In this document: in pieces, positions 1-64,000 of the stretch | Position numbering within the stretch: the first letter of the stretch is position 1 | How the letters are laid out: every line of letters starts with the position of its first letter | Virus record (IMG/VR): IMGVR_UViG_3300044638_006750 | Location: 62,001-126,000 of that record | Strand: one strand, 5' to 3' | DNA: 64,000 nt | Position numbers and translations under genes: made by a program | The notes under the pieces: generated by a model | What the model saw: the letters and a program-made list of their open reading frames with translations, nothing else | Databases searched by the model: none | What the model was told of the DNA's origin: nothing

Positions 1-2
1 AA

Positions 3-713
3 CAATTAAAGCAATTATATAATCAGTTAGATAAAATACTCAGTCAAAAACAAGAATTATATCAGCATACTTTAGAAGGCTATGCTAATAGTATTCGTAA
101 TGAATATATTTTATGTAATTGTTTACTAGATGAAAAAAATAATAAAGTATTGTCTTTTAATAGCAATTCTTCATATATTCTTTTTAATGGACTTGTTGCC
201 GCCAGCAACGAGAAAATGATTACCGTTTCTCAACTTAGAGAGTTGGCAAGAGACAATCTATGGAAGTCCATATGGAACTGTAATAAAAGTAATCCATTTG
301 GAGAAAAAGGAGCAATATATCTTTCGGACGATCAACGAGGTCTGATTAATTTTTCAATTATGTATGATTCGGTGTATGATCATACGGAATGCCCGGAAGA
401 TTTTGTTATAGACGATGATGACATGTTGGACGGATGGATTTTGTATCAGAAAGAAAAAGTTAAGAGAGACAAAACAAGGGATGCTTTAAGCAAGACACAT
501 AAGAATGCTCAGGAAGTTTTTATAATGGCTCAAAATCAAGAAGATCTAGAGAGAATATCTGATCTTAACGATGACATCTCTAAGGGGATTATTAAGTCTA
601 GAATTAATGCCACCAAACAGAATGGAATAATTGATGAATTGGACCTACCAGATGTTAGGTCGGATATTGATCAACAGCTTGCTAGTAAAGCAGGAAATTA
701 TAATAGGAAATAA
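3..713 (+). CDS. Hypothetical phage protein, 5' partial (tail-assembly region)
   Basis: Frame 3 is open from the window start (QLKQLYNQLDKILSQKQELYQHTLEGYANSIRNEYILCNCLLDEKNNKVLSF...), so the TTG at 150 is not the true start. Contains the acidic motif YDHTECPEDFVIDDDDMLDGW. TAA at 711-713. Confidence 0.8.
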   Translation, partial: QLKQLYNQLDKILSQKQELYQHTLEGYANSIRNEYILCNCLLDEKNNKVLSFNSNSSYILFNGLVAASNEKMITVSQLRELARDNLWKSIWNCNKSNPFGEKGAIYLSDDQRGLINFSIMYDSVYDHTECPEDFVIDDDDMLDGWILYQKEKVKRDKTRDALSKTHKNAQEVFIMAQNQEDLERISDLNDDISKGIIKSRINATKQNGIIDELDLPDVRSDIDQQLASKAGNYNRK

Positions 714-715
714 TT

Positions 716-1045
716 ATGAAACATAATAAAAAAGATGAAGATTTAGATGATCTAATTTATAGTATCACTAAAAAATTTCAGACAACCATGATTGGAGCAT
801 TAGCTAAGTTTGAAGAATCTTTTGGATACTTATGGGATAACGATACCGAAAATGGTAAAGCATACTATAAGTTATGGCAACAAACACGAAACAATATACT
901 TAATAATGGAAATAATCAATTGAGATCGGCACTAGACGAATTGGAAGACTATGCCTATAATAAAGAAAAGGGCTATAAGTACCATTATAAATTCTATTTC
1001 AATAACAACAGACCAGAGGATAAAGGAGACCAATATGACAGGTAG
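716..1045 (+). CDS. Hypothetical protein (109 aa)
   Basis: ATG lies 2 nt after the previous stop. Helical, charged sequence. Overlaps the next gene by 11 nt. Confidence 0.8.
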   Translation: MKHNKKDEDLDDLIYSITKKFQTTMIGALAKFEESFGYLWDNDTENGKAYYKLWQQTRNNILNNGNNQLRSALDELEDYAYNKEKGYKYHYKFYFNNNRPEDKGDQYDR

Positions 1046-1928
1046 AACTTTTAAGGCCACAATCGACTCTAAGGAAACAGAAATTTTTGTAAGAAGTCCG
1101 AGTCTCCAGGACCAGAGAGAAGCTCAGAAACTATATAATCAGGCTTTTACAGATGCCATTAAGTCAAAAGCTGTTGTTAGAGCAAAGATGGATGATGTAT
1201 TAACAGAACAGGGTTTATGGAATAATGAGAAGCAGGCCAGACTGTCGGAACTACAACAAACCCTACTGGAGTCTGAAAGAAGACTTGCTCAGGGTGGTAT
1301 TAGTCTTAAAGAGGCCAAAAGTATCGCTATGAACATGAAAGGTGTTCGTGATGATATCAGAGAACTAATTAGCGCCAGATCATCTCTGGATAATCATAGT
1401 GCAGAAGGTCAAGCTGATAATACTAGGTTTAATTATCTAGTATCAGCATGTGTGGTGTATAATGATACTAAAGAGCCGGTTTTTAAGAATATGGAAGATT
1501 ACCTAAATAGAGCTACTGAACAAGTAGCAGTACTTGGTGCTCAAAATTTGGCTAATATGCTATATGGTTTGGATAGTGACTATGAAAATAATTTACCAGA
1601 AAACAAATTTTTAAAGAAGTATAAGTTTGTTGATGATAAATTACGACTAATAGACAAACAAGGCAGACTCATAGACGAAGAGGGAAGACTAATAGATGAA
1701 AGCGGAAGATTTATCAATGACAAAGGAGAATTTGTTGATAAATTCGGAAATAGAGTTGATTTTGACGGCAACTATGTGGTTGAATTTAAGCCATTCCTAG
1801 ACGATGACGGAAACCCAATCGTAGAAGAGACTAACAATGCAGCAGTTTCACAACAACCACCAGAAGTCAAGTTATCAGCTCCTCCAGAAAATCTCAAGAC
1901 TGAAGAATCAGCTGGTACTCCAGCTTAG
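1035..1928 (+). CDS. Probable tail assembly chaperone-like protein (297 aa) with heptad D-x-x-G repeats
   Basis: SD AGGAG at 1024-1028 precedes ATG 1035, which is a better start than 951. Lies directly upstream of the TMP and has a coiled-coil N-terminal half. Function is inferred from position only. Confidence 0.6.
   Translation: MTGRTFKATIDSKETEIFVRSPSLQDQREAQKLYNQAFTDAIKSKAVVRAKMDDVLTEQGLWNNEKQARLSELQQTLLESERRLAQGGISLKEAKSIAMNMKGVRDDIRELISARSSLDNHSAEGQADNTRFNYLVSACVVYNDTKEPVFKNMEDYLNRATEQVAVLGAQNLANMLYGLDSDYENNLPENKFLKKYKFVDDKLRLIDKQGRLIDEEGRLIDESGRFINDKGEFVDKFGNRVDFDGNYVVEFKPFLDDDGNPIVEETNNAAVSQQPPEVKLSAPPENLKTEESAGTPA
1632..1778 (+). repeat. Seven tandem 7-aa repeats (DDKLRLI DKQGRLI DEEGRLI DESGRFI NDKGEFV DKFGNRV DFDGNYV)
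   Basis: Read directly from the translation, 21-nt period. An eighth-like unit, DDDGNPI, follows at about 1800. Confidence 0.85.
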
Positions 1929-1963
1929 TTTTTGCTTGTATTGTTTTCTTATTACCGTAAATG

Positions 1964-1996
1964 AACCGGCTCGATTATTATCTGGGCCGGTTTTTT
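1964..1996 (+). terminator. Rho-independent terminator upstream of the TMP gene
   Basis: AACCGGCTC ... GGGCCGGTT stem (9 bp with one G-U pair, extendable by GAT/ATC past a bulge), followed by a T-run (TTTTTTATTT). Confidence 0.75.
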
Positions 1997-2019
1997 ATTT
2001 ATAAAGAGGATTACACAGT

Positions 2020-5000
2020 ATGGCTGGATTTAATTTAACCGCTCAGTTAAATATAGTTGGACCCAATAATCTTAAACCAGTCATATCTAATCTGCGTAAA
2101 CAGCTGAGTAGTGCTGGTGGTAGCATTACTCTAAATATTAATCCTAATATATCTACTTCTGTTAATAATTTAAATAAGTCATTACAGTCTTTGGATAGTA
2201 CATTAAAAAGCATCAATGCTTCTGCCTCTTCTGTCGCAGCATCTTTGAGACAAATAGGATCAGCAGCAGGTACGGTTAATATAAAATCTGTCCCTAAGGA
2301 TATCGCAGCAGTAACACAACAATCTCAAAAGCTACAACAGCAACAGTCACAAACAGCTGTCGCAACAAAAGCATCAACAGATTCTATGGTAGAATTTGGA
2401 AAGCAGTCTGCTTTAGCTATTCGCAGATTTGCTGCTTTTACATTAGTTACTGGGATTATTTATAAGGTTACAAGCGCGTTTGGAAATGCTTCCGCAGAAT
2501 TTATTAAATTCAATCAACAGATGGTACAACTATCTCAGGTTACTGGATCATCCCTACAAAATTTGGCTGGGCTAGAAAGAACCATTACGTCTTTATCAAC
2601 CAGTCTAGGTGTTTCTTCTAGTTCTTTGATAGATGTATCGAGTACCCTAGCGCAAGCAGGCTTATCTGCGCAAGAAACCGAAGAAGCATTATCTGCTCTT
2701 GCCAAGACCACCCTAGCTCCTTCGTTCGGGAATTTAAACAATACCGTAGAAGGTAGTATTGCTCTTATGCGACAGTTTGCGATTTCTACAGGACAACTCG
2801 AATCTGCACTAGGTTCGATAAACACAGTAGCTGCTAAATTTGCAGTAGAAGCAGATGATATTATTACGGCAATTCAGCGTACCGGTGGTGTGTTCGCCGC
2901 GTCTAGTAAAGGAGTAGCAGAAGGCACTGAGGCTCTGAATCAATTTATAGCAATTTTTACTAGTGTTAGAGCAACTACTCGTGAAAGCGCCGAAACGATT
3001 GCTACTGGCTTGAGAACAATTTTTACCAGAATACAAAGAAGAGATACAATAGAGCTATTAAAACAGTATGGTATACAATTAACAGATTTAGAAGGTAAAT
3101 TTGTTGGTCCTTATGAAGCTGTAAAAAGATTGAGTCAGGGTTTGGCTGGTTTAGATACAAGAGATGTCAGATTTTCCTCTATCATAGAAGAGCTTGGTGG
3201 GTTTCGTCAAGTAGGTAAAGTTATTCCATTATTACAACAATTTACTGTTGCTGAAAGAGCCCTAATGGTTGCTCAGAGAGGACAAGGGTCTCTGACCTCC
3301 GATGCTGCAAAAGCACAGCAAGCTTTAGCTATACAGATGGCAAAGGTACAAGAAGAATTTGTTGCGATGGTTCGTAAAATTGGTAGTTCTAATGAATTTC
3401 AGACAATGGTAAAGATGGCTTTAAATTTAGCTAGTGCCTTTATTCAGGTGGCTGATTCAGCTAAATATGCTTTACCAGCAATTACCGCTTTATTAGCTGT
3501 TAAGGGTACTATTGGAGCATTTAGGTTTGCCTCTGGTTTTGCAAGTGGCATGAGAAGAGGTGGAGGTGCTGCTGGATTAGGAGAAAGATTAAGCGGTGCT
3601 CCAAGAGGTTATGCTCAAGGTGGACAAATACCAGTTGCATTAGAACCAGGAGAGATGGTTTTCGTTGGAGAGTCTGCTCGTAGAGCAGGATATGGTAATC
3701 TAAGAAGATTGAACAGAGCCGGTGATCGTCCTAATCCAAGAGTAGCTTTAAATCGTGCCTCCGGAGGAGGCATATTTATGGTTCCTGGTTCTGGAAGAGG
3801 AGACACATTTAAGACTAATCTACCAGAAGGTTCTTTTGTTATAAAAAGAAAATCGGTTAGAGCAGTTGGTGCAGATAATATTGCTCAGATGGCTGCTACC
3901 GGTGGACAAATTAGACAAAATTTTGCCAGAGGAAGTTCCGGAGGACTATCGGCTGCTCCTAGGTTAGCTAGTGCCGGCAAAACTGTGAGAGCACATGTAT
4001 CTACTCCTACATCTATGACCGAAGAGATGAGGCAACAAATTCTAGACTATTATACTAAATCTGGTAAAAAAATTCCTAAAAAATTCCAACCGTCATTACT
4101 TGGTTCGTCATCAGCAGAACTTATAGAAAATCTTACAATAGGGTTACCCTATAGATATAATGAAGCCCTTAAGAGAGGATCTAATTCTGTTATTCCTCTA
4201 AGAGATTTCATCAAAAGTTTCGACAGGCCAGACTTTTTGAGGTCGTTAGGCACAAGTGGCAGGCAAAAAAAACAGTCACTACCACAATTATCGAAAACCG
4301 ATGAAGCAGAATTAATTAGATTACTCAAAAAAGAAACGATAAGAAACTCCACAAGACTCACCAAAGATATTCCAGGTCTTGCAAAAGGCTCTAGGATTAT
4401 ATCCAGTGATACTCAATTACAAAGTTTATCTGGTATAATTAAAGAATTCTATAAGAAAAAACAGACAGCACTAGTAAGACCAGTCGAAATGATGAGCTTC
4501 TATAGTCATCAGGGCAGAACACAACACAGAGACTTTTTACCAACATCATTATCTGAGGTTTTATCTCAAGGATTGTCTAAAAGATATATGGGTGGCTTAA
4601 TTCAGAGGTTAAGCGGAGGTTCAGACAAACCTCTTCAGGGTATGGGGAGGTCACAATTATTGACTGAGGCTAGAAGACTAGGAGTGAATTATGGAAATAT
4701 TGTCTCTTGGTCAGAGTTAGGGAAAAAAGGAGACATAGGAGCACAAGCTCGTTCTAGACTTATTGCAAAACTAGAAGAAGCTAGAATGCTTAGAAAAACT
4801 TCTCAAGCAGCAACATCTGCAAGAGCAAAAAGAACCAATGTTGCAGTTATAGGCGCTATGGCACCTCCCGGAGTTAGAGGTAGTAGCAGTGAAGTTATTA
4901 TTCCTGGTGCGAGAGATAGAAAAACAGGAAAAAGAACACAAGACACTCCAGCTACTCTTCATATAGGTGCTTTAGAGGGTAAAACAGCAGCTAGAGTTAC

Positions 5001-8000
5001 TGCTGTTATTAGAAATCAGACAGCCAGAATAACTCAAAAGGTTATGAAAATTATAGCTCAAGAAGCAAAAATGATTTTGCCAAACGATAATATGGCAAAG
5101 CTTAAAAGAAAACCTATGCATTCTGGTATTGCAGGAGGTTTATTAGAACAAGCTATTTTAGGTTTGATGGGTATAGACAAACCTATGGGCTCTATAGATT
5201 TAGGAGCATCTGGTCTCTCGCCAGAACTAGCCAATGTTTTTGGTATACCGTCTGCATCGGGCGTGCCAACAGATATTACATATGGAGGAGAAAAGGGGAG
5301 AACACTAGAAGAAGCAGCTAAGAGAAAAGCAGTAGGTAAGAGTAGAAACGCCAAAGGACAGAGAACATCTAGTCAGATAGGTAGGGGTTTAGCTGCTATT
5401 AGGGCTTCAAAAGCCATCGGAGGGATTGTACAAAGATTGGCAAATGGAGGAATCACCAGATCTGGTAAATTATCTAGGTCAACTTTCAAACTAATTCCTA
5501 ATGAGAAAGGTATTGGGCCAAGCCCGTTTGCATCAGGGCCAGTAGCCCAACCATTAGACTATAATGCATTAGAGAGATCTGGATTATCAATGGGCTTATC
5601 TCGTCCAATGATAACAAAAGCTATACAAGATGCTAAAATGCTTGGTATTAGTCCAGAAGAAAATATTAGAAAAATAGCATCTGAGGCCCAGTCTAAAAGA
5701 AGACCTGGTTTTACACACAGTACTGATTCTAGATCTATTTTATCTATGCTAAGAAAATCTGGTGGTCCAGTTAATTATGAAGGACCAGCCATGTTTTTTG
5801 CCAAGGGAGGCTCTGTAAAACCTGCTGTTCGCAATGTAGGTTGGATTGACAGTGATTTTCTGAGAAATAGTCCAAAAGCTAAGGCCGAGATGGATAAGCT
5901 CGGTATGAATGTAGATGAATATAAAAGATTTTTAACAGAAGAATCAATTAAAGCTAGAAAATCTGGATCAGTATCGAGATTAACAACGGTGGTCGGTTCT
6001 CCCGGTAGTGGCAAAAGTTCTTTTGCTGAGGGTAATCAAAGAACATCGGTAGCCGATAATGCTAGACTTAGAAAGACACATAGGTTTCCTATAGAAACAC
6101 CAGAAGATGTAGCCAAAGCGAACTCGATAATAGACACAGCGGCCTCTGTTTCTCCAGATAGATTGGTCGATTTGAATCAGTCAGACAGGATCGTTGCATT
6201 ATCTAGTAGCACAAAAGAAGAACAGAAAATATTAAGAAGGCAGTTAAGACATAGAACAGCTACAGGAGATAAACAATACGGTAGAACTCATACTATTACA
6301 GCTCAAGATAGTGGTGAAACTGAAGCGATGCTTCAAATGGGCTTAAGAGACAAAAAGAAATTAGTTACTCTGGGCCTTTTACCCAATTTCAAGAAAAGAA
6401 TTAAAAGACAGAACGAACTACCACTAGTACGAGAAGAACAGGTTAGTCTTGGATTTGGTAGTTTTTCTCCACCCACCAAAGCAGGCCATGATCAGGGCTT
6501 GATGTCCAATGCACAATATAAAAAGCTTGTTCTTGTTGGTCCGAATGAACCTGTTGGGGCCGACCCTCATTCCGCTCGTACAGCACTATTACCACAAGAT
6601 GTTAGACATAGATTGGCTACGAAGGCGTTTCCAGATGCATATGTGAGCAAGAAAACCTCAGGATTTGCTATACCACATGTTTTTGATGTTGGTACTGATC
6701 CAGAAACTGGCAGAAGACTATTTATTCGTAGAGCAAAGGGTAGTGAGGCTTTAGTAGCTGGAAAAGATGAGAAGTCACTCAAAAAATATGAAGAAGCTGG
6801 CTTTGGGGTTAGAGAAGTACCCAGAGACCCAAATGGAGAAAGCGGTACCGCAGCTAGAGAAAGAATATTACGAGGAGATTTTACTGGTTTCCATCCAGAA
6901 GTAGAAAAAGATTTAAGATCTAAAGCCACACAACTCTCTAATAGACAAGAAATATTGCCAAGAATTATTGAGAAAACACAAGAGAGAACTACTAAACAAG
7001 TATCCGAGATTGATAAATCTCTAAGTTCATATCCTTCAAGAATAACAGAGAAGATCAGACAAGAACAACCGGATATGGTTGCGGCTGTAGAATCTTTAAG
7101 AGCTAAAAAAACATCTATTAAAAGTAAAGCTGGTTCTAGACCTCATACAGTTTTAGCTAGACTAGCTAGAAGATATCCAGAAAGATATGGATTGGCACAA
7201 GGAGGTATGCCCCCGAAACCCCAAAAACAATTTGGTAAAATAGGACTAAGATCATCTGGTAAAGAAATAACAGCTTTTTATTTTAAAAATAATGTCAGAG
7301 AAGGATTTGTCACAGCTCATGAGATAGAAAAAGGTATTTGGAATATAGGATTGAGCAAAGCTACTAAAGGTTATGGTCCGAGACTTTACGATGCGGTTAT
7401 GGAAGCTGTAACAGCCAGAGGAGGGGTGTTAACCGCTCATAGAGGGAAGGTGAGTGGTCACGCTAAGAAAGTTTGGGATGTATATGCAAATGAAAGATCC
7501 AAGCCAGATAATAAATATGGTTCTCAGGTATCAAAAATTTCACTAGATTCCAAACACCATACATTAAGTCAAGACCCAAATGATTCTCTTAATTATGGAT
7601 ATCAACAACAGCCAAATATTATCAAGGGTCCAGATATTGTTGATATGAATGACCAAAAATATGATCGTTTTTTACAACAAATGCAGTTTGAGTTTTTAAG
7701 AGCTAATGGAGGAGGTGTCCAACGATCAGTTAGGGGTAATGTAAGACCAATTAAAAAACACTCAATGATTAAACCACAATTACAAAACAATGAACTATCT
7801 ACACTACAATCTCAAATTAATGATCTAGAGTCTAGAAGACAAGCTTTAGCTACTCATACAAAAACTGGATTTTTTGGAGGTAAAAGCAATCCATATCAAA
7901 GAGAAATATATGATTTAGAAGATGAAATAGCAAGATTATCACAAAGACGCTATCTATTATCTCAGAAGAGTGCTCCAACACCCACAGTACTAGCACAGCC

Positions 8001-11000
8001 CAGCGTGATCGCTAGATCCAAACCACAAGCAGTTGTTCCTGTAGCTAGGCCAAAAACAATAATGCCTCAACAGAGACAAAACGTTACTGCCTCATCTCGT
8101 CCTGGTTCAGTCACTATTATGCTGACAAAACAACAAAAATTGGAAATGCGTCAGACCATAGATAGACTTAATAAACAGATAGAACAAGCTAATAACACTA
8201 TAGCCACTTTGAAAAGTCATGATCGAAAACCAGGATTTATTGGTAAATTAACTGGTCAATCGACTAGAAATCCTTATCAAAATGAAATATGGGAAGCAGA
8301 AGCTGAGCAAAGTAGAGCACAAAATGAAAAACGTAAACTACTAGAATTGTATGGAGATCAACTAAATACATATACTGGATTTGCTGCTGGTGGTCATGTT
8401 ATGGCCATGTTGACTCCTGGAGAGGCAGTAATTCCTCCTCCTGAAACTAATCGTATTGGATTATCTACTTTAAGGCGTATGAATTTTGCCGATAAAAATG
8501 GAATGGGTAGAAGCAAATATGCCAAGGGTGGCAATATTGGTATAGTGCCGGGTTCTGGAGACTCAGATTCTTATGGGCCAGTAGCTCTTCCGGTTGGGTC
8601 TTTTGTTATTAGAAAAAGAGCAACAGCAGCCTTGGGGTTGGCCAAGTATTCCAGCGGCGGAGATGTTAAGAAATTTGCTACTGGAGGGTCAACCACAGTA
8701 TCTACATCTCAAACAAATTCTCGTATGCTTGACGTTAGGTCAGCAGGTGGTGTTGATCTTGGTAGCGTATTTGGTACTTCATCTATTGGTAAATTATTAG
8801 ATATAATTAAACCACAACTAGATAGTTTTGGAAATATGATAGATCGTACAACCAAAAGTTTTGGAAATTTGAAACCCGATGTTGTTCAGCAGTTATTTTA
8901 TGAGTATGCCAATGAACTAAAGAGTGGAGTATCTTCAGCAGAAGCACTACGTAATGCAGAAAATAAACTTGCTTCAAATCTTGCAGATTCGGTAGTTTCT
9001 AAAAAGGGTGTTAATGTAAGCAATTCTGGAGTAGAGCTTACATCTCCTATAAATACAAAAAATAAAGATAGTGTTAATGTTCGTAGTGCTGGTGGTATTG
9101 CTATTGGTAACATATCTACTACTAAGGGCCCAGCTGTATTAGATAGTGCTATACAACAACTTAAGCCTCATTTAGATAAGTTCGGATGGATGATAGATAA
9201 GACTACAGCAGAATTTGGAACACTCGATACCAAGGTCGTAAATCAAGCTTATCAGAAATATATTACAGCTATTCGTAACGGAACATCACAATTAGAGGCG
9301 TTGGAAGAAGCTACTCGCACAGTTAAGAGTAGTTCAACTATGGAACAAATGAGAAGAGATGATATCAAGACATCTCGGAGAAAATCACAGTCTGTATTAG
9401 GATCTATAATGGATCCTGTAGGAGCCTTGAATAGATATGGAAGATCTAGGGTATCTCTTGGTCAAGAAAAATTAGATAATCTTACTTTTAGTAAGCAGTC
9501 TCAACAAGTTTTATCTAGTGGGAAAGGTAATTTGGTAGGAGCAGCTACCAATCAAGTATTAAATAATTTAACTAAAGGACTTGGTAATGCATCATTAGCT
9601 GTTTCTGGTTTTATATCTGCTATTGGCAGAGGGGGTGGAGTAGGTAGTGCCATATCATTAATGAAGGCTGGATTTGCCCGCATGGCTGGGAACACTACAG
9701 GACTAGCCGCTAAATTTATTGGATTACAAAGAACTATTGTGGCTACAGAAGGTAAATTAAAGGGTATGACCAAAGGTCAAGCTCAACAAGCTCTTAAAGA
9801 AGGGAAAATTACTAAAGCCGAATATAAAGAGGCTTTTGGACTTAGAGGTAAAAGTAGAGCTGTATACCACAGTGCCAAAGATCAACCACCAGCGTATAAT
9901 GCTAAATTTGAACAAGAAACAAAAACGGCGCGAGCAAAAGCTAAAAAACAAGCTTTACAAGACGCTGGTTTTGGAAGACAAGCGGACACATATATCAAAG
10001 ACGGAAAAACCTATGTAAAAAGAGATGCATCCGGTAAGGCAGTAAATACACAAGTAGGAGCTAAGACACAAGCTATTATGGAAGCTAGGGATATGGCCAC
10101 GGTTAACCCTGCGTCATACGGACCCCAAAGCTCCAATGCTATTTTAGCCACTAGAAGAGCAGGGGCTACTGCTCAAGACCAGATGAGAGCAATAGTTCAT
10201 GGAGGTGGTGGCGGACCTCCTCCAAAAGGGCCAAGAGGAGCTAAAACAGCTGGAGCCGTTAAAGCACCAACCAATGTACCAGATCAACCAGGACAAAGAG
10301 GTGGTGGTGGCGGTGGTATGGGCGCATATATGGCCGAAATGGGATTATCCATGGCTGGTAGCGCTATCGCAGATCAATATGCTAAATCATTAGGAGGAGA
10401 AAAGACTTTAGCCGGTAGACAAGCGGCTAATTATGGCGGTAGTATTGTTGCTGGTGCTAGTACAGGCATGATGATGGGAAGTATGATTGGTTCAGTTGTC
10501 CCTGGTCTTGGCACCGTAGTTGGAGGAGCTATTGGAGCAGGAGTTGGAGGTCTAGCTGGTGCAGGATACGCCGCTCTTAATAGTAAAGAAGTAGCAGCAC
10601 AGTTTAGTAGTGAGCAAAGACAGGATAAAATAGGTAGACACACCACTAAACTTAATGAACAATTAACGACAATGAATAATAGAGATGTGTCTGTAGAAAC
10701 CCGCAATAGAGCCAGGGCAGAATCCAGACAAACTCTAATAAAAATGAATGAACTTTCATCTGAAGAACAAAAATCAGGAATGGAAAATGTTGGATATTTA
10801 TCTTATCAAGCAAGATCCACAGCTTCAGAAAGAGCTAATTCTGCTCAAGGAGTAGCGGACGCAAATTTATCTTCTATAGAAACGGAGATGCAGACTACTG
10901 GCAAAACGCTGGCTCAGGTTAGACAGTCTATGGATCCTGCACAGTGGGCTGCTATGACAAATACCATAGCTGATTCTGATCAAGCATATCAAGAACAAAA

Positions 11001-14000
11001 AGAAAAATTAAGAGGGAATAGTGCCGAACTAGAAAAAGAAAAACAAAAAGCCGTTGAGCGTCAAATGGCTTTCTTAAAGGTAAAAGAAGAAGCTATTCAA
11101 GCAGCCAGAGAAAATGCTAGACTAAATAAAGCGATGCAGAAAGTTACTGTATCGTTTGAAAAAATGGCAGATGCTATGAGCAATGCCGCAGCTAGAGCAA
11201 ATCAAGTTATGAAGAATGGACAGATAGGAATAGAATCCATAGACAATCCATTAGCTGCCAATCAAGTTGGTCAAATTTCTAAATCTGCCGATATAATCTC
11301 CAACCCTGAAGCATATTCGATTAAAGAAGTTGAGGACGCTGCTCGTCAATATGCTGGTGTAGCAGGTTCTAGCTCTGAACAAATGGTTCAAGCTGCTGTA
11401 TTACCTCGCAAATTAGAACAAAGTTTTGGCTCCGCTATGGTTGAAGCAAGAAGTTCTGGCAAGAATGATGAAGAGACCAGAAGCTCTGTTAAGTCCGCTG
11501 TTATGAATACTGTGAAAGCTGCATTTGGAGAAAATATAGGCAATGACATGCAAAAGAAGATAGATGACTTCCTAAACAGCAAGGCGGCATCTGGAGAATT
11601 ACAAAATATAGATTTTAACGATCTGTTAAAAGAAATTCCTGGTCTTGCAGACAAGATGGCCTCCTCTAGCAAAGTTATGAAAGCACTACAAGATCAGGCT
11701 CAATCTGCTGCCAATGCTATTGCAATGATGGGTGATGCTGCCCAGAAAACAGCATCTAAAGGCCAAGATATCAGAAATGCTAGAGCAGATACTTTTTCAA
11801 CTATTGCTAATAGTACCTTGGCATTTAGAAGAGGTACTGGAGAGAAAATTTCTTGGCAGGCTGATGCTGGAGTAAGAACACAAGCTCGTGCAATAAGATT
11901 AGGTACTACAGCTGATGTTGCAGCCAGTCCACAAAAAATGTTAGGAAGATACCTTGCTCTTCAACAGGGTGCCGACGCAGCCTCTAAGAGACAACAACAA
12001 GTGAATGAAGAACAAAAGGGGGCAATGCTTGCTGGAGGAGATCAAACTCAGGGTGCTATAGATAAGATGCAACAGGCTGCCAATACCACAGCAGAATTTG
12101 CACAAGCTACAAAACAAGCTCGTGAAGAAATTTTAGGATTGCCGAATGATATTAAAGATAACATTAATGGTATCTTAAGTGAATTACAAGACGTAATGCA
12201 AGAAAGAAGCGCTAAAATCGGAGCAGCTAGTGGATTCATGGAGAAGATGTTAACATCTACTCCTAAAGACCTTAGAAAGATGGGCAACACATTCAATAAT
12301 CTTAATCAAACTCTATCTGGGAAAGGTGTTAGTTTCGAAGAGTCATATTCTGCCAAAACTGCGTATGATCAAGTCAGGAATCAGGGCGGGACTCATATGC
12401 AAGCCCAAAGAGCCGCCCAAGAAGCATACGCTCAGGAAAGCAGTGATACGATTAGTATGGCTAAAGAATTAGCTCCTCTCCTAGGAGCCGTTGATCCAGA
12501 CGCACAAAATAAGATGATGGCTAGTGTTTATGAAAATATGTTTGCTGCTAGAGGCATGGATCCTTCGCAAATGAAGGTTGGCGATAAGAGCATGAAAGAC
12601 TACTTGGATATGATGAAGAAAGGAGCTAAAGAAGATCCAAAAGTTAAAGCTTTGAACGATGCTTTAGCAGCACAACAAGCAGCTCTTGTACAAGCTAATG
12701 CTGCTATTGAAGCAATTTATACTAAAGATCAGGCAGACATACAACAAAAAACAGGAGAAGTTATTCTAAATGCTATGCAACAAGGCGCAGAAGCTGTAAA
12801 AAAAGCTATGGAAGAAGCTAAAGTTGCTGGTATAAGCCCTCCGGGAGAAGCAGGAGCAGCTAACTCTCCACAAGCTCAGGCTCAAGCCCTTAATGAAGAA
12901 CAAACTCAACAAAGAAAGGATCAGAACCTCAATGATATAGAAGCAGCCAAAAAAGTTATTAATGATCCGGCAGCTTCTAAGGAAGACAAAGAAAAAGCTG
13001 AGAAAGTTATTGCAGAAAAAGAGCAAGAGAATGCGGTCCTTACAGGTGGACTAAGCGGCACAAGAGGACTATCGTCTGCTGAAAATATGACATTTAAAGA
13101 ACATGCTCTTCCGGGAGAAACTCCTGAAGATTTTACGAAGAGAAGGCGCAAATTGATGGATATGACAGGTCAATCTACTCCACAACAAGTGTCACAAAAT
13201 CCAACAACTCCACAACAAAACGCTGCTGGAAATGCGGCAGCAACACCTTCACCAACTACCACATCATCTACCCCATCATCCACATCTCCTGCTGGTTCAA
13301 CTTCTCCAGCCGGTCAGGCAGCAGCATCTCAAGCTGCTACTCCACAACCACCAGTAAGAGCAATTACTAGTCAGCAAAGAGAAGACGAGATTGTTCTACA
13401 ACAAGGAGAGATGGCACAAAACGAGAAAATTATTAACGATCTATCTTCTAGCGAAGAAGACAAAGAAAATGCTAGACTTGAGATACAAGGATCACAACAT
13501 AAAATAGCGATGTTACAAGGAAAAAGCAAGGAAGAAATAGCAGAAAGTGTTTATGGAACTAAATATGAAGACATGTCTCCTGAACAGAAAGAATACTTAG
13601 ATCTACAACATTCAGCTTACTCAAATAACTATAGTAGACAATATGGTAGTTTAGCTCCGCAGACCCCAGCTCCAACTTCTCAAGCCGCAAGTAATCAGGC
13701 TGCGGCACCAGCACCCAATACCGGCACTGGTCCATCTTCTCCTCCGTCGTTTGGTCAAACCATGCAAGCTGCTATGACAGCAGGACAGAATAATAATGTT
13801 GCTTATAGATCTCAAGATGGTTTATCAGGTGCTACTCGTAGTGTGATTGCAAATCTGCCTCCGCAAGTGCAAGGTATGGTTACTCAAGCCGCACAAAGCA
13901 ATCCAGCTTTAGCAACAGCAATACAAAATGGAGACCTAGCAGCTGCACAAGCAGCATTACCACCAGAAGCAATGGCTCAGATACAACAAGTAATGGCAGG

Positions 14001-14874
14001 GGCTGGTAATGCGGCATTAGCATCCGGTTCTATGCAAGCATTAAATACTGAAAGACAAGTTTCTGCCGCTCAAGGAGCAATGGCTACTGGTTCTGTTATG
14101 ACCAAACCCTCTACTAGTACTGGTCAAAAGACACCACAATGGCAGCCCTCAAGTGGTCCAATGGGATTAAATAATGTACATCAAGAGGCGTATCTCAGAG
14201 GTATGACCACGCAAGAAGTAAATTATGAAAGACAACAACAATATTTGAGTAGCTTGAATCCCGAGACTAGAGATATAGAAAAAAGGAAACTTGGTAAAAG
14301 ATTATTAAAACCAAGCGAACGACAAGAAGCTGCCATACAAGCACAGAAAGATAGTGCAGCTGCCGCGGCGGCACAACAGCCAGGGGTAGTTCCAGCCCCT
14401 GTAGGAAGTGCTCCACAAATGCCACAAACTGTACCCGGTCAAAATACCAATGGTCAGATGGTGCCTCCAACCGCACCTGCTACTCAAGCCGGATATGTTA
14501 CTCCTCCATCAGAAGCTGGTTCTCCGGTTCCGGCTCCAAGACCAGCACAAAACGTACCCGGACAACAAAATCAAGGCGCTGGTGTATTACCCGGTATGGG
14601 CGGATTCGAAGCCTTTGCCAGCAAATTGGATACATTATTGACCAAATTAGGAGAGGTAAATATTCCTACGGAAATTAGACTTACAAGCGAAAGTATAGGA
14701 GTCAATGTCACATTAAATGGTGCGGAAGTTATGAATAAGATGCCAGAACAAATTAGAGGTCAAATAGTACAAGAAGTTGTAGCAAAACTTCGAGAATACG
14801 ACAAGGGAACATCTGGAGAAGGTGCAGCACTAAGTCCAAAAATTGGTGGACAATCTACGAATACAGACGTATAA
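2020..14874 (+). CDS. Giant tape measure protein (4284 aa) with internal enzyme-like cargo domains
   Basis: SD AGAGGA at about 2005. The N-terminal region (about 2500-3360) has TP901/PhageMin_Tail-type motifs (LAQAGLSA..., INTVAAKFAVEADDI, AETIATGLRTIFTRIQR, LGGFRQVGK). Lambda gpH-like YAQGG...PGE.V / FAAGG motifs, long Ala/Gln/Lys-rich helical regions and a glycine-zipper hydrophobic segment are present. Confidence 0.92.
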   Translation: MAGFNLTAQLNIVGPNNLKPVISNLRKQLSSAGGSITLNINPNISTSVNNLNKSLQSLDSTLKSINASASSVAASLRQIGSAAGTVNIKSVPKDIAAVTQQSQKLQQQQSQTAVATKASTDSMVEFGKQSALAIRRFAAFTLVTGIIYKVTSAFGNASAEFIKFNQQMVQLSQVTGSSLQNLAGLERTITSLSTSLGVSSSSLIDVSSTLAQAGLSAQETEEALSALAKTTLAPSFGNLNNTVEGSIALMRQFAISTGQLESALGSINTVAAKFAVEADDIITAIQRTGGVFAASSKGVAEGTEALNQFIAIFTSVRATTRESAETIATGLRTIFTRIQRRDTIELLKQYGIQLTDLEGKFVGPYEAVKRLSQGLAGLDTRDVRFSSIIEELGGFRQVGKVIPLLQQFTVAERALMVAQRGQGSLTSDAAKAQQALAIQMAKVQEEFVAMVRKIGSSNEFQTMVKMALNLASAFIQVADSAKYALPAITALLAVKGTIGAFRFASGFASGMRRGGGAAGLGERLSGAPRGYAQGGQIPVALEPGEMVFVGESARRAGYGNLRRLNRAGDRPNPRVALNRASGGGIFMVPGSGRGDTFKTNLPEGSFVIKRKSVRAVGADNIAQMAATGGQIRQNFARGSSGGLSAAPRLASAGKTVRAHVSTPTSMTEEMRQQILDYYTKSGKKIPKKFQPSLLGSSSAELIENLTIGLPYRYNEALKRGSNSVIPLRDFIKSFDRPDFLRSLGTSGRQKKQSLPQLSKTDEAELIRLLKKETIRNSTRLTKDIPGLAKGSRIISSDTQLQSLSGIIKEFYKKKQTALVRPVEMMSFYSHQGRTQHRDFLPTSLSEVLSQGLSKRYMGGLIQRLSGGSDKPLQGMGRSQLLTEARRLGVNYGNIVSWSELGKKGDIGAQARSRLIAKLEEARMLRKTSQAATSARAKRTNVAVIGAMAPPGVRGSSSEVIIPGARDRKTGKRTQDTPATLHIGALEGKTAARVTAVIRNQTARITQKVMKIIAQEAKMILPNDNMAKLKRKPMHSGIAGGLLEQAILGLMGIDKPMGSIDLGASGLSPELANVFGIPSASGVPTDITYGGEKGRTLEEAAKRKAVGKSRNAKGQRTSSQIGRGLAAIRASKAIGGIVQRLANGGITRSGKLSRSTFKLIPNEKGIGPSPFASGPVAQPLDYNALERSGLSMGLSRPMITKAIQDAKMLGISPEENIRKIASEAQSKRRPGFTHSTDSRSILSMLRKSGGPVNYEGPAMFFAKGGSVKPAVRNVGWIDSDFLRNSPKAKAEMDKLGMNVDEYKRFLTEESIKARKSGSVSRLTTVVGSPGSGKSSFAEGNQRTSVADNARLRKTHRFPIETPEDVAKANSIIDTAASVSPDRLVDLNQSDRIVALSSSTKEEQKILRRQLRHRTATGDKQYGRTHTITAQDSGETEAMLQMGLRDKKKLVTLGLLPNFKKRIKRQNELPLVREEQVSLGFGSFSPPTKAGHDQGLMSNAQYKKLVLVGPNEPVGADPHSARTALLPQDVRHRLATKAFPDAYVSKKTSGFAIPHVFDVGTDPETGRRLFIRRAKGSEALVAGKDEKSLKKYEEAGFGVREVPRDPNGESGTAARERILRGDFTGFHPEVEKDLRSKATQLSNRQEILPRIIEKTQERTTKQVSEIDKSLSSYPSRITEKIRQEQPDMVAAVESLRAKKTSIKSKAGSRPHTVLARLARRYPERYGLAQGGMPPKPQKQFGKIGLRSSGKEITAFYFKNNVREGFVTAHEIEKGIWNIGLSKATKGYGPRLYDAVMEAVTARGGVLTAHRGKVSGHAKKVWDVYANERSKPDNKYGSQVSKISLDSKHHTLSQDPNDSLNYGYQQQPNIIKGPDIVDMNDQKYDRFLQQMQFEFLRANGGGVQRSVRGNVRPIKKHSMIKPQLQNNELSTLQSQINDLESRRQALATHTKTGFFGGKSNPYQREIYDLEDEIARLSQRRYLLSQKSAPTPTVLAQPSVIARSKPQAVVPVARPKTIMPQQRQNVTASSRPGSVTIMLTKQQKLEMRQTIDRLNKQIEQANNTIATLKSHDRKPGFIGKLTGQSTRNPYQNEIWEAEAEQSRAQNEKRKLLELYGDQLNTYTGFAAGGHVMAMLTPGEAVIPPPETNRIGLSTLRRMNFADKNGMGRSKYAKGGNIGIVPGSGDSDSYGPVALPVGSFVIRKRATAALGLAKYSSGGDVKKFATGGSTTVSTSQTNSRMLDVRSAGGVDLGSVFGTSSIGKLLDIIKPQLDSFGNMIDRTTKSFGNLKPDVVQQLFYEYANELKSGVSSAEALRNAENKLASNLADSVVSKKGVNVSNSGVELTSPINTKNKDSVNVRSAGGIAIGNISTTKGPAVLDSAIQQLKPHLDKFGWMIDKTTAEFGTLDTKVVNQAYQKYITAIRNGTSQLEALEEATRTVKSSSTMEQMRRDDIKTSRRKSQSVLGSIMDPVGALNRYGRSRVSLGQEKLDNLTFSKQSQQVLSSGKGNLVGAATNQVLNNLTKGLGNASLAVSGFISAIGRGGGVGSAISLMKAGFARMAGNTTGLAAKFIGLQRTIVATEGKLKGMTKGQAQQALKEGKITKAEYKEAFGLRGKSRAVYHSAKDQPPAYNAKFEQETKTARAKAKKQALQDAGFGRQADTYIKDGKTYVKRDASGKAVNTQVGAKTQAIMEARDMATVNPASYGPQSSNAILATRRAGATAQDQMRAIVHGGGGGPPPKGPRGAKTAGAVKAPTNVPDQPGQRGGGGGGMGAYMAEMGLSMAGSAIADQYAKSLGGEKTLAGRQAANYGGSIVAGASTGMMMGSMIGSVVPGLGTVVGGAIGAGVGGLAGAGYAALNSKEVAAQFSSEQRQDKIGRHTTKLNEQLTTMNNRDVSVETRNRARAESRQTLIKMNELSSEEQKSGMENVGYLSYQARSTASERANSAQGVADANLSSIETEMQTTGKTLAQVRQSMDPAQWAAMTNTIADSDQAYQEQKEKLRGNSAELEKEKQKAVERQMAFLKVKEEAIQAARENARLNKAMQKVTVSFEKMADAMSNAAARANQVMKNGQIGIESIDNPLAANQVGQISKSADIISNPEAYSIKEVEDAARQYAGVAGSSSEQMVQAAVLPRKLEQSFGSAMVEARSSGKNDEETRSSVKSAVMNTVKAAFGENIGNDMQKKIDDFLNSKAASGELQNIDFNDLLKEIPGLADKMASSSKVMKALQDQAQSAANAIAMMGDAAQKTASKGQDIRNARADTFSTIANSTLAFRRGTGEKISWQADAGVRTQARAIRLGTTADVAASPQKMLGRYLALQQGADAASKRQQQVNEEQKGAMLAGGDQTQGAIDKMQQAANTTAEFAQATKQAREEILGLPNDIKDNINGILSELQDVMQERSAKIGAASGFMEKMLTSTPKDLRKMGNTFNNLNQTLSGKGVSFEESYSAKTAYDQVRNQGGTHMQAQRAAQEAYAQESSDTISMAKELAPLLGAVDPDAQNKMMASVYENMFAARGMDPSQMKVGDKSMKDYLDMMKKGAKEDPKVKALNDALAAQQAALVQANAAIEAIYTKDQADIQQKTGEVILNAMQQGAEAVKKAMEEAKVAGISPPGEAGAANSPQAQAQALNEEQTQQRKDQNLNDIEAAKKVINDPAASKEDKEKAEKVIAEKEQENAVLTGGLSGTRGLSSAENMTFKEHALPGETPEDFTKRRRKLMDMTGQSTPQQVSQNPTTPQQNAAGNAAATPSPTTTSSTPSSTSPAGSTSPAGQAAASQAATPQPPVRAITSQQREDEIVLQQGEMAQNEKIINDLSSSEEDKENARLEIQGSQHKIAMLQGKSKEEIAESVYGTKYEDMSPEQKEYLDLQHSAYSNNYSRQYGSLAPQTPAPTSQAASNQAAAPAPNTGTGPSSPPSFGQTMQAAMTAGQNNNVAYRSQDGLSGATRSVIANLPPQVQGMVTQAAQSNPALATAIQNGDLAAAQAALPPEAMAQIQQVMAGAGNAALASGSMQALNTERQVSAAQGAMATGSVMTKPSTSTGQKTPQWQPSSGPMGLNNVHQEAYLRGMTTQEVNYERQQQYLSSLNPETRDIEKRKLGKRLLKPSERQEAAIQAQKDSAAAAAAQQPGVVPAPVGSAPQMPQTVPGQNTNGQMVPPTAPATQAGYVTPPSEAGSPVPAPRPAQNVPGQQNQGAGVLPGMGGFEAFASKLDTLLTKLGEVNIPTEIRLTSESIGVNVTLNGAEVMNKMPEQIRGQIVQEVVAKLREYDKGTSGEGAALSPKIGGQSTNTDV
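5812..6400 (+). other. P-loop NTPase/kinase-like domain within the TMP
   Basis: Walker A in TTVVGSPGSGKSSF (GSPGSGKS at 5995-6018), a Walker B-like IIDT, and a LID-like RRQLRHR, as in the NMP-kinase/AAA_33 fold. Confidence 0.7.
6440..6920 (+). other. HIGH-superfamily nucleotidyltransferase (cytidylyltransferase/NMNAT-like) domain within the TMP
   Basis: GFGSFSPPTKAGH (6451-6489) matches the G-x-F-x-P-P/T-x-x-G-H signature. LVAGKD matches the VxGxD strand. ESGTAARERILRGDF (6838-6882) matches the S-[AG]-[ST]-x-x-R...GD motif. Confidence 0.72.
7210..7700 (+). other. GNAT-like acetyltransferase domain within the TMP
   Basis: Motif A-like ATKGYGPRLYDAVME (about 7360-7404), then GVLTAHRGKVSGHAKKVWDVY (motif B-like). 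Confidence 0.62.
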
Positions 14875-14886
14875 AGAAAGAAAAAT

Positions 14887-17475
14887 ATGAACAATATTAT
14901 AAAACTATTTGATAATGTAGCCAGTCTTTTTAGCTATACAAATGGCACCATTGTTCCATCTGGTCCCACACAAGGATATAACCCCATAGGATCAGGATAT
15001 ATTGGTAGTAGAGTTTCTTATTTAGCCAGAAATATATTTAATAATGGGGATGTGGAATTCGAGTCTGGTATCGGAACCATAGTATCTAGCGGTACTGGAT
15101 TGGCCATACAAAGACAAACTATCGCCAGTTCTTCTAACAACAATAATATTGTATCGTTTAGCACAGCCGGCACAAAAGCAGTATATATTGTTCCAAACGA
15201 GATAAATAATAAAAATGCTTTCAATAACTTCGTAAATACATCTGGATCATTCAGTATAGACTCATACAGAGCCACATATGTAATAGATTTATCTTCTGTA
15301 GATAGTAGCGGCACTCTTCCTCCGTCATTATCAGAAAATGCTGGACTAATTATCGATTTTAAAACCCAAGACACAAATAATCACTCACTAACAATATTTC
15401 CATCTGGCTCTCAAACAATAGATGAATTATCCTCATATATTATTGATGAAAATGATTATGTTCAATTTTTATCAACAGGATCAGGCTGGATATCTCTTGC
15501 GCAAAATATTATAGTTCAATCAGGAACACCACACGGACAATCATACTCATTACAAATTAATGATGGCAATGGTGGTTTTGAAGGATCTAATTTATTTACC
15601 AATAATAATCATGATTTATTAATTGGAGATAAATCCACATATACATCAATACTAAGAGCTTCTGGAAATACTGAATTTAATTTGAATAATGGCTCATATA
15701 ATTTTATTGTAAATGGAAAAGCTGGTAAAAATTTAGTATTCGATTCAGATGGTAAGCTAGGTATAAATATGCCAGCTAGCTATGCTCCTCAGGTTCCACT
15801 ACACATTCTACAAACAGCTTGCGCAGAAAGTATCAGAGTAGAGAATAGACATTCCTCAAATCCATCAGTTTTCACTTTGTATCATAGACCGACTACTGTT
15901 CCTTCTGTTGGGTCATCCCCATCTATTATTAATTTAGCTGGTAAAAATGATAGCGCTAATCAAGTTAATTATGCCGTTATCAAATCAAAAATTTTGGATG
16001 TATCATCTGCTGGATCTCAGGGTGCAATAGCTGTAGACGTTAATGATAATGGAAGTCCAAGTAATATTTTAGATATTAGTACTTCCTATACAAAAATTGG
16101 ATATAACAATACGGCATCAGATTCTAGCGTAATTGTTGGAAGAAATAATAATCTATCAGGAACAAATAATATACTATTTGGTCAAAATATTATTTATTCA
16201 GGTATTAATTCTACTGTTATTGGAAATAACAATAATCATTTATTGCTAACGGACACTAATATACTCATAAAAAATAGTGGATATCCAGAGTTAGTGGTAT
16301 CTGAAGGACGCTTAGGAGTAGGTAAAAATCCCTCATCTTCATTAGATATAAACGGAGATATTAGAACATCTGGTATCGTTTCGGATGAATATAAATTCAG
16401 CACAACATCCACAGATGGTCAACTGGTTTTAACTAGTGGACAAAATATTTATCCTAGTAATTATAATATTAATAATCTTATTGTTGGAAATAATAGTGGG
16501 CTATTAATTAAAAATGGAGATGTTACAGCTTCGGGTTTAGATAATATCTATATGACCCCAAGCGGTTTAACGATCAATAATGATGTATTTATCCCTAGTC
16601 TAACGAATAATTATCTACTAACGCTATCAAATTCTCAATTAAGCAATTATACTGCTATTGAATTAAATGCTTCAAATATTAAATTTGATAAAAATATTAA
16701 AGTAAATACAGATGTAGAATATACTATCAATAGCAACGAACCAGATATCTTTACAGATGGTTATGTGGTAACTAGTGGCTTGGTGATAGATAGAGCCTCA
16801 ACAATGCCATCGGGCGCTATGCTTATGCATATGGGTAATGGCGTCGCTCAATGGAAGACTGTCACAGGAAGCGACTTAATATTTAGTAATTCAGAATTAT
16901 CATGGAACAAATATGCTATTAGAAATGCTACTATAAATAGTTCTACACAAATTACTATAACAAGCAGTATTAGTGCAGAAGAGTTTGTTACTGGTGATAC
17001 TGTGGTAGTCATTAAAGACAATACAACTTATTATACTACAATTACTAGTCAAAGCGTAGTAGCAGGACAAACAGTATTGATTGTATCTGCTATGGGCGTA
17101 TCTTCAGGATCGGCCACAATCTACTCCGCGACTAGAGGAGGATATCTACTATCATCTGTAACAAATGGAGCAACTACTAATAGGTTTAGTATAAGACCAG
17201 GGACACCATCTATTTTTAATACTGGCAAAGCAGAAATAGATTTTGGTATATATGGAGCTGCAACAAATTATGCTCTTTATATTAACGCTAATTATTTAGA
17301 TAATAGCGAAGATGAGTCTCAGGTTGTTATTAATGGATCGATACCATACTCTGTTGGAGAACAGCAATATGCTGCTCTAACCGTTAGAGGATACTTATAT
17401 GCAGAACAACTTAGAGTGAGCGGAGATGTGGATATAGACTGTGGAGTTATAGTATTTACAGGAGTACCGTCATAA
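14887..17475 (+). CDS. Tail fibre-like structural protein (862 aa)
   Basis: N-terminal phage fibre motif (EFESGIGTIV...IQRQTIASSSNNNNIVSFSTAGTKAVY), a TLPP...TIFPSGSQTID repeat, and GIN.P...PLHI / GVGKNPSSSLDING fibre repeats. Confidence 0.75.
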   Translation: MNNIIKLFDNVASLFSYTNGTIVPSGPTQGYNPIGSGYIGSRVSYLARNIFNNGDVEFESGIGTIVSSGTGLAIQRQTIASSSNNNNIVSFSTAGTKAVYIVPNEINNKNAFNNFVNTSGSFSIDSYRATYVIDLSSVDSSGTLPPSLSENAGLIIDFKTQDTNNHSLTIFPSGSQTIDELSSYIIDENDYVQFLSTGSGWISLAQNIIVQSGTPHGQSYSLQINDGNGGFEGSNLFTNNNHDLLIGDKSTYTSILRASGNTEFNLNNGSYNFIVNGKAGKNLVFDSDGKLGINMPASYAPQVPLHILQTACAESIRVENRHSSNPSVFTLYHRPTTVPSVGSSPSIINLAGKNDSANQVNYAVIKSKILDVSSAGSQGAIAVDVNDNGSPSNILDISTSYTKIGYNNTASDSSVIVGRNNNLSGTNNILFGQNIIYSGINSTVIGNNNNHLLLTDTNILIKNSGYPELVVSEGRLGVGKNPSSSLDINGDIRTSGIVSDEYKFSTTSTDGQLVLTSGQNIYPSNYNINNLIVGNNSGLLIKNGDVTASGLDNIYMTPSGLTINNDVFIPSLTNNYLLTLSNSQLSNYTAIELNASNIKFDKNIKVNTDVEYTINSNEPDIFTDGYVVTSGLVIDRASTMPSGAMLMHMGNGVAQWKTVTGSDLIFSNSELSWNKYAIRNATINSSTQITITSSISAEEFVTGDTVVVIKDNTTYYTTITSQSVVAGQTVLIVSAMGVSSGSATIYSATRGGYLLSSVTNGATTNRFSIRPGTPSIFNTGKAEIDFGIYGAATNYALYINANYLDNSEDESQVVINGSIPYSVGEQQYAALTVRGYLYAEQLRVSGDVDIDCGVIVFTGVPS

Positions 17476-17954
17476 TGTCGAGCTTTAAATTTTTAAGAGA
17501 CGAAACAACTACAAACCCTCCAGCGCCAGATCAGATCGAGGTTGGTCAATTAGCGATCAGTTCTGTTACCGGTATAATATATATGAAATTAACTAATGGT
17601 GTGATTGTAAAATATTTGCCGGTCTTTGCTTCTGCTTCTACAGTGCCACAAATTACATTTAGTGATTTTTCTACTTTCTGTTGCACGGGAGATACTTTGA
17701 CTGCTACAGTATCTAATTTAACCGTTGGGGAAAGCTATACTTATGAATTTGTGGATTTAAATAATAATGGAGTAGAATTTACAGGAGATATTACTGGATC
17801 TTTGACGCCCACGTCGTCTAGTAGTCGTGATGTCAGTATTATATTAAGTATGGATGGACCAGAGAGTGTTACTCTAATAAAATTTATAGTCAAACTCAAC
17901 AATGTTATTGTTGCAGAAAATATAGCTTCTATATGCTGTAGAGCTTGTTCATAA
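17475..17954 (+). CDS. Small structural protein with an Mtd-N/hyaluronidase-N-like motif and one Cys-capped module A
   Basis: TAATG overlap with the previous gene. PAPDQIEVGQLAISSVTGIIYMK resembles the P...L..GELAIN...GKLF.K fibre N-terminal motif. Ends in ICCRACS. Confidence 0.7.
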   Translation: MSSFKFLRDETTTNPPAPDQIEVGQLAISSVTGIIYMKLTNGVIVKYLPVFASASTVPQITFSDFSTFCCTGDTLTATVSNLTVGESYTYEFVDLNNNGVEFTGDITGSLTPTSSSSRDVSIILSMDGPESVTLIKFIVKLNNVIVAENIASICCRACS

Positions 17955-17966
17955 TAGGAATAAAAT

Positions 17967-18908
17967 ATGCCAAAAGTTTTCAACTATACGATTAGTAAAT
18001 GCATAGATGGAATAGTTATACCATTTAGTGGCATACCTTTATCTGTTAATGAAACATATGCAGTCACTTTTAGTCATCAAGGATCGACCCCTAGTGGATC
18101 TATTATCCTCAATCCGAGCGGATATGCGTATACTCCAAGTTCCACAGGCAGCAATATCTATACCACTGCCCAAATTAGCGGAGTACTTGATTTAGCAAGT
18201 TCTCATTTAATTAAACTATCTATTACAAAAAATGGTACCAATATATATACAGACTTTGCTTCTATAGAATGCGGAGAATTGTGTATTACTCAAACACCAA
18301 CATATACTCCAACTGGAACACCGACTCCGACACCACCAGAAACACCAACTAATACTCCCACACAAACATCAACACCAACTCCAACCAGTACTACAACACC
18401 GACACCGACCAATACAGTTACTAATAGTCCTACTCCGTCAGAAACAGCTACTAATACGCCTACTCCCACACAAACCCCAACAAACACTCCAACCAACAGT
18501 CCAACCAATACAATTACTCCTTCTCAGACATCTACCAATACTCCGACTCCATCTATCACGCCCAGTAATACAGAGACGCCTCTACCGAAGCCGGTCGATT
18601 TCTCTCTTAGTTTTCCTGAGCATATTATTGATCTCGAATGCTGCTCTTCTCCAAAACTAATCAATGTAGCCTTAAGTGGTCAATTAAATAATGAATACTC
18701 TTATACATTTAGTAGTATTGATAATCCTGATTATGTAGTTTTTGATAATCCTAGTGGTATAGTATTTTTATCAGAACCTACAATGAATATTTATACTAAT
18801 ATTCAAATTCTAAGTGATACAGTTGAAAGCCTTATTAAGTGTCGTATTTTTGATGGATTTAATAATATCGATTCTATGGCAGTAGTAAGGTGCAATAATG
18901 AGAAATAA
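17967..18908 (+). CDS. Structural protein: module A - Pro/Thr linker - module A (313 aa)
   Basis: SD AGGA. PT tract at about 18288-18580, flanked by two Cys-capped beta-rich modules. Confidence 0.8.
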
Positions 18909-18918
18909 CATCTTGAAC

Positions 18919-18928
18919 AGTGTATTAA
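18919..18928 (+). promoter_or_regulatory. Candidate late-promoter motif AGTGTATTAA
   Basis: The identical 10-mer occurs in the intergenic gap at 26271-26280. Lies 40 nt upstream of ATG 18968. Confidence 0.35.
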
Positions 18929-18967
18929 TTACTAAGAGGACAGTCGTACCATTAATAGGCCATAAAA

Positions 18968-19708
18968 ATGAACGATAATAATCTATCTATAGATTTTGAT
19001 TTTAGCCACTATTTTGATGCTGATACATTTGATATTAACAATAAAATTGTAGAGCTAACTACAGATCAGGTAAAATGTAAAAGAATTATAGTATCAGTTA
19101 TTGCAAATGGATTAGAGCTTGGCAGACAATATACAGTACAATATTCTCTCAAAAATCTAGACGATAACATATTTACCCCAGCAACTGAAACATTTTTTGC
19201 ATCCAAGACCACACAAAAATTCTCTACTGTGGCAACTATCAATGATAGTCAAGTATATATCATGAATGTACTTATCACGAGAACAGGATCTCCAACATCT
19301 GCATCAGATATGGTGACGGTAAAATGTGGTTCAATTATAAATTGTCCAGCTGTACCAGTACCTATTGTTTTGTCTGAATATGTTCGTTTTAGCAATAGAC
19401 CACTGCTAACGGTTGCAAGTCCATACAGGTGTGATGCACAAGTAAATATAGAAGCAGATATAAATAATGCAACTCTTGGAGAAAATTATACATATACATT
19501 TTCTTCCCTAGAAACTAATCCTAAAACCACCATATCCTTTGAGCCTGCTACTGGAGTTGTTTGTGCCGGAAGCGAGATACAAAATATCAATACAGTGGCT
19601 AAGTTTATTGGACAAAGCAATATATATTGTATTAAATTAGTAGTAGAAAATGAAAATGCTGAACAATTCGAAGATTATTTACTGGTTCAATGCGCTACAT
19701 GTAGCTAG
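18968..19708 (+). CDS. Structural protein with two module A copies (246 aa)
   Basis: Motifs GLELGRQYTVQY...FTPATETFFA and NATLGENYTYTF...FEPATGVVCA. Ends in VQCATCS. Confidence 0.8.
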   Translation: MNDNNLSIDFDFSHYFDADTFDINNKIVELTTDQVKCKRIIVSVIANGLELGRQYTVQYSLKNLDDNIFTPATETFFASKTTQKFSTVATINDSQVYIMNVLITRTGSPTSASDMVTVKCGSIINCPAVPVPIVLSEYVRFSNRPLLTVASPYRCDAQVNIEADINNATLGENYTYTFSSLETNPKTTISFEPATGVVCAGSEIQNINTVAKFIGQSNIYCIKLVVENENAEQFEDYLLVQCATCS

Positions 19709-19717
19709 GAATAAATA

Positions 19718-20365
19718 ATGTCAAAACTATCAATAAAATTCGACAATAGAAATCAAAAAGTAGATAACTACGAATGTTGTCCAAAAGGTATCATATTATC
19801 ATTTAAAATAGAGAATATGGTTCCGGGTGTTCAGTATAATTGCAATCTGAGCAATACTGGATCAGGAACAGCTGTTTTCAAACCCAATAACTTTAATATT
19901 ACTGGTACACAGATAGTAGAAAGTTTTATGGTGGTCGGAGAGCTAAAAGGGTCTAGAGTTCATGTAATTAAAGTTACAATAACAAACAATAATGATCCGA
20001 CAGACAAGGTTGAAGATATTATGACACTGGAGTGTGGACAACCTAAATTTGTTACAACATCCTTTGAACAAAATAATATTATTATAGATTGTGGAGGTCC
20101 TGACAATAGTTTGATAGGCAGGGCTTCTAATCTATTAATTGGAAATAGATATACATATAGTTTTACTCCATTGGATACTAGGGAAGTGGGCAATTTACAA
20201 TTTATGCCAGCTAGTGGTACTTTAATCGCTACTACAGAAAGCGAAAATATTAATACTTTAGTTCAATATACTGGAAGATCTAGATCAGTTATAGCCAAAT
20301 TAACGGTGACGGACTCATACAACAACTTTTCAGACAGCACGCTTGCCACATTAAAGTGTAAGTAA
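19718..20365 (+). CDS. Structural protein with two module A copies (215 aa)
   Basis: Motifs ECCPKGII...NMVPGVQY and NLLIGNRYTYSF...FMPASGTLIA. The SD overlaps the upstream TAG. Confidence 0.8.
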   Translation: MSKLSIKFDNRNQKVDNYECCPKGIILSFKIENMVPGVQYNCNLSNTGSGTAVFKPNNFNITGTQIVESFMVVGELKGSRVHVIKVTITNNNDPTDKVEDIMTLECGQPKFVTTSFEQNNIIIDCGGPDNSLIGRASNLLIGNRYTYSFTPLDTREVGNLQFMPASGTLIATTESENINTLVQYTGRSRSVIAKLTVTDSYNNFSDSTLATLKCK

Positions 20366-20374
20366 GGGGAATAA

Positions 20375-22675
20375 ATGTTAAGTTTACAATTTACAAAATC
20401 AATTATACAAACTAATAATCCAGATGTCTGCTCATTAGGAGTAGAAATCTTTTTAAATATTAGTGGTTTAATACCTGGACACAGTTATTCTCTAAATTTT
20501 GTCAAGATCACCGAAGATGGTATTGCTAGTTTTGATCCTCCTTCTGAAACTTTTGTCGCAAATTCTACAGCGATTGGTAATTTTCTGGTTAAAGTAGTAT
20601 GTCAGGATGCTCGATACTATATTTTCAATGCTTCTTTAGTCGATTTGTCTACAGAAGAAACCGTAGAAGATAACATTACTCTTGACTGCGGAGGCATACC
20701 TCCAGGTATCACTCCAACTCCAACCAATACTCCCACACCTACAAATACCCCAAGTGTTACTCCTACTACTACTCCGACCACAACAGTAACGTCTACAGTT
20801 ACTAATACTCCGACGAATACCGGAACGCCTACCTCCACGCCGACACCAACTGCTACCAATACTCAAACGCCAACCAATACTGTCACCAATACAGCAACCC
20901 CTTCACAAACACCAACTAATACTCCAACTCCAACACAGACACCAACGATTAGTATTACTCCTACACAGACAACAACAAATACTCCAACTATATCTGTGAG
21001 CCCCACAAATACACAAACACCAACAAATACTGCTACTCCTACACAAACGCCAACTAATAGTCCGACTAATACAACTACCCCAACGAATAGTGCAACTCCT
21101 ACTAACACCAAAACTCCCACAACCACACCAACAAATACCTCAACACCCACTCAATCTAATACTCCAACTATTACAGCATCTCAAACTGCTACTCCAACGA
21201 CAACCTTAACTCCTACAAATACAACATCTATTACTCCAACACCTAGTCCAACCAATTATCCTTTGGACGAATGTATTGGTACGGATAAACCAGCCTACTA
21301 TCTAGGATGCTGCACAAACAATAAGCTGATTTCTCCACACCACAGGATTCAGATTGTATTTGTTAACCTAAATATTGGAAATAGATACTTTTTTGACATT
21401 GTTGGAACAGATAATGTTAAAGTATATAATACTGAAGATAATTTTGTGGCTCAATATTATGAATATCTTACTACAGCATTTATTGCGGTTAAGACGGAAT
21501 TTTGTGAATTAAATTACTTAACTATCAATTTGTATGATGAAAATAGAAACTTGGTCAAGACAAGATCGGTCTCAGTATCTTGCGAGTCTGACCAGAATCA
21601 AAATGTAAATGATTGTCAAGGATCTTCTGTATTCTTTATAAATGAACCAGAAAATAGGAATATTTGTTTCTATTTTGATGATGAATGTCGTAAAATTATC
21701 AATGTTACTCCTACTCCTTCACCAACAAATACTGCTACTCCCACGACTACTCCAACATCGACTCCAACTCAAACATCGACTCCAACTCCAACGAATACAC
21801 AGACCCCAACTAATACTATAACTCCCAGTACTACCACAACCAATACTCCTACTCCAAGCGTAACCAGTACAAACACTCCAACCCCAACAACTACTACAAC
21901 CACAACTCCAACGGCAACTGTTACCAGTAGCCCCACAGCAACTAATACTCCTACTCCAAGTTTGGTTAATAGATGCGCTGCGAGAAGTTATTTACTGGTA
22001 AAAGTCGCAACAACAGAAAATTTAGGATATACTAATCTATCTGGTAGTTTTAGATCAGCAATTATGACTGGATTTAGAACTCCATTAACTATTGATGGTA
22101 TAATATTAAATGTTGGTGATTTAGTTTTAGTCAAGAATAATATAAGTAGTACTTGGACAGGATCAGATGTTTATACCGTACAGAATGTAGGAAGTCAATT
22201 CGCACCATGGGTTTTAATATCCTATGTTCCAACCTCTGGAGATTGGTGTACAACATTCTCTGACAATATAGGTGGTACAGAAGACAAGTATTGTCCTGTT
22301 TTTGTGCAACAAGGAAATACTAACGGTAAGACAGAATGGTTACTACCAACTAATTTCTCCACACAGGGCGCGATTCCATCAGCTTTAAGGTGTGTAGACG
22401 ATGTAATTATTAGACAGGTCAGATTAGCTACAACATCTAATATAACACTATCTGGTACTCCAGTTATAGATGGTGTTCAAACGGCAGAAAACGATAGAAT
22501 TCTAGTCAAAGATCAAGATGATCCTATACAAAATGGTATATATATTGTAGCAGGCAATAATACCGCATGGTATAGATCTGGTGATGTTAGAGATAATTTA
22601 AGCTTAATTACAGAACTTAGAGTATATGTGTCACAGGGTATCGTTAATAAAGACACTGTTTGGACTATAGGTTAA
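20375..22675 (+). CDS. Fibre-like protein (766 aa): module A, long PT linker, module A, PT linker, two phage fibre domains
   Basis: The C-terminal part has two copies of the common phage motif VR(V/L)ATT.N(I/L).LSG...IDG....GD(R/L)(I/V)LVK(D/N). Confidence 0.8.
20710..21252 (+). repeat. Pro/Thr-rich linker (TPTNTPT-like), about 180 aa
   Basis: Translation is almost entirely T/P/N/S. The DNA is synonymously scrambled rather than an exact tandem repeat. Confidence 0.9.
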
Positions 22676-22696
22676 ATAAATAAGGGGTTTTAAGAT

Positions 22697-24823
22697 ATGG
22701 TAAAACAGGTACAAATCGGAAAAGATCAATTACGTTTTTCAAAACATGAAAACTCTGGTATAAATTGTCAGCCATGCCAGACCCCAACACCAACACCCAC
22801 AGTGGCATGTATTACTGTAAACCTTAAGAGCAACATCTCCTGCAATAATTATACCATCAAAGACTGTCTCAAATCAGTGTCTACTGATAAATTAACTTCT
22901 TTAACAAAGCTTGCAGATAATCAGCTGGTTTTAGCTGGTTATGGATCATGTCTATCTATAAGTGATACTTTGCCGTTATCTAGAGGCATGGTAGGAAAGA
23001 TAGATCTACAAACTGTTCAACAATCAGACAACAAAACAGTTACATATTTTGCTGTAGATAATGACTTTGGTAGTAAGGGCAAAGTCAACAGTGTATTTTA
23101 CAACTCAAACAACCTCAAGGTTTCTGCAAAATTTGATCACGTTACCACTCAAACAGTTTCTGGTCAAATTAAAATATTGGCGGCTGGTCAAACAGACTAT
23201 AAGGCTTTAATTGCTCGATATTCAGTAAGCGGTGTTTTAGATAGAACATTTGGAAATGGTTCCGGCTATGTTAATATTGATACTATTGCAGAGTCCATTA
23301 AACTATTAGATGTATTTGGTCTGCATATCCAAACAGATAATCGTATTTTATTATTCTGTAATGGTTATGACATTATCAACAAACGATCAATTGGTGTTAT
23401 TCTTAGATTAACTAATTCTGGCAATATTGATGCCACATTTAATAATAACAAAGGATATTTATCTCTCAGATCAGATTTATCAGAATTTGATGGTAGCAGA
23501 TTTATTGGCAAGGATGTATATAGTTACAATAATTCTTTATATATTGTATTCGAAACATTTTCTTCGATAACGCAAAATACTGTAATAGTAGCTGAATATG
23601 ATTTGTCAGAAGGTAATTTAGTTTCATCATTTGGAAATAATGGATATGTATATGCTAACACTGACAAAAAAAATACATATTTCCAGAATATTCTTGTCAA
23701 AGACAATATGATATATCTTGTAATTAATAATAATAATACTAGTATTCAAATCAATAAATACTCGATGAATGGTGTTGTTGGCAACAGCACAGAAAATGTG
23801 GTTATCGCAAATAATATTTTTAATATATCAGACATTAATAATACTGTCGGATCACTAACTGTAAAATTTTCTAATATTAGATGCAATTATTTAGATTTAG
23901 GTACAGAATTTATTTTATTTTTGAATGTTTCTATAGAGAATGATCCATTCAATCAACTAGGAGGATCACGACAGTCTCTTCTACACTGGCTAGAACAACA
24001 GTCCTTAATTAGTGGTAATTTTGATTATTCTGGGTTAGAGTACAGAGATTGTACAATTGTACCCTGTGACAGACAGCCAGAAGATAGCTATGGAACAATA
24101 AAAGTTAATTCACAAAATATTACCAAACATAATACGTCCTCTAGAATACTCTTCGGATATGTTAAACTCTCTAACGATCTAAAAACTGTTTCGGCATTAA
24201 AACTAGATAGGTTTAGTGCTCTAGACGAACACAATATCGTAAGACGAGTAATAGAGATAGAGAATGGCAAGTATGCTATAGCTGGATATTATGGTAACAA
24301 CACATACTCTAATTTTGCCATAAAAACAATTACTACAACTTCGGATACTACGTCTTTTGGACCTAGACTTAACGAGATAATAGGCTCAATAGACTTTAGT
24401 GATTTTTGCAATACAACAATAGCTACAGATGATGGGATAGTTGTTGAAGAATGCCCTTGTGCTCCAGCACCCTCTCCGACGCCAACACCCACACCTCCTC
24501 CGGTTACGAGCGATATTTTTATAGATGCTATTACAGATAGTTGCGATAATCAAGCTCCAACAGTAAATATTTCATGGAAGAAAAATAAAGAGTCTTTGTC
24601 TGGATCATATGTTGTACAAATTTCACAAGCATCAGACAAGACAGAACTTATTGCTGCATCCTTTAATGTTGTAGAAGATAGCACAACTGGCACTGTTGAT
24701 ATTAATGTTACAGATATAGACAGGAAACTGAATAATAAAACATGTATAGCTTCGATTTTAGACAGTACTGGATCGTCTGTATTTAGTAAAATCTTTGTTC
24801 TCAATATCAGAAATTGTACATAA
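22697..24823 (+). CDS. Structural protein with delta-60 (DUF5122-like) beta-propeller repeats (708 aa)
   Basis: ILAAG...LIARYSVSGVLDRTFGNGSGYV, IQTDNRILL, ILRLTNSGNIDATFNNNKG and EYDLSEGNLVSSFGNNG match the RL...G.LD.TFG..G delta-60 consensus. Confidence 0.72.
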   Translation: MVKQVQIGKDQLRFSKHENSGINCQPCQTPTPTPTVACITVNLKSNISCNNYTIKDCLKSVSTDKLTSLTKLADNQLVLAGYGSCLSISDTLPLSRGMVGKIDLQTVQQSDNKTVTYFAVDNDFGSKGKVNSVFYNSNNLKVSAKFDHVTTQTVSGQIKILAAGQTDYKALIARYSVSGVLDRTFGNGSGYVNIDTIAESIKLLDVFGLHIQTDNRILLFCNGYDIINKRSIGVILRLTNSGNIDATFNNNKGYLSLRSDLSEFDGSRFIGKDVYSYNNSLYIVFETFSSITQNTVIVAEYDLSEGNLVSSFGNNGYVYANTDKKNTYFQNILVKDNMIYLVINNNNTSIQINKYSMNGVVGNSTENVVIANNIFNISDINNTVGSLTVKFSNIRCNYLDLGTEFILFLNVSIENDPFNQLGGSRQSLLHWLEQQSLISGNFDYSGLEYRDCTIVPCDRQPEDSYGTIKVNSQNITKHNTSSRILFGYVKLSNDLKTVSALKLDRFSALDEHNIVRRVIEIENGKYAIAGYYGNNTYSNFAIKTITTTSDTTSFGPRLNEIIGSIDFSDFCNTTIATDDGIVVEECPCAPAPSPTPTPTPPPVTSDIFIDAITDSCDNQAPTVNISWKKNKESLSGSYVVQISQASDKTELIAASFNVVEDSTTGTVDINVTDIDRKLNNKTCIASILDSTGSSVFSKIFVLNIRNCT

Positions 24824-24832
24824 GGTAGTATC

Positions 24833-26269
24833 ATGGAAAAAATTAAGTTTAAAAATAACACACTCAATACTGTCATTGTTCCGGATAGATTTACCCTAAA
24901 AGGGTATTCTGTAGAAGCTATATATGTACATAATCCGGTAGCTAATGCTCCATGTAGTGGTGGACACACATGCGACAGAGCAAGATTTAATGTGCTGATC
25001 AATAATGTTGTGGTCTTAGAAGCTAATTTAAACAATAAGACAGAAAACTCAGACGGTACAGAAAGACCCGATCACCCGATAGCACCACCTGCACCATTGA
25101 TGTCTGATGGTATAGGATCAGATCCGATGGATAGATACTCTATTAATATAATATCAGAATCTATGGCTAATGAAATAGCCAATAATGATCCTCTGAACTA
25201 TACAATTAATATTTTCCCCCATCCTACCAACACTGATCCTCACACAGATATTACATGGGTGAGAATCAAAGATCCAGAAGAAAATATTGTTTATAGTAGT
25301 TGTTCTGCTGCTGGACAAGCAGTATCAGTTACAGAAGCTATTCTAGCTAGTCTGGGAGCTATCAAAAGACTAGAATGTCTTGATAAAGTTGTTCTCGAAT
25401 TCGATATTACAGACATGACGCCCTCATCTGAATATGCTATTAAATATAGAGTTTTAGATATACAATCATTAAATACAATACCTCTTAATGAAAAAACATA
25501 TATATTCTCGAACCCATGCTGCTCTAACAGAATAGGAACAGAATATTTAAATGGATTTATGATTACGCCAACATCTAGAAATCTTAGTTGCCAAGTCGAA
25601 ATGAGTTTGAGATGTACTCAGTCGGCTCTAATAGAGATTTCATTGCTCAAAAATAATACAACAATCAGTAGAGATATTGCTCAGATTATTTGTCCAGTAT
25701 GTAGATTAGAGACATCTTTCAATCAGCCAATTATAGATAATCCAGTACTCAAAAATATTAATAAAAATTTTACTATTCGTTTTAATAATTTAAGTTCATT
25801 AGGAACTCAGATTAATCAATCAACGGCTTTTGGAAACTCAGAGGACGTTCCAATAATTATACAAAATAATACTAAATACTTAGATACCCCTATTAGTCTA
25901 TTAGCAGATAATCTGACTCTTAATGGATATTATGAATATAAATTTCATATGATACCAAATAATTCACCAATTAATATCGAACCTTTATCTGACAGATTTT
26001 TTGCCGGTAGTTCGCAACAGATAGTCACAGCAATGTTTAATATGACAAGTAATCAGATATCAATACTATATGCTTCATTAAAAGACTTAGAAACTGGTAT
26101 TGTACGAAATAGTTCATTAATATATCTTGTAAATATCAATAATTGTACAGAATTACCAAAAAATATTGAGCTAGTAGAATATCCTCAAAATATATCTACG
26201 GAATCTGGCCTAGAGCTTGGAGAGGAGTGCGACCTGACAAAATTGGCAGGAGGTTGTATCTTGCAGTAA
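24833..26269 (+). CDS. Structural protein (478 aa) with an N-terminal C-x-GGH-x-C domain and divergent module A copies
   Basis: Contains VEAIYVHN...PCSGGHTCDRARFNVLINN, then module A-like segments ending IICPVC and INNC. Confidence 0.75.
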   Translation: MEKIKFKNNTLNTVIVPDRFTLKGYSVEAIYVHNPVANAPCSGGHTCDRARFNVLINNVVVLEANLNNKTENSDGTERPDHPIAPPAPLMSDGIGSDPMDRYSINIISESMANEIANNDPLNYTINIFPHPTNTDPHTDITWVRIKDPEENIVYSSCSAAGQAVSVTEAILASLGAIKRLECLDKVVLEFDITDMTPSSEYAIKYRVLDIQSLNTIPLNEKTYIFSNPCCSNRIGTEYLNGFMITPTSRNLSCQVEMSLRCTQSALIEISLLKNNTTISRDIAQIICPVCRLETSFNQPIIDNPVLKNINKNFTIRFNNLSSLGTQINQSTAFGNSEDVPIIIQNNTKYLDTPISLLADNLTLNGYYEYKFHMIPNNSPINIEPLSDRFFAGSSQQIVTAMFNMTSNQISILYASLKDLETGIVRNSSLIYLVNINNCTELPKNIELVEYPQNISTESGLELGEECDLTKLAGGCILQ

Positions 26270-26270
26270 T

Positions 26271-26280
26271 AGTGTATTAA
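26271..26280 (+). promoter_or_regulatory. Candidate late-promoter motif AGTGTATTAA
   Basis: Intergenic, 20 nt upstream of ATG 26300. Identical to 18919-18928. Confidence 0.35.
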
Positions 26281-26299
26281 AGAATAAAGAGACCCTACT

Positions 26300-26776
26300 A
26301 TGCTTAATAATTTACTACTCAAAGTGTCATTATCAGACGGTTGTGCGGTTGCACAGGATATGTTGACCATAATATGTCCTACTAGCACCCCTACGCCCAC
26401 AGTTACCACAACCCCAACATTGACACCAACAACTACACCCACACCAACACCACTACCTATTGATCAGGTGGCCTATTTCCTTAACCAGACCAATAATTAT
26501 GTTTATACTGTTTCTGGTAATATAGTTGCCAGATTTGCCACCACAAATACTGATGTGTCTGATGTTAGTATTAAGTTGCCAATTGTTCAAACTAGTAGTC
26601 CTAATATTTTGACACCAATTACTATTATTTATCAGAATGTCGTTATTGGACAATTACAAATTGACCCATCTCGCATATTTATTGGCACACCCATAGACAT
26701 AACATTCGCCCTATCCAACGTCGTCTATCAATATACAAATGTTGTTATAACGTCCCCAGCAATCAATTTGAGCTAG
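26300..26776 (+). CDS. Small structural protein with a short PT linker (158 aa)
   Basis: Begins with the C-terminal half of a module A (LLKVSLSDGCAVAQDMLTIIC), followed by a PT tract. No clear SD. Confidence 0.65.
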   Translation: MLNNLLLKVSLSDGCAVAQDMLTIICPTSTPTPTVTTTPTLTPTTTPTPTPLPIDQVAYFLNQTNNYVYTVSGNIVARFATTNTDVSDVSIKLPIVQTSSPNILTPITIIYQNVVIGQLQIDPSRIFIGTPIDITFALSNVVYQYTNVVITSPAINLS

Positions 26777-26788
26777 GAGTTTAAATAA

Positions 26789-27871
26789 ATGATAATCACA
26801 ACCAGGTTTTTTATATTTACGTATTTGGGCAAAGATCCCCTGACGTTATTGACTCCTCCGGCTAATATGTCCTCAGATCAAACTGCTCAATATAATAATT
26901 TTATTCAAAATGTTGATTCTATTTATACATCTCAAAATACTGCTGGTATTATTCCTACTTTCTATAAAACTAATGGTGTTGGAGACAAAAATTCTACATT
27001 GACCCAATTGGAAACCAATAAGGCTTATTATGCCATCATGAGATCAACAGCAACATATCCTGTTTTTATACCGGCTATAGGTGGTTTGGTACAGGGTAGC
27101 GGAGCCACCGGATGTAGCGTCAGCCAGATTCCAATAATATCGTTTCCGGCCCCGTCATTCGTTTTGGAAGGAGAAAATCAAAATTATCAATATTTAACAA
27201 TCAATATTTCTCAATTACTTCCTGGCACTAAATATCAATACAAATTAAGCAATTTCCAGTCCAACTGGCCAGTTAAAATTCTACCCAAAGAAGGCATCAT
27301 CACTCCTCAGAGTACAAGTCAAAATATTAATGCCTATTTGATGTTTGCCCCCTCTTTAGATACAACAGACTGCCCAGACTGCTTCACTAATTATGTACTA
27401 GACCCTGACTATAAAGAAAATTATGGACAAAATAATCTTTATGCTATTCTACAAGTTTCTGTTGTGGCAGAACCATTTGATGCTTGTGTACCAATAGTTC
27501 AGTCTATACCAATAAGATGTAAATCTTGTCTACCCAGAAGAGTAGTAAATTATCCATCTGTCAAATTTACCAATGGTCCAAAGATTTCTTTATCTGGGAC
27601 TTGTGGAGATCAGGCGTTTCCGATTACTGTTGATGCTAGAAATTTTGATAAAGGAAAACCATATAAATATACTTTTAGTGTTGATAATGATAGCTCTATT
27701 ATAACTCCAGCTAGTGGTGTTGTTGGTTTTGGAGACGGCGTTGGACAAATTAGCGCCCTTGTTAATATAAAAAATGTATCACCAATAGTGGCAAAGATTG
27801 AGGTAGTATCTCAAGACGGTATGAACAAAACATCTACGGATTTTATAACTATAGAATGTAGTAACTGCTAA
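26789..27871 (+). CDS. Structural protein with two module A copies (360 aa)
   Basis: Motifs QLLPGTKYQYKL...ILPKEGII and NFDKGKPYKYTF...ITPASGVV. Ends in IECSNC. SD AGGAG. Confidence 0.8.
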   Translation: MIITTRFFIFTYLGKDPLTLLTPPANMSSDQTAQYNNFIQNVDSIYTSQNTAGIIPTFYKTNGVGDKNSTLTQLETNKAYYAIMRSTATYPVFIPAIGGLVQGSGATGCSVSQIPIISFPAPSFVLEGENQNYQYLTINISQLLPGTKYQYKLSNFQSNWPVKILPKEGIITPQSTSQNINAYLMFAPSLDTTDCPDCFTNYVLDPDYKENYGQNNLYAILQVSVVAEPFDACVPIVQSIPIRCKSCLPRRVVNYPSVKFTNGPKISLSGTCGDQAFPITVDARNFDKGKPYKYTFSVDNDSSIITPASGVVGFGDGVGQISALVNIKNVSPIVAKIEVVSQDGMNKTSTDFITIECSNC

Positions 27872-27882
27872 GAGGATAAAGC

Positions 27883-30800
27883 ATGGCGATATATGTTAAA
27901 GGATATAATCCCTGGAATAATCCACAGATATACGGCAGTTTTGGAGACACAAGTTGTGGACAATATCTAGGCGCTGGTGGTATCTATAATGTAACAGCCT
28001 CGTCTTTATTTTATCATAACACTTTTGCTCCAGAGTCTATTGATATTAGCACTGGGGTACAGTCATTTAGCTCTTGTTATACAAATCCGATGGCTGCTGG
28101 TTATAATAATTCTCCAGATTCATGTCCACCATATGTAGGGTCTTATGCCATAGTAGATAATAATGGGGACGTCTATCTACATGCTCCCAAGCATTATGTT
28201 TATGCTGGTCAGTTTGATGCTAATCCTTATCAAACTATGTTTAATAAGTTTGCTTCTTGGCCAAAGCTTGCAGATAAAAAATGGCAAAAAGTTATATTAA
28301 CTCCATTCTCTCTTCATGCCCTTACAACAACTGGACAGTTATGGACTATTATCAACAACAATGTCTATCAAAGTCTTTCTCAGAGTAGTCTAGAGGCATA
28401 TAGTGGTTTAGGTTTAGCATACAGAAGAAGAGTTCCAACTATTTTCGGTAGTATAGCTGGTGGTGATACTTTTATCAGTAGAACATATCCTATGTATGAT
28501 CGTCCATTATCATCGGTATTTAGTTATGCAAATACTATAGATATTTATAGCCCACAAAGAATCGCTTTGTTTGGACCGGAATATAGGAAGACAATTGGAG
28601 ATGGTAATCAAGGAACACTTACGACCATACTTAACGCTAAGGCTGGCATATCTTCATGTTCAAATGGACCTAGTTGGAGATTTAACGATGGTGGTAATTA
28701 TGCTAAAATTTTAGATATGTATAATTCAGTTTACATTTCTTCTCATAGTAGTGTTGCTAATGATGGTAGAACTAATTATACCTCTCCAGGAGATAATCAG
28801 CACAGATCATATACTGTTCCTAGTCCTTATTATACTGATTGGCCCAATATCAGGTCTGGTTCACCAACCTGTGTTCCTGCAAGTAGCGGCAATTGGTTAA
28901 CAAGAATTACTTTAGAAGGTTCTATAGCAGATAATTGGAAAGATATATATCATGTCCATGGATGTTTTTATGGGATCAATACTCTAAACCAAGTTTATGT
29001 TTGGGGTCCAAACGTCCCTACTCTCGGAGTAGTAGACTATCCTAGATTAACGACCTTGGGCGCAGACGGAGGATTAAGGAATATACAAGGAGGATCTACT
29101 GGCCCAGGCTACTCAGCATATACAGCATATGGCATAGACGGTAATGATGATCTAAAATTATGGACCGATATTTCATTAACGCCTGTAACTGTTTATGGTT
29201 CATTTAAAAAAGTTATAGCTGTAAATTCTCTTATGGGCTATAAAAGTGCAGCAAATGGTTTTTTCATAGCTTTAACCAAAACAAATGAAATAGTATTATT
29301 ATACAACATATCATATAATCCAGGTATTGCATTCGATAGTAATCTGAGACCAGCACATAGTTTATCTACCATACCACTAGCATCAACACGAGGAGCGACA
29401 TGGACAGATATTGCTCTAAGTGCTCCGTGGTTTGGATCCGGATCGGGTGTTAGTATAGACGCTATTAGGAGCGACGGTACGGTATTCAATATCTCTGGTA
29501 TTACTACGACATTTGCTGGTATAGTAACACAGCTATCTAATCAACTATCTGCAAATTCATATTTTGCAATGACATCTAACGATGAATTTAGTCAAACCTA
29601 TGCAAATTATTCTGGCTCAAGTATCTTTTCAAATTCTTTAAGTAATATTAATAATACTACTACGAAATATATTACATTCCCCAATGTAGTATATAGCGAT
29701 ACCAATTCATTGATTCCCACACCAACTCCAACCGTAACAAGTACAAGCACACCACCTCCAACACCAACAGCTACTCCAACTAGAACTCCTCCTCCAACCC
29801 AAACTACGACGAATACTTCTACAGTATCTGTTACTCCTACTCAAACACCAACCGGAACAACTACATCAACACCAACCAATACCACAACTCCAACTGTTAC
29901 GCCGACCACAACTCCTACTGCTACCAATACAAGAACACCAACCAATACTTCCACTCCGACTAATACTACAACTCCGACTAATACTCCCACAATCAGTCAA
30001 ACACCAACCAACACCCCCACCATTAGTTTGACACCAACTAATACCGTCACAAGCAGCACTACACCAACTAATACTGCTACTAATACACAAACCCCAACTA
30101 ATACTGTTACGTCTACTATCACTAGCACTCCGACACGTACACAATGTTATTTTACCGACGTTATAAAAAATCCCAGTTTTGAAAATAATGATACTAAAAT
30201 ATTAGATAATTGGGATTATTATAATGTTTATGTATTAGGTGGGCCACAATTAACTGCCGGCTACCTCGGTGGTCAAGGAGGAGTAGGACCAATAAACGAT
30301 GGTAAATATGCTGTTAGTTTAACAGGAAATGCAAATGGCTGGATAAGTCAGGCATTCTATACCAATGTTGGAGATGCGTATGCTATACGCTTCAAATATA
30401 CTGGAAATCCAGGCAACACTAACACACCCAATAATGTATTGAAAACATTAAGAGTCGGTATTGGAGAAAATGATAAATCTATAAATTGGTCTAATGTTAG
30501 TGATAGAGATAATATTAATCCAATATCTTCTACAATGCAAGTGACAGACTTCTCGTTCTCTGCTTCATCTTATCCTTCTCATAGCTTAACAAATTTACAA
30601 TGGGAAGACGGAATCATAACATACACAGCAACGTCCGAATTAACTAGAGTTGTTTTTCAGGATTTATCTACAAGTGTCGATGGTAATGATGGAATCATAA
30701 TAGATAACATCATATCATGTGGTGCTCAATATATAACAAAAACTCCAACGCCAACTTTTACGAATACTCCAACCAATACTCCCACTCAAACAGCAACAGC

Positions 30801-33174
30801 AACTAATACTCCCACCAACACCCCAACTCCTACTCAAACCCCTTCTTCTCCAGAAGATAAGTATTTGTACTTCTGGGGTAAAAATATAGTAAGCGATACT
30901 GCTGGAAAAACTTTTAGAGTTATTCCAGATAGTAGAACATATGTTCAAGTAGCAGACAACCCAAGAATAGATTCTAAATTAGCAACACAGTTATGGTCTA
31001 AAACCTTGGCATTATCCATAGGAGAAAATTTAACATTTAGTTTTGCTGCTAGTGAAAATGGGTCAGAACTATACGGCTGGGGCGGTGCTGATGATAGAGA
31101 AACAGATATCTTTACAGAATTTTATTATCCAGAACTAATTTACAGATTTAATAAGCAAAGAATTCTAGATATTAATTATGGTCAGACAAGTAGAAATATG
31201 TATGTATTATATGTTCTGACCAAGGTGACTGGCGATGATATTGTAAGCTTTCCTGGATTTGGTTTGATATTACCGGGTTATAACCATACCGTTAACCCTC
31301 CATCTAGTATTTATCCCAACATTATTAGAAGCGGGAGTGCAGTCTTACCATTACCAAATGGTGTTAGAGTTCAAGCTGTAAGAGGCACGAATATTCTGTA
31401 CTCAATACCAATTGGCAACAACAGTAGTTCATTGGGTAAATTAGCTAATATAGAAGATATGGTTAACGGCATAGGAACAGGGCTTTCTGACCCCAAGACT
31501 TCGATCAGAATACTTAATACTATTGTCTACTCTGGTGGTAAAATAGTAACAGGTGTAGGCACACTTGTAGAACTTAGTGGATATAATGCCGTAGAAACTT
31601 CATTCCCATCCCTAGACCTAACAAATATTAGTTCGGCTAAAGATATTGATGTGGTTACTAAATTTGATAGAACTACAGGCATTAAAACGGTTACCAGCAG
31701 AATTCCTCGTGCTCCAGATAATAATCTCCCTCCATTATCTTATAGTGAGGGTCCATACCATTCTATGATGATTAGTCAAACAGGTAAGCTATTCGCTAGA
31801 GGATCAAATGAAGGACGTTTTGGCAACAATGGTACTGGTGGAACAACATCTTTTGTGCAAATAGGTTCAGACAATAATTGGAAAAACGTAATCTGTGGCG
31901 TTAACCACACACTTGCCCTAAAACAAGACAACTCGCTATGGAGTTGGGGCTGGAATAACAATGGACAGTTGGGTTTAGGAGATAATTTAGACAGATACAT
32001 TCCTGTTCAGGTGCCGGGAGACTGGAGAAAAGTCAAGGTATTTGATGGTAATATTGGACAACATATTAACTATGGTATTCAAGGAGATGGTTCTATTTGG
32101 TATTGGGGATCCTATATAGGAAATGCTCCGGTTTTATTAGATAACTCTATAGAGTATGACGATTTTTCATTTAGTTGCAGATCATATGATCCTACGCCAA
32201 CACCAACTAATACCGCAACACCAACACTAACACCGAGTAATACGGCTACAAATACTCCTACAAATACTCCCACAATATCTAGTACTCCTAGTCAGACTCC
32301 GACAAATACCAGAACTCCCACAATCACTCCGAGCAACACACCTACTATCAGTATCACTCCAACTAATAGTCCTACAATAAGCCTGTCTCCAACAAATACC
32401 CCGACTATTAGCATTACGCCAACTAATACAAAGACTCCTACCAGAACTCCTACAACAACACCAACTAACACAGTAACACCTGGTTTAACAGCGACACCTA
32501 CCGCTACACCAACACAAACGCCAACAAACAGCGTAACTCCATCGAGAACTCCAAGTAACACTCCTACAAACACATTTACTCCAACCAACACAAGAACACC
32601 CACTAATACTCCAAGCTATTCTCCGACTAACACTGTGACTCCAAGTAATACTCCGACCAATACTATTACTCCTTCGAATACGGCTACTCCAACTCCAAGT
32701 CCCAGATATGTCAATGTATTAACAGCAAGTCAAACCAATAAATCGGCTATTATAGGTTTATCAGTGTCTCATACCTGGAGTCAAAGTTTTGTTAATAATA
32801 TTTTTGGTAGACTTTCTAGAATAGAAACTATGTTTGTTGGATTCTATGCTGGTACGGGCCAATTAGAGGTATATAGTGGACAACCAGGGAATAATTTAAC
32901 ACTATTACATAGTCAGAATGTTAGCATTTCTGCTAGCAATTCTTATGATTATACTATATGGGATATTACCTCTGGCGTTAATATTAATTTAATTCCTGGA
33001 AATACATATACTATTAAATTTATTCCTAATAATGACTTACCAGATCCATATGGTATGGTAATTAGTTTGAATAATCAATATATTGGAGGAACCTTCTGTG
33101 AAGATGAATTGTGTATTAAAACTGATAGAGATCTAGTCTTTAGGGCTTATGTTGGGGTGTTGGCCACATCCTAG
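27883..33174 (+). CDS. Large fibre/adhesin protein (1763 aa): RCC1-like repeats, PT linkers, intact DUF642/choice-of-anchor-C-like domain, C-terminal beta-sandwich
   Basis: RCC1 consensus [30 protein letters not shown] (about 31890-31980). DUF642-like KNPSFEN...[23 protein letters not shown]...IIDNI (about 30160-30720). Three long PT tracts. Confidence 0.8.
29715..30140 (+). repeat. Pro/Thr-rich linker in 27883..33174
   Basis: Direct translation. Confidence 0.9.
32190..32703 (+). repeat. Pro/Thr-rich linker in 27883..33174
   Basis: Direct translation. Confidence 0.9.
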
Positions 33175-33185
33175 GAGAATTATAG

Positions 33186-36100
33186 ATGCTTGAAATTGTA
33201 CAAGTTATAAATGGATCAATCAGTAATGGTGTTCTACCTCCACTAAATGGTAGCATTATTTCATCATATAATTATCATGGATGTGATAATGCCGTATTTG
33301 ATTATTTTTTAACTATTACTGCTTCTGATGGAGTTTCTAATAAAAGAGAAATATTTTTATTTACTATTAATCACAATACATCTAGATCAATAAACATTGG
33401 TGGAGTAATATACCCACCATATGGAGGAAGAATACCAGCACAACAAACTCTGACCGGTATTCCTGTCCCATTAAGCGGAGAAAGATATTTTATAAATGTA
33501 AAACCTAATAGATTAACGCCCAATCCTCATTGGGGTCCAATGAATCTATGTATTACTAATAGTCAATATAATTTAGGGTTTGCCACAGCGTCAAGATCAG
33601 CTTCTGGTAGATGCGCTGATCCATTGGGCGGAATAACACAGGTTTTTCCTACCCCATTACCTACAACAACGCCGACCCCAACTCCTACAAGGATTATTTC
33701 TCAATGCAAATATAATTTAATACTAAATCCAAGAATTAATAATTTATCTAATCCATTAGATACTGGTGTTGATATAGCAGCAGATTTGGTTAATCGAAGT
33801 ACACCTCTATCTATTACTTCCACAGGTACTATTAGTGTCAATCTGGCCGGAACCCCAGCAACAAATGCGGATGGATTTTCTGCAATAATATCTCCTCTTG
33901 GATTTCCGATACAGAGCCTATTAGGTAGAATAGGAACTTCAGGTAAAATTTTTAGAGTCGGATCATCTTACCTTAATTTTCCTACAGAGACCGGTAGACT
34001 TTATTTATTTATAGAAGATGGTATCCCGTCAGATAATAGTGGACAATTTATTATCTCTGTAAGCTATGGATTTACTCCATGTATCAGTCAAACCCCGACA
34101 TCATCGGCAACTCCGACACAGACGCCACCAACAACACCGTGTATATTCAATAATAGTATACTTAGTAATAATAGTTTTGAAAATGGTATAGTTGACTGGG
34201 ATAAATATGTGGTTTCTTTGGCTCCCAACAAAGGCAAAATAGCTTTATCTCTTGGGATGAATGGACCAAATGGATCTAAAAATTTTATAGACAGCAGCCC
34301 ACTAGCCAAAACTATTAAATTATATGGCGACCCGATAATTACAAACTTAAACTATAAAGTAGGTACATCAAGCGGTTACTTCAACCAATCTGCTATAATT
34401 CCAGACTCTATTTCGTGTAATAATTTTTTCTTAGATGCTACTAAAACAGGACTCTTTAATACTGGTGTTTATTTCGATGTTGGAGACGATATTTTCGTTT
34501 CGGTTGAAGGCTGCGGAACCTTTAATGGATCAACTCCTTTTAGTAATGATTATATCAATGGGATTATATTCGATTCACCGGTCTCAGCTATAGGTCCGGT
34601 GTCTGGTAGTTCGGTTCTATATTTTGGTCAAGAATATACAGGAAAAGCCACGTCATCTGGATATTTATTTTTGGGGATTAGAGACACAGATAATATATAC
34701 TCAAATAATACAGGAGGATATTGTGCCTGTGTTAAGAAAAACATAAACGACCCAGACTGTAACAGTATTACCAATAGTCCTAATAGGTTTATAGATCAAA
34801 CCAGATGTAAACAAAATATTCAAAACTGGATTTATTTAGATGATAATAAAGATTGGGATTTTATATGCAGTGGAGACTTTACTCTCGAAATGTGGATTAA
34901 TTTTGATGATGTTTCCAAACTTATAGGTATCTGTGGACAGTCAGATGGAAGATTATTACAAAATAAATGGGGATTATATTATAATGGATTATCATCAACA
35001 AGTGTCGTTAGTGCTGGACATATAGGTATATTAGTAGCAGATAAAACTTTCTCGTCGTCTATTAGCGTACCATGGAAACCTATAGTTGGAAGATGGTATA
35101 ATTTAGTTATTACTAGAGAAGATGATAATTGGAGATTTTTTATAGATGGTGTCCAAATTGGATCAACAATTGTTTCATCTGTTAGACCAGGAAGATCTGT
35201 TGGAGAATTAAGAATAGGTGCAGATGGTGAAAATTTTGCTAGATTCAGTGGGTTTATGAATAGCTTTAGAATAGTTAAAGGTTATGTGGTCTACAGAAAT
35301 AACTTCACCCCCTCCACTGTCCCACTAACCAATAATTTACCTATAACAGTAAGTAATTCTGATATTGATTCTGTTGTAGATGGTAATGAAAGTATACTTC
35401 TTAATGCTGGTGGATGGGTGTCTCAAAAATTCTTAGCTAGCCCAGGTCAGAGATATTTAGTTAAATTTAAATATAGTTCGGATACTGCTAATAAAAATAT
35501 TTTACTTCCAACGCCTACAGTCACACCCAGTATCACCCCATCAAGAAGAAATTTTGCTCCTTCTGACTTAAACGACCAACAAATTACTGTCGGTAGTGGA
35601 CCTGTTGATTTAGTTTCGGATCCATCGAATCGTAAATTATATGTAGCTAATTCATTAAGCAATACTATTAGTGTCATAGATCCTTATGGATACAAAATAC
35701 TTAATACTTTTCAAACATCTGCTAGTCCTGTTAGTTTGAGCATCAATAAGAAAACAAATAAATTATATATAGCTAATAGTACGAGTAATTTAATTACTAT
35801 TATTGATACTAATACAGACGCGTTCATCAAAACTATCAATATTAATGATGGTCCGAAGCATATAACCGTAGATGATATTTTGAATAAAGTATATGTATGT
35901 ACAAACACGTCTGTAGTAGTTTTAGACGGATACACTGATCAAGTGCTGTATATAGTAGATTGTAGAAGCTATGGAGGTATCCCCACTAAGACTGTTCTGG
36001 ATATCTCGCTCAACAGGGTGTTTGTGTTATTAGATTATCAATCTTATAATACTAATATTACATCTTTTATCTATTTCGATGGTAATGCCAACACCAACCC

Positions 36101-39100
36101 TTCAGTTTCTACGATAGCAGGAGAACCTCTTAAAGACTTCTATATTGATTCAACAGTTAACTCACTACATGCCACATATAAATTCACTGGCAGAAGCACA
36201 GACTACCAGCTTTTCAGACTAAACACAATAACCCTCGACAGATCTTTGTCTGCTGAATTTTTTCTATCTGGTGGAACCACCAAGCTAGTTGTTAGCGGAT
36301 TAGATTTACTATATGATCAGTCTAATGGCAAAACATATCTATACAATAAGTCCACAAATAGTTTGTATGCCACATACTCCGCATATATCACTGGATCAAT
36401 TAATAAAGTTTTTGTCGCTTTGGCATTATCATATGCTGGATCATTTATCAGGCTTAATGAGGTTTATACTGACTCTAGAATCATATTTATTAATAGCAGT
36501 AATTCAAGAATCTTTTTGATCAATGTTCCAAACCAATTACCTCTATCAGTATCTCTAGATACTGTCGCAACTGGTAATAGACCCATAGATGGAGATATTA
36601 ATCCAACCACGCTAAAAGCATATATAACTAATTTTAACAGCGAAGACATTACTGTACTTAATGGTTTAACCAATAATCCTCTATCCACTATAAGTAGACA
36701 AACTATTGTAGTAGGCAAGAATCCGAGAGCCTCAGCGATAAATAAAAATACTAATAAGATTTATGTTGCTTTAATTACTACTAGTCAAATTGCTGTTATA
36801 GATGGAGATACCGACACAGTAGAACAATATATTTCAGTATCTAAATTCCCACAATATATAACAGTAGATCATGCTTTAAACAGAATTTATGTCTCCACCG
36901 CTTCTACAATCGACATCATTGACTGCACAAATAATAGTGTTATAGCTTCTGTGGCTCATGGCATCAAAAGCGGACAGTTAGGCAAAGGGATTGTAGATTC
37001 TAGTGCTCAAAGAGTATTCTTTATTGTAGATTATAGTTCTTTAGTAAATCCAACCACAAATAGCTTTAGGGTTGATGCAGACTCCACAGACATTTCTTTT
37101 GTTTATTTTAACACAAACTTCACTACCGCACCAGATTTACAATCTATTAATTATGGACCAATAAGTGATTTCTTTATTGATGAATTCTTTAATAATTTAT
37201 ATGGTATTCCTTTTAATCCAACAACTACATCTTTTGTAAGAATAAATACTATTACGTTAGCTAATAGTGTGTCTCCTGATCTATTAAATAATAGCGGCGT
37301 ACCAATAACTATAGGACGATCATCTATATATTTCAATAGTGTATCGGGCAGAGTTTTGGTATATAATATTGATACAACAACAATTTATAGTTTTTATGTG
37401 TTAAGCTTAAATGGCGTTGCTGACTTTAAGGTTTCTACATATTTGAGCAATGTTATCAACATTAAATCTTTATTTATCAATACTGCATTTGATGATAATA
37501 GAGTTTATTTATTAAATAGTGATTATGATAGGATCAATATAGCCGATCCATCCACAGTACTTAATGTTACGTTTACGCCCACTCCGACTAGGGCTACGGC
37601 GACTCCTACCGCAACTCCAACAATTACTCCTCCAAATAATACCAAAGATTTGTTGGTCGGATTAGGCGCAGATAATAATTCAGTGTTGTGGGCTAATCCT
37701 ACATCTTCTTTTGATCCAATGGCTGGTCTATCAACCACAAACTTTAGCTATAATCCAGATTCATACACAGGTCATTCTCTTAATAATGTAGTTTGGGCAG
37801 AGGGGACCGTCTTGTTTAGTCCCACAGTTCCTACAAATAGAATAGTATTTAAGAGTAATTCGGGCAATATCTTGCTTGATTCAATTACAGTTTGTGGACA
37901 GTTGAATATAACAAAAACTCCTACTCCAACAAATACGGTCACTCCTAGTATTACTCCAACAAAAACCCCAACTAGTAGTGTTACACCTAGTATTACCCCT
38001 ACTATTTATTCTGATCCAGCCTTAAATATTAAACACTATCTTGGAGTAAGTAGAAAAAAGAATTTATATAGTTGGGGATTGAATAATAATGGTGAGCTAG
38101 GCCAAGGCGACACAATATCTCGTATTGCTCCAACATTATTTAGAGTGCCGGGTTGGAAAAAAGTTATTAGCAATCCATATTTCTTAACTGCCGATCCTGG
38201 AAAAAATATCGGTAATTTATGGTATGGTATTAAAAATAACTTTACTCTATGGGAATGGAGAGAAAACTCTCCCTCTAGTTTGGATGGTGAGCTACTTTTT
38301 GTTACCCCTAATGTATTTACATTTGTATATAAAAATGCTAGTTCTATATACTATATACATAGTAATTCTCGTAAATTATATAGCTATGACTTAGTAAACT
38401 ACAAGAGGAGCGATAATCCAATTATAGAGGAAAAAGTTTATGATGTAGTTAGTATAGCTCAAAATTTCTTTGCTATTTTATATGAAGGCGAAACCGATTT
38501 GCTTATCAGAATCAATGGAGAAGATAGTTTCTTAAAGTTTAATAAAGACGAATTTTTACAACTATCTGCTAATAGCAATGGTACATTATTTGCTATTAGA
38601 AATGACCAAAAACTATATGCTTTAGGGAATAACGCTAATGGGCAGATAGGAAATAATAGTAAACAATATGTTCAATTTTTAACTCAAATCGGAAATATCT
38701 CTTGGAAATACATAAGTAGTGGTTCTAGACATACTCTTGGCATTACAGTAGACGGTCTCCTATACGGATGGGGGGATAATTTTTACGGACAATTGGGAGA
38801 CGGTACTGCTAGAGAAAGACTGGTGCCTACCGCATCTTCTAATGTTTCTGTCGATTGGACAGAGGTTTTTGCCGGTAATCAATACTCTCTAGGGAAGAAA
38901 GAAGACAATACTCTATACGGCTGGGGTTTGAATAATGAATTTATGTTGGGATTATTCCCGCCGACCACAAACAATTTTTCTGTACCGACCCCTCTTCTTG
39001 GAGTATGGACAGATATTACTTTGTCTAATAATAGCATATTTGCCCTTGGCGAACCACCACCAACACCAACACCATCTGTTACTACCACTGTTACTCCGTC

Positions 39101-39845
39101 TATTACTACGACTAGAACACCAACAGTAACGCCAACTACTAGTAATACGCCAACAAAAACTCCAACATGTACGGGAACTTCGACACCAACTAATACTGCT
39201 ACACCAACAAATACAGTTACAAATAGTGCTACCCCAACAAACACTCCAACTCCAACCCTTACAGGAACTGCAACCGTTACGCCCACAATTACAAATACTC
39301 CCACCAACACATCTACTCCGACCAACACTCCAACAAAAACTGTTACTAGAACCCCAACTAATACTCCTACAAATACCGTTACTCCTAGTGCTACGAGTAC
39401 TCAGACTCCTACATCTACTATAACAAATACTCCAACAAATAGTGCTACTCCAACTAATACGCCTACCATGACCCCAACACGCACTATGACATTAACACCA
39501 AGTAATTCACCTACACCAACAGTTACTCCATCAACAAGTCCACTACTGACAGTATTTTTCTACTATATCTCTGAAGACCAAACAGATATATGCAATAATA
39601 AAGAGGCTAATACTGTTAGAGTGATAAGTGTATACGATAGAGACAATAATCTACAAAGCGGATCTTTCTTATACAAAGATAAAAATGCCAACAATAAGTG
39701 GGAATTTGACGATTTACAAACGATACTAAATACCAGTGCTTCTATAATATACATGCTAGAATTAAATTCTAATAAACTATCAACACTTATTGCAGATAAT
39801 AGTGGTTATGCTATAATAGATCAACAGGACATCAGCTGCTCTTAA
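33186..39845 (+). CDS. Giant multi-lectin fibre/adhesin protein (2219 aa): two LecA/PA-IL-like domains, LamG, split DUF642, two YVTN propellers, RCC1 repeats, PT linkers, module B
   Basis: LecA-like SLLGRIG...FRVG...GRLYL..ED...DNSGQF. Lam[10 protein letters not shown]...WYNLVITRE...FIDGV...[15 protein letters not shown] blades [19 protein letters not shown]1 [28 protein letters not shown]. Confidence 0.85.
39055..39540 (+). repeat. Pro/Thr-rich linker in 33186..39845
   Basis: Direct translation. Confidence 0.9.
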
Positions 39846-39860
39846 ATAGTAGAATAAATA

Positions 39861-41924
39861 ATGATATACAATATAAATACTACACAATATAATCTATGTC
39901 ACACAATAACAGTTACAACTGTGGATATAGATGTTACAGATCTCAGCGTCGGCAGCTATTTGTATAAAACCACAAAATTGCCATGGCTATGGACAGAATT
40001 AAAAGCTATTAGTGGAAGTTTTTCAACCGCTAAAAGCTTTTATTTAAACGAGTCTAATAATACGACTATTACCTTACAAGTTAAAGAAGACTTAACAAAT
40101 GGATATGCATTAATTATAGAAATTAATTCAACGTGTCCTACACAAACTCCTACTCCATCTATTACATCATCCAATACTCCTACACCCACCAATAGTCCAA
40201 CTCCGACGAATACTCGCACTCCTACACAAACTCCGACAGTTACTCCAAGTTCTCCTCTTAATAGGTATTTATACTATATTTCTTCTAATCTGGAAGATGT
40301 TTGCTATAACAGATCCTCATCTATAGTAAATCCTATAAGTTTATATGATAGAAACACAATTTTAGAAGTTGGGTCTTTTATCTATAAAAATGCTTCTGCT
40401 TCTAGTAGATGGTTATTTACTGAGCTTCTATCAAGACTCGGAGTATCTGTTTCAAAACTATATCTTATTCAGAGTTCTACGGGTTTGGTTTATAGTATTG
40501 TGTCCGGCACTGGAGGCTTTGCTGTTGTTGATTCCGATAATATACAGTGTCCATCTATGCAGATGTCAGATGAGACATATTTATTATGTCATACAAACTC
40601 ATACGTTAATATACAGATAAGCACAAAAAGCCTGACTATTGGTAATTATATTTACAAAAATAATGGCATAGACTATTGGACATGGACAGAGCTTGTAGCT
40701 CTTGACCCCTCTTTTTCTGGAGCTATTAAATTATTTCTAAAAAGAAATACATATATTATTCGTATAGAACAAGATATTGCTACAGATTATGCTGTCATTA
40801 CCAATACGACTACCATTTGCCCTACTCAAACGCCAACTCCTACAAAAACTAGTACTCCTACTATAAGTTTGAGTCCTAGTCCAACAATAACTCCGTCAGT
40901 TAGCAATACTCCGACTCCTAGTATTACTCTAACCAGAACGCCAACAAACACCCCTACTCCTTCACATTCTGCAACACCGACACCAACAGCTACGGATCCA
41001 CTGAATGGTGTTTATTATTATTTATCTAATGACCCATATAATTTATGTCATAATAATCCATCTACAATTGTTTTAGTATATGATAATGATGGTATACTAA
41101 ATATTGGAGAAATATTATATGAAACTTCTAATGCTTTAAATATATGGTTATATAGTGAGTTATTATCTAAGCTAGGAATACAATCTGCAAGTAATTTATA
41201 TATAAGAAGACAGGTAGGAACAACAACAACAGTATATACTCTTGAAGAAAATCAAGATGGCGAATCAGAAATTGTAGATATTCAGATTTGTGTTACCACT
41301 ACACCCACTCCTACGAATACTCCAACGGTAACTCCGACTAATACTTCTACAGAGACTCCTACTCCAACTAATACCGCCACTATAACGAACACCGCTACTC
41401 CTAGCGAAACACCTACAAATACTCCGACCCCAACTAATACTCCTACTCCAACAGAAACCCCAACCTGTACGCCTACGACAACCAACACTGAAACACCAAC
41501 GTCTACTCCAAGTCAAACACCAACAAATACAAATACTCCCAGCGAAACGCCGACGAATACTCCGACTCCTACAAATACGATTACAACAACACCAACAACC
41601 ACGGCGACAGCGACAACAACGATTACGCCTTCTCCAACGGCTGTTTATATTTACAAAGCTATTAATATGAAGATTAATCGTGTTATTATTGGACATCAGT
41701 ATCGAGTTGAATTATCTACAGATGATATTGGTTTGGGTAAAGTAGAACCTTCCACGATTACGTTTACAGGAACGTCTGATCCTCAAAATATAGCTTTTAA
41801 AATAGGTTTTTCAGCAGCCTTAGCCACGATTATTCTTAATGCCAAAGTAACAGATCTGGATACTGGCCTAATAGAATACAATACTGTGTTCATTAAGTGT
41901 AATGAAATACAGGATTGTTATTAA
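39861..41924 (+). CDS. Structural protein (687 aa): four module B copies, PT linkers, C-terminal module A
   Basis: Repeated LC(H/Y)...L.(V/I)G..(L/I)YK....W.(W/F)(T/S)EL...C units. Ends in IKCNEIQDCY. Confidence 0.8.
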   Translation: MIYNINTTQYNLCHTITVTTVDIDVTDLSVGSYLYKTTKLPWLWTELKAISGSFSTAKSFYLNESNNTTITLQVKEDLTNGYALIIEINSTCPTQTPTPSITSSNTPTPTNSPTPTNTRTPTQTPTVTPSSPLNRYLYYISSNLEDVCYNRSSSIVNPISLYDRNTILEVGSFIYKNASASSRWLFTELLSRLGVSVSKLYLIQSSTGLVYSIVSGTGGFAVVDSDNIQCPSMQMSDETYLLCHTNSYVNIQISTKSLTIGNYIYKNNGIDYWTWTELVALDPSFSGAIKLFLKRNTYIIRIEQDIATDYAVITNTTTICPTQTPTPTKTSTPTISLSPSPTITPSVSNTPTPSITLTRTPTNTPTPSHSATPTPTATDPLNGVYYYLSNDPYNLCHNNPSTIVLVYDNDGILNIGEILYETSNALNIWLYSELLSKLGIQSASNLYIRRQVGTTTTVYTLEENQDGESEIVDIQICVTTTPTPTNTPTVTPTNTSTETPTPTNTATITNTATPSETPTNTPTPTNTPTPTETPTCTPTTTNTETPTSTPSQTPTNTNTPSETPTNTPTPTNTITTTPTTTATATTTITPSPTAVYIYKAINMKINRVIIGHQYRVELSTDDIGLGKVEPSTITFTGTSDPQNIAFKIGFSAALATIILNAKVTDLDTGLIEYNTVFIKCNEIQDCY
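41295..41640 (+). repeat. Pro/Thr/Glu-rich linker in 39861..41924
   Basis: Direct translation. Confidence 0.9.
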
Positions 41925-41938
41925 ACAGGGGACTAATT

Positions 41939-42163
41939 ATGGCCATTCAAAACATAGGATTAAACGACATAGTAGACAGGATTATACTCAGTAGTGCTAA
42001 TACCAACGAAACTTCCTCAATAGACAGGAAGAACGGTATTTTTAATACAGCATCCTATTTCCTTTTCTCGATTAATAAACCAGCCTTTGCTATAGAAATT
42101 GCTAATAAAATTGATCCATTAGAATCTAGTCCATCTAGGGACTCACAACCGTTATCCACTTAA
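41939..42163 (+). CDS. Small hypothetical protein (74 aa)
   Basis: SD AGGGGA at about 41927 precedes ATG 41939, which is preferred over the 41915 start. Fills the gap between two long genes. Confidence 0.55.
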   Translation: MAIQNIGLNDIVDRIILSSANTNETSSIDRKNGIFNTASYFLFSINKPAFAIEIANKIDPLESSPSRDSQPLST

Positions 42164-42164
42164 T

Positions 42165-44885
42165 ATGATAAATAATAATCTTCAAATTTACAGTTGGACA
42201 TATGGGTACTATATCGACAATATCACTAACAAAAAAATATCCATTGGTGATATCGTTAGATATAGAACTCTTAGTCAGGGAAAGATATTATTCAATAACA
42301 ATATAGATATTGTATCTAGACCTAGGGGCGGTGGTCAACCTACTGGTGATGCTGTACAAGATTATAATGGTATATTTAGCGATAATGATTTATTAAATAA
42401 GTCTAGACAATATATTAGCATACCATTTTCAAATCCTGTTCATATTTTATCAATAGAATTTAATGCAGATATTTTTACAGACATAGACGGAGTATCTCAA
42501 GGTTCGTTAAGTAAATTGTCTTCAGAGGATGCTTCGTACATATCTCTAATTTTTTCAGACAATACAACAAAAGATATTGCTATTGATCTTTGTGAATATA
42601 ATAGTGTCAATACTTTAAAATTTACAGCACCAGAAACACTTTATTATATTAAGGAAATCAGATTTTACGGACCTAAACCAAGAAAACATCAGGCTTTCGG
42701 CTCTACTATACAACCACTAATAGACGTTCCTGCTGATTATACAAGCAATCAAAGTGGTATTAATAGATTGTGGGGTTATCAACCAGATAAGTATTCTTTA
42801 AATCAAACCTCTTTTGTTTTAACTGATCCATCTCTTAATGGTAGAAATAATCTGATTTTTAAAGAAAACATAGCAACCGCATTTCAAACATACGCTCGTA
42901 ATAGAAAATCAACCCTGGATATAAATAAAGACGCTTTGCTTAATATTGCGTCGTCTACTCCATTGTTTATATCTGATTCTGTTCGTACATATGGGTCGTT
43001 ATACGGATATATCGAACTTATTTCACAAGACGTTGTTGATACTACGAATCTATTTTTAAAAAATATAACATTTAATTCACCATCATATTTTTATATCAAT
43101 AGTGAAAATCTAATACCTCCAAAAGACCCTCTGCTAGTTACCGGAGGTCTTTATCTATCGAGTACTGATAACAAAAATTTGAAGCAGAGAGTGGTGCATC
43201 TTTTTGCTCGTAGGTGGGATTCTTATGCCTCATCTATAGAAGACAACTGGATAAATGATGCTATTATACTTATCAAAAATCCTCAACATAGTGAAGTTGT
43301 CTCTACATATTTTAATCTAGACGACTTTGAATTTTTGGACGTATATGAAGCATCGGCTGTTAGTTTAAAGCATCTTAATATAGCAGTAGAAACCGAAGAA
43401 CCAACTCCTACACCAACAGCCACAATCACTAATACTCCAACTCCAACAAATACTCCAACACCAACAACATCTCCATCAGCATCCGCAGAACCTGTTAAAG
43501 CAGGATATGTCTATATTTGGGGAACCAATGGATATAAAGATGATATAATTGTTAATCCTCAAAAAATAGATCAAGATAATAATTTTATGGGTGTTGATCT
43601 ATCATTTACTAATATTTTTACTGGTATTAATCATGCAATAGCAGCAAGACAAGATAGGGTTTTATTCCCGATTAAAGACAACAGAAATTCTCAGTTAGGT
43701 CTACCATTTTCCGACAATATAACACAACTCAATAAACTAAATACGGTTATCAGTACAATTAATAGTCGCTGGAGAAACATATCTCTAGGGGATGACTTCA
43801 CATATCTGCTCAATATCGACTATGAAGTATACAGATGGGGAAATAATAAATACTATCAATTAGACTCAGATTTCGATAAGCTGCCATTACCGACTCAATT
43901 ATTAGTCGATGGCAAGGTTCGCTTTTTAGATATAGCCTGTGGTAAAACTCATGCATTTGTTATTCGAGATGATGGTTCTTTGTATGTTTGCGGAACTGTT
44001 GATGGTAATGTCATCAATCATTTTACTAGGTATACAAATGAAGTGGGCTGGGAGAAGATATTTACTAATGAGACTCATACATTTGGTATTAAACAAAATG
44101 ACACATCTCTATATGTATTAAGAGGTAGACTTAAGGATAACAGAATATCTATAAACTCCCAACCAGAATCTATAGATCCAGACATAGCACAATATAGAAG
44201 CATAGCTGTTGGAGATAGTCATATTTTAGTTGTTAAAAAAGATGGCACATTATGGGTTTTTGGAGATAATAATTACGGTCAACTAGGTACAGGGAATTAT
44301 GATCCTATATTTGACAAATTAACTTCCAGAGATAGTTATCAAAGTTGGTCCAAAGTTGCTGCTGGTAGTAGACATTCTTTGGCAATAAATAGTATTGGGG
44401 TATTATATGGTTGGGGATCTGGAGAAGATTACCAGTTCGGATTTGTACAAACTAATTTTGATAAACCAACATTAATTTGGGGAGGCAATTGGATAGACAT
44501 ATCGGCTAAGGGTAATATGAGCGGTGCTGTTGCTGGAGACTATATTTTCCAGGAACTTACTACTCAAACACCTACCCCAACGCCGACAAACACCGCAACT
44601 CCATCATTAACTCCTAGTGTTAGTGATACTCCTCCACCAACCCCTCCGCCTCCGTCACAATCAGCTACTGTTACTAAAACCCCTACAAATACACCAACGC
44701 CAACTGTTACTACTTCACCGACACCAACACCAACACCCACACAACCCATATTTTTATTTAAGATTATAGATGTATTACCAGTTACTCCACCACCAACTCA
44801 ATCGGCTTCTCCTCCGCCACCGTCTCCGGAACCAACACCTCCGGTCGAAGTATATGATTTTACAAATATAACATTTCCAGTATAG
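42165..44885 (+). CDS. RCC1-repeat structural protein with PT linkers (906 aa)
   Basis: IAVGDSHILVVKKDGTLWVFGDNNYGQLG and VAAGSRHSLAINSIGVLYGWG match the RCC1_2 consensus. Confidence 0.82.
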   Translation: MINNNLQIYSWTYGYYIDNITNKKISIGDIVRYRTLSQGKILFNNNIDIVSRPRGGGQPTGDAVQDYNGIFSDNDLLNKSRQYISIPFSNPVHILSIEFNADIFTDIDGVSQGSLSKLSSEDASYISLIFSDNTTKDIAIDLCEYNSVNTLKFTAPETLYYIKEIRFYGPKPRKHQAFGSTIQPLIDVPADYTSNQSGINRLWGYQPDKYSLNQTSFVLTDPSLNGRNNLIFKENIATAFQTYARNRKSTLDINKDALLNIASSTPLFISDSVRTYGSLYGYIELISQDVVDTTNLFLKNITFNSPSYFYINSENLIPPKDPLLVTGGLYLSSTDNKNLKQRVVHLFARRWDSYASSIEDNWINDAIILIKNPQHSEVVSTYFNLDDFEFLDVYEASAVSLKHLNIAVETEEPTPTPTATITNTPTPTNTPTPTTSPSASAEPVKAGYVYIWGTNGYKDDIIVNPQKIDQDNNFMGVDLSFTNIFTGINHAIAARQDRVLFPIKDNRNSQLGLPFSDNITQLNKLNTVISTINSRWRNISLGDDFTYLLNIDYEVYRWGNNKYYQLDSDFDKLPLPTQLLVDGKVRFLDIACGKTHAFVIRDDGSLYVCGTVDGNVINHFTRYTNEVGWEKIFTNETHTFGIKQNDTSLYVLRGRLKDNRISINSQPESIDPDIAQYRSIAVGDSHILVVKKDGTLWVFGDNNYGQLGTGNYDPIFDKLTSRDSYQSWSKVAAGSRHSLAINSIGVLYGWGSGEDYQFGFVQTNFDKPTLIWGGNWIDISAKGNMSGAVAGDYIFQELTTQTPTPTPTNTATPSLTPSVSDTPPPTPPPPSQSATVTKTPTNTPTPTVTTSPTPTPTPTQPIFLFKIIDVLPVTPPPTQSASPPPPSPEPTPPVEVYDFTNITFPV

Positions 44886-44896
44886 GATAATTAACT

Positions 44897-47800
44897 ATGG
44901 CACTAGTAGACGCAGTAGCAGACAACAGTTTAGTTTATATTATTTCTAATTCTAGACAGAACTTGCATGTACTGAATACTAGAAATCAGATAGACGATAT
45001 CAATCTTGACGGTTTGGCTGAAACAGTAACCATATCAGGAAAACCATATGCGGCTAAAAGAATATACAGTGTGATAGTATATGCTGGAGAAGTTTTGGCT
45101 GGCGGCGACTTTGGTTTAAAAAGATGGAATGTTGGCAGTAGAAAATGGGAAAGATATGCTACATTTACTGGAGGTATAAGTAGTTTAGTAGATAAGGGAT
45201 TATTTCCTAATAGCGTTCTTAGCATGAAGACATACAACGGTAAGTTATATATTTTTGGTAATTTTGTAGATAGTCTTATAGGTAGCACCCCGTCTGCGGT
45301 TACATCCAGATATATTGTGGTATACAACGGATCATTTTTTGAACCTGTCAATGGGGCGAATACACTTCCGATCATAAATCTTTCTGCGTATGGTCTTTTA
45401 AGCAAATCTAGTGTGAATCCTGCTTTAAATGACAATATTTTTTCTTTGTATATTTACAATAATAATATCTACATCTTAGATAAGGGTATTTTTAACGGAA
45501 AGTCCACCCTGCAAGATGTGGTTAAGGCAGATGCTTTAACAGATGTGGCTAATGATGGTACTACTTTGGTTTATTGTTTATTAGATGGTGCTACCACCTT
45601 CTCTACAAGAAAAATTAATGGTCAAATTCTCAATGATTATCAAATAGATAGTACTCTTTATATTACATCGGCGGTTAAAAAATCAGGATCTCAATATCAG
45701 CAAAATTTATTTTCTTCTATTGATTTAAATACATCAGATATAACTAGAGGATATGAAGTATTTTTAGGTACAACGTATGCTTCTGTTACTGGGGATATTT
45801 TTACAAATTATAATGTAGAAGGTAATTCGACAACATCTGCGATCAGCAATAAAGCAACAAGATTCTTAAAACAAAACAATGTTAAATTTAGAAAAATTCA
45901 TAATGGTATTTCTATACAAAATGGAACATATGAACAAACCAAAGCTGCCATTCTTATAGATACTAATAACAATCTATGGGCTCTGAAATCTCAATGGGTA
46001 GAGACGAATTCGAGTGCGGCATACTATGTACCTCTGTCTCAAGAAATTTCGTATCAAGCTTTTGTTCAATATAATTTAGATTATGGTCCACTAACTTTAA
46101 ACGGTAGAATTGTTGATGCTGTAATGGGATTAGATACCGTTGCAGTTTTAACAACTTCTGGAGAAATTTATATTTGGGGTAAAAATAGTTATGGTCAATT
46201 AGGTCCAGATATTCCTTTGGGCTCTATTATAGACTCTCCAGTCAAAGTTGCTGGAAATGGATATAAGAAATTATATGTGTGCGACAATACATATTATGCT
46301 ATCAAAGATGATAATACATTATACGCCTGGGGCCAAAGCACTACTGACTTAGGCGGTCAGTTAATTCCAGGAGTTGTCGGTAATGCTTTATTGCCTACTC
46401 AGATTGAAATAGCTATAGGGACTAATGATACTCCGATTAATAGAACTGGTAGTAGTGTTGTATCCGACCAGATGGGCTCATTCTGGAAAAGTATTAGTTT
46501 ATCTCCTGTTGGAATCTATGGAATAGATATCACTGGACTACTATATTATTGGGGTGGCCCAGAGGGAACATCTGCTTATCCTATTACTAGAACGGTATCG
46601 GGCAACTCAGAAAAACACACAGGCTTGTTCGATATAGAAAATATCAAACCTATTCCAGCTCCATCTGCTCCCGGTAATCCAGTATTGTTGGGTTGTCCAG
46701 CTTTTGTTAATGATGAAACTCCAATCATCGGAGATCCTGGTCAATATATTGATATTAGTCATGATAGTTGTTGGTATAATCATAATTATGTATTCAATTT
46801 CTCTATTCAGTCTAATACTACTGGTGTTCCTAGTACAGTATTCAGCTTGACTCAAAAATCTATTAATGCTGATTTAATTCATGTTAGTAGTTTTGTAACA
46901 TATACATACGTATTAAATGATAAAACTTATACAACATATTGGCACAAAAATTTGCTTAATGATGAAACTGGAGATAATTCTGTAGGCAAGATCAACACAT
47001 CTGCGTGGGTAAAAACAGCCAATGTATCCAGTTATATTATAAGTTTGCCTATTCCGCAGGCAAAAACCCTAGCAACCGGAAATATATATGAATTAAATTT
47101 AAATACTAATAATCATAAACAATTATTAATCAAGTTTCGTTTCAATAACAAACCATATTGGACTATCAATAGTCTCAGTGGAATAAGCACATTAGGATCA
47201 GTAAATACATTATCGGGTTTAGGACTAACTAATATTAGATTGTGTGCTATAGACGCTGCGTCTGCTCTGAGAATAGACACGGGCAGTCCTGTTAGATATG
47301 ACTATTTGACTAGAAATAAAAAATGGGATAGTACAAATGAATACTATGCTATAGATGATGATGGCGAATTGTATGGACTGCCATATTCTGGTTATCCTGG
47401 GGTATCAAATAAATATCCTTTTGTATTACCATATAAATATTATATCACTAAAGATAATAGTTTTACTGGGTCTACGTCTTTGTTTGATATTAATAATTCT
47501 TATATTTCTGACATACTAATAGATAATAATAGGCTTATTATTGCTGGATCTATTCCAAATGGTAACAGTTTTTATTCATATAAAAGTTTGGCTATTTATG
47601 ATTTAGAACAAAGTTCAGTAGTTAATTTAACCATAGATACTACATCTGCTATTAATACTGTTATCAATAAAATATTACCGCAGTCTGATTGGGTTCAACC
47701 ACCACCTCCTCCAACGCCCACTCCGACCCCTACTCAAACGCCAACAACTAGTTTAACACCATCTAATACTCCTACTATTAGTTTAAGTCCCACTAATACA

Positions 47801-48166
47801 GCAAGTCCCACTAATACTAGGACGCCGACTCCTACTATTAGTGAAACGCCGACATTAACTCCTACAATAAGTCAAACCCCAACAACAACCACTACTACAA
47901 CTCCAACAGGAACCCCACAACCTACTCCAACAAGAACTCCTACTAGAACGGTTTCTGCTACTCCTACTAATACTAGAACGCCTACCCCGACACCTACACA
48001 TACTCAGACTCAAACTCCGAGTAACAGTCCTACTCCAAGAAATTCTTGGGATATTGACGGACAGCAAATTGTCTTTACGGATGCAGAAAGAAATTCTGTG
48101 GATCTTAGTTGCAAGTGTATAGCAGAAGAGACCCTTGCCAGAGAGGGTAGGTCTGATGGTGTATAA
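44897..48166 (+). CDS. Beta-propeller/RCC1-repeat structural protein with a C-terminal PT linker (1089 aa)
   Basis: N-terminal propeller blades (VYAGEVLAGGDF, YNGKLYIFGNF) and RCC1-like VAVLTTSGEIYIWGKNSYGQLG. PT tract at about 47698-48040. Confidence 0.78.
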   Translation: MALVDAVADNSLVYIISNSRQNLHVLNTRNQIDDINLDGLAETVTISGKPYAAKRIYSVIVYAGEVLAGGDFGLKRWNVGSRKWERYATFTGGISSLVDKGLFPNSVLSMKTYNGKLYIFGNFVDSLIGSTPSAVTSRYIVVYNGSFFEPVNGANTLPIINLSAYGLLSKSSVNPALNDNIFSLYIYNNNIYILDKGIFNGKSTLQDVVKADALTDVANDGTTLVYCLLDGATTFSTRKINGQILNDYQIDSTLYITSAVKKSGSQYQQNLFSSIDLNTSDITRGYEVFLGTTYASVTGDIFTNYNVEGNSTTSAISNKATRFLKQNNVKFRKIHNGISIQNGTYEQTKAAILIDTNNNLWALKSQWVETNSSAAYYVPLSQEISYQAFVQYNLDYGPLTLNGRIVDAVMGLDTVAVLTTSGEIYIWGKNSYGQLGPDIPLGSIIDSPVKVAGNGYKKLYVCDNTYYAIKDDNTLYAWGQSTTDLGGQLIPGVVGNALLPTQIEIAIGTNDTPINRTGSSVVSDQMGSFWKSISLSPVGIYGIDITGLLYYWGGPEGTSAYPITRTVSGNSEKHTGLFDIENIKPIPAPSAPGNPVLLGCPAFVNDETPIIGDPGQYIDISHDSCWYNHNYVFNFSIQSNTTGVPSTVFSLTQKSINADLIHVSSFVTYTYVLNDKTYTTYWHKNLLNDETGDNSVGKINTSAWVKTANVSSYIISLPIPQAKTLATGNIYELNLNTNNHKQLLIKFRFNNKPYWTINSLSGISTLGSVNTLSGLGLTNIRLCAIDAASALRIDTGSPVRYDYLTRNKKWDSTNEYYAIDDDGELYGLPYSGYPGVSNKYPFVLPYKYYITKDNSFTGSTSLFDINNSYISDILIDNNRLIIAGSIPNGNSFYSYKSLAIYDLEQSSVVNLTIDTTSAINTVINKILPQSDWVQPPPPPTPTPTPTQTPTTSLTPSNTPTISLSPTNTASPTNTRTPTPTISETPTLTPTISQTPTTTTTTTPTGTPQPTPTRTPTRTVSATPTNTRTPTPTPTHTQTQTPSNSPTPRNSWDIDGQQIVFTDAERNSVDLSCKCIAEETLAREGRSDGV
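47698..48040 (+). repeat. Pro/Thr-rich linker in 44897..48166
   Basis: Direct translation. Confidence 0.9.
48158..48166 (+). promoter_or_regulatory. Candidate late-promoter motif GGTGTATAA
   Basis: Variant of GTGTAT(T)AA overlapping the stop codon, 31 nt upstream of ATG 48197. Confidence 0.25.
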
Positions 48167-48196
48167 CAGTATATTGACATTATAAGGAATATAAAT

Positions 48197-49063
48197 ATGG
48201 CTAATTTCAAAGTTAATTTCGTCACCAGTGGCAAAGTCATCAACTTTACAGATTGTTGCTGTCCAAATCTTATCAATGTTGTCTGTAGAGACATGGAGAT
48301 GGGACAAAAATATTATGTAACTTTTCAGGATACACCAACTTATAGAGCCCAAATTTTTCCATCTAAATACTCGTTCATCGCTGAATCTCGCGTAGTTGGC
48401 TTTAAGGTTATCAATGGAGGACTCGGTTTTACTTCAACACCAACAGTAGAAATTGTGGGTGGTGGAGCATCCACGGTTGCTACCGCTACTGCTGTTGTGT
48501 CAGAAAAATCTTTTCCTAATGATACCAAGGTCAAAACTATTACAGATATTATTTTGACCAATGGAGGTAAAGGATATACAAGTATGCCAACGGTTAATAT
48601 CGTTGGAGGGGGTGGACGAGGAGCCATAATAAAACCGATATTGAGCACACCTGTTAAAAATTTAACATTTTTTGTTGCTTTTGGATGCAACGATAAAAAT
48701 ATGCCAATACCAACACCATATCCCAGTAACACTCCTACGATTACACCAACTGCTACTCTTACTCAAACTCCTACACTTACTCCAACACCAACTTCTATAG
48801 CTCTAGAAATATTGCCAGCTAATGTTTCAACGTACTCCTCCGCATTGACAGAAAATCCTATAGCTTTAGATGATTATTTTGCGGACAGATCAACATATCC
48901 TGTGAGAGTATATTTGGGTGTTACAGGACAGAGTATTGTAGTGCCAACTGGTTATGATTATGCTATATATATTAAGCCAGATGGCAGTATTACGGATGGC
49001 GCTGTTATTGCTGGCACCAGTATCAAATTTAAGAGTCAAATTTTATTAGGCAAGGGTATATAA
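48197..49063 (+). CDS. Structural protein (288 aa): module A interrupted by two NGGxGYTSxPTV repeats
   Basis: TDCCCPNLINV...MEMGQKYYVTF...IFPSKYSFIAES, then INGGLGFTSTPTVEIVGGG / TNGGKGYTSMPTVNIVGGGG, then STPVKNLTF. Confidence 0.75.
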   Translation: MANFKVNFVTSGKVINFTDCCCPNLINVVCRDMEMGQKYYVTFQDTPTYRAQIFPSKYSFIAESRVVGFKVINGGLGFTSTPTVEIVGGGASTVATATAVVSEKSFPNDTKVKTITDIILTNGGKGYTSMPTVNIVGGGGRGAIIKPILSTPVKNLTFFVAFGCNDKNMPIPTPYPSNTPTITPTATLTQTPTLTPTPTSIALEILPANVSTYSSALTENPIALDDYFADRSTYPVRVYLGVTGQSIVVPTGYDYAIYIKPDGSITDGAVIAGTSIKFKSQILLGKGI

Positions 49064-49102
49064 AGATAGTAAGATAAAAGAAGAATTCTAAGGATTTAAA
49101 AG

Positions 49103-50938
49103 ATGGCAGGAACAATACTAAATCCAGGCGGATCTAACAGACAAGCCTGTATAGATGTAAAATTTGCTCATAGTGGACTTAATGCTGACCTAGGATTAGG
49201 TGCTGCTCCTTTAGTTACTCTCAATAGAGAATTTCTTCAAGATGGTGCTGGTACCTTTATTGGTGTTAACAATAAAATCAATTTATCTGGACAAATACGT
49301 CCCAGCGGTACCCAATTAGGATTTTCTCTTTTAATGCAGAGAGAAAAGAGATTAAGGGATTTATTTTCTAATGGGGCTGGGGATTTTGAAATCACTACAT
49401 CTGGAACCCCAATTTTTAGTGGTGTTAATGCCAAAGTAATATCCTATAATACGGAAAAAAGCGACAATAATTGGGTTATGAGTATGGGCTACTCTATAGA
49501 TCTAGAGTTTTACGAACCGATACAAAACCCAAATGAAACCGGTAAAAAATATAGAGTAAGCAGTATAACTGAAGGATGGTCTATAGAACCAATAGAAGAT
49601 AATATTTATACAAAGATAGACACCCCTGCCTCAGATCCTGATCCAGATTCTGTTGGTGGCCAAACACAAATAGAGAATATTCCTCAATTTAGACTGACTC
49701 GTAGAGTATCAGCTGTTGGCGTTCCAGATTCTGGTTTTTTTTCTCATTTTGACCCAAAAAGAAATGCCGACTCAGAATATAATTTTCGTACAATAACCCA
49801 ATCTCCTTCAAAAGATGCCTACCAGAAGGCAAAAGAATGGGTAGACGATAGGCTGAATTTACCGTTTAATACAACACAAAATTCTAATGGTAGATATACG
49901 GCACTAGTAAGCTCTTCGGACTCGTCATTTGGATCTATGTTCAATAGTTTTAGCAGCTTATACTTATATAATCATACTAGAAACATCAATTATAGTATTA
50001 CTGAGGGCTCGTATGAAGTGAATGATAGTTGGCTAGCCTTACCAAAAGCTTCAAGGTTTACAGAAACTTTTACTATAGAAACATCTACAGATAATAAAAA
50101 TGTTAGAAATGTTAGAATACAAGGAACCATAAATGGGTTACAGATTACTAATGGAAATTTATATGCAACAGGAATGAAAATACCTTATAGTGGAGATGGC
50201 AAAATATATTTAAGTGGATATAATGTAACTGGGGAAACATATGAAAATATTGTTGGTGAAAAATACAATAATGCTGTCTCAGGATGGATATATGATGTTA
50301 AACCAGCTTTATACAAAAGAGCTTGTTTAGCTATTAATAGCCGAGATAGAACTCAGCCATGGTATGATCCTAATAATAGTAATGGCTTATTACCTCCTGG
50401 TAATCCTGTATTTAGAAAAGAAAATGTATTAAATTATATTCCAATTTCTACATCAGAAAATTATGATATTTTTAATGGTACAGTTTCTTATAACTATGAA
50501 TATAATAATATAATTAAAATTATAAGTGGCGTTATATCAGAATCATATAAGATAGAAACTACCGGGCCATCTGACAGCATAGCAGAATTATTTATTCTTA
50601 ATAGGCCATTAGGCCCAGCTTTCCAATATCTGGGAACAAAAACTAGCACTTCTCGTAAGGTGGAAATAGATTTGGTTTTGGTTCCTCCATCAAGCATAGA
50701 TGGGTTTTCGATGGATGACACGAATTGTCCAGTTCATTATAATAGTTATGTATTCCAAAAATGCCAAGAATTTATTGAGTCTCAAAAACCATATGAAGAA
50801 TCTGGTAACGGTATGATAGTAATTAAAAAAAGTGATACATATGGATGGAGTCCAACAGACGGCAGATTTAGCAGAAGTGTGGAGTGGCTTTATCAGCCCT
50901 GTGCTAAAGATAGCAACCCTTATCAATTTTTAAGGTAA
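49103..50938 (+). CDS. Putative distal-tail/baseplate structural protein, paralog 1 (611 aa)
   Basis: Beta-strand-rich alternating pattern; precedes the hub-like gene; clearly homologous to 50942..52900. Function is inferred from position. Confidence 0.55.
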   Translation: MAGTILNPGGSNRQACIDVKFAHSGLNADLGLGAAPLVTLNREFLQDGAGTFIGVNNKINLSGQIRPSGTQLGFSLLMQREKRLRDLFSNGAGDFEITTSGTPIFSGVNAKVISYNTEKSDNNWVMSMGYSIDLEFYEPIQNPNETGKKYRVSSITEGWSIEPIEDNIYTKIDTPASDPDPDSVGGQTQIENIPQFRLTRRVSAVGVPDSGFFSHFDPKRNADSEYNFRTITQSPSKDAYQKAKEWVDDRLNLPFNTTQNSNGRYTALVSSSDSSFGSMFNSFSSLYLYNHTRNINYSITEGSYEVNDSWLALPKASRFTETFTIETSTDNKNVRNVRIQGTINGLQITNGNLYATGMKIPYSGDGKIYLSGYNVTGETYENIVGEKYNNAVSGWIYDVKPALYKRACLAINSRDRTQPWYDPNNSNGLLPPGNPVFRKENVLNYIPISTSENYDIFNGTVSYNYEYNNIIKIISGVISESYKIETTGPSDSIAELFILNRPLGPAFQYLGTKTSTSRKVEIDLVLVPPSSIDGFSMDDTNCPVHYNSYVFQKCQEFIESQKPYEESGNGMIVIKKSDTYGWSPTDGRFSRSVEWLYQPCAKDSNPYQFLR

Positions 50939-50941
50939 GAC

Positions 50942-52900
50942 ATGGTAGTACCACTAATTCTTAATAATAATCAATCCAATAATAATTTTAATATTTTAAC
51001 TACGGCAAAACCAGGAGACGGTACTGGCTCTTTGAGGGATGAGCAGATAGACATCTATTTCTGTGGTAGTGGTTTTGGCAGTCACCTTAAATTAGGCCCA
51101 GTGCCATTAATTTCAATATCCAGAGATTTTATTAGAGATGGTGCCGGATCATATATAGGAATTAATAATAAAATTAATTTATCTGGTAAAATATATGATA
51201 GTGGTAATCCGGGTATTAGTGGTATTTTAGTAGGTAAAGAAGATAATCTAAAAAGCCTTATAAAAAGAGGTGTCGGAGATCTGGAAATTAAAAAAAGTGG
51301 TGGTAGTAACTTATTGGGAGAAAAAGGAGGAAAAAATGCTAAGGTTGTAGGCTATACCATAGATAAGACCCCAGATCATTGGGTTTATACTGCCGACTAT
51401 TCTATAGATTTCTCATATTACGAATCTATAGCCAAGTCTGACTATCGTGTTAGTAGTGTAAACGAATCGTGGTCTTTAGAGCCAGTCGGAGAGCTTGTTT
51501 ATTTGGCTTTAAGTAAATCTGTAGGAAAACGCACAGAAACAGAACCAGCATCTGCTACAACAATGACTAATGTGATGGTGACAGGATTGCCACAGTTTAG
51601 ACTAACAAGAAAATTATCAGCAGTAGGTGTAAGAACTGATACATTTGTTTCTCATGATCGCACATCTCGTCATGAATACAATCTAACAGCTGCATCAGAC
51701 GAAAAAGCAGAAAACGATGCTTATTTACAAGCAAAAAAATGGATAGACGATAGGCTTAATCTTCCTTTTGAGACATCACAAAATAATAAAGGAGATTATA
51801 CTACTAAAATTGCTGATGCATACAATATTAGTAGTTTCACTAATTTATTTGTTTGTAATCATAGTAGATCTATTAATTTTAGTATAACTGAAGGTTCTTA
51901 TGAGGTTAATGATACATGGTTAGCTTTGCCTAGTGGTATCAGACATACTGAAGAATTCACTATAGAAAGTTCTACAGATGAAAAGTTTATTAAAACAGTT
52001 AAGGTTCAGGGATTAATTAAGGGACTACATGTTGCTAATAGTAATATAGTAACAAAAAATGCAGACCTGCCCGATGCTAATGGTAAACTAAAACTAGGTC
52101 AATACAGTACTAGTGGAACATCTGGCACTGTTGGGGGCAAAACCTTTAAAGGAGAAAAATACCAAAATGCACTAGATGCATGGATAGATGATATAAAACC
52201 ATCTCTATATACTCGTGCATGTTTAGCTTTAAATACGCCTGACAGAACACAAGATTACTATCCTAGTAACTATAATGGTGGTACAACACCTCCGGGAAAT
52301 CCGGCATTCCGAAAAGAAAATCTGTTGAACATTATTCCTGTGTCTTCATCTGAATCTCATGACACCTTAAAAGGTGCTGTTGGTTACACTTATGAATATA
52401 ACAATGCTACAAAAATTTTTAGTGGTGTTATTTCTGAAAGTGTTAGTATTAATACAAATGGCCCTGGAGATATTGCGGTAGAATTATTTGTACTAGGCAG
52501 ACCACTTGGTCCTGTATTACAATCATTAGGTACTAAAACAGCTACTACTAAAAGCGTTAATATAGAATTAATTATACCTCCTCCAACAACAGCTGCTGCT
52601 TTTAATATGAGAAATAATACATGTCCTGTATGGACTGGAGGATATATTTTTCAAACATGTGAAGCTATAATAGAAGGACAAAAACCCTTCGGTAAAAGAT
52701 TTTCCAAGAATGAAACTTTGCCAAATTCTCCTAGTAAAGGAGTTTATACATCTAGCAAAGGCGGTTTTCAAGGGGATGTTTATGTCAAATCTGATACTTA
52801 TTCATGGAACCCTTCAGAAGGAAGATATACAAGAAATATTGAATGGATATTTGAGCCCGGAAGCGCAGATCAATATAGCTGCCTAAAACAAGAAGGATAA
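50942..52900 (+). CDS. Putative distal-tail/baseplate structural protein, paralog 2 (652 aa)
   Basis: Shares blocks with paralog 1, e.g. PQFRLTR, W.DDRLNLPF, IN.SITEGSYEVND.WLALP, PPGNP.FRKEN, RPLGP. Confidence 0.55.
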   Translation: MVVPLILNNNQSNNNFNILTTAKPGDGTGSLRDEQIDIYFCGSGFGSHLKLGPVPLISISRDFIRDGAGSYIGINNKINLSGKIYDSGNPGISGILVGKEDNLKSLIKRGVGDLEIKKSGGSNLLGEKGGKNAKVVGYTIDKTPDHWVYTADYSIDFSYYESIAKSDYRVSSVNESWSLEPVGELVYLALSKSVGKRTETEPASATTMTNVMVTGLPQFRLTRKLSAVGVRTDTFVSHDRTSRHEYNLTAASDEKAENDAYLQAKKWIDDRLNLPFETSQNNKGDYTTKIADAYNISSFTNLFVCNHSRSINFSITEGSYEVNDTWLALPSGIRHTEEFTIESSTDEKFIKTVKVQGLIKGLHVANSNIVTKNADLPDANGKLKLGQYSTSGTSGTVGGKTFKGEKYQNALDAWIDDIKPSLYTRACLALNTPDRTQDYYPSNYNGGTTPPGNPAFRKENLLNIIPVSSSESHDTLKGAVGYTYEYNNATKIFSGVISESVSINTNGPGDIAVELFVLGRPLGPVLQSLGTKTATTKSVNIELIIPPPTTAAAFNMRNNTCPVWTGGYIFQTCEAIIEGQKPFGKRFSKNETLPNSPSKGVYTSSKGGFQGDVYVKSDTYSWNPSEGRYTRNIEWIFEPGSADQYSCLKQEG

Positions 52901-52903
52901 AAG

Positions 52904-55900
52904 ATGTCACTAGCATATACTGGAAACAGTTCATCAAATAGAACACAGCCGAAAAATCAAAGAAAAACTGTACCTCAAATTATGTTTTTGGGGGCTAGTG
53001 TAGCAAATTTTACTACAAATTTAGGATGGGGCGCACAGGCATCTTCGTTGAATGTGAATTTAGTGACAGATAATTCTGGCTGTACAGTTACAGATGATGT
53101 GATTAAAATAGAAGGACAGGCAGGTGGAGGATTTGATAATGATAATCATTATTATGATACTCCTGATGGAGATAATTTATATGTCTCTAGAGATCCAAGT
53201 ACTGGAAGAGGGATCTTATACGGGAAAATACATCATAAATGGAGTACAAGTAAAGGAAAATTTGTTTCAGTATATCACAGGAAAAAAGATCCTGGATTCT
53301 TTGGACTAAAAAATAATTGGGTTACAACAAATAATGCCGGTTATGATATCACTGGAACACCAGTTTATTTTAGATGCGGAGACTTTGAATATTCAGGACT
53401 GATAAAGAACTGGGAGACTAGCGCAGGAAGCGGAGGGGAGACAACAACTGTAACTATAGAAAGTCCAGCTTCTTTATTAGCAAATTCTTATATTATTGTC
53501 GGAGAATATGCCGGATCCGTTTTTGCAAGATCGACTAGTGCAGCCACAATAGGCGCTCCTAGAAATTATTATGGAGATAAGGCAAACTATGATGGAAAAA
53601 TAGAGTATGGAGCAATCCATAATTTGTTTAATGTATATGGTTTTCTGGAATCCTTTGAATTTGGTTTTTCTGACCAAAATGAACAAGGTATTCCAATATC
53701 ATATATTATTAATGCTATGCAGATTTTAACAAGCGAAAAAAATAAAGCTATTTCAAAAGCTTTTACTCCTTTCCAAAGAATTATAGGTCGTGCAGCAATG
53801 CAGTCGGACCAATCCTTTTGTCCTACTGGTTTTTATGACGGACACGGATTGTTCCCCTATGTGTCGGATGGTGCTGGTGGGTATAGGCACGAATATATAC
53901 TAGACTTATCAGAATTACCTAGACCAAATAATTTACTCAGAATGAATGGTCCAGTTATCAGCATATTGGATCTAGTGACCCAGGTTTGCGACATGACATC
54001 GAGAGATTTCTTTATTGAATTGATACCTATGCCATCTGAAAATGGCAACCTTTGTATACCTGTAATAAAAGTAAGAACAGTTAATAGATATACACAGCCC
54101 GCTCCTAATCAAGTTAAAAATATTATCAATAGTATTATGAATACATATGCTATTAGTAATATTAGCTATGGTCAGGAGTCAGGAGAAGCTTTAAATAGAA
54201 CAATGCTTATTGGGGGACCACAACAAAGACTATATCAGGCAAAGAATTTTAGACTAGCATATACTCAGTGCAATTATATTTTAGATCCTTCTGCTGTTAA
54301 GGCGGTAAATTTTTATTCCTATAATATGTCTAAGTATAGGGTTCCAAGTGGTTTGTCTACAAGATTAGCGACAAACGCTAATTTAGTTGCTAGCGATTAT
54401 TCTTGGTTAATTGCAGATGATGAGATTATTAAAAATAAAGTAGAGGACTGCTATACTTATACTACATCTACTGTTTTTCAGGATACAGACAATGGACCAG
54501 GATTATCCAGTATAGTGGTGGGGGCGGGAGGTAAGAAATTAGGAAACTATCAAAAAGATTCTTCCTATAACCCTATTCCTCTTTATACTTTTGCTCCAAG
54601 TATTGCGGGGTCACCTGTTGATAATATTAGAGCAAGATGGATGCCATTAGATAACGATGTTATATCTCCGTTTTTTGGTTTTGAGTTTGAAGAAAAATCT
54701 GCCACAACAGACGGCCTACCAGAAGAAAGCTTGAAAAGACCAAGAAAGGTTTATCTTGATACATTTACAGGTCAGCAAGTCATAGTATTTGATATAGCAG
54801 AATTACCTCCTCTCAGATACGGTATCAACACAATATATCCTAATAGTAAGTTTGTGGTAACAGAAACAGAGATTAGAGCTGCTATGGCAGGATTTGATAA
54901 TCTTGTTCTATATTATGCTTCAAAAACATACAAGCCAGACCTTATCCTTATGTTACAAAAAACATATGTAACTAACAGAATGTCTATTGTTTCAACACCA
55001 GATGGTCCGATGGCAATGGGTCCATGGGGTATGGTTGAAGATCAAAATGCGGCAGATACAGAGGGTGGGCCTTCTCCAGATGTTTTTGCGGATCAGGATG
55101 AGGAGGTGAATGTTACAAATCTTTTATTAAGTAAATCATTTACGGAAGATTTAATGGCTATTCATGCTTTTATTGCTGATATTGGGGCCAAGTATTATGG
55201 TAAAGCCTATTCTGTCAAATTACCAGGAGTCAATGGATATAGAGATTGGACAAGTGGGGGTAACCAAGAAATAGGAACAGACTCAAATGGCAACCCCGTA
55301 TATGTATGGGCTGGAGTACCAAAGACATACTACAATTATGAGGTTGCTCAAGATGGTGCTTGGGAAGAACCAGGAAATTATATTGATGATGATATTATTG
55401 TTGGATCAACAGACTCATATCACCTAATGGATGAAACAGGCAGAATTCAAACCACTTTGGGATATAATGCTTCTGATAACTTCGACCACACTGCACAAAA
55501 AATGTGTAGCAGTGCTGCTTTACTCGATGCTGCTTATCGTAGTCGCAAATTAAATCCTGTATTCGGAGTAGAGTTATATTCTATGCAGGCTATAGAGTTT
55601 CAAGATTGTGATAATGCTAAGTTTTATTATCCTTCGATTGATCTTAGTGGAGTAGCCGAGGATGTTTTAGTGGTTAATAATAGGAATGAAATAAAAAATC
55701 CATATGGCGTTGGAGCAAATATACCAACACAACATGGACGGAAAGCCTATGTAAAAGCCACGACAAGACCTAATTTTTATTTTAGTAACGCTAATACACT
55801 ATCCGACCCTAGAGTAATAGTTGATTCACCCGGACTCTTTTTAAATAGTAGTAGTTTAGAATATACTCAAGATCCAAACAAAACAGTAGTATCTAATGCT

Positions 55901-58675
55901 GCTTTAGAGGATTTATTAATATATATTTATACAACACCATCTAATTTCAGAGTATTAGATATTATGAGAGTATGGTCTTCTAGACTAAGCCATATGTATA
56001 ATGGCTATTTACTAAGATCAAAACACAAAAAATCTGAATCAGCACAAATGGTTGAGTTAGCGCCAAAAGCTGCCCAGCCATTTTTTGCTGCGATCCCTCT
56101 TAAGCATAATAGATTTGTTTATGGGCCATGGACTGACTATCCTCATATCTATAAAGCAAATATATTTCCCGGATCCTCTAATCAAGATAATATGATAAAA
56201 AATCTTCTTAGTGGTATTAGGGTTGAGGTTGATCCAGAGATGGTTCCGTGGAATTACGGAGGTTCGTCTCTCATGGATAAAGCTGCAATGTTAAAGCTCT
56301 ATGAGGGACAAACGTATCAAAATGTTATAGAGTCTGGATCATTCGAAATTCCCGGTCTACCAGTATTTGGTTTGGGCGGCAGGCTAGCGTCTCCATATGC
56401 TACTAAAAATTATAGTAACCAATATTTTCTAAGAAAAACAGATAGTTTTACCTATAAAAATAGTACCTATAATTTTAACTATTTACAAGATCAAAACTTT
56501 AATGATGTTAATCCTGTCATTAGCAATATACAAGTTACTGTGTCCGAAAGTAAAATCTCTACATCTTACTCTTTGAAAGTTTACTCAAAGCCTTTAAGCA
56601 GATTTAATAAAGAAGCTGCTGATAGACTTAAGAAAATAGCTAAACAAAACTTAATGATTACTCAAAGAAGCTCTACAGCTGTCAAGAAAATAGTTGCAGA
56701 GAATATTAGAACATTACAGGGTCAGATAGGTCGTAGAGAATCTGGTTTTACTGGTTATTCCACAGAGGGCGCTTCCAAAAAGCTATTAGGCTGGAGTCCT
56801 GTTCGTTTACTAATTGGTAGTGCAGAATACCATGTTTCGCCTCCAACCAAAATTGCTGCTAGAACTACTAGAACAAATATTAATAATGATCAGCAGTCTC
56901 GTGCCACAGGCACTGGAACCAGTAGTCAAAATAATACCAATGTTACAGCCAAGGTATACGAAGGCAGTAGAGGAGATTGGGATATTAATGGATCTTTTAA
57001 TAGTAGTAATTCTAATGTTCCGTATGATCAGGCGAGTGGCCCTATCAACACGATGATTAAAGACGTTAGACATTACGCTACTGTCAGTATACATCAACCA
57101 AAAGAACGAGGTTTGGACGAACTGAATAATTATGGTAACAAAGCCGTAATGAGTTTGGACGGCATATTGTCTCCAATATCTTTTTATCCAACCACATATA
57201 ATTCTTGTTATAGTTTGGCTAAATGGCCAAGATCAAAATGTCCTGTTTGTTGTGGTTCAAAAATTTTAAATGAAAAATTTAGAGACTATAAAAGTAATTC
57301 AGAAATTGATATTAAAAAATTCTGTCCATATTGCTATGATGAGACTACTACACAAGCACAGAAAACTCTTCCCAAAAAGAGCAATAGCAATTTGCCTCTA
57401 CCACCATATATTACTGTAAAAAATACAGGCGATACAAATATTTTAGGTATAAGCGCTGATCAGTATGGATTGAATAAGGTTAGTGGAGCTACTATTAATG
57501 TTTTTAGTTTACAGCCAGTTCTTCAAAGCAATGGTGATTTTAAAAACCCAAATGCTCAACCTTCTGATAAGAAGCGTCATTCGATAAGTGTCGTTGGAAG
57601 AGGAGGGGTGCATCATGGAGAAACAATAGGAGGTATGACCGACCTCATTATTAAAAATAATTTAGAGAATAATAGATATGGTGCTAATCCAGACTTTAAT
57701 GGAGAAGTGGATCTTAAATTACAGCAATATTTATCGGCTTGTAGTAATACACAGGCCGTTAACATAGCTGGCAATTGTGGTTTTCAATCATACCCACTAA
57801 ATAATAGATTTATGGGTTTAAGAGGACCACTAATGTTACACGCTTGGGGATATGACTTAGACGGCTATCCTGTACCCAACGCCGCAGAGGAGCCTAAAGA
57901 AGTTAATGATAAAGGCATGTTTAAAAGACACAAGAAAAAACAGGCTACACATGCAGATGGTAGTCTGGTAGTAGATGCTGATAATAATCCTGTCTACGAA
58001 GATGATTATGATCATGCAGGAGATTTTCCAGGAGGATCATTATCGGCTGATCAGCTTGGTAGTATTATTGGGAAAAGTCAAGTTTGGTCAGCAACGGATA
58101 ATAAGTGGAGTAAACCTGTAAGAAGCGATAAGTTCTATCTTAATTGGGGAGAAAGGCCAGATTTATGGCCAGTTGGACCGATAGATTTAAGATGGGACAA
58201 AGAGAGAAAAGTATGGGTGGCCCCACAACCAAAAGTTTATAAGAATGTATATATAACACTAGAAGAAGATTTGGTTACAGTACAAAATCCAGAAGATACA
58301 CTAAAACCTTGTAGGGGATTCATAACAGACTTAGAATATGATACAACAAGCGAAGATGTGAGAAAACTAGTTTTTGTAGTCGATAAATCAGGATATACAG
58401 CGCCTAAAGGAGCTAAATTATTATGTATGTATAATCCGGATAGCGGATTTTATGAAATATTAAGCAAGCCTACCTTTACTGCTTTTGGAACAATAGAATC
58501 AAACGGATCAAATGCTACACTAACATTAACATATATGCAAAGTAGGAACAGGAGTATAGATACAAACACCGTCTCTGTGCCATTCAGCAATCCATTTAGT
58601 TTCGGGGTCTCTGCCGAACAAAAGGGTTTATTTATGTATATTGATGGTGCATGGAATTTGATATCTACTAATTAA
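52904..58675 (+). CDS. Putative baseplate hub / tail tip protein (1923 aa)
   Basis: N-terminal FLGASVANFTTNLGWGAQASSLNVNLV and FEYSGLIKNWE...TTVTIESP are hub-like beta segments. Contains a CxxC-x24-CxxC motif. Size and position fit a Tal/gpJ-like role (inference). Confidence 0.55.
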   Translation: MSLAYTGNSSSNRTQPKNQRKTVPQIMFLGASVANFTTNLGWGAQASSLNVNLVTDNSGCTVTDDVIKIEGQAGGGFDNDNHYYDTPDGDNLYVSRDPSTGRGILYGKIHHKWSTSKGKFVSVYHRKKDPGFFGLKNNWVTTNNAGYDITGTPVYFRCGDFEYSGLIKNWETSAGSGGETTTVTIESPASLLANSYIIVGEYAGSVFARSTSAATIGAPRNYYGDKANYDGKIEYGAIHNLFNVYGFLESFEFGFSDQNEQGIPISYIINAMQILTSEKNKAISKAFTPFQRIIGRAAMQSDQSFCPTGFYDGHGLFPYVSDGAGGYRHEYILDLSELPRPNNLLRMNGPVISILDLVTQVCDMTSRDFFIELIPMPSENGNLCIPVIKVRTVNRYTQPAPNQVKNIINSIMNTYAISNISYGQESGEALNRTMLIGGPQQRLYQAKNFRLAYTQCNYILDPSAVKAVNFYSYNMSKYRVPSGLSTRLATNANLVASDYSWLIADDEIIKNKVEDCYTYTTSTVFQDTDNGPGLSSIVVGAGGKKLGNYQKDSSYNPIPLYTFAPSIAGSPVDNIRARWMPLDNDVISPFFGFEFEEKSATTDGLPEESLKRPRKVYLDTFTGQQVIVFDIAELPPLRYGINTIYPNSKFVVTETEIRAAMAGFDNLVLYYASKTYKPDLILMLQKTYVTNRMSIVSTPDGPMAMGPWGMVEDQNAADTEGGPSPDVFADQDEEVNVTNLLLSKSFTEDLMAIHAFIADIGAKYYGKAYSVKLPGVNGYRDWTSGGNQEIGTDSNGNPVYVWAGVPKTYYNYEVAQDGAWEEPGNYIDDDIIVGSTDSYHLMDETGRIQTTLGYNASDNFDHTAQKMCSSAALLDAAYRSRKLNPVFGVELYSMQAIEFQDCDNAKFYYPSIDLSGVAEDVLVVNNRNEIKNPYGVGANIPTQHGRKAYVKATTRPNFYFSNANTLSDPRVIVDSPGLFLNSSSLEYTQDPNKTVVSNAALEDLLIYIYTTPSNFRVLDIMRVWSSRLSHMYNGYLLRSKHKKSESAQMVELAPKAAQPFFAAIPLKHNRFVYGPWTDYPHIYKANIFPGSSNQDNMIKNLLSGIRVEVDPEMVPWNYGGSSLMDKAAMLKLYEGQTYQNVIESGSFEIPGLPVFGLGGRLASPYATKNYSNQYFLRKTDSFTYKNSTYNFNYLQDQNFNDVNPVISNIQVTVSESKISTSYSLKVYSKPLSRFNKEAADRLKKIAKQNLMITQRSSTAVKKIVAENIRTLQGQIGRRESGFTGYSTEGASKKLLGWSPVRLLIGSAEYHVSPPTKIAARTTRTNINNDQQSRATGTGTSSQNNTNVTAKVYEGSRGDWDINGSFNSSNSNVPYDQASGPINTMIKDVRHYATVSIHQPKERGLDELNNYGNKAVMSLDGILSPISFYPTTYNSCYSLAKWPRSKCPVCCGSKILNEKFRDYKSNSEIDIKKFCPYCYDETTTQAQKTLPKKSNSNLPLPPYITVKNTGDTNILGISADQYGLNKVSGATINVFSLQPVLQSNGDFKNPNAQPSDKKRHSISVVGRGGVHHGETIGGMTDLIIKNNLENNRYGANPDFNGEVDLKLQQYLSACSNTQAVNIAGNCGFQSYPLNNRFMGLRGPLMLHAWGYDLDGYPVPNAAEEPKEVNDKGMFKRHKKKQATHADGSLVVDADNNPVYEDDYDHAGDFPGGSLSADQLGSIIGKSQVWSATDNKWSKPVRSDKFYLNWGERPDLWPVGPIDLRWDKERKVWVAPQPKVYKNVYITLEEDLVTVQNPEDTLKPCRGFITDLEYDTTSEDVRKLVFVVDKSGYTAPKGAKLLCMYNPDSGFYEILSKPTFTAFGTIESNGSNATLTLTYMQSRNRSIDTNTVSVPFSNPFSFGVSAEQKGLFMYIDGAWNLISTN

Positions 58676-58677
58676 AA

Positions 58678-61600
58678 ATGTTACATAAAGATACTAAAAA
58701 ATGCAGTTTATTCAAAACACAAATATATGATAATCTATATCCCTTCTACTTATTTTCTAGCGGTGGAACAGCTATAAGCTCCAGATTCGGAAGTTCTGTA
58801 CAGCCATTAACCGTAAATAAGTTATCTAGTCTCACAGCATATTTAAGAGCAGACACAGAAGAAGAAGTTTGGACTCCAGCATTTATCTATGCTGGCACTC
58901 TTGCAACAATGCCGTATCTTGAGGGACAGGTCAACAGAAAACCAGTCTTGGGTTTTGATCAATTTTTTGTTATAGGCAATCCCGCATTTAAAGATATAAC
59001 ACTAGAAAACAATATTAAGGTTGGAGTTGACTGGTTTTTAAATGATCCTCTCAATACCGATATTACTCCGGACAAAGGGATTTTTTTCTGGTATAAAAAA
59101 CGTAGCAGCGATCCCAGAACCACACAATTATCTAATGTGGCTATTGGAGAATGGATATATTCGGGATCAGCTTTTAATGCTAAAACAGATACTCAAAAAA
59201 ATATTACTATTCCAGCCGGACAAATACTAGTAAAACTAAATAATAAAGAATTACAGGTTTTACCATCTAATATCACCACGCTTTCCAATGCAAGTCTAAT
59301 TAGAGATATTAAACTATACAATAATCCATTGGGCTCCGGCACTAATATATATGAGCCTACAAAAATTAATTTAGATAGTTCGTCAAATAAACCATCTACA
59401 TGGAATATATATAATAATTTTCATTACTTAAATGCTAACAATGCATATTTTAGTATTCATATTCCAGATGGAGACTACTTCTCATACTATGGTTTAGATA
59501 GTTCATTAAACTATTATTTATCTTTTAATTTAATGCCAACATATAGAACTATCTATAATAATATTTTAAATATTACTAGATTAACAAGTCTTACATCGTC
59601 TCAAGCTAAACAACTACAAAAGCTATGTTATGTACTAGCTACTGGTCCTCAGAACGACAAAGTAACACTAAACATAGACGGATATAATTCTTCTGGAAAC
59701 TATATTCCTAGTATAATTGCTTTTATCAACGACCCTTCGGCATCAGATAGTTCTTTAGTAGCCATTTGTCAAAATGCATATAGAGAAATAAAACACTTAG
59801 AAAAAAATAGAGTTTATAATACATCTATAGTACCATATAAAATTAACCCATCTGATATAAGTACTAATTATTCTAAAGTTCCTAATGATATTTTTAATAA
59901 ATTAGCATCTAAATATGGTTTATATTTAAGAATATCTGGAGATAATGCTAAAATTACCGTAAACAGACTATTAAGATGGAAAACCAGTAAAAATGGTACA
60001 GACTATAGCGGTGGACCAAATATATCTATAGATTCTCGATATGTCTATTGGACCACCTCCAGAGATATTTCTGGTGAAGCTACTAGCAGACCAACTCCTG
60101 GAAACGTTGGTCATCGTTATTATGATCAGCACATACAGGCCGGTTCTATGAGAATAGAAACAGATATGGCTAACCAACTAGTATATTTCAAAGCTGTAGA
60201 TGCTGGTAGCGAAAATGCGACTATTAAAGCTGGCATTATTAAGGCATCTCAAAATCCCAGAATAAATACTAGTGAGAGTAATTTTTTATTGTTGCCAGAA
60301 ATTAAGTACTGTATGTTTTATAAACAGGGAGGTTTTAAAATAATTAGCAGTACATGCTATATAGATGAGCCGGTTGGTCAATCAAGCATTTATAATGGGA
60401 AATTGGATGGTAAACCAATATTTTTAAAAACTGATAAATTAGCATCTAGATGGGGTTCTTCTGGTACAAAAGAATTTAACTTTGATAATGCAGACACAGA
60501 TCTATATAAAAAACCATCTTTAAAATTTAAAGTATATGATTCATCTGATATTATTAAACTAGAAAGTTTGGACATAAATTTTTTAAGATATAAAGAAGAA
60601 ACATTGTGTGGGTGTGAATCCTTTTATAAAGAAGTTATCAGCAGAAGTGAAAATTATACTAAAGAAATAGGTGTTAATAGATTTTTAGGTATAGACGTAT
60701 TTGAGCAAACTCCGAAGAAGGTTGGATACGGGAGGGCTGGATATTGCGATACAATATATCTTGGCAAAGTAAAGAATACAGTAGCTGGAGTAGAAATAGA
60801 GGAGATGTCTAGCACTTCGGTGCCGGGTGTTTCTACTAAATATTCTCCTCCTATTCTAGCCTACGGTGGATATGATGCGTCTATTGTTTCCGAACTTGGT
60901 ATTAAATTGCCTAGTCATCCTATGCCGGGAGATAAATTACCTATATTAGATACTAGAAATCCGAATTATACAGATGAGACCAAGTGTTATCAAAGAACAG
61001 GATATATAGAGGATGGATCATACTTTTCTCACAGCGCCGATAATACATCATCTGATAATATTATAGGTTCAATAGATTTTGAAAGAGGATTTTTCCATCC
61101 TCATTATGGTTGGATTGGGGTGGGGCATCCAATGTATGCAGACTATAAGAATAAAACAGCGGTAGTATCATATAGACCGGATTTTAAATCTAAGTTTACT
61201 TTTAAGGGGGTAGGTTTTATATTTGCTCCAGAATACAGCTCTTATCATAGTACTGTTAATATAAAATTAGGAGCACAAAAAACAAATTCTGAAGAGGTTA
61301 ATATTCAAACAGGGGCCAGAGATATTACGACATATCAGTCAAAATATCCTCATGAGTATCTCACTGAAGAATGCATTCCGTATAGAGGTAAAAGAGATGC
61401 AAATGGCAACTTTGTAGATACTACAGAAAGGCTTAGAGACAACGATTGTAGTAATAACTATCAGCCCAAAATAGATTACTATATATATCCCTTGAAAGAT
61501 GCTGCTACATCAGAAGTGATTGTAAATCAAACAGATATAGAAAATTTAAGAATAAAAGACATAGAAATTAAATTAAACTTTGTTAATTTTGATAATATTC

Positions 61601-64000
61601 AAGATATTAAGCTTACCTTAGAGTATACCAATACCGCCTATAATAACGTAACGACACCAAGTGCCTATTATGCGTCTGTTGGAACGCAACCGTTTCCAGG
61701 AGAATCCGGAATCAACAACTATGTAACAGCACTAGCCAACCAGAATACTTCTAATACTATAATTTTATTAAATAAAGAACATATCAAACAATATGGTGCT
61801 GAATTTGTACTAAGATTTTCTGACTACGCCAGCCCATATACTTTTCCTAATCCTCTAAATAAATATGATCAGGAACTTAACCACAGCTCACTGCTTAATA
61901 GTAGTTTAGCGGATGGTGAGGTTATTCACCCGTCATTTAAGCCAGACGGATACACAGATAAAGATGTTCAGTATTATAAAGAAATTATGAATTCTTATAA
62001 TATGTCAATTATAAACAATAAATTTAGAAAATGGTATGGTCAGTCAGTAATTAATAGTACATTTAAACTGAAAGTAGAATTAGTAAATTCATACCCTAAA
62101 GGAAATTATGGAAATATCCCAGACCTTCATCTTAAAAATAATAGAGATTTTGATCTATTAAAATCAAATATTGCCAGAAATTCTATTTGTAATTGGGAAA
62201 TTATATTAGATACATATAAGACAACAGATGCAACACATAGAAAAGAACAGAGAATAAACATTAATCATACGGCAGCGAATCATATTGACTACACTCGTAC
62301 AGATACATCTTTATCCAATACTTCTGGCAGCTATCCAGATGGTTATAATTTTATTGGTGATTTTACTGATCGTAAATTTCTAGTACCTCCAGTAAACATA
62401 AATGCTCCGCACCAATATTTAACAGATTACAATTCATGTGTTTATCCTACTCAAGAATATAATAATTTCGGGTTTGCCAGAGTAGAGGACAATGCATTAA
62501 GATTTATTTATCAAGCATTTAATCTTTTTTCTGCTGGTATTGGTATGGCAGCTGGTATGGGTGCGATTGGTGGTTTAACAGGTGCGTTTGTCGGAGGAAC
62601 TATATTTGGGGCGGCGTCTAGTCTTGCCGTAAATAGCATAGTATCATATTACAATAATGCTAGAAGAACTAGACTAGTAGATGCTTTTGATGATAGTTTC
62701 TATGACCCATCGTATGATAATTATGGTTATGGAGTACCAGATAAAGCGCTGATAGAAATTTCAGTAGACGGTGGATATAAATGGTATATATTTGATGCTA
62801 AAATTTTCAAATATAACCAGTACTGTTCTCCAGTATATAAGCCTCTTAAAATACAGTACAATGGAGCCGGCCCAGTATCAGAAACTACTTGTTCTAAACT
62901 AAGTACGTCTTTGGTCCCAACCACGCCATCGGCAACTTCTCCAATTATTGTCGATCCTAATACTTATAACAATATTACTGGATTGATCCTACCCGCAAAG
63001 AGCATTAAAGCCAAAGAGTTGTATATACATAAAAATATTAGATTATTAAATAATAAACCCAACATAACTAACATTTCTAATGTATTTATAGGTTTTAATA
63101 CATATGATCCGGAAAGCACAGTATGTATCGAGATTCCTCATGTTAAAGCATTTTATTATTTAAAAACTGGTACCATAACAACGAATGCTCAAATAGATAT
63201 CATATATCATGATCAGAATGGTTATGGATATAGAAACTTAATCCAAAAAACAATTAATAATATTGCTATTCTCAATAAAAATAATCAATATAATACATAT
63301 ATTTTATTTAACGATAAAACTCTTAAAAATACTTTAGACAAAAATTTAGATTCTAATATATTAATTCAAAAAAGCAATGCTGAAGATTTATTAGGGGTAG
63401 TTTTGTATAAGGGAGGTAATTTATTTACGGCGGCTAGTGTCAAAGCTTTAATAAACAATAATGTCTTCACGCCGGACTATACTATGCCGGTATATGGAGA
63501 AGGTGCTTGGGGCAGGGGTTCTTCCTCTAACAATCTTTATCCAGCTAAAAAACTTACAATACCTAAAGACTATAGCTTAATTGATTTTGCTAGAGGTTAT
63601 AGTCCAAATAGATATGTTGGACGAATTCAGGTAGGAAATAATTCTCCAATACTAACATCTTCTTTAGAAATAGGTTTGTTCGATAATATCAATGGGTGGC
63701 CGCTATACAAGAATCCAGAAAAATTTAACTTATATTCAATTAGTAGCGACAATAAACAATATCTATATAAAAATATTAGTGATTTAAATTCTATTTTTTA
63801 TTTTTATACAATGACAAGTATAGAAGGTTTAAAAAATAAAGATATGCCGACAGCTGGATCAATTACTTTATTAGACCATTTGATTCCTGCGAAATTGGGT
63901 AGTAGTAGTGGAGGTTTGTCTGGAGCTAAAATAGAAGCTATATATAGCAGTCTAGATGTTGAGGGCGCTAACGGTTGTTTTGGTGGCCACTATTGTAACA
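58678..64000 (+). CDS. Very large tail-tip/fibre-like protein, 3' partial (at least 1774 aa), absent from the supplied ORF track
   Basis: ATG lies 2 nt after the previous TAA. I read frame 1 codon by codon and found no stop before the window end (MLHKDTKKCSLFKTQIYDNLYPF...GCFGGHYCN). Contains a P-domain-like region, a glycine-zipper hairpin and an Asp-box. Confidence 0.9.
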   Translation, partial: MLHKDTKKCSLFKTQIYDNLYPFYLFSSGGTAISSRFGSSVQPLTVNKLSSLTAYLRADTEEEVWTPAFIYAGTLATMPYLEGQVNRKPVLGFDQFFVIGNPAFKDITLENNIKVGVDWFLNDPLNTDITPDKGIFFWYKKRSSDPRTTQLSNVAIGEWIYSGSAFNAKTDTQKNITIPAGQILVKLNNKELQVLPSNITTLSNASLIRDIKLYNNPLGSGTNIYEPTKINLDSSSNKPSTWNIYNNFHYLNANNAYFSIHIPDGDYFSYYGLDSSLNYYLSFNLMPTYRTIYNNILNITRLTSLTSSQAKQLQKLCYVLATGPQNDKVTLNIDGYNSSGNYIPSIIAFINDPSASDSSLVAICQNAYREIKHLEKNRVYNTSIVPYKINPSDISTNYSKVPNDIFNKLASKYGLYLRISGDNAKITVNRLLRWKTSKNGTDYSGGPNISIDSRYVYWTTSRDISGEATSRPTPGNVGHRYYDQHIQAGSMRIETDMANQLVYFKAVDAGSENATIKAGIIKASQNPRINTSESNFLLLPEIKYCMFYKQGGFKIISSTCYIDEPVGQSSIYNGKLDGKPIFLKTDKLASRWGSSGTKEFNFDNADTDLYKKPSLKFKVYDSSDIIKLESLDINFLRYKEETLCGCESFYKEVISRSENYTKEIGVNRFLGIDVFEQTPKKVGYGRAGYCDTIYLGKVKNTVAGVEIEEMSSTSVPGVSTKYSPPILAYGGYDASIVSELGIKLPSHPMPGDKLPILDTRNPNYTDETKCYQRTGYIEDGSYFSHSADNTSSDNIIGSIDFERGFFHPHYGWIGVGHPMYADYKNKTAVVSYRPDFKSKFTFKGVGFIFAPEYSSYHSTVNIKLGAQKTNSEEVNIQTGARDITTYQSKYPHEYLTEECIPYRGKRDANGNFVDTTERLRDNDCSNNYQPKIDYYIYPLKDAATSEVIVNQTDIENLRIKDIEIKLNFVNFDNIQDIKLTLEYTNTAYNNVTTPSAYYASVGTQPFPGESGINNYVTALANQNTSNTIILLNKEHIKQYGAEFVLRFSDYASPYTFPNPLNKYDQELNHSSLLNSSLADGEVIHPSFKPDGYTDKDVQYYKEIMNSYNMSIINNKFRKWYGQSVINSTFKLKVELVNSYPKGNYGNIPDLHLKNNRDFDLLKSNIARNSICNWEIILDTYKTTDATHRKEQRININHTAANHIDYTRTDTSLSNTSGSYPDGYNFIGDFTDRKFLVPPVNINAPHQYLTDYNSCVYPTQEYNNFGFARVEDNALRFIYQAFNLFSAGIGMAAGMGAIGGLTGAFVGGTIFGAASSLAVNSIVSYYNNARRTRLVDAFDDSFYDPSYDNYGYGVPDKALIEISVDGGYKWYIFDAKIFKYNQYCSPVYKPLKIQYNGAGPVSETTCSKLSTSLVPTTPSATSPIIVDPNTYNNITGLILPAKSIKAKELYIHKNIRLLNNKPNITNISNVFIGFNTYDPESTVCIEIPHVKAFYYLKTGTITTNAQIDIIYHDQNGYGYRNLIQKTINNIAILNKNNQYNTYILFNDKTLKNTLDKNLDSNILIQKSNAEDLLGVVLYKGGNLFTAASVKALINNNVFTPDYTMPVYGEGAWGRGSSSNNLYPAKKLTIPKDYSLIDFARGYSPNRYVGRIQVGNNSPILTSSLEIGLFDNINGWPLYKNPEKFNLYSISSDNKQYLYKNISDLNSIFYFYTMTSIEGLKNKDMPTAGSITLLDHLIPAKLGSSSGGLSGAKIEAIYSSLDVEGANGCFGGHYCN

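What the first reader, a model, noticed from the sequence alone, without database searches (positions are those of the whole stretch)
3607..8688. Tape measure protein carrying an array of cargo cassettes delimited by A-x-GG motifs (candidate injected, processed effector polyprotein)
Seen: aa ~530-2223 of the TMP is punctuated by about 13 related motifs: GYAQGG 3607, RASGGG 3754, MAATGG 3889, NFARG 3919, RYMGG-LIQRLSGG 4579-4620, KAIGG-IVQRLANGG ~5410-5451, FFAKGG 5794, GLAQGG 7189, RANGGG 7699, GFAAGG 8377, KYAKGG 8515, KYSSGG 8644, KFATGG 8671. Between them sit unrelated globular-looking, Lys/Arg-rich segments, including a kinase, a nucleotidyltransferase and a GNAT. Established: lambda gpH has FATGG...GEFV...YATGG near its C-terminus and is C-terminally processed; TMPs are ejected into the host; some TMPs and phage 'polyvalent' proteins carry enzyme domains. 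Inference: the motif is both a cassette boundary and possibly a cleavage site, so the tail lumen may deliver several enzymes before any phage gene is expressed.
Basis: partly seen in the sequence, partly recalled or inferred. Interest (0 to 1): 0.88.

Follow-up and report, generated by a model that had tools for sequence, protein, structure and literature searches.

The report
Giant tape measure carrying enzyme cassettes
A 4,284-residue phage tail tape measure protein carries a string of separately folding enzyme-like domains joined by one short conserved glycine linker, which suggests, but does not prove, that this uncultured phage family delivers enzymes into the host ahead of its DNA.

Summary
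All 13 motifs lie at the stated coordinates inside one 4,284-aa ORF (window 2020-14874, +), a tape measure protein (PF10145, E 1e-22). The core motif [FYLMW][AS]xGG occurs 8 times against about 1 expected. Across 38 non-redundant relatives it occurs 308 times against 38 expected.

Eight of the 13 motifs are internal to two copies of a roughly 100-aa "M module" (38% identical). This module is distantly related to the glycine-rich part of lambda gpH. The other five are true inter-domain linkers.

Segments between linkers behave as cassettes. They fall into families that are present, absent, reordered or mosaic among relatives, and homology breakpoints sit on the linkers.

Two cassettes fold confidently:
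- A 470-aa unit (pLDDT 89.6) combines a P-loop domain with a HIGH-type nucleotidyltransferase closest to NMN adenylyltransferases.
- A GNAT-fold domain is present in every relative for which that part of the protein was recovered.

"Kinase" is supported only as a P-loop NTPase. None of these cassettes is seen by Pfam.

Cleavage at the linker is untested. No protease was found in the window, but some relatives carry HExxH cassettes. In lambda, a cut after FATGG would fit the published gpH* and gpHC sizes.

Verdict: a real, widespread, undescribed tape-measure-based polyvalent array. Processing and injection remain inference.

The parts
2020..14874 (+). Single 4,284-aa ORF: giant tail tape measure protein (TMP)
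   Evidence: ORF list. Pfam PF10145 PhageMin_Tail at aa 188-393, E 1e-22. PHROG 4211 and 167 'tail length tape measure protein'. Conserved gene order in relatives: about 345-aa, about 104-aa and about 292-aa genes, then the TMP, then an about 863-aa gene.
2020..3600 (+). Conserved N-terminal TMP core (aa 1-527)
   Evidence: 45-80% identical in all 16 relatives. Segment family F0 has 32 members.
3601..3939 (+). M module copy 1 (aa 528-640), containing GYAQGG, RASGGG, MAATGG and NFARG
   Evidence: 38% identical to M2, E 2e-16. Alignment A6.
3940..4587 (+). Cassette B (aa 641-856): basic, no assignment
   Evidence: No Pfam, NCBIfam or PDB hit. Shared only with P0003 and in part with P0008. pI 10.2.
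4579..4620 (+). Junction linker 1: RYMGG-LIQRLSGG (aa 854-867)
   Evidence: Homology blocks start at aa 844-857.
4621..5409 (+). Cassette C (about aa 868-1130): basic, no assignment
   Evidence: 74-83% identical in P0001, P0002 and P0003 but 27% in P0004. No family hit.
5410..5451 (+). Junction linker 2: KAIGG-IVQRLANGG (aa 1131-1144), the doubled form of the motif
   Evidence: Homology blocks end at aa 1143-1146.
5452..5793 (+). Cassette D (about aa 1145-1258): member of the about 120-aa family F5
   Evidence: F5 is found in 13 TMPs, either before or after the EF cassette.
5794..5811 (+). Junction linker 3: FFAKGG (aa 1259-1264)
   Evidence: Five relatives start their EF homology exactly at aa 1260. 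In 16 of 19 relatives the junction upstream of EF has the form GG-(L/M/V)-(I/V)-Q-(K/R)-F-x-x-GG or a near variant, and the other three lack it.
5812..6429 (+). Cassette EF, first half (E, about aa 1265-1470): P-loop NTPase domain with Walker A GSPGSGKSS
   Evidence: Invariant G67 and K73 of the EF alignment. AF2 pLDDT about 90. Foldseek hits to MeaB/ArgK-type P-loop proteins and shikimate kinase at E 4e-3 to 4e-2.
6430..7188 (+). Cassette EF, second half (F, about aa 1471-1723): HIGH-type nucleotidyltransferase, closest to NMN adenylyltransferase, followed by a helical tail
   Evidence: G-x-F-x-P-x-T-x-G-H and S-G-T-x-x-R are invariant even when stand-alone NMNATs are added to the alignment. 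The EF profile reaches stand-alone PF01467 proteins that NCBIfam names NMN adenylyltransferase. Top Foldseek hit is NadM 2qjt, probability 1.00. BFVD hits are phage cytidyltransferase-like and NMNAT proteins.
7189..7206 (+). Junction linker 4: GLAQGG (aa 1724-1729)
   Evidence: Seven relatives end their EF homology at aa 1725. pLDDT is below 50 in the model of G that includes this linker.
7207..7698 (+). Cassette G (aa 1730-1893): GNAT-fold domain, the most conserved cassette
   Evidence: Found in all 16 relatives and in 27 of 38 non-redundant proteins, many of which are truncated. 25 invariant columns including G-Y-G-P-x-L-Y-D. AF2 core pLDDT about 85. All 50 top PDB Foldseek hits are GNAT acetyltransferases, probability 0.85-1.00.
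7699..7716 (+). Junction linker 5: RANGGG (aa 1894-1899)
   Evidence: Homology blocks end at aa 1898-1906. pLDDT below 50.
7717..8373 (+). Cassette H (aa 1900-2118): helical segment inserted between G and M2
   Evidence: Present in P0001 and P0002 and partly in P0005 and P0006, absent elsewhere, where G abuts M2 directly. Only weak coiled-coil-type Pfam matches. A two-fold internal repeat was seen only by eye and was not tested.
8374..8697 (+). M module copy 2 (aa 2119-2226), containing GFAAGG, KYAKGG, KYSSGG and KFATGG
   Evidence: 49-63% identical to the module that follows G in most relatives. The profile hits only TMPs in the PDB.
8725..9414 (+). Two tandem 115-aa repeats, each beginning VRSAGG
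   Evidence: 38% identity over 87 aa, E 6e-20.
9430..10629 (+). Glycine-rich hydrophobic region (aa 2471-2870), candidate membrane-inserting part
   Evidence: 16.8% Gly. Long Gly/Ala/Met/Ile runs visible in the translation. Weak PF13441 Gly-zipper and DUF1269 hits in relatives.
10630..14871 (+). Acidic C-terminal third: a long segment that looks helical by composition, a Pro/Gln/Ala/Thr-rich low-complexity tract, and a conserved roughly 90-aa C-terminus
   Evidence: pI 4.9-5.8 against at least 9.3 for everything upstream. aa 2770-3731 and aa 4001-4279 are conserved in relatives.

Best explanation
The region is the cargo part of a giant tape measure protein from an uncultured, roughly 233-kb phage.

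Anatomy (shown). A conserved TMP core (aa 1-527) is followed by an array of independently folding, strongly basic, cysteine-free domains (aa 528-2226). The array is bracketed by two copies of a roughly 100-aa M module. Downstream lie the usual TMP parts: a glycine-rich hydrophobic region, a long C-terminal third that is acidic, and a conserved C-terminus.

The linker (shown). Neighbouring domains are joined by one short conserved linker. Its full form is GG-x-(V/I)-(Q/R)-(K/R)-(F/Y/L)-(A/S)-x-G-G-x-(V/A/I). It is the same unit that recurs inside the M module and in lambda gpH (FATGG, YATGG). In the AF2 models the linker is flexible and the domains are well folded.

Cassette behaviour (shown). 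Relatives gain, lose, reorder and exchange domains at these linkers.

Cargo in this phage (shown at fold or profile level). A fused P-loop NTPase plus NMNAT-like HIGH nucleotidyltransferase, and a GNAT-fold domain found in every relative for which that part of the protein was recovered. Four further segments are unassigned.

Mechanism (inferred). TMPs leave the tail ahead of the DNA. The recognisable enzymes need cytoplasmic substrates: ATP with a mononucleotide, and acyl-CoA. The array is therefore most likely carried in the tail in a non-native, extended state and refolds in the host, acting at the very start of infection. The linkers would then serve as flexible joints that let each domain unfold and refold on its own. 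Whether they are also cut is open.
For: TMP identity.
Motif positions and enrichment.
M1 and M2 duplication.
Boundary coincidence. Family-wide, 15% of breakpoints lie within 12 aa of a motif against 6% expected.
Cassette families and shuffled order.
Mosaicism: G is 86% identical in P0004 while EF is 34% and C is 27%. C is 74% identical in P0002 while EF is 33% and G is 43%.
Junction sequences in relatives.
Family size: 89 representative clusters with E below 1e-30, nearly all 2,000-7,300 aa.
Globular folds.
NTase assignment.
GNAT assignment.
Flexible linkers: pLDDT below 50 on both sides of G.
Zero cysteines in 4,284 aa and in most relatives.
Basic cargo against an acidic C-terminal third.
TMP ejection ahead of DNA and TMP cleavage in lambda and T5: PMC12617516, PMC10038345, PMC13033339.
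Against: - There is no direct evidence that the cargo is in the virion, is ejected, refolds or is active.
- Three to six copies of a folded 50-kDa domain should not fit a tail-tube lumen, so an unfolded storage state has to be assumed.
- No Pfam, NCBIfam or PDB-sequence hit supports any cassette directly. The NTase link is transitive, and Foldseek E-values are only about 3e-3.
- The substrates of the NTase, the P-loop domain and the GNAT are unknown.
- Four of the segments (B, C, D, H) were not modelled.
- The enzymes could act in the producing cell rather than in the newly infected one.
Confidence: 0.6

Rival explanations
1. Polyprotein reading. The (F/Y/L)-(A/S)-x-G-G linker is a protease site. 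The TMP is cut there, during tail maturation or after ejection, and releases free enzymes. The protease would be encoded elsewhere in the genome or, in some relatives, by an HExxH cassette within the TMP itself.
For: - The linker is short, conserved at fixed positions on both sides of the GG (P5, P4, P2, P1 and P2'), exposed and flexible.
- It is the unit found in the glycine-rich region of lambda gpH, where cleavage occurs. A cut after FATGG (aa 733-737) would give 80.1 kDa and 12.2 kDa fragments, close to the published gpH* and roughly 14-kDa gpHC (PMC12617516).
- Nine relatives carry a cassette (F6) with an invariant L-Y-H-E-x-x-H-Q motif, and others carry a second HExxH family. This parallels the metallopeptidase domains proposed to process polyvalent proteins (PMC5512222).
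Against: - No protease was found in the 64-kb window, and none appears among the precomputed Pfam marks for genes near the TMP in relatives.
- This TMP has no HExxH motif and no cysteine.
- The HExxH cassettes have no significant Pfam match.
- The only mapped TMP cleavage site, in T5, follows an arginine.
- The gpH site is unmapped, so the size fit is only circumstantial.
- Eight of the 13 motifs lie inside a folded-looking repeat module, where cutting would destroy the module.
Confidence: 0.25
2. Structural-linker reading. The motif is never cut. It is a conserved hinge or short beta element, perhaps pairing the three or six TMP chains or contacting the tube wall or the assembly chaperone. 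The cargo then works as beads on a string, tethered to the TMP channel.
For: - The doubled form GG-x-V-Q-K-F-A-x-GG-x-V looks like a strand between two turns.
- The same unit is an integral part of the conserved M module.
- A sublineage replaces it with a different conserved peptide, G-(Y/F)-(I/V)-P-N-F-A, at the same junctions. That is easier to explain for a structural element than for a site matched to a protease.
- No protease was found.
Against: AF2 gives the linkers no structure in monomer models. A plain hinge would not need conserved aromatic and Ala/Ser residues. A sublineage-specific motif could equally reflect co-evolution with a sublineage-specific protease.
Confidence: 0.35
3. Ruler-filler or producer-cell reading. 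The cassettes only add length to the ruler, or their enzymes work in the cytoplasm of the cell that makes the phage. They are fused to the TMP for expression only, and nothing functional is delivered.
For: In mycobacteriophage TM4 an embedded motif is reported to contribute to tail length (my own recollection, not checked here). TMPs are made late, in a cytoplasm that has ATP and acyl-CoA.
Against: - Catalytic signatures are invariant across proteins only 27-40% identical: T-x-G-H, S-G-T-x-x-R, the Walker A Lys, and G-Y-G-P-x-L-Y-D. This argues against mere filler.
- Rapid cassette turnover and mosaicism are typical of conflict-facing cargo.
- The total absence of cysteine fits a protein that crosses the envelope.
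Confidence: 0.1

Closest known systems
Lambda gpH and other tape measure proteins that carry the glycine-rich 'FATGG ... GEFV ... YATGG' and 'GPGTGTSDS' segment (mycobacteriophage Douge gp16, PDB 8zdo; the TMP in 8rk3)
   Same: The N-terminal core is a PhageMin_Tail tape measure protein. The M-module profile finds only these TMPs in the PDB. Lambda gpH has FATGG at 733 and YATGG at 778 around a GEFV strand, and has no cysteine. gpH is cut somewhere in this glycine-rich region (PMC12617516).
   Different: Lambda has a single such segment near its C-terminus and no known enzyme activity. Here the module is duplicated about 1,600 residues apart in the N-terminal half, and its FAxGG unit has been reused as the joint between about six unrelated domains. 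The match to gpH itself is weak (E 0.25).
Tape measure proteins with embedded cell-wall enzymes (T5 pb2 C-terminal metallopeptidase; mycobacteriophage Rpf-like motifs; staphylococcal phage TMP lysins)
   Same: An enzyme is built into the TMP and delivered by ejection. [quoted passage not shown]
   Different: Those TMPs carry one domain that acts on peptidoglycan in the periplasm. Here there are several domains whose recognisable folds (NMNAT-like NTase, P-loop NTPase, GNAT) use cytoplasmic cofactors. They are exchanged as cassettes. The literature searches run here returned no paper that appeared, from title and abstract, to link a TMP to an NMNAT or a GNAT domain.
Polyvalent proteins of phages and conjugative elements (Iyer, Burroughs, Anand, de Souza and Aravind 2017, PMC5512222)
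   Same: A giant single polypeptide holds many unrelated enzymatic domains, with extreme shuffling between relatives. GNAT domains are among the known cargo, and delivery with the DNA is proposed. Relatives of this TMP carry HExxH cassettes, which recalls the processing metallopeptidase of polyvalent proteins.
   Different: That paper does not contain the word 'tape'. Its proteins are built on head-packaged or conjugation scaffolds. Here the scaffold is the tail tape measure and the joints share one conserved linker. None of the domains is recognised by the Pfam models, and this particular protein has no peptidase motif.
Archaeal and NadM-type NMN adenylyltransferases (NCBIfam PRK01153, TIGR01527; PDB 2qjt)
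   Same: The (H/T)-x-G-H and S-x-T-x-x-R signatures. The nearest stand-alone relatives in a search of 1.8 billion proteins. The top Foldseek hit.
   Different: There is no direct family hit. The domain is fused behind a P-loop domain (the reverse of the NadR order), carries a roughly 100-aa helical tail, and has an unknown substrate. Phosphopantetheine adenylyltransferase and other HIGH transferases score nearly as well in the PDB profile search.
Viral polyproteins and precursors cut after Gly-Gly (adenovirus protease sites, ASFV pp220/pp62, LxGG sites of papain-like proteases; double-glycine bacteriocin leaders)
   Same: A small hydrophobic-x-x-G-G signature recurs at domain junctions. This comparison rests on my own knowledge of those systems.
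   Different: No cognate cysteine protease was found. The hydrophobic residue sits one position further from the GG (P5 rather than P4), and P2' is also conserved. Nothing here shows cleavage.

Membership tests
Tail tape measure protein (PF10145 / TP901-type) | PhageMin_Tail domain above the Pfam gathering score | tested here: met
   81.4 bits against a cut-off of 33.2, aa 188-393. PHROG 4211 and 167.
Tail tape measure protein (PF10145 / TP901-type) | Gene position after the tail tube and chaperone genes and before the distal tail genes | tested here: inconclusive
   The same gene order (about 345, 104 and 292 aa, then the TMP, then about 863 aa) is conserved in seven relatives. The neighbours have no family hits, so their roles are inferred from order only.
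Tail tape measure protein (PF10145 / TP901-type) | Sets tail length and occupies the tube lumen | not testable with these tools
   No cultured member: no match in GenBank phages or in GTDB genomes.
Lambda-gpH-type processed TMP | Glycine-rich FAxGG / GEFV / YAxGG segment | tested here: met
   The M-module profile matches gpH residues 747-785 (E 0.25), Douge gp16 twice (E 1.9e-4) and the 8rk3 TMP. There are no non-TMP hits. The motifs were located in gpH.
Lambda-gpH-type processed TMP | Proteolytic cleavage in that segment | not testable with these tools
   Even for lambda the site and the protease are unknown (PMC12617516).
Polyvalent proteins (Iyer et al. 2017) | Several unrelated enzymatic or effector domains in one giant polypeptide, with domain shuffling between relatives | tested here: met
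   P-loop, HIGH NTase and GNAT domains. Cassette families are shuffled across 38 proteins.
Polyvalent proteins (Iyer et al. 2017) | Zincin-like metallopeptidase (MPTase) domain for processing | tested here: not met
   No HExxH motif in this protein. Relatives have conserved HExxH cassettes, but these have no significant Pfam match.
Polyvalent proteins (Iyer et al. 2017) | Known head-packaging or conjugation scaffold domains | tested here: not met
   The only Pfam domain is PhageMin_Tail. The paper does not mention tape measure proteins.
HIGH-type nucleotidyltransferase (PF01467 superfamily; NMNAT-like) | (H/T)-x-G-H and I-S-x-T-x-x-R-type signatures | tested here: met
   G221, P225, H231, S349 and R354 are invariant, and G230, R343 and T351 at least 90% conserved, across 13 TMP cassettes, 3 fragments and 12 stand-alone proteins, most of them shown to be PF01467 or NMNAT-type transferases.
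HIGH-type nucleotidyltransferase (PF01467 superfamily; NMNAT-like) | Direct match to the family model | tested here: not met
   No Pfam or NCBIfam hit for the cassette itself. The link is transitive: the profile reaches stand-alone proteins at E 1e-8 to 1e-4, and those proteins hit PF01467 and PRK01153.
HIGH-type nucleotidyltransferase (PF01467 superfamily; NMNAT-like) | Rossmann-like NTase fold | tested here: met
   AF2 pLDDT 89.6. NadM 2qjt probability 1.00, E 2.5e-3. Phage cytidyltransferase-like and NMNAT proteins at probability 0.96-1.00.
P-loop kinase | Walker A motif and P-loop NTPase fold | tested here: met
   G67 and K73 are invariant. Foldseek hits to MeaB/ArgK, MipZ and shikimate kinase at E 4e-3 to 5e-2.
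P-loop kinase | Kinase-specific features (lid arginines, phosphoacceptor site) or a closest match to a kinase family | tested here: inconclusive
   The best P-loop matches are G3E GTPases, not kinases. Shikimate kinase has probability 0.33 and phage PseT 0.12. Conserved D104, D130, R153 and R163 are compatible with a kinase but do not diagnose one.
GNAT acyltransferase | GNAT fold | tested here: met
   All 50 best PDB matches are GNATs, probability 0.85-1.00, best E 2.7e-3, TM-score up to 0.47.
GNAT acyltransferase | Match to a GNAT sequence model; acyl-CoA binding | tested here: not met
   No Pfam, NCBIfam or PDB-profile hit. A G-Y-G-P-R segment sits where the (Q/R)-x-x-G-x-(G/A) loop is expected. 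Binding cannot be tested here.
Gly-Gly-cleaved viral polyprotein | Recurring x-G-G signature at domain junctions | tested here: met
Gly-Gly-cleaved viral polyprotein | Cognate protease and mapped termini | tested here: inconclusive
   No protease was found among the 19 window ORFs scanned against one library each or in the 10 kb upstream of a relative. Only 64 kb of the roughly 233-kb genome was available. Termini cannot be tested here.

The most novel reading that the evidence does not exclude
The (F/Y/L)-A-x-G-G unit is the long-sought processing signal of tape measure proteins, the same one used when lambda gpH becomes gpH*. This phage family has multiplied it to turn the TMP into a true injected polyprotein. 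Cuts at the linkers, made by a TMP-borne HExxH cassette or by a trans-acting enzyme, would release cytoplasmic enzymes at the moment of DNA entry. These would include an NMNAT-like adenylyltransferase that could pre-empt NAD-depleting immunity, and an acetyltransferase found in every relative for which that part of the protein was recovered.
Probability: 0.15. Interest if true: 0.9.

Novelty: new variant of a known kind. Interest (0 to 1): 0.68.

Why it matters
Tape measure proteins are known to carry at most a cell-wall enzyme. Polyvalent injected proteins are known only on other scaffolds. This case joins the two: at least 89 sequence clusters of 2,000-7,300-aa TMPs, all from uncultured phages, carry swappable domains that standard annotation does not see.

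If the cargo is delivered, the tail lumen is a route for protein-level counter-defence or host takeover before any phage gene is expressed.

The shared linker also gives a concrete, testable candidate for the lambda gpH cleavage site. That site and its protease were described as unknown in 2025.

The cassette families (EF, G, F5-F8, the HExxH families) are new domain families that merit structural and biochemical work.

Tried and rejected
1. Direct family assignment of the cassettes failed. Pfam on the whole protein, on nine sub-segments and on eight whole relatives, NCBIfam on the segments, and phmmer against the PDB all gave nothing beyond PhageMin_Tail.
2. A G-profile search against the PDB gave only noise.
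3. One combined alignment of EF plus G for a single AF2 run misplaced the EF and NMNAT rows. It was dropped in favour of two separate runs.
4. DNA-level repeat or recombination signal at the linkers: rejected, because the codons differ at every copy.
5. Prophage or host assignment: no relative in 185,579 GTDB genomes, none in GenBank phages by megablast, and one weak tblastn hit for M2. No tRNAs in the window.
6. Protease search: PHROGs on ten ORFs flanking the TMP and Pfam on nine downstream ORFs found only Ig-like/tail-fibre and RCC1-repeat matches.
7. Pfam on ten HExxH-bearing cassettes from relatives gave no significant hit. The best was Peptidase_M91 at E 0.012.
9. A self-BLAST of the protein reported no repeats. 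The M1/M2 repeat and the post-M2 repeat were then shown by direct pairwise comparison.
10. A slippery heptamer was sought in the overlap of the two upstream ORFs, and none of the simple X-XXY-YYZ form was found.

Full report
WHAT IS THERE. The finding lies inside one open reading frame, window 2020-14874 on the + strand, 4,284 aa with no internal stop. Its N-terminus is a tape measure protein: Pfam PhageMin_Tail at aa 188-393 (E 1e-22, 81 bits against a cut-off of 33) and PHROG tape measure families. The window is part of IMG/VR contig UViG_3300044638_006750, 232,683 bp. Nothing similar is in GenBank phages or in 185,579 GTDB genomes. Relatives come only from metagenomes, on contigs of up to 248 kb. 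Their sample names suggest lakes and other fresh waters, but I did not verify this.

THE OBSERVATION. The core pattern [FYLMW][AS]xGG occurs 8 times against 1.1 expected from shuffles (maximum 6 in 2,000). All 8 lie in aa 531-2223, where 0.46 are expected. Across 38 non-redundant relatives the count is 308 against 37.9 expected. The codons differ between copies, so this is protein-level conservation and not a DNA repeat. A logo from 307 sites extends the motif to GG-x-(V/I)-(Q/R)-(K/R)-(F/Y/L)-(A/S)-x-G-G-x-(V/A/I). The position two residues after the GG is conserved, with Val at 51%, although the search pattern did not require it.

A CORRECTION. Eight of the 13 motifs are not separate boundaries. 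They are the landmarks of two copies of one roughly 100-aa module: M1 at aa 528-640 and M2 at aa 2119-2226, 38% identical, E 2e-16. A profile of this module finds only three sequences in the whole PDB, all tape measure proteins. They are mycobacteriophage Douge gp16 (two copies, E 1.9e-4), the TMP of 8rk3, and lambda gpH residues 747-785. In lambda, FATGG lies at 733-737 and YATGG at 778-782, on either side of a GEFV strand. None of the published structures resolves this part of a TMP. Only residues 818-849 of gpH and 1658-1699 of Douge gp16 were modelled (PMC10721106; PMC13033339). The remaining five motifs, at aa 854-867, 1131-1144, 1259-1264, 1724-1729 and 1894-1899, are true junctions between unrelated segments.

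CASSETTES. A database search found 16 relatives of 2,567-7,122 aa. BLAST blocks between the window protein and these relatives begin or end at aa 531, 624-640, 844-857, 1143-1146, 1246-1260, 1725-1728, 1898-1906, 2119-2121 and 2220, that is, at the motifs. I added 27 loci from IMG/VR and JGI metagenomes. I then cut 38 non-redundant proteins at the motif and clustered the pieces, requiring at least 60% coverage of both partners. This gave clear families:
- the core (32 members)
- M-module pieces (31)
- G (27)
- EF (17)
- a long post-M2 block (14)
- a roughly 120-aa family that includes cassette D (13)
- smaller families of 9, 9 and 5 members.

Their presence and order differ from protein to protein. 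Family-wide, 15% of homology breakpoints lie within 12 aa of a motif against 6% expected. These breakpoints are not independent, so the nominal p-value should not be taken literally.

Identity is mosaic. G is 86% identical in P0004, where EF is 34% and C is 27%. C is 74% identical in P0002, where EF is 33% and G is 43%. In 16 of 19 relatives the junction just upstream of EF reads GG-(L/M/V)-(I/V)-Q-(K/R)-F-x-x-GG or a near variant. Two relatives (L009, L011) use G-(Y/F)-(I/V)-P-N-F-A at the same places.

WHAT THE CASSETTES ARE. No cassette is recognised by Pfam, NCBIfam or PDB sequence search, either in this protein or in eight relatives.

The EF profile (13 sequences) was searched against 1.84 billion representative proteins. 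It found 171 hits, 89 of them below 1e-30. Nearly all are 2,000-7,300-aa proteins with EF at residues about 600-2,000. The tail of the hit list is made of 160-200-aa stand-alone proteins that match only the second half. Those stand-alone proteins are PF01467 cytidylyltransferase-like. NCBIfam names them archaeal or NadM-type NMN adenylyltransferases, and three pass the curated cut-off. When they are aligned with the cassettes, G-x-x-x-P-x-x-x-x-(G)-H and S-x-(T)-x-x-R remain invariant.

AF2 on this alignment gives pLDDT 89.6 and pTM 0.84. The best PDB match is the NadM NMNAT 2qjt (probability 1.00, E 2.5e-3). It is followed by P-loop proteins: MeaB/ArgK, shikimate kinase and MipZ. In BFVD the confident matches are phage cytidyltransferase-like and NMNAT proteins. 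The nucleotidyltransferase is therefore real and closest to NMNAT, although PPAT-type enzymes score almost as well in the PDB profile search. The first half of EF is a P-loop NTPase with an invariant Walker A lysine. Calling it a kinase goes beyond the evidence.

Cassette G has 25 invariant columns across 25 sequences. Its AF2 core has pLDDT about 85. All 50 best PDB matches are GNAT acetyltransferases. G is the one cassette present in every relative for which that part of the protein was recovered, usually directly followed by M2. Cassettes B, C, D and H remain unassigned.

OTHER PROPERTIES THAT BEAR ON MECHANISM.
- The linkers on both sides of G have pLDDT below 50, whereas the domains are well ordered.
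- The protein has no cysteine in 4,284 residues. Most relatives have none, and lambda gpH has none either.
- Everything up to aa 2870 is basic (pI 9.3-11.6). The last 1,400 residues are acidic.
- After M2 come two tandem 115-aa repeats, a glycine-rich hydrophobic stretch, a long C-terminal third that is acidic, and a conserved C-terminus.

HOW IT MOST LIKELY WORKS. The following is shown: a TMP scaffold, two bracketing M modules, a linker-joined array of folded domains, cassette exchange at the linkers, and conserved catalytic signatures. The following is inferred. TMPs leave the tail ahead of the DNA and form the trans-envelope conduit (PMC12617516, PMC13033339). The C-terminus sits at the tail tip and leaves first, so the N-proximal cargo would exit last, next to the DNA end. 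The recognisable enzymes need ATP and acyl-CoA, so they make sense only in a cytoplasm. Three to six folded 50-kDa domains cannot sit side by side in a tube lumen. A non-native storage state followed by refolding therefore has to be assumed, as proposed for the metastable T5 pb2 (PMC10038345). The lack of cysteine and the flexible joints fit this picture. I put 0.6 on the cargo being delivered at ejection.

IS THE LINKER CUT? For cleavage:
- The linker is a short, exposed signature conserved at fixed positions on both sides of the GG.
- It is the same unit found in the glycine-rich region of gpH, where cleavage happens.
- A cut after lambda FATGG would give 80.1 and 12.2 kDa fragments, close to the published gpH* and roughly 14-kDa gpHC. 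The 2025 Ur-lambda paper states that both the site and the catalyst are unknown.
- In T5, cleavage separates an enzyme domain from the rest of pb2.
- Nine relatives carry a cassette with an invariant L-Y-H-E-x-x-H-Q motif, and others carry a second HExxH family. This recalls the metallopeptidase proposed to process polyvalent proteins (PMC5512222).

Against cleavage:
- This protein has no HExxH motif.
- No protease was seen in the window or near the TMP in relatives.
- The HExxH cassettes have no significant family match.
- The T5 site follows an arginine.
- Most of the listed motifs lie inside a conserved module that cutting would destroy.

I give cleavage 0.25 and an uncut structural hinge 0.35. 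The tools available here cannot separate the two.

COMPARISON AND NOVELTY. The protein works like a polyvalent protein, but on a tape measure scaffold. The polyvalent-protein paper never mentions tape measures. Searches that paired 'tape measure protein' with nicotinamide/adenylyltransferase or with 'acetyltransferase domain' returned 11 papers and 1 paper. None appeared, from title and abstract, to describe such a fusion. The library searched is incomplete, so this is not proof of absence. The protein is a member of the TMP family, a relative of the gpH-type glycine-rich segment, and a new variant of the class of TMPs with embedded enzymes. I rate it a new variant of a known kind, with interest 0.68.

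LIMITS.
- Only 64 kb of the roughly 233-kb genome was available.
- There were two structure jobs and one deep profile search.
- Relatives longer than 5,000 aa could not be cut into cassettes for alignment.
- Foldseek E-values are modest, about 3e-3.
- No experiment bears on delivery, refolding, activity or cleavage.

Noticed in passing
window 2020-14874 (whole TMP); relatives L001-L035 and P0002-P0016: There is not one cysteine in 4,284 residues. 30 of the 38 related giant TMPs also have none, and lambda gpH has none. This fits a protein that crosses the envelope unfolded, but the cause was not tested.
   Followed up: partly
Relatives only: e.g. L005 aa 701-1146, L010 aa 1706-2017, L028 aa 1242-1668, L032 aa 1652-2109 (family F6); L014 aa 2142-2424, L025 aa 1884-2226 (family F13): Two cassette families absent from the window protein carry invariant HExxH motifs: L-Y-H-E-(L/M)-T-H-Q in F6 (9 TMPs) and H-E-x-F-H-x-I-Q-G in F13. 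They are candidate zincin-like peptidases. There is no significant Pfam match; the best is Peptidase_M91 at E 0.012.
   Followed up: partly
Relatives only: family F8, e.g. L002 aa 600-779, L014 aa 693-887, L025 aa 658-811: A roughly 150-200-aa cassette with the consensus Y-D-G-D-S ... R-L-x-G-x-D-x-Y-E. From memory this resembles the staphylococcal-nuclease (SNase) signature. Not tested with any tool.
   Followed up: no
L009 and L011 (IMG/VR contigs): A sublineage uses a different conserved junction peptide, G-(Y/F)-(I/V)-P-N-F-A, at the same cassette boundaries: 5 copies in L009 and 8 in L011. The FAxGG motif is almost absent from these two proteins.
   Followed up: partly
window 8725-9414: Two tandem 115-aa repeats lie directly after M2, each starting VRSAGG. 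They are 38% identical over 87 aa, E 6e-20. Function unknown.
   Followed up: partly
window 2020-10629 versus 10630-14871: There is a sharp charge split inside the TMP. Every block up to aa 2870 has pI 9.3-11.6. The last 1,400 aa have pI 4.9-5.8 and include a roughly 500-aa Pro/Gln/Ala/Thr-rich low-complexity tract at aa 3701-4195.
   Followed up: no
window 27883-33174, 42165-44885, 44897-48166: Three very large downstream ORFs (1,763, 906 and 1,089 aa) contain RCC1-like beta-propeller repeats (PF25390, PF13540, PF00415). They are presumably tail fibre or baseplate proteins. Further giant ORFs of 2,219 aa (33186-39845) and 1,923 aa (52904-58675) were not scanned.
   Followed up: no
window 716-1045 and 951-1928: Two overlapping + strand ORFs (109 and 325 aa) lie immediately upstream of the TMP, and relatives have similarly sized genes of about 104 and 292 aa there. 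This is the usual place of the frameshifted tail-assembly chaperone pair. No simple X-XXY-YYZ slippery heptamer was found in the overlap.
   Followed up: partly
window 20375-22675: The C-terminal 85 aa of this 766-aa ORF match several PHROGs annotated as tail fibre, virion structural or head decoration proteins (E 1e-13 to 6e-20). This looks like a shared surface-display domain.
   Followed up: no
window 1-64000: All ORFs of at least 100 aa that look like genes are on the + strand, with tiny gaps between them. There are no tRNAs. GC is 32-43%, highest inside the TMP gene.
   Followed up: no

What the first reader, a model, noticed from the sequence alone, without database searches (positions are those of the whole stretch)
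7210..7700. GNAT-like acetyltransferase cassette inside the TMP
Seen: IWNIGLSKATKGYGPRLYDAVMEAVTARGGVLTAHRGKVSGHAKKVWDVY, bounded by GLAQGG and RANGGG. Established: the GxG motif A followed by a helix binds acetyl-CoA in GNATs. Inference: an injected acetyltransferase that could modify host proteins, tRNA or defence factors.
Basis: partly seen in the sequence, partly recalled or inferred. Interest (0 to 1): 0.65.

Follow-up and report, generated by a model that had tools for sequence, protein, structure and literature searches.

The report
GNAT-fold enzyme module in giant tape-measure protein
A 160-residue stretch of a 4,284-residue phage tail tape-measure protein folds like a GCN5-type acetyltransferase. 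It belongs to a large, undescribed viral family and is one of several swappable enzyme modules that the phage probably delivers into its host with its DNA.

Summary
The quoted peptide is aa 1773-1822 (nt 7336-7485) of one open frame, window 2020-14874. This frame is a 4,284-aa tape-measure protein (TMP) of a complete 232.7-kb uncultured phage.

The stretch between GLAQGG and RANGGG has no Pfam, PHROG, NCBIfam or PDB sequence match. Its AlphaFold model is confident (pLDDT 84). Every one of the top 50 matches in two structure searches is a GNAT-fold protein (Z 5.6-7.6). The closest are minimal GNATs (At1g77540, YjdJ, AcrVA5) and GCN5.

One family member, P0164, passes Pfam's own GNAT threshold over the same region, so the link also holds at sequence level.

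The family is large: 1,814 cluster representatives. Some are free-standing proteins and some sit inside giant proteins. None were found in cultured phages with the three queries tried.

Only 17 of the 121 closest TMPs carry the module. Near relatives lose homology just after the GG linker, so it is a true cassette.

Acetyl-CoA binding, catalysis, target and injection remain inferred. The window's copy replaces two near-invariant aspartates of the family with His and Gln. I rate it a new variant of a known kind (polyvalent injected proteins, TMP-fused enzymes), with moderate interest.

The parts
2020..14874 (+). Giant tape-measure protein gene (4,284 aa, P0001) that hosts the module
   Evidence: Single open frame. 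PF10145 at aa 188-393, 81 bits. PHROG TMP families phrog_28, 4211, 14917 and 167 on aa 1-640. At least 1,261 giant relatives of the N-terminal 520 aa.
2020..3579 (+). Conserved N-terminal TMP domain (aa 1-520), ending in a hydrophobic segment at aa 483-501
   Evidence: 79% identical to P0002.
5800..7191 (+). Neighbouring module (aa 1261-1724): P-loop kinase plus HIGH-type nucleotidyltransferase, with 'PTKAGH' and 'ISGTxxR' motifs
   Evidence: AF2 pLDDT 86.6. VIA Z 12.2 to PPAT 4nah, 12.0 to NMNAT 1f9a, also NadR and NadM; the P-loop half matches zeta toxin at Z 8.2. Weak sequence hits to NMNAT and PPAT. In the 27 proteins that carry both modules it lies N-terminal to the GNAT-like module.
7189..7206 (+). 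N-terminal linker GLAQGG (aa 1724-1729)
   Evidence: Equivalent [FY]AxGG-type motifs sit at this edge in homologues. Relatives lacking the module lose homology at aa ~1734-1742.
7225..7704 (+). GNAT-fold domain proper (aa 1736-1895). Elements in order: four beta strands, alpha, beta, alpha, two beta strands, then a family-specific beta strand and a long alpha helix
   Evidence: AF2 pLDDT 83.8, pTM 0.79. Foldseek and VIA matches are all GNAT fold. ESM Atlas TM 0.69 to viral clusters.
7360..7377 (+). Motif A equivalent, A-T-K-G-Y-G (aa 1781-1786), at the end of strand 4 and the start of helix 62-75
   Evidence: G1784 and G1786 each occur in 101 of 102 family members. This is the only region hhalign pairs with a canonical GNAT profile. 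It reads QGKGYG in the bridging member P0164.
7438..7443 (+). H1807-R1808 just after strand 5. The family consensus here is D-R (D in 93/102, R in 92/102)
   Evidence: His is kept in P0001-P0005. A role as catalytic or ligand-contact residues is inference only.
7453..7485 (+). Motif B-like helix S-x2-A-x2-V-W-x2-Y (aa 1812-1822)
   Evidence: A1815 and W1819 occur in 102/102 members, S1812 in 97/102, Y1822 in 98/102. Helix 89-101 in the model.
7699..7716 (+). C-terminal linker RANGGG (aa 1894-1899)
8380..8724 (+). Repeated 'GG..PGSG..D....LP.GSFVI' element (aa 2121-2235). A second copy lies at aa 521-640 (nt 3580-3939)
   Evidence: Internal and cross-protein matches. In most homologues this element follows the GNAT-like module directly.
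10444..10563 (+). Gly-rich hydrophobic, membrane-type segment (aa 2809-2848)
   Evidence: Kyte-Doolittle scan.

Best explanation
Window 7225-7704 encodes a divergent, minimal member of the GNAT (GCN5-related N-acyltransferase) superfamily. It keeps the beta-sheet core, the glycine-rich strand-loop-helix (motif A) and the following beta-alpha unit (motif B-like). It lacks the alpha1-alpha2 arm and has its own C-terminal extension. It is one of several independently folding enzyme modules strung between GG-rich linkers in the variable middle of a giant tape-measure protein. Another such module is a kinase plus PPAT/NMNAT-like nucleotidyltransferase pair directly upstream. Shown: the fold, superfamily kinship, strong purifying selection, and sporadic cassette-like presence among closely related TMPs. 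Inferred: the TMP leaves the tail at infection, so the pre-made module reaches the host envelope or cytoplasm before any phage gene is expressed. There it would use host acetyl- or acyl-CoA to acylate a host molecule. A protein target is most plausible, as with the small phage GNAT AcrVA5 or phiKMV Rac. H1807 (Asp in the family) and Y1822 are candidate catalytic residues.
For: Fold: the AF2 model is confident. The Foldseek PDB top hits are nearly all GNATs at probability 0.9-1.0. In the VIA-align search of 48,161 chains the top 50 are all GNAT fold, Z 5.6-7.4. The second look gave Z up to 7.6 with 236 chains at Z>=5. Sequence bridge: P0164 matches the family profile at E 2.5e-14 over residues 38-190. 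It also passes PF00583 at 25.2 bits, above the 20.7 cut-off, over residues 46-129. It aligns to the window's domain at E 2e-7. hhalign pairs only motif A with a canonical GNAT profile. Protein-language-model neighbours are viral N-acetyltransferase clusters, score 0.94. Selection: the module is 87% identical between P0001 and P0002, against 19-60% in the coiled-coil and linker parts. About 25 near-invariant positions are concentrated on motifs A and B. Cassette: 17 of the 121 closest TMPs carry it, and homology breaks just after the GG linker. Precedents: TMP-fused virion RNA polymerase of P23-45 (bioRxiv 10.1101/2022.12.01.518664); GNAT domains in injected polyvalent proteins (PMC5512222); TMP-related modular effectors (PMC13277306).
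Against: No GNAT sequence model detects the window's copy. Pfam found nothing, and the best hit across homologues was E 0.16 to Acetyltransf_16. The PF00583 six-frame scan of the genome finds only another gene. hhalign probability is below 1%. Z 7-8 is the range the tool calls middling. The Q/R of motif A is Ala. The alpha1-alpha2 arm, which shapes the acceptor site in canonical GNATs, is absent. The window's copy has His and Gln at two positions where the family has Asp in 93/102 and 99/102 members. CoA binding, activity, target and translocation were not and could not be tested. Three copies of a folded ~18-kDa domain at the same level may not fit a tail-tube lumen (my own reasoning, not tested).
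Confidence: 0.6

Rival explanations
1. Non-catalytic GNAT-fold module. The domain keeps the fold, and perhaps CoA or nucleotide binding, but serves as a structural spacer, plug or binding module in the TMP rather than as an enzyme.
For: The window's copy has lost two near-invariant Asp of the family. There is no alpha1-alpha2 acceptor arm. Some relatives carry 2-4 tandem copies; in other GNAT proteins tandem copies often include dead ones (my knowledge). A fold match alone shows no function (notes).
Against: The glycine loop and the motif B helix are almost invariant across 102 diverse members, including free-standing 115-260-aa proteins that have no TMP to space. The substituting His is conserved within the subclade. 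The module is 87% identical between P0001 and P0002, more than the TMP core.
Confidence: 0.2
2. Small-molecule acyltransferase working with the adjacent kinase and PPAT/NMNAT-like nucleotidyltransferase. Together they would act on a cofactor or signalling nucleotide (CoA-, NAD- or immune-messenger-related) rather than on a host protein.
For: The kinase-NT pair abuts the module in P0001 and P0002. It lies N-terminal to it in the 27 proteins that carry both. The NT half matches PPAT, a CoA-pathway enzyme, at Z 12.2, and NMNAT. Structure searches also find this GNAT-like fold in viral proteins annotated as carrying cytidylyltransferase-like or NTP_transf_2 domains.
Against: The two modules are often separated by up to ~1,200 aa. 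They occur independently: 26 of the 121 closest TMPs have the kinase-NT pair only and 6 have the GNAT-like module only. Most free-standing family members have no such partner.
Confidence: 0.15
3. Chance resemblance. The segment is not related to GNATs, and the fold match reflects a common alpha/beta arrangement.
For: Best Z is 7.6, best Foldseek E-value 1.4e-3, hhalign probability below 1%.
Against: All of the top 50 matches in two searches are GNAT fold. P0164 passes Pfam's GNAT threshold over the homologous region. The only hhalign-paired segment is motif A. The PLM neighbours are an independent line of evidence.
Confidence: 0.05

Closest known systems
Minimal GNATs (Pfam Acetyltransf_CG / COG2388: Arabidopsis At1g77540, E. 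coli YjdJ) and anti-CRISPR AcrVA5
   Same: Small GNAT core aligned over 79-86 residues: 1xmt Z 7.2 at rmsd 2.6, 5i0c Z 7.0, 2il4 (CoA complex) Z 6.7, 6iuf AcrVA5 Z 6.4. AcrVA5 is a mobile-element acetyltransferase that inactivates a defence protein (my knowledge).
   Different: No sequence-model match: the six-frame PF14542 scan finds only another gene. The domain has a ~55-residue C-terminal extension with its own conserved motifs. It is embedded in a 4,284-aa virion protein instead of being free.
GNAT domains of phage and plasmid polyvalent proteins (Iyer et al. 2017, PMC5512222)
   Same: Acyltransferase-fold module among many enzyme modules in one giant polypeptide thought to enter the host with the DNA. 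Solo versions exist as well, and modules were accreted repeatedly.
   Different: Those two families are RimI-like and detectable as GNATs. They were described in capsid- or T4SS-delivered proteins, and the paper does not mention tape-measure proteins. The family here is outside Pfam, PHROGs and NCBIfam.
TMP-fused enzymes: P23-45 gp96 virion RNA polymerase (bioRxiv 10.1101/2022.12.01.518664), peptidoglycan-hydrolase motifs in TMPs, and Sle1-type TMP-related CIS effectors (PMC13277306)
   Same: A giant TMP carrying folded catalytic domains that act at or after ejection, with a modular, exchangeable functional domain.
   Different: A different enzyme class. No experimental evidence exists here. 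The module sits mid-protein between GG linkers, not at a terminus.
Canonical GNATs (PF00583; GCN5/PCAF, RimI, AAC(6'))
   Same: The beta4-loop-alpha3 with GxG, then beta5-alpha4, then beta6-beta7. Human GCN5 5trm gives Z 7.6 over 112 residues.
   Different: Alpha1-alpha2 are absent and Q/R is replaced by Ala. The motif B Asn and Tyr positions are Ser and Trp (spacing compared from memory). The phage has a separate canonical GNAT elsewhere, at 58 bits.

Membership tests
GNAT superfamily (acyl-CoA N-acyltransferase fold) | Mixed beta-sheet core with the order beta-beta-beta-beta4-alpha3-beta5-alpha4-beta6-beta7 | tested here: met
   Secondary-structure order in the AF2 model. All top-50 structural neighbours are GNAT fold, aligned over model residues 12-140.
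GNAT superfamily (acyl-CoA N-acyltransferase fold) | Motif A: Q/R-x-x-G-x-G/A in the beta4-alpha3 loop (pyrophosphate-binding) | tested here: inconclusive
   G-x-G is present and occurs in 101/102 family members, in the right structural position. The Q/R position is Ala (81/102). Bridging member P0164 has the full QGKGYG.
GNAT superfamily (acyl-CoA N-acyltransferase fold) | N-terminal alpha1-alpha2 arm | tested here: not met
   There are no helices before residue 62 of the model. The arm is also absent from the accepted minimal GNATs 1xmt and 5i0c, so its absence does not exclude superfamily membership.
GNAT superfamily (acyl-CoA N-acyltransferase fold) | Beta4/beta5 V-shaped splay holding the pantetheine arm, and actual CoA binding | not testable with these tools
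Binding needs a biochemical assay.
Pfam Acetyltransf_1 (PF00583) and related sequence families | Score above the curated gathering threshold | tested here: not met
   There is no hit for the window's domain or in the six-frame genome scan. One family member, P0164, does pass at 25.2 bits against a 20.7 cut-off. So the family sits at the edge of the model, and the window's copy lies outside it.
Pfam Acetyltransf_CG (PF14542, minimal GNAT) | Score above the curated threshold | tested here: not met
   The six-frame scan of the genome hits only the separate canonical GNAT, at 19 bits.
Phage tail tape-measure protein (host protein) | PF10145 / TP901-type N-terminal domain, very long helical or low-complexity regions, Gly-rich hydrophobic segment | tested here: met
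Polyvalent proteins (Iyer et al. 2017) | Many unrelated catalytic domains in one polypeptide of a mobile element, with variable architecture between relatives | tested here: met
   Kinase, HIGH-nucleotidyltransferase and GNAT-fold modules are present. Architecture varies among relatives.
Polyvalent proteins (Iyer et al. 2017) | Processing peptidase (MPTase) that releases the domains, and delivery with the DNA | not tested
   No peptidase domain appeared in the Pfam scan of the whole protein. Delivery needs experiments.

The most novel reading that the evidence does not exclude
The variable middle third of these giant tape-measure proteins is a pre-loaded effector array. It would be delivered before any phage transcription. 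In this array the GNAT-fold module inactivates a host defence or core protein by acylation (AcrVA5- or Rac-like). The adjacent kinase plus NMNAT/PPAT-like pair would restore a cofactor (NAD+ or CoA) that defence systems deplete. This would be the first tape-measure-borne anti-defence enzymes, carried by a previously undescribed GNAT clade of more than 1,800 sequence clusters.
Probability: 0.25. Interest if true: 0.8.

Novelty: new variant of a known kind. Interest (0 to 1): 0.5.

Why it matters
If the module is active and delivered, it extends the 'polyvalent injected protein' idea to the tape-measure protein of a very large clade of uncultured large phages, with at least 1,261 giant TMP relatives. 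It would also give a function to a sizeable viral protein family that current domain libraries miss. Enzymes that act before the first phage gene is expressed are natural candidates for countering immediate host defences. The swap of modules between near-identical TMP backbones would then be a readable record of that arms race. In practice the domain is small, well modelled and bounded by clear linkers, so it is easy to express and assay.

Tried and rejected
These direct sequence identifications of the window's domain gave nothing:
- Pfam
- PHROGs
- NCBIfam (only a 13-bit noise hit)
- PDB by phmmer and by two profiles
- tblastn against 50,697 GenBank phage records, using the window's domain and two consensus-like relatives

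Profile-profile comparison with a canonical GNAT alignment built from the phage's own GNA1-like gene gave probability below 1%. I therefore do not claim sequence-level significance from hhalign. The sequence link rests on the bridging member P0164.

A scan of fusion partners in ten mid-sized family members found only one DUF192 fusion and no functional hint. The genomic context of two free-standing members was uninformative. A Pfam scan of the segments that replace the module in close relatives found nothing. PHROG and Pfam scans of neighbouring window ORFs were almost blank.

I considered and set aside three GNAT-fold alternatives: Fem/L-F-transferase-type (aminoacyl-tRNA-dependent), Mom-type and LuxI-type enzymes. 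They did not stand out among the structural neighbours; one CoA-dependent AHL synthase appears at rank 47. They are not excluded.

Complex prediction was not used because I make no protein-protein binding claim. The reads tools were not used.

Full report
**Observation**

The window is positions 62,001-126,000 of a 232,683-bp IMG/VR virus record that CheckV rates complete. All large ORFs lie on the + strand. ORF 2020..14874 is one uninterrupted 4,284-aa frame, P0001. Its first 520 residues match PF10145 PhageMin_Tail (81 bits) and several PHROG tape-measure families. GLAQGG is at aa 1724 and RANGGG at aa 1894.

**What the segment is**

The 176 residues between the two GG motifs match nothing by sequence. 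Pfam, PHROGs, NCBIfam, PDB sequences and GenBank phages all gave no hit.

A word search restricted to this region found the same domain at 38-87% identity in 27 other giant proteins of 2.6-6.2 kaa, most carrying PF10145.

With that alignment, AlphaFold2 gave a confident model (pLDDT 83.8, pTM 0.79). In domain numbering (1 = aa 1725) the elements in order are:
- strands 17-22, 25-30, 38-46 and 49-57
- helix 62-75
- strand 79-81
- helix 89-101
- strands 113-117, 135-139 and 149-151
- helix 155-171

The structure searches agree on the fold:
- Foldseek against the PDB returned almost only GNAT acetyltransferases at probability 0.9-1.0. E-values were modest, best 1.4e-3.
- VIA-align against 48,161 representative chains gave 50 of 50 top rows with the GNAT fold, Z 5.6-7.4. 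These included 3lod, the minimal GNATs 1xmt and 5i0c, Elp3, AcrVA5 and TacT3.
- The second look at Foldseek's list gave Z up to 7.6 (human GCN5) and 236 chains at Z>=5.

These Z values are in the range the tool calls middling. I therefore weight the unanimity of the hits and the independent evidence below, not the score itself.

**Independent lines for GNAT kinship**

2. When the family profiles (A1, A4) are compared with a canonical GNAT profile (A3), the only paired segment is this motif: 'SKATKGYGPRLYD..' against 'HP..R..GYGK.IVD..'. The probability is below 1%, so this is consistent but not significant. A3 was built from the phage's own PF00583 gene.
3. A bridging sequence exists. P0164 (192 aa) matches the family profile at E 2.5e-14 over residues 38-190. 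It aligns to the window's domain at E 2e-7. It also passes Pfam Acetyltransf_1 above the curated threshold (25.2 against 20.7 bits) over residues 46-129. Its motif reads QGKGYG.
4. The protein-language-model search puts the domain next to viral 'N-acetyltransferase' clusters in which 13-48% of members carry PF00583, score 0.94.
5. Five homologues give faint hits to Acetyltransf_16.

Together these make superfamily membership very likely. The window's copy itself is nonetheless outside every curated GNAT sequence model.

**Anatomy and conservation**

In 102 diverse family members the near-invariant positions cluster in four places:
- S55, A57, G60, an aromatic at 61, G62, P63, L65, Y66, D67 and E71 (motif A and its helix)
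- G77 and L80, then D83-R84 just after strand 5
- V87, S88, A91, V94, W95, Y98 and R102 (the next helix); A91 and W95 are present in 102/102
- D112, V113 and Y137 in the family-specific C-terminal part

The spacing S-x2-A-x2-V-W recalls the N-x2-A-x2-L-Y of GNAT motif B. That comparison is from memory and is a lead, not a test.

The domain differs from canonical GNATs in three ways:
- It has no alpha1-alpha2 arm, like the minimal GNATs.
- It has Ala where Q/R stands in motif A.
- It has a ~55-residue extension.

The window's copy and its closest relatives (P0001-P0005) have His at position 83 and Gln, Ser or Gln-like residues at position 112. The family has Asp there in 93/102 and 99/102 members. 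His could still serve as a general base, but this remains a real caveat for activity.

**Size and range of the family**

The exhaustive HMMER search was used after the family scans and the word search left function open. It found 1,814 representatives at E<=1e-3, 495 at <=1e-10 and 64 at <=1e-30. Of the 165 listed proteins, 86 are longer than 1,000 aa (up to 7,122 aa) and 69 are free-standing proteins of <=500 aa. Sixteen have 2-4 tandem copies.

ESM Atlas structural neighbours are viral hypothetical-protein clusters of 160-204 aa, with TM 0.65-0.69 and rmsd about 2 A. Forty-eight members scanned against Pfam and PHROGs gave essentially nothing apart from P0164. No cultured-phage record matched.

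**Cassette behaviour**

The N-terminal TMP domain has at least 1,261 giant relatives at 55-80% identity. Among the 121 closest, 17 carry the GNAT-like module, 37 carry the kinase-nucleotidyltransferase module and 11 carry both.

P0208-P0210 are 78-79% identical to P0001 in the N-terminal domain but lack the module. Their homology to P0001 stops at aa ~1734-1742, just after LAQGG, and resumes at aa ~2400-2438.

Between P0001 and P0002, module identities are as follows:
- GNAT-like module: 87%
- kinase: 88%
- nucleotidyltransferase: 87%
- N-terminal TMP domain: 79%
- coiled-coil, linker and repeat parts: 19-60%

[AS]xGG motifs are strongly enriched, 18 against 3.9 expected. They bracket the domain in homologues too. 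So the segment is a selected, independently folding, exchangeable module, and 'cassette' is a fair word for it.

**Surroundings**

Directly upstream (aa 1261-1724) is a conserved 470-residue unit with a Walker A motif and 'PTKAGH' and 'ISGTxxR' motifs. Its model (pLDDT 86.6) matches phosphopantetheine adenylyltransferase (Z 12.2), NMN adenylyltransferases (Z 12.0), and NadR and NadM. The P-loop half resembles zeta-toxin-type kinases at Z 8.2.

A Gly-rich hydrophobic segment lies downstream at aa 2809-2848. No Phage_sheath_1 match was found in the genome, so the tail may be non-contractile.

**Mechanism**

Shown: fold, kinship, selection and modularity.

Inferred from established knowledge:
- TMPs leave the tail at infection and can carry active enzymes into or across the envelope. 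Examples are the P23-45 gp96 virion RNA polymerase (bioRxiv 10.1101/2022.12.01.518664), TMP-related modular effectors (PMC13277306) and polyvalent proteins with GNAT domains (PMC5512222; also summarised in PMC7824862, which cites the phiKMV Rac GNAT).
- I therefore think the most likely role is a pre-made acyl-CoA-dependent transferase that modifies a host molecule in the first moments of infection.

The rivals are:
- a non-catalytic GNAT-fold module
- a small-molecule acyltransferase coupled to the neighbouring kinase and adenylyltransferase
- chance resemblance

None of these can be separated further without biochemistry.

**Novelty and verdict**

GNAT domains in injected polyvalent proteins and enzymes fused to TMPs are both known. 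New here are the combination (a GNAT-fold module inside a TMP) and a large GNAT clade invisible to current domain libraries. I rate it a new variant of a known kind. Interest is 0.5. Confidence is about 0.9 for the fold and cassette claims and about 0.5 for an active, delivered acyltransferase, giving 0.6 overall.

Noticed in passing
window 5800-7191 (P0001 aa 1261-1724): A P-loop kinase plus HIGH-type nucleotidyltransferase module sits directly upstream. Its closest structural matches are PPAT, NMNAT, NadR and NadM (Z 12). It is present in 37 of the 121 closest TMPs. It could be a delivered NAD+- or CoA-pathway enzyme pair.
   Followed up: partly
window 2020-9200 (P0001 aa 1-2400): [AS]xGG motifs occur 18 times against 3.9 expected and sit at module edges. 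They may be flexible linkers or processing sites. No protease was identified.
   Followed up: partly
window 3580-3939 and 8380-8724: There are two copies of a ~100-residue element with the motif GG-x-[IV]-x-VPGSG-xx-D-...-LP-x-GSFVI. In most homologues this element directly follows the GNAT-like module. Its function is unknown.
   Followed up: no
window 7438-7440 and 7525-7527 (H1807, Q1836): The window's copy has His and Gln where the wider family has near-invariant Asp (93/102 and 99/102). The His is conserved within the P0001-P0005 subclade.
   Followed up: partly
window 8725-9429 (P0001 aa 2236-2470): An internal tandem repeat of ~110 residues (R1/R2, each starting near 'RSAGG') is also present in P0005.
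   Followed up: no
G000:C1:41277-43067 (outside the window; L003 1456-3246, minus strand): The phage also encodes a canonical 153-aa GNAT (PF00583, 58 bits). Relatives of it are named glucosamine-phosphate N-acetyltransferase. It lies in the same minus-strand run, two genes from a GlmS-like SIS-domain gene, which suggests amino-sugar synthesis.
   Followed up: partly
proteins P0068, P0077, P0139, P0096: Family members elsewhere carry 2-4 tandem copies of the domain. One is fused to DUF192 (COG1430).
   Followed up: partly
window 716-1045 and 951-1928: Two overlapping ORFs lie immediately upstream of the TMP, in the position where tail-assembly-chaperone frameshift pairs usually sit. Neither has a family match.
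   Followed up: no
window 27883-63999: A run of very large + strand ORFs (1,763, 2,219, 906, 1,089, 1,923 and >1,774 aa) lies downstream of the TMP. The few ORFs scanned between the TMP and this run were almost without family matches. No tail-sheath family was found in the genome.
   Followed up: no

Follow-up and report, generated by a model that had tools for sequence, protein, structure and literature searches.

The window, a 64,000-nucleotide stretch of the IMG/VR virus record IMGVR_UViG_3300044638_006750, carries a single stop-free frame of 4284 aa on its plus strand (2020–14874; all features below lie on this strand unless stated otherwise) that, judged by its sequence, is a TP901-type tape measure protein (TMP). 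Its core domain at aa 188–393 (2581–3198) matches PF10145 PhageMin_Tail of Pfam (E 2.2e-23, 83.7 bits against a cut-off of 33.2), and a Gly-rich hydrophobic segment occupies aa 2728–2848. The gene lies in a tail gene block ahead of the distal tail proteins, with an order identical in relatives. Large tail proteins follow downstream on the same strand, one of them with tail-fibre-type PHROG matches, and several of the large proteins 3′ of the TMP carry RCC1 and laminin-G domains. The common view of TMPs is that they set tail length and form a channel, and some also have a domain that degrades the cell wall.

Within this chain lies a cassette of 465 aa (TMP aa 1265–1729; 5812–7206), composed of a P-loop domain, a nucleotidyltransferase and a helical hairpin. 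The module-border motif FFAKGG (5794–5811) precedes it and GLAQGG (7189–7206) marks its downstream border. Visual inspection of 75 homologues places an equivalent of the upstream motif (GG-h-h-Q-[KR]-F-x-x-GG or G[FY][IV]PNFA) about 5–10 residues ahead of the cassette in most of them, which, together with the PF10145 match (E 2e-23), bears out an earlier sequence-only reading of this locus as a TMP with a discrete cassette. On the downstream side a border motif, again by eye, directly follows the terminal YG in a minority of homologues (about 1/5 to 1/4), the remainder having a spacer of 25–40 aa between the two. The end at 6920 proposed in that reading closes the nucleotidyltransferase domain only; the cassette with GLAQGG continues to 7206. 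The motifs that it had picked out all lie where it placed them, inside the one uninterrupted ORF at 2020–14874: Walker A GSPGSGKS (5995–6018), IIDT (6127–6138), GFGSFSPPTKAGH (6451–6489), LVAGKD (6751–6768) and SGTAARERILRGDF (6841–6882). In shuffles, single motifs come near chance in a protein this long (0.86, 0.41 and 0.26 expected), and all three, in order and within 320 aa, recur in 1/5000. Conservation is a stronger argument against chance than motif co-occurrence. Two minus-strand ORFs (5775–6014 and 6567–6929) are taken as spurious because the plus-strand frame is strongly constrained.

The cassette has 87 homologues at 50% clustering, 84 of them with E <= 1e-10, and the module is restricted to TMPs: nearly all 87 are located inside TMPs of 2–7 kaa. 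The nine homologues with Pfam data or a source name on record are all giant; eight have PF10145 and three bear a JGI name of TP901-family TMP. By sequence comparison, about 85 giant tape measures besides this one have kept the cassette. A profile search of a 5.8-billion-protein index found no free-standing homologue of the whole cassette among candidates of 255–814 aa, nor of the transferase half among candidates of 143–455 aa. Single-sequence searches of Pfam, PHROGs and the PDB with the cassette, and tblastn against 50,697 GenBank phage records, gave nothing significant, and every Pfam, PHROG and NCBIfam match of the family falls below the curated cut-off; the family has no significant match in the curated libraries searched. 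Phages with this cassette are known from metagenomes only.

Both domains are under strong constraint. The P-loop domain (residues 1–205) precedes the transferase (206–371) in 76/76 homologues, and twelve residues, in cassette numbering, are invariant in all 76 aligned sequences: D13, D15, K68, D99, R158, G216, H226, R256, R265, Y326, S344 and R349. Against the closest relative, the cassette has a dN/dS of 0.065, the lowest among the TMP regions compared (core 0.10, other regions 0.16–0.63), these values being approximate because dS, at about 1.3, is close to saturation. This pattern bears on a non-enzymatic role, in which the cassette, as a nucleotide-binding or purely structural block, would serve to fold the TMP, build the tail or set its length, and the motifs would be relics. 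The frequent loss of the classical Walker B Asp would agree with such a role, and so would the fact that the module universally sits in much the same place, right behind the TMP core. However, the catalytic-type residues of both domains are invariant among homologues sharing only about 25–40% mutual identity, and the cassette is the most constrained region where the TMP spacers, at 0.44–0.63, are almost neutral; we regard a non-enzymatic role as quite unlikely.

AlphaFold2 folds the whole cassette as one rigid two-domain body with a helical hairpin. The two domains were modelled together at pLDDT 92.7 and pTM 0.87, implying a fixed interface. The C-terminal hairpin (6925–7191) consists of two helices of about 33 residues (372–404 and 420–454, pLDDT 93–96) and ends in P-x-x-Y-G; P456, Y459 and G460 are invariant in alignment A1 and fall below the 90% near-invariant list in the 76-row alignment A2. 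The hairpin region overlaps positions 53–148 of the PF16581 profile, and no paper found in the literature mentions PF16581. Foldseek searches with the whole model are confounded by its two domains, and the matches to MeaB and other G3E GTPases (TM 0.09–0.26, low probability) were discarded as P-loop noise.

The N-terminal domain (cassette residues 1–205; 5812–6426), modelled alone at pLDDT 93, adopts the order β1–P-loop–α–β2–α–β3–α–β4–lid helix–β5. Its Walker A is almost without variation (K68 and S/T69 in 76/76, G67 in 75/76). Ahead of it, a β-strand (residues 5–12, pLDDT above 90 in the N-domain model) ends in D13-x-D15 (vGyIDxDvl; 5824–5856), with both Asp residues in 76/76 and R7 and G10 in at least 90% of sequences; the pair may act as a metal ligand or catalytic base. 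D99 (6106–6108; 76/76), which follows strand β2 (87–93), is a candidate acceptor-activating Asp by analogy with the one found in PNK/zeta-type kinases. A lid-like helix (135–151) and the loop after it (6214–6309) contain R148 (75/76), G157-R158 (R158 in 76/76) and D166 (73/76). The sequence-only reading had paired the Walker A with IIDT and an RxxxR lid. The Walker A stands, with K68 in every sequence; IIDT keeps its Asp in only 32/76 sequences and so represents no conserved Walker B, and the lid needs correction in detail, the conserved lid-type Arg residues within that stretch being R148 and R158.

The relatives of this domain are distant. Its best fold match is the zeta toxin 6epi_F (probability 0.94, TM 0.48, E 0.022, rmsd 6.9 Å), and since Foldseek yielded no match at E <= 1e-3, the term kinase rather than ATPase rests on the topology and on the positions of the conserved Asp and Arg residues. 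Profile matches cover the Walker A region only; those to UvrA, ABC, STAND and NB-ARC proteins, which likewise span that region alone, were rejected as relatives. Atlas searches give leads, and only leads, to AAA_33 and Zeta_toxin (scores 0.84–0.85), with Zeta_toxin for both the whole cassette and the N-domain, and the AAA_33 leads of the N-domain also include KTI12. The AAA_33 and Zeta_toxin Pfam models gave no significant match, being reached at E <= 0.1 by 3/76 and 1/76 members, respectively. As modelled, the domain is a divergent P-loop domain of kinase-like topology that looks, though weakly, more like AAA_33/zeta-type kinases than like the kinase of NadR.

The zeta toxin match raises the prospect of a host-poisoning kinase, similar to zeta toxins or AvrRxo1, that would phosphorylate UDP-GlcNAc or NAD (or NAD precursors), with the transferase supplying or modifying its substrate, and so arrest cell-wall synthesis or metabolism at entry. 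The 6epi_F structure, with its bound phosphorylated UDP-sugar, is the sole fold match with a reasonable TM-score, Zeta_toxin appears in the Atlas leads, and the invariant N-terminal IDxD presumably resembles the catalytic IDxD segment of zeta toxins. The IDxD of the cassette, however, precedes the Walker A where that of zeta toxins follows it, the fold match has an E of 0.022 and an rmsd of 6.9 Å, the single member that touches the Zeta_toxin Pfam model is one in 76, and the strictly conserved fused nucleotidyltransferase would be left without a reason. We consider such a toxin very unlikely.

The second domain (cassette residues 206–371; 6427–6924) is a HIGH-superfamily, cytidylyltransferase-like nucleotidyltransferase by profile and fold, with NMNATs as its closest relatives. 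Its first motif, GFGSFSPPTKAGH, has the GxFxPxT(x)xGH signature, the TxGH variant of HxGH (G216 76/76, P220 75/76, T222 72/76, G225 74/76, H226 76/76). The motif of this phage has a one-residue insert (TKAGH); it aligns with GKFAPLTRGH of Bas30_86 and also with the motifs of MJ0541 and PPATs. The second motif, SGTAARERILRGDF, has the signature ISGTxxRxxxxxG (S344 76/76, T346 74/76, R349 76/76) and aligns with GISGTKIREAI of MJ0951, SGTEIR of MJ0541 and ISATMIR of Bas30_86. Between them, the segment HSxRTAxFxxxxR (6565–6606), on helices 252–259 and 262–272, contributes R256 and R265, both 76/76, and presumably resembles the F-T-x-x-E-R motif of PPATs and archaeal NMNATs.

Profile comparison with the PDB places MJ0951 first (E 8.3e-7), a match that covers only the ISGT motif and the helices following it. 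The best match of known function is the NMNAT domain of Bas30_86 (9x6f; E 7.7e-6 over residues 9–158), and MJ0541 NMNAT and PPATs also match. Similarly, Foldseek retrieves NadM (2qjt_B, probability 1.00; 2qjo, 0.99) and NaMNAT (0.69), the low TM-scores owing to the two-domain query, and phage NMNATs are among the BFVD structural matches of the nucleotidyltransferase half. Below threshold, Pfam detects PF01467 in 27/76 and PF16581 in 58/76 members; among ten tabulated members the highest PF01467 score is 17.3 bits (cut-off 21) and the highest PF16581 score 26.0 bits (cut-off 26.7). The window sequence itself has no match to either family in Pfam. PHROG cytidyltransferase families and NCBIfam cyt_tran_rel, NaMNAT and PPAT are matched across members, also below cut-off, and other sub-threshold matches spread over PPAT, NaMNAT, RfaE-II and RibF. 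With no score above a curated Pfam threshold, the domain represents a very divergent branch of the HIGH superfamily. The P-loop fold and the Rossmann-like HIGH fold on which the sequence-only reading had staked itself are thus both found in the confident model: a P-loop domain is followed directly by a HIGH-type (TxGH/ISGTxxR) nucleotidyltransferase that matches NMNATs by fold and by profile.

The pair could instead serve nucleic-acid end repair or modification; MJ0951 belongs to the HIGH_NTase1 family, of which TmcAL is presumably a further member. A PNK-like 5′-OH kinase and a nucleotidyltransferase would then act on RNA, DNA or tRNA (as TmcAL does), mending tRNAs cut by anticodon nucleases or capping and protecting the incoming DNA end beside the TMP. 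The AAA_33/Zeta/KTI12 leads of the N-domain point to the clade that holds the polynucleotide kinases, Pnkp1 is matched weakly, and the conserved basic residues R256, R265, R302, K318, R338 and R349 would suit a polyanionic substrate. Against this, the MJ0951 match is confined to the ISGT motif and the helices after it, Pfam detects no ligase, phosphatase or RNA-binding domain in the cassette, and HIGH-type transferases act mostly on small molecules. Such an activity is unlikely, in our estimate.

The fusion of a kinase to a HIGH-type adenylyltransferase led the sequence-only reading to NadR and to a module that would rebuild nucleotides or NAD or modify tRNA or nucleotides. It held that the sequence does not reveal the substrate, a statement that our analysis upholds. 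Of the NadR comparison, the chemical logic survives, in reversed domain order and with a P-loop domain that has no detectable similarity to the ribosylnicotinamide kinase (RNK); it is an analogy of chemistry and not membership. In hhalign against E. coli NadR (E 0.0023, probability 12%, low because the template is a single sequence), the NMNAT half aligns and the RNK half does not, and the 50 best Foldseek matches of the P-loop domain include neither a NadR nor an RNK structure. The RNK of Bas30_86 meets the cassette profile at the Walker A only (score −1.3).

Taken strictly, NAD+ reconstitution would make the cassette a reversed NadR: NR is phosphorylated, NMN is adenylylated, and the resulting NAD+ counters Thoeris, DSR2 or SIR2-HerA in the manner of NARP3. 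The best profile match of known function is to the Bas30_86 NMNAT, which shares the unusual TxGH, the best fold matches are NadM NMNATs, accompanied by those of phages, and NadR-like genes occur in 770 phage records. However, a virion probably contains only about three TMP molecules, far too few against a pool of about 10^6 NAD+ molecules, which makes bulk replenishment of NAD+ or another metabolite implausible. The sub-threshold matches extend to PPAT, NaMNAT, RfaE-II and RibF as well, and the P-loop domain does not align with the NadR RNK. Phage NadR-like enzymes do convert NR to NAD+ as a counter-defence, and NARP3 shows that this rescues phages (PMC13464706), but NARP3 depends on a PnuC importer to take up NR, and a survey of the tail region of the window showed no such importer. 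Bas30_86 binds NMN through K10, S37 and the Y86/W90 loop (PMC13464706), for which the profile alignment offers no conserved counterparts. NAD+ rebuilding is one candidate among several, and in its strict form it is rather improbable.

We propose that the cassette is an autonomous, catalytically competent two-enzyme cargo module within the TMP, delivered to the cytoplasm for coupled phosphorylation and nucleotidylation, a proposal to which we give an even chance. Its parts would be a divergent kinase-like P-loop domain (AAA_33/zeta/PNK kind), an NMNAT-like TxGH nucleotidyltransferase that is rigidly packed, and the helical hairpin. The TMP would exit the tail before the DNA and bring the module into the cytoplasm of the host, where alone ATP is available. 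There the module would refold and carry out coupled steps on a small molecule of nucleotide type (X-OH to X-P to X-P-P-nucleoside), a course parallel to that of NadR (NR to NMN to NAD+), with the domains reversed and an unrelated kinase. A strictly conserved nucleotide-dependent enzyme pair in a TMP implies that part of the TMP reaches the cytoplasm in refoldable form, and since about 85 further giant TMPs have the conserved cassette, an enzyme that uses ATP probably enters the host before the DNA of these phages. Three folded copies of the 465-aa module should be too bulky for the tail-tube lumen, so that the module must travel unfolded or sit elsewhere in the virion.

Cargo of a comparable kind occurs in a homologous TMP (P0004), which carries an ADP-ribosyltransferase domain (PF03496; E 2.7e-9; 37.1 bits, cut-off 23.4), a precedent because its substrate is likewise cytoplasmic. 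The cassette would be a virion-delivered effector domain, of a kind already known. Besides the cassette, the TMP of the window has at least one further conserved module, of unassigned fold. The adjoining module (aa 1730–1900) was suspected to be a GNAT from GYGPRLYD, without support from PDB or Pfam; HAD-, zincin (HExxH)- and SNase-like modules in homologous TMPs are motif-level impressions that Pfam did not confirm.

Pyridine nucleotides are the single most likely substrate class of the proposed cargo enzyme pair. Because each infection probably brings in only a few enzyme molecules, the target is more likely to be scarce and of high leverage, for example a nucleotide of immune signalling or the end of a nucleic acid, than to be the NAD+ pool as a whole. 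The conserved pair implies ready-made enzymes that are brought in and able to act before phage gene expression. If their target is NAD-related or a signalling nucleotide, they would add a protein-delivered layer to the NAD+/nucleotide arms race, beside NARP1–3, which are expressed only after entry. More broadly, and tentatively, the giant TMPs of widespread uncultured large phages may be modular effector carriers, their top conserved cargo an undescribed kinase-nucleotidyltransferase that is injected before the DNA and acts within seconds on a scarce target of nucleotide type, such as a nucleotide of immune signalling, a molecule derived from NAD or a DNA/RNA end. In that case a TMP would for the first time be seen to deliver a pair of enzymes that depend on ATP and work in the cytoplasm, and pre-emptive counter-defence would have gained a new route. 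As a compact, confidently modelled putative enzyme of 465 aa, the cassette is straightforward to express and assay.

Our literature search found no TMP with such domains, nor is the architecture described in the papers on polyvalent proteins and on jumbo phages. Muralytic domains are embedded in the TMPs of T5 (pb2) and mycobacteriophage TM4, which resemble the present TMP in having an enzymatic module inserted in the chain that acts during entry. Those domains degrade envelope peptidoglycan without ATP, whereas the cassette comprises two putative nucleotide-dependent, cytoplasm-type enzymes. Fused kinases and HIGH-type transferases with housekeeping roles are found in PAPS synthase, CoA synthase (PPAT and dephospho-CoA kinase) and HldE. 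Like the cassette, they hold both activities on one chain, PPAT also has TxGH, and weak PPAT and RfaE-II matches were obtained, but nothing specific is shared beyond the superfamily motifs. The AAA_33/zeta toxin/PNK clade shares the Walker A, the five-strand kinase-like order, the lid helix Arg and the Asp after β2; the cassette differs in its extra N-terminal strand with the invariant DxD and its poorly conserved Walker B Asp.

Among transferases, the NadM/NatV-type NMNAT-Nudix enzymes (PDB 2QJT, 2QJO) and the archaeal NMNAT (1F9A) share the SGTxIR form of the second motif. NadM gives the best structural matches (2QJT and 2QJO, probability 1.00 and 0.99), but at TM 0.24–0.33 and 13–14% identity, and its partner domain is a Nudix hydrolase where that of the cassette is kinase-like. 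The basic residue of the NMNAT G(K/R)FxP motif is replaced by a small one in the window (GSFSP), at a position that is not conserved in the cassette family. NadR and Bas30_86 (PDB 9X6F/9X6H; PMC13464706) likewise unite a P-loop kinase and an (H/T)xGH plus IS(A/G)TxxR adenylyltransferase in one polypeptide; Bas30_86 is also phage-encoded, has TxGH, and is matched by the cassette profile along the whole of its NMNAT domain (E 7.7e-6). In these proteins, however, the NMNAT precedes the kinase, the RNK has no detectable relation to the P-loop domain of the cassette and the NMN contacts are not shared. NadR-like proteins are, moreover, free-standing cytoplasmic enzymes of about 350–410 aa, made after infection, and not parts of a virion protein.

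In their organization, the polyvalent proteins (Iyer et al. 2017, PMC5512222) are similar: huge virion-associated chains in which enzymatic domains of unrelated kinds follow one another and which are predicted to enter the cell together with the DNA. The terms 'tape measure', 'P-loop kinase', 'polynucleotide kinase' and 'NadR' do not occur in the text of PMC5512222. The domain types listed there include ADP-ribosyltransferase, as in the homologous TMP P0004, but the nucleotidyltransferases belong to the Pol-beta superfamily (PMC5512222), and in the phages described here the carrier is the TMP itself.

The cassette lies within a stop-free ORF of 4284 aa (window 2020–14874, + strand) that encodes a tape measure protein (TMP), with residues 188–393 matching PF10145 PhageMin_Tail above the Pfam cut-off (E 2.2e-23). 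All of the motifs quoted in the sequence-only reading were found on the + strand of this single ORF at the positions it gave: FFAKGG (5794–5811), GSPGSGKS (5995–6018), IIDT (6127–6138), GFGSFSPPTKAGH (6451–6489), LVAGKD (6751–6768), SGTAARERILRGDF (6841–6882), and GLAQGG (7189–7206). Each of three cassette motifs alone is close to chance level in a protein of this length; the three in order inside a stretch of 320 residues appear in 1 of 5000 shuffles. The cassette spans window 5812–7206 (+ strand, TMP aa 1265–1729), a module of 465 aa whose own numbering is used below for individual residues. By eye, most of 75 homologues carry a border motif ~5–10 residues upstream of the cassette start, in the form GG-h-h-Q-[KR]-F-x-x-GG or, in one sub-lineage, G[FY][IV]PNFA, and the C-terminal end is a conserved P-x-x-Y-G that is often followed by another border motif. 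The proposed FFAKGG and GLAQGG limits therefore correspond to real module borders. A short recurring [FYL]-[AS]-x-G-G motif, of which the GG-h-h-Q-[KR]-F-x-x-GG form of relatives is a fuller version, marks the borders between modules of this TMP (+ strand; window 3610–3624, 5437–5451, 5794–5811, 7189–7206, 8380–8394, 8518–8532, 8647–8661, and 8674–8688; TMP aa 531, 1140, 1260, 1725, 2121, 2167, 2210, and 2219); it may serve as a site for a protease, as a docking peptide, or as a flexible joint. Some copies are followed by GGx(I/V)...PGE(x)V...G...LRRLN repeats (window 3622–3747 and 8392–8650; TMP aa ~535–576 and 2125–2210), and the same repeat (…TDTVPAMLTPGEFVVN…) is present many times in homologous TMPs.

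As a single query, the cassette gave no significant match in Pfam, PHROGs, PDB, or GenBank phages. When 1.84 billion cluster representatives were searched exhaustively with phmmer, the result was 87 homologues (84 at E ≤ 1e-10, 67 at E ≤ 1e-30), nearly all of them proteins of 2000–7300 aa aligned end to end across the entire cassette, while the short hits match it only in part and are fragment-like. Every one of nine relatives from an indexed database is 3367–6693 aa long; eight contain PF10145, and for three the source annotation reads TP901-family TMP. Profile searches found no free-standing relatives of 143–814 aa. In a BLAST coverage map of 70 giant homologues, themselves recruited via the cassette, only the TMP core (aa 1–600) and the cassette are common to most. 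In these searches the cassette behaves as a conserved, self-contained unit that is confined to giant TMPs. Its closest relative, a TMP designated P0001, has an 87% identical cassette; the complete metagenomic contig that encodes it (ENA ERZ27272074, k141_1777699) measures 203.5 kb and keeps the gene order of the window. A further relative is metagenomic as well.

The overall architecture of the cassette was predicted with AlphaFold2 from a 76-row alignment (pLDDT 92.7, pTM 0.87 for the whole cassette; pLDDT 93.0 for residues 1–212 alone), and the high pTM of the two-domain chain indicates a fixed domain interface. At the N-terminus, a strand (5–12) ends in an invariant D13-x-D15 and is followed by three helices. 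The P-loop unit comprises β1 (56–62), the Walker A motif and its helix, β2 (87–93), D99, β3 (105–110), β4 (126–131), a lid-like helix (135–151) bearing R148, a loop that holds R158 and D166, and β5 (184–189). A Rossmann-like domain (206–371) opens with the TxGH motif and closes with ISGTxxR, and a hairpin of two helices of ~33 residues each (372–454) completes the fold.

Sequence profiles of the P-loop domain match other proteins only around the Walker A motif (UvrA, ABC proteins, a designed P-loop protein), and with the isolated domain Foldseek returned nothing at E ≤ 1e-3. Its sole Foldseek match with reasonable overlap is a zeta toxin with a phosphorylated UDP-sugar (6epi_F; probability 0.94, TM 0.48, 210 columns, rmsd 6.9 Å); MeaB-type GTPases match at TM 0.15–0.26. 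A language-model Atlas yields leads only, at scores of 0.84–0.86: AAA_33, Zeta_toxin, and KTI12 clusters for the P-loop half, and viral clusters annotated as Zeta toxin/AAA_33 plus cytidylyltransferase-like for the whole cassette. The earlier call of a P-loop kinase survives as a divergent kinase-like domain, recognizable by strand order and lid, that cannot be placed in any named family. We infer a kinase rather than a generic ATPase, given the strand order, the lid with its conserved arginines, and the conserved acidic D13/D15 and D99 at the C-terminal ends of strands. Poisoning of the host in the manner of Zeta or AvrRxo1, which has one weak fold match as its sole support, is highly improbable. 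The domain was also considered as the ribosylnicotinamide kinase (RNK) domain of NadR and rejected, as hhalign, run with the cassette family on E. coli NadR, aligned no more than the NMN adenylyltransferase (NMNAT) half (E 0.0023, probability 12%).

For the second, C-terminal domain, the family profile matches, among PDB structures, the HIGH_NTase1 protein MJ0951/UPF0348 (E 8.3e-7) and, across residues 9–158 and hence essentially its entire NMNAT domain, 9X6F (E 7.7e-6), with weaker matches to the archaeal NMNAT MJ0541, many phosphopantetheine adenylyltransferases (PPATs), one NadR-family protein, and glycerol-3-phosphate cytidylyltransferase. A Foldseek search with the model of the entire cassette retrieves the NMNAT/Nudix enzyme NadM (probability 1.00 and 0.99) and a plant NaMNAT (0.69) and, in a viral library, two unnamed proteins (1.0) and phage NMNATs (0.90 and 0.75). 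Below curated thresholds, PF16581 (cytidyltransferase-related C-terminal region) matches 58 of the 76 members, PF01467 matches 27, and PHROG cytidyltransferase families match 18 and 16; sub-threshold NCBIfam matches are to cyt_tran_rel, NaMNAT, PPAT, NMNAT/Nudix, and RfaE domain II. Because profiles, Foldseek, and these sub-threshold families agree, membership of the HIGH (cytidylyltransferase-like) superfamily is well supported, and the suggested HIGH nucleotidyltransferase directly after the P-loop domain is borne out. It is a very divergent branch of that superfamily, with NMNAT-like as the best guess of subfamily. The protein in 9X6F is Bas30_86, a NadR-like enzyme from NARP3, the phage pathway that leads from nicotinamide riboside to NAD+ (PMC13464706); its motif GKFAPLTRGH shares the TxGH variant with the cassette. 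In the profile alignment, the positions of Bas30_86 that contact NMN (K10, S37, and the Y86/W90 loop; PMC13464706) are occupied in the cassette by small or variable residues, and the cassette transferase has invariant basic residues of its own (R256, R265, and others). A strict NARP3-like rebuilding of NAD+, to which the NMNAT similarity lends some weight, is unlikely, as the kinase is unrelated to RNK, these NMN contacts are not conserved, and a PnuC partner is absent from the surveyed region. Repair or modification of RNA or DNA ends would accord with kinase leads to the clade containing PNK, with the MJ0951 match, and with the strongly basic pocket of the transferase; the cassette yielded neither a ligase nor a phosphatase nor an RNA-binding part, and we regard this reading as distinctly unlikely.

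Twelve positions are invariant among the 76 aligned sequences, most of which are 28–44% identical to the window sequence: D13, D15, K68, D99, R158, G216, H226, R256, R265, Y326, S344, and R349. In TMP numbering, K68 is K1332 and H226 is H1490. The set conserved at ≥90% includes G62, G65, G67, D82, R87, T89, R91, D125, S131, R148, D166, E171, P220, T222, G225, and T346. The Asp of IIDT, kept in only 32 of the 76, is not a conserved feature; the lid-type arginines that are conserved are R148 and R158. Relative to P0001, dN/dS is 0.065 for the whole cassette, 0.059 for its kinase-like half, and 0.053 for its transferase half, against 0.10 for the TMP core and 0.16–0.63 for other TMP regions, values that are approximate because dS (~1.3) is near saturation. 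This pattern would be expected of working enzymes, not of spacer. With catalytic-type residues invariant and the cassette dN/dS the lowest among the TMP regions compared, a non-catalytic structural role is very unlikely. What the TMP carries is a rigid pair of nucleotide-binding folds under strong constraint, and the catalytic-type residues of the pair are intact.

Elsewhere in the TMP, aa 2251–2900 (window 8770–10719) is 33% identical between the two closest phages (comparison with L001) and nearly neutral (dN/dS 0.63), with conserved modules on either side; the protein is therefore a mosaic in which modules under constraint are joined by freely evolving spacers. A second Walker-A-like string ([AG]x4GK[ST]; window 9832–9855, aa 2605–2612) in this poorly conserved region is at chance level (0.86 expected per shuffle). 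A long Gly/Ala/Met-rich segment preceded by poly-Gly runs (window 10201–10563, + strand, aa 2728–2848) is strongly hydrophobic, as otherwise only aa 483–501 are; it lies C-terminal of all the cassettes and is possibly the membrane-inserting part of the TMP. Directly after the cassette comes a strongly constrained module with an invariant GYGPxLYD...E...R...W motif (window 7207–7719, + strand, aa 1730–1900; dN/dS 0.084). It is common to 19 other TMPs, where its placement with respect to the cassette varies. Neither Pfam nor PDB yielded a match for this module, and a GNAT-like look to the motif is only an impression. Inspection by eye of homologous TMPs (P0002–P0008) picked out DFDxTL (HAD-like), LYHELTHQ (HExxH zincin-like), DGDTF (staphylococcal-nuclease-like), and an E-x-K nuclease-like block; in five TMP segments, Pfam confirmed none of the HAD-, zincin-, and nuclease-like stretches at E ≤ 1e-3. 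The proteins encoded downstream on the same strand are very large, and one of them has PHROG matches of tail-fibre type. Four of 906–2219 aa (27883–33174, 33186–39845, 42165–44885, and 44897–48166) have RCC1-like β-propeller repeats, one with an additional laminin-G/concanavalin-like domain, and are presumably tail fibre or baseplate proteins. The ORF at 52904–58675 (1923 aa) has no Pfam match whatsoever.

We propose that both cassette domains are catalytically active and would act in sequence, first phosphorylating the substrate and then transferring a nucleotidyl group to the phosphate just added, a logic general to NadR, CoA synthase, HldE, and PAPS synthase. The cassette would arrive in the cytoplasm with the TMP, just before the DNA; the cytoplasm is the favored site of action because both domains need NTPs. 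Residues ~829–1002 of one homologous TMP (P0004) match PF03496, an ADP-ribosyltransferase exoenzyme domain, at E 2.7e-9 and 37.1 bits (cut-off 23.4), and therefore at least some of these giant TMPs carry toxin-type effector domains. This enzyme, which also needs a cytoplasmic substrate, supports the view that these TMPs may carry cytoplasm-acting cargo. If folded, a module this large would not be expected to fit the tail-tube lumen, so it must travel unfolded or be stored elsewhere. Since the nearest characterized relatives are NMNATs, a pyridine nucleotide is the most likely class of substrate. TMPs are thought to be present at ~3 copies per virion, which also counts against NAD+ rebuilding: three enzyme molecules cannot refill the cellular NAD+ pool in useful time, and a scarce, high-leverage target (for example a signalling nucleotide, an immune signal derived from NAD, or the end of a nucleic acid) therefore fits better.

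The NadR comparison suggested from sequence applies in outline. The cassette resembles NadR-type bifunctional enzymes in how it would work; it lacks their family-defining RNK domain and differs in domain order, and is therefore not a member of the NadR family. Enzymatic domains in TMPs are already known, namely muralytic ones. Injected multi-enzyme 'polyvalent proteins' are known too (PMC5512222); term searches of that study and of a jumbo-phage survey found no mention of a kinase-transferase pair or of the TMP as carrier, and full-text literature searches found no other report of this cassette or of a TMP with such domains. The cassette is widespread and structurally well supported, with its function a proposal; set against the muralytic TMPs and polyvalent proteins, the putative effector module itself and the apparent use of a TMP as carrier for cytoplasm-type enzymes are rated as new.

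What the first reader, a model, noticed from the sequence alone, without database searches (positions are those of the whole stretch)
14887..49063. A 34-kb island of signal-peptide-less adhesin/lectin genes between the TMP and the distal tail genes
Seen: 18 genes separate the TMP from the putative distal-tail/hub genes. They carry domains typical of bacterial cell-surface proteins (LecA-like, LamG, DUF642/choice-of-anchor-C-like, YVTN, delta-60, RCC1/BLIP-II), but none has a recognisable signal peptide or sorting signal. Established: in most long-tailed phages Dit/hub genes follow the TMP directly. Inference: an elaborate virion appendage (branched fibres or a capsid/tail coat) for sampling many glycans, e.g. 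to capture hosts with thick or proteinaceous envelopes.
Basis: partly seen in the sequence, partly recalled or inferred. Interest (0 to 1): 0.68.

Follow-up and report, generated by a model that had tools for sequence, protein, structure and literature searches.

The report
Giant fibre-gene block in phage tail
An uncultured 233-kb lake phage with a very long tail carries 17 conserved genes for fibre-, lectin- and propeller-like proteins between its tail-length ruler gene and its tail-tip genes; they most likely build an unusually elaborate host-catching apparatus, an extreme variant of something phages are already known to do.

Summary
Window 14887-49063 has 17 co-oriented, tightly packed ORFs (not 18; 11,299 aa). 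They lie between a 4,284-aa tape measure protein and two paralogous genes whose predicted N-terminal domain has the distal-tail-protein (Dit) fold.

RCC1 (four proteins), LamG and YVTN pass curated cut-offs. DUF642/choice-of-anchor-C and delta-60 are significant but below cut-off. LecA was not found. No protein has a signal peptide, membrane segment, lipobox or LPXTG-like motif (heuristic).

It is not a foreign or variable island:
- Its GC equals the genome's.
- All 17 genes have colinear orthologues (60-92% identity, pN much lower than pS) in a related contig.
- The same order recurs in relatives of 44-54% identity.
- In distant relatives the giant TMP is likewise followed first by a homologue of the first gene. 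In the one distant relative whose locus reaches a recognisable Dit-like gene, only five genes intervene.

The first protein models as a fibre or tailspike: an XD1 domain as in CBA120 TSP4 and T4 gp9/gp10, then a T5-fibre-like domain. A new ~105-aa Cys-flanked domain occurs at least 13 times, only here. Pro/Thr linkers make up 13% of residues.

Best reading: a lineage-expanded tail-tip adhesion apparatus. Virion location and branching remain inferred. New variant of a known kind.

The parts
2020..14874 (+). Tape measure protein, 4,284 aa. By the usual ~0.15 nm per residue this implies a tail of roughly 0.6 um (inference).
   Evidence: PF10145 PhageMin_Tail, E 1.1e-22. Relatives have TMPs of 2,878-6,945 aa.
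14887..17475 (+). 862-aa fibre/tailspike-like protein. The N-terminal ~400 aa are the conserved core that follows the TMP across the whole clade. Residues 112-207 have the XD1 fold; residues 315-420 form a fibre domain; the C-terminal half is lineage-specific.
   Evidence: Model pLDDT 72. CBA120 TSP4 residues 79-178: Z 12.3, rmsd 2.2, 20% identity. KP1 baseplate: Z 11.8. T5 pb1 and Bdellovibrio fibre domains: Z 8.1-8.8. Atlas neighbours carry Peptidase_S74, Peptidase_G2 or pectate lyase, all at TM under 0.5. Homologues sit directly after the TMP in L008, L010, L011, L012, L014, L019 and L020.
17475..17954 (+). 159-aa protein, the conserved partner of the 862-aa family. It has a conserved N-terminal ~45-aa motif followed by one copy of the ~105-aa Cys-flanked domain.
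   Evidence: Homologues at 33-43% identity sit in the same position in L008, L010 and L020. Alignment A4. Domain hit E 1.7e-7.
17967..20365 (+). Three small proteins (313, 246 and 215 aa), each with two copies of the ~105-aa Cys-flanked domain. In the 313-aa protein a 98-aa Pro/Thr linker separates the two copies.
   Evidence: Paralogy; HMM hits; alignment A5. The N-terminal domain of the 313-aa protein also matches the N-termini of the 207- and 1,345-aa proteins of L008.
20375..22675 (+). 766-aa protein: N-terminal Cys-flanked domain, two long Pro/Thr linkers (35% of residues), and a C-terminal ~85-aa domain shared with phage tail-fibre and virion proteins.
   Evidence: phrog_11518 tail fiber protein E 2e-19; phrog_24595 virion structural protein; phrog_2647 head decoration. 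Full-length orthologue in G001, 81.6% identity.
22697..24823 (+). 708-aa protein with delta-60 / DUF5122 beta-propeller-type repeats.
   Evidence: TIGR02608 E 2.9e-12, below cut-off. PF17164 E 1.5e-5, below cut-off.
24833..27871 (+). 478-, 158- and 360-aa proteins. The 478- and 360-aa proteins carry the Cys-flanked domain, and residues 27-158 of the 478-aa protein resemble residues 1752-1873 of the 2,266-aa tail-tip protein.
   Evidence: Weak fimbrillin-like hit in the 360-aa protein, E 0.007.
27883..33174 (+). 1,763-aa multidomain protein: choice-of-anchor-C/DUF642-like domain, RCC1 propeller and four Pro/Thr linkers.
   Evidence: RCC1_2 41.9 bits and RCC1 34.5 bits, above cut-offs. TIGR04362 E 3.3e-7, below cut-off. 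Linkers.
33186..39845 (+). 2,219-aa multidomain protein: LamG, YVTN/YncE-type propeller, RCC1 propeller, and a C-terminal ~98-aa module shared with the 687-aa protein.
   Evidence: PF13385 48.2 bits; RCC1 85.7 bits. TIGR02276 46 bits, above cut-off. Paralogy.
39861..42163 (+). 687-aa protein: four ~90-aa modules joined by Pro/Thr linkers, then a C-terminal Cys-flanked domain. It is followed by a conserved 82-aa ORF.
   Evidence: The 82-aa ORF has a 60% identical orthologue in G001, pN 0.23 against pS 0.77.
42165..48166 (+). 906- and 1,089-aa RCC1 beta-propeller proteins with Pro/Thr linkers.
   Evidence: 906-aa protein: WD40_RLD 148 bits, RCC1_2 89 bits. 1,089-aa protein: RCC1_2 42.9 bits.
48197..49063 (+). 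288-aa protein: N-terminal Cys-flanked domain plus a domain shared with PHROG families of virion structural, tail-fibre and baseplate-wedge proteins (Ig-like is my reading).
   Evidence: phrog_701, phrog_460, phrog_19630, phrog_5342 and phrog_32294, E 3e-13 to 7e-6. Domain hit.
49103..52900 (+). Two paralogous Dit-like proteins, 611 and 652 aa (44% identical). This is the real start of the canonical tail-tip module.
   Evidence: Model pLDDT 74. VIA-wide Dit matches Z 9.2-11.8. Foldseek PDB and BFVD hits to Dit, baseplate and tube-fold proteins. 79 homologues, none with a Pfam family.
52904..58675 (+). 1,923-aa protein, candidate Tal/hub with a long extension.
   Evidence: Position directly after the Dit-like genes. 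Atlas feature neighbours (0.95-0.96) carry PF14594 Sipho_Gp37 or PF06605 Prophage_tail. No sequence match to PDB or to SPP1 Tal. More than 150 homologues of ~2,000 aa.
58678..64000 (+). 5' part of a 2,266-aa tail-tip gene that runs to window-equivalent 65478. It shares a domain with the 478-aa protein of the block.
   Evidence: No family hit.

Best explanation
The 34-kb block is the expanded form of a fibre cassette. In a whole clade of uncultured aquatic phages with giant tape measures, this cassette is encoded directly after the TMP and before the Dit/Tal-like tail-tip genes.

In this lineage it encodes 17 cytoplasmically made virion proteins. I infer that they assemble at the distal end of a probably non-contractile tail about 0.6 um long. 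The parts would be:
- a trimeric fibre/tailspike-like protein (862 aa) with its conserved 159-aa partner;
- a set of small proteins built from a novel ~105-aa Cys-flanked beta domain;
- five or six large 'beads-on-a-string' proteins in which putative carbohydrate- or surface-binding modules hang on long, flexible Pro/Thr linkers. These modules are RCC1, YVTN and delta-60 propellers, LamG, and a choice-of-anchor-C/DUF642-like domain.

Functionally this would be a multivalent, long-reach adhesion device for first, reversible capture of the host surface. The Dit/Tal core would then engage.

Shown: gene content, domain families, lack of export signals, synteny, purifying selection, the fibre-like and Dit-like predicted folds, and a tape measure long enough for a roughly 0.6-um tail.

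Inferred: virion location, attachment at the tail tip, glycan binding, and the non-contractile tail type.
For: Position and packing: all 17 genes are co-oriented with gaps of 0-60 nt, inside the structural operon that runs from terminase and portal, through the TMP, to the Dit-like genes.

First gene: the model matches the XD1 domain of CBA120 TSP4 (Z 12.3, rmsd 2.2, 20% identity) and of the KP1 baseplate (Z 11.8), and fibre domains of T5 pb1 and Bdellovibrio fibres (Z 8.1-8.8). The nearest Atlas shapes are phage clusters with Peptidase_S74, Peptidase_G2 or pectate lyase, all at TM under 0.5.

Clade-wide order: TMP, then the 862N family, then (wherever it was checked: L008, L010/L011, L012, L014, L020) the 159-aa family. 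The TMP-862N adjacency holds in L008, L010/L011, L012, L014, L019 and L020. In L008 only five genes separate the TMP from the Dit-like gene.

Links to virion proteins: the C-terminus of the 766-aa protein and the 288-aa protein match PHROG tail-fibre, baseplate and virion families. The 478-aa protein shares a domain with the 2,266-aa tip protein.

Selection and ancestry: there are 1:1 colinear orthologues in G001 at 60-92% identity, with pN/pS of 0.08-0.34. That is as constrained as the Dit/Tal-like genes. GC is 0.353 against 0.352 for the genome. A relative at 54% identity keeps the same order over ~36 kb.

No export signals, as expected for proteins assembled in the cytoplasm.

Binding-type domains. 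The Cys-flanked domain is confined to this block in the six-frame genome.
Against: - There is no direct evidence that any of these proteins is in the virion: no cultured relative, no proteome, and no match in 50,697 GenBank phage records.
- Only XD1 of the TSP4/gp10 architecture is matched, and XD1 is a spacer, not a docking module.
- Residues 208-310 of the model are low confidence.
- Ten of the 17 proteins have no curated family, and only two proteins were modelled in this work: the N-terminal 430 residues of the 862-aa protein of the block, and the neighbouring 611-aa Dit-like protein.
- In phage phAPEC6, RCC1-like proteins were instead proposed to have an internal DNA-ordering role (PMC7247149).
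- The tail type is inferred. No sheath family was found, but the neighbouring proteins are all unassigned.
Confidence: 0.6

Rival explanations
1. The proteins are virion-associated but sit elsewhere than the tail tip. They could be whiskers or side fibres along the very long tail tube, at the neck, or as a coat on the capsid, giving diffuse weak adhesion (Ig-like decoration) rather than forming the host-recognition device.
For: - The recurrent ~105-aa beta domain and the domain in the 288-aa protein resemble the accessory, probably Ig-like, domains common on phage heads and tails. The PHROG hits include 'head decoration' and 'head closure Hc2' families.
- Pro/Thr linkers also occur in a 461-aa protein encoded beside the capsid genes.
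- A 0.6-um tail offers a very large surface.
Against: - The genes lie after the TMP, with the tip genes, not with the head or tube genes.
- The first protein has baseplate- and fibre-type domains.
- One block protein shares a domain with the 2,266-aa tip gene.
- No block gene resembles a known tube or capsid decoration family above threshold.
Confidence: 0.15
2. The proteins are not virion components. They would be made late and either act inside the cell or be freed at lysis, for example to bind host envelope or debris, to block superinfection, or, for the RCC1 proteins, to organise DNA as was suggested for phAPEC6.
For: - No signal peptides, so release would need lysis.
- phAPEC6 encodes eleven RCC1-like proteins for which an internal role was proposed (PMC7247149).
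- No proteomic evidence exists for virion incorporation.
Against: - It is hard to see why 34 kb of non-structural genes would be kept, in conserved order, between TMP and Dit across relatives of 44-75% identity.
- The first gene is fibre-like.
- There are domains in common with tail-fibre and virion families.
- No enzymatic or DNA-binding family was detected.
- The many cysteines (up to 21 per protein) fit extracellular proteins.
Confidence: 0.1
3. The premise is wrong. The functional distal-tail ring and hub would be encoded within the first genes after the TMP (the 862N/159 pair or neighbours). The 611/652/1,923-aa genes would then be a different tube-fold assembly, so nothing is really 'inserted' between TMP and Dit.
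For: - The 862N and 159-aa families are the invariant genes after the TMP across the clade, which is the position that Dit and Tal usually hold (SPP1 record; PMC7291167).
- The tube fold of the 611-aa protein is shared by tube, initiator and hub proteins, and Z values for those are only 2-4 units lower.
- Residues 1-105 of the 862-aa protein weakly resemble domains in siphophage tail-tip proteins, Z 4.4-4.9.
Against: - The 862N model shows no tube-fold match; its strong matches are to fibre and baseplate-periphery domains.
- By sequence pattern, the 159-aa protein is a short N-terminal motif plus one Cys-flanked beta domain, not a Dit-sized tube-fold protein. It was not modelled.
- The best matches of the 611-aa protein are true siphophage Dits, and BFVD hits include 'Dit-like N-terminal domain' proteins.
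- The next gene has Tal-type feature neighbours.
Confidence: 0.1

Closest known systems
Branched tailspike complex of Ackermannviridae (CBA120 TSP1-4), built on T4 gp10-like domains
   Same: - Several receptor-binding proteins are encoded side by side.
- The first protein here has an XD1 domain that superposes on TSP4 residues 79-178 (Z 12.3, 20% identity).
- A conserved N-terminal part is combined with variable distal parts.
   Different: - Only XD1 is matched. The XD2/XD3 jellyrolls that dock the other spikes (PMC8825819) were not found.
- The distal modules here are propellers and lectin-like domains on Pro/Thr linkers, not beta-helix depolymerases.
- CBA120 is a myovirus, whereas this phage looks siphovirus-like.
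- The genes here lie between the TMP and Dit.
Hyperbranched fibre systems of jumbo Klebsiella myophages (phiKp24, RaK2, phiK64-1)
   Same: A jumbo phage that devotes a large, multi-gene block to an exceptionally complex adsorption apparatus (PMC9700779 and PMC10253068, listed).
   Different: - Those are contractile-tailed phages whose fibres are mostly capsule depolymerases.
- No sequence relation was found.
- Here there are no enzyme domains and the tail is very long and, by inference, non-contractile.
Siphophage adhesion devices built on the TMP-Dit-Tal triad, with plug-in RBPs and carbohydrate-binding modules
   Same: A Dit-fold protein followed by a Tal-like giant, with ancillary binding proteins around them. 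PMC7291167 describes the triad as a platform for plug-in receptor-binding proteins.
   Different: - In SPP1 the TMP, Dit and Tal genes are contiguous. The review's figure (PMC7291167) draws the adhesion-device genes of lambda, T5, p2, TP901-1 and 80alpha, which by my own knowledge show the same arrangement.
- Here 17 genes (five in distant relative L008) come between TMP and Dit.
- The Dit-like gene is duplicated.
- The ancillary set is about ten times larger.
RCC1-like protein expansion in jumbo coliphage phAPEC6
   Same: Multiple RCC1-repeat proteins in one jumbo phage genome: eleven in phAPEC6 (PMC7247149) and four here.
   Different: - phAPEC6 is a myovirus, and its authors suggested a DNA-ordering role.
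- Here the RCC1 propellers are fused to LamG, YVTN or choice-of-anchor-C-like modules and Pro/Thr linkers inside the tail gene block, which points to surface binding.
T5 L-shaped tail fibre pb1
   Same: Residues 315-420 of the 862-aa protein match pb1 residues ~990-1129 (Z 8.1-8.2, rmsd 2.5). pb1 is a side fibre of a siphophage; by my own knowledge it mediates reversible first binding to polysaccharide.
   Different: The match is at the level of one domain only, with no detectable sequence homology. No intramolecular chaperone domain (Peptidase_S74) was detected by Pfam.

Membership tests
Tape measure protein (2020-14874) | PhageMin_Tail / TMP family signature in a very long protein encoded ahead of the tail-tip genes | tested here: met
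   PF10145, E 1.1e-22, 81.4 bits against a cut-off of 33.2.
Distal tail protein Dit (611- and 652-aa proteins) | N-terminal tube-like beta-sandwich with helix (the Dit N-domain fold) | tested here: met
   AF2 model, residues ~15-139: 80alpha Dit-position chain Z 11.8 (rmsd 2.4, 112 aligned); TP901-1 Z 10.1; SPP1 Dit Z 9.9; p2 Z 9.2. This is a predicted structure, and tube and initiator proteins score Z 7-9.
Distal tail protein Dit (611- and 652-aa proteins) | Sequence membership in a curated Dit family | tested here: not met
   No Pfam or PHROG hit. hhalign against SPP1 Dit gave probability 0.1. No PDB sequence hit.
Distal tail protein Dit (611- and 652-aa proteins) | Gene directly downstream of the TMP | tested here: not met
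   It is separated from the TMP by 34.2 kb and 17 genes. This is the anomaly under study.
Distal tail protein Dit (611- and 652-aa proteins) | Hexameric ring between the last tube ring and the Tal trimer | not testable with these tools
   Needs cryo-EM or a multimer model.
Tal / baseplate hub (1,923-aa protein) | N-terminal gp27-like four-domain fold | not tested
The only evidence is Atlas feature neighbours (0.95-0.96) carrying PF14594 or PF06605, which is a lead only. Sequence profile searches were negative.
Tal / baseplate hub (1,923-aa protein) | Gene immediately after Dit | tested here: met
   52904 follows the 652-aa gene, which ends at 52900. The order is the same in G001, L008, L013 and L015.
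T4 gp10 / CBA120 TSP4-type branching adaptor (862-aa protein) | XD1 nine-stranded beta-sandwich | tested here: met
   Residues 112-207 against TSP4 residues 79-178: Z 12.3, rmsd 2.2, 92 aligned, 20% identity. CpaA (Z 9.2) and StcE (Z 8.2) also match, as for authentic XD1.
T4 gp10 / CBA120 TSP4-type branching adaptor (862-aa protein) | XD2 and XD3 jellyroll trimers that dock partner fibres | tested here: inconclusive
   In the VIA-align search no match extended past TSP4 residue ~180. Model residues 208-310 have pLDDT 36-55. I do not file it as a branching adaptor.
T4 gp10 / CBA120 TSP4-type branching adaptor (862-aa protein) | Physical binding of neighbouring fibre proteins | not testable with these tools
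   The one complex job gave no verdict. It is recorded under Tried and rejected only.
RCC1 / BLIP-II beta-propeller | RCC1 repeats above Pfam gathering scores | tested here: met
   RCC1 and RCC1_2 are above cut-off in the 1763-, 2219-, 906- and 1089-aa proteins. PHROG RCC1 families match the first three of these.
LamG / concanavalin-like lectin | Laminin_G_3 above the gathering score | tested here: met
   2219-aa protein, residues 560-697: 48.2 bits against 27.6.
YVTN / YncE beta-propeller | YVTN repeat model above cut-off | tested here: met
   TIGR02276: 46 bits against 27.85. YncE and PQQ-propeller models have E 1e-17 to 3e-22 but fall below their whole-protein cut-offs.
DUF642 / choice-of-anchor C | Family model above the curated cut-off | tested here: inconclusive
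   TIGR04362: E 3.3e-7, 30.7 bits against 120. PF04862: E 3.8e-4, 20.7 bits against 27. Probably a distant relative.
delta-60 repeat | TIGR02608 above cut-off | tested here: inconclusive
   708-aa protein: E 2.9e-12, 46.2 bits against 76.5.
LecA / PA-IL galactophilic lectin | PA-IL family match | tested here: not met
   No such hit at E <= 0.01 in any of the 17 proteins. No fold test was done on the unassigned proteins.
Exported bacterial surface proteins | Sec/Tat signal peptide, lipobox, LPXTG, PEP-CTERM or T9SS C-terminal domain | tested here: not met
   No signal-peptide-like N-terminus, membrane segment, lipobox or LPXTG-like motif by hydropathy and motif scripts; one stray PEP tripeptide in the 906-aa protein without a hydrophobic tail. 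No sorting-domain family in Pfam, or in NCBIfam for the 9 proteins scanned. SignalP was not run.

The most novel reading that the evidence does not exclude
A widespread, wholly uncultured clade of aquatic siphophage-like viruses with 0.4-1 um tails has re-ordered the tail module so that a fibre cassette precedes Dit. In this lineage the cassette has grown into a new kind of host-capture organ. It would consist of about 16 different proteins in which many lectin and propeller heads, together with a previously undescribed Cys-flanked domain, are tethered on long Pro/Thr linkers. Those linkers might be O-glycosylated by the phage's own RgpF-like glycosyltransferase. The result would be a flexible multivalent 'net' at the tail end, not a set of rigid fibres.
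Probability: 0.2. Interest if true: 0.75.

Novelty: new variant of a known kind. Interest (0 to 1): 0.5.

Why it matters
If these proteins are on the virion, this phage devotes 15% of its genome and more than 11,000 codons to adsorption. That would be one of the largest adhesion gene sets reported for a (probably) non-contractile-tailed phage, and it is made of binding modules, not depolymerases.

It also documents a clade-wide exception to the TMP-Dit-Tal gene order that annotation pipelines and structural reviews rely on. Automated 'gene after the TMP = Dit' calls would be wrong for this whole group.

The clade is common in lake and marine metagenomes but has no cultured member. The binding modules may therefore be the best available clue to its host's surface.

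The ~105-aa Cys-flanked domain and the 611/652-aa and 1,923-aa families are large protein families without any annotation.

Tried and rejected
- Foreign-island idea: rejected. GC is 0.353 against 0.352 for the genome, and the block is colinear in relatives.
- Hypervariable or diversity-generating region: rejected. There are no template/variable repeat pairs. Every internal DNA repeat is Pro/Thr-linker coding sequence, and pN is much lower than pS throughout.
- Module swap in the 766-aa protein: my first tblastn suggested that only the N-terminus was conserved in G001. That was an artefact of the linkers. The orthologue is full-length and 81.6% identical.
- Programmed frameshift in the two ORFs before the TMP: not supported. 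The 325-aa ORF more likely starts at ATG 1035, behind an AAGGAG motif.
- Sequence searches that found nothing:
  - PDB phmmer for the 862-, 611-, 1,923-, 345- and 392-aa proteins.
  - PDB profile searches with A5 and A6.
  - hhalign against SPP1 Dit and Tal.
  - tblastn against 50,697 GenBank phage records for the 862- and 652-aa proteins.
  - The IMG/VR scan for the 862-aa protein.
- Nearest terminase relatives (Bacillus phage Basilisk group, 24-29% identity) have an ordinary, short post-TMP region, which was uninformative.
- Complex prediction for 862 (residues 1-310) with the 159-aa protein: the tool could not be reached six times, then returned 'no answer' with score 0.00. This is no evidence either way.
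- Reads laid on 41900-47800 in four lake runs gave only short, identical, low-depth contigs plus pile-ups of unrelated linker DNA. No structural variants could be trusted.
- Host identification was not attempted beyond noting the habitat. No tRNA genes lie in the window.
- The large representative-protein search was not used, since the word search had already found ample relatives.

Full report
**What the sequence is.** The window is bases 62001-126000 of a single 232,683-bp virus record. Its ends share 365 bp at 96.7% identity. A + strand structural operon runs from genome 44381 to 130016. It starts with a large terminase and a portal (PHROG). It contains a 4,284-aa tape measure protein at window 2020-14874 (PF10145, E 1.1e-22). 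The DNA occurs in lake-water and freshwater metagenomes from 13 studies, three of which may be the source sample. No cultured phage in GenBank resembles the tail genes. The terminase is only 24-29% identical to those of Bacillus siphophages and a Microcystis siphophage.

**Checking the observation.**
- Gene count: 14887-49063 holds 16 ORFs of 100 aa or more plus a conserved 82-aa ORF. All are on the + strand with gaps of 0-60 nt.
- Domains above curated cut-offs: RCC1/RCC1_2 in four proteins, Laminin_G_3 in the 2,219-aa protein and the YVTN repeat in the same protein.
- Domains with significant E-values but below cut-off: choice-of-anchor C/DUF642 in the 1,763-aa protein and delta-60/DUF5122 in the 708-aa protein.
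- LecA/PA-IL was not found.
- Ten proteins have no curated family.
- Export signals: hydropathy and motif scripts found no signal-peptide-like N-terminus, membrane segment, lipobox or LPXTG-like motif, and only one stray PEP tripeptide without a hydrophobic tail. SignalP was not available.

- The 611- and 652-aa proteins are paralogues, 44% identical, and belong to a large unannotated family (79 hits).
- An AlphaFold2 model built on 41 sequences (pLDDT 74) has an N-terminal domain at residues ~15-139. In an exhaustive structural search its best matches are siphophage Dit proteins: 80alpha Z 11.8, monocin tip Z 11.2, TP901-1 Z 10.1, SPP1 Z 9.9 and p2 Z 9.2. Generic tube proteins score Z 7-8.5.
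- Foldseek against PDB and BFVD agrees, and returns proteins named 'Dit-like N-terminal domain'.
- The next gene (1,923 aa) has Tal-type neighbours (PF14594, PF06605) in a language-model feature search. Profile searches against PDB and SPP1 Tal found no sequence evidence, so this remains a lead.
- Conclusion: a Dit-like pair followed by a Tal-like giant starts at 49103. In SPP1, by contrast, TMP, Dit and Tal are contiguous, and the triad is regarded as universal in siphophages (PMC7291167).

**What the block is.**
- First protein (862 aa). It has 41 homologues; the distant ones share only its N-terminal ~400 residues. A model of residues 1-430 (pLDDT 72) matches the XD1 domain of CBA120 tailspike TSP4 (residues 79-178; Z 12.3, rmsd 2.2, 20% identity) and of the KP1 baseplate (Z 11.8). 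Residues 315-420 match domains of the T5 L-shaped fibre and of Bdellovibrio fibres (Z 8.1-8.8). The nearest Atlas shapes are phage clusters carrying Peptidase_S74, Peptidase_G2 or pectate-lyase domains, all at TM under 0.5. It is therefore a fibre or tailspike-type protein.
- A caveat on branching. XD1 is described as a spacer. The docking modules XD2 and XD3 (PMC8825819) were not detected, so branching is not shown.
- A recurrent new domain. An HMM seeded on the paralogous N-termini of the 313-, 246-, 215- and 766-aa proteins revealed a ~105-aa Cys-flanked beta domain. It has at least 13 copies in ten of the block's proteins and none elsewhere in the six-frame genome. PDB profile hits to plastocyanin, fibronectin and Ig are not significant.
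- Links to virion proteins. The C-terminus of the 766-aa protein and the 288-aa protein match PHROG families annotated as tail fibre, baseplate wedge or virion structural protein. The 478-aa protein shares a domain with the 2,266-aa tip gene.
- Linkers. Pro/Thr-rich linkers of up to ~180 residues make up 13% of the block.

**Evolutionary context.**
- An 80-kb IMG/VR contig (G001) is colinear from inside the 862-aa gene onward. All 17 genes have 1:1 orthologues at 60-92% identity, and pN/pS is 0.08-0.34. The Dit/Tal-like genes are at 75% identity with similar ratios.
- A relative at 54% identity keeps the same order over ~36 kb. One at 44% keeps the first ten genes, and another contig of similar divergence (L015, from a different sample) keeps the last ones but has a single Dit-like gene.
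- In distant relatives (30-38% identity), TMPs of 4,202-6,945 aa are followed directly by the 862N family. In L008, L010/L011 and L020 the 159-aa family comes next; L019 showed no 159-family match. In L008 only five genes (8.4 kb) separate the TMP from the Dit-like gene.
- GC of the block equals that of the genome.
- The block is therefore an ancestral, TMP-proximal fibre cassette that has expanded in this lineage. It is not an acquired or variable island. No diversity-generating repeats are present.

**Most likely mechanism.** The proteins are made in the cytoplasm, which explains the lack of export signals. I infer that they assemble at the distal end of a tail about 0.6 um long. The 862-aa fibre and its 159-aa partner would be the conserved elements. 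The propeller and lectin modules would hang on flexible linkers as multivalent, long-reach binders for reversible capture of the host surface before the Dit/Tal core engages. Virion location, tip attachment, ligand type and the non-contractile tail type are all inferences. I put this reading at about 0.6.

Rivals, each at 0.10-0.15:
- decoration of the shaft or capsid;
- non-virion late proteins, including the DNA-ordering idea raised for the RCC1 proteins of phAPEC6 (PMC7247149);
- a misplaced Dit call.

**Comparison and novelty.** The closest functional analogues are the branched tailspike complexes of CBA120-like phages and the hyperbranched fibres of jumbo Klebsiella myophages (PMC8825819, PMC9700779). 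The closest architectural frame is the siphophage TMP-Dit-Tal platform with plug-in binding proteins (PMC7291167). This case differs in four ways:
- gene order, since the cassette comes before Dit throughout the clade;
- size, at 17 genes and 34 kb;
- a duplicated Dit-like gene;
- composition, with binding modules on Pro/Thr tethers and a new small domain instead of depolymerase spikes.

I rate it a new variant of a known kind, with interest 0.5. It is not surprising that a jumbo phage has many fibres. The scale, the conserved re-ordering and the unannotated families are what make it worth following up.

**Limits.** The one complex job gave no verdict. Laying metagenome contigs on 41900-47800 showed only short, identical, low-depth contigs and pile-ups of unrelated linker DNA.

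Noticed in passing
L006:13116-14027 (genome 57116-58030, upstream of the window): An RgpF-like glycosyltransferase (PF05045, E 1.8e-19) is encoded among the head and tail genes. With 13% of the block's residues in Pro/Thr linkers, this raises the possibility that the phage glycosylates its own virion proteins.
   Followed up: no
window 49103-52900: The Dit-like gene is duplicated (611 and 652 aa, 44% identical). A relative at ~47% identity (L015) has a single copy. The two may form a hetero-hexamer or two stacked rings.
   Followed up: partly
window 17637-48568, scattered (alignment A5): A ~105-aa Cys-flanked beta domain with no significant Pfam, PHROG or PDB match occurs at least 13 times in ten proteins of the block and nowhere else in the 233-kb genome.
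   Followed up: partly
window 43400-43470 and 44660-44740: In four lake metagenomes, Pro/Thr-linker coding DNA recruits 50-370x depth of unrelated contigs, while flanking sequence sits at 3-6x. Such linker-coding sequence is therefore abundant in these communities.
   Followed up: no
L008, L010, L014, L019, L020 (relatives): Tape measure genes of 2,878 to 6,945 aa occur across the clade, implying tails of roughly 0.4 to 1 um if the usual length rule holds.
   Followed up: no
L006:11525-12907 (genome 55525-56910): A 461-aa protein next to the capsid genes combines a proprotein-convertase P-domain (PF01483, E 3e-8) with a Pro/Thr linker. It may be a head decoration built in the same style as the tail block.
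   Followed up: no
L013:1-923 and L015:2063-5299 (relatives): Domain shuffling occurs among orthologues. One relative has a single 2,839-aa ORF carrying DUF642, LamG and RCC1 together. Another joins an FGE-sulfatase domain to an RCC1 propeller.
   Followed up: no
window 2020-14874: The TMP gene has 40% GC against 35% for the genome and for the block.
   Followed up: no
window 716-1928: Two ORFs (109 and 325 aa) precede the TMP, in the position of tail assembly chaperones. They overlap, but the second probably starts at ATG 1035 behind an AAGGAG motif, so no frameshift need be invoked.
   Followed up: partly
genome 1-364 and 232319-232683 (outside the window): The record's two ends repeat each other at 96.7% identity. 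This fits a complete or near-complete genome assembled from a mixed population.
   Followed up: no
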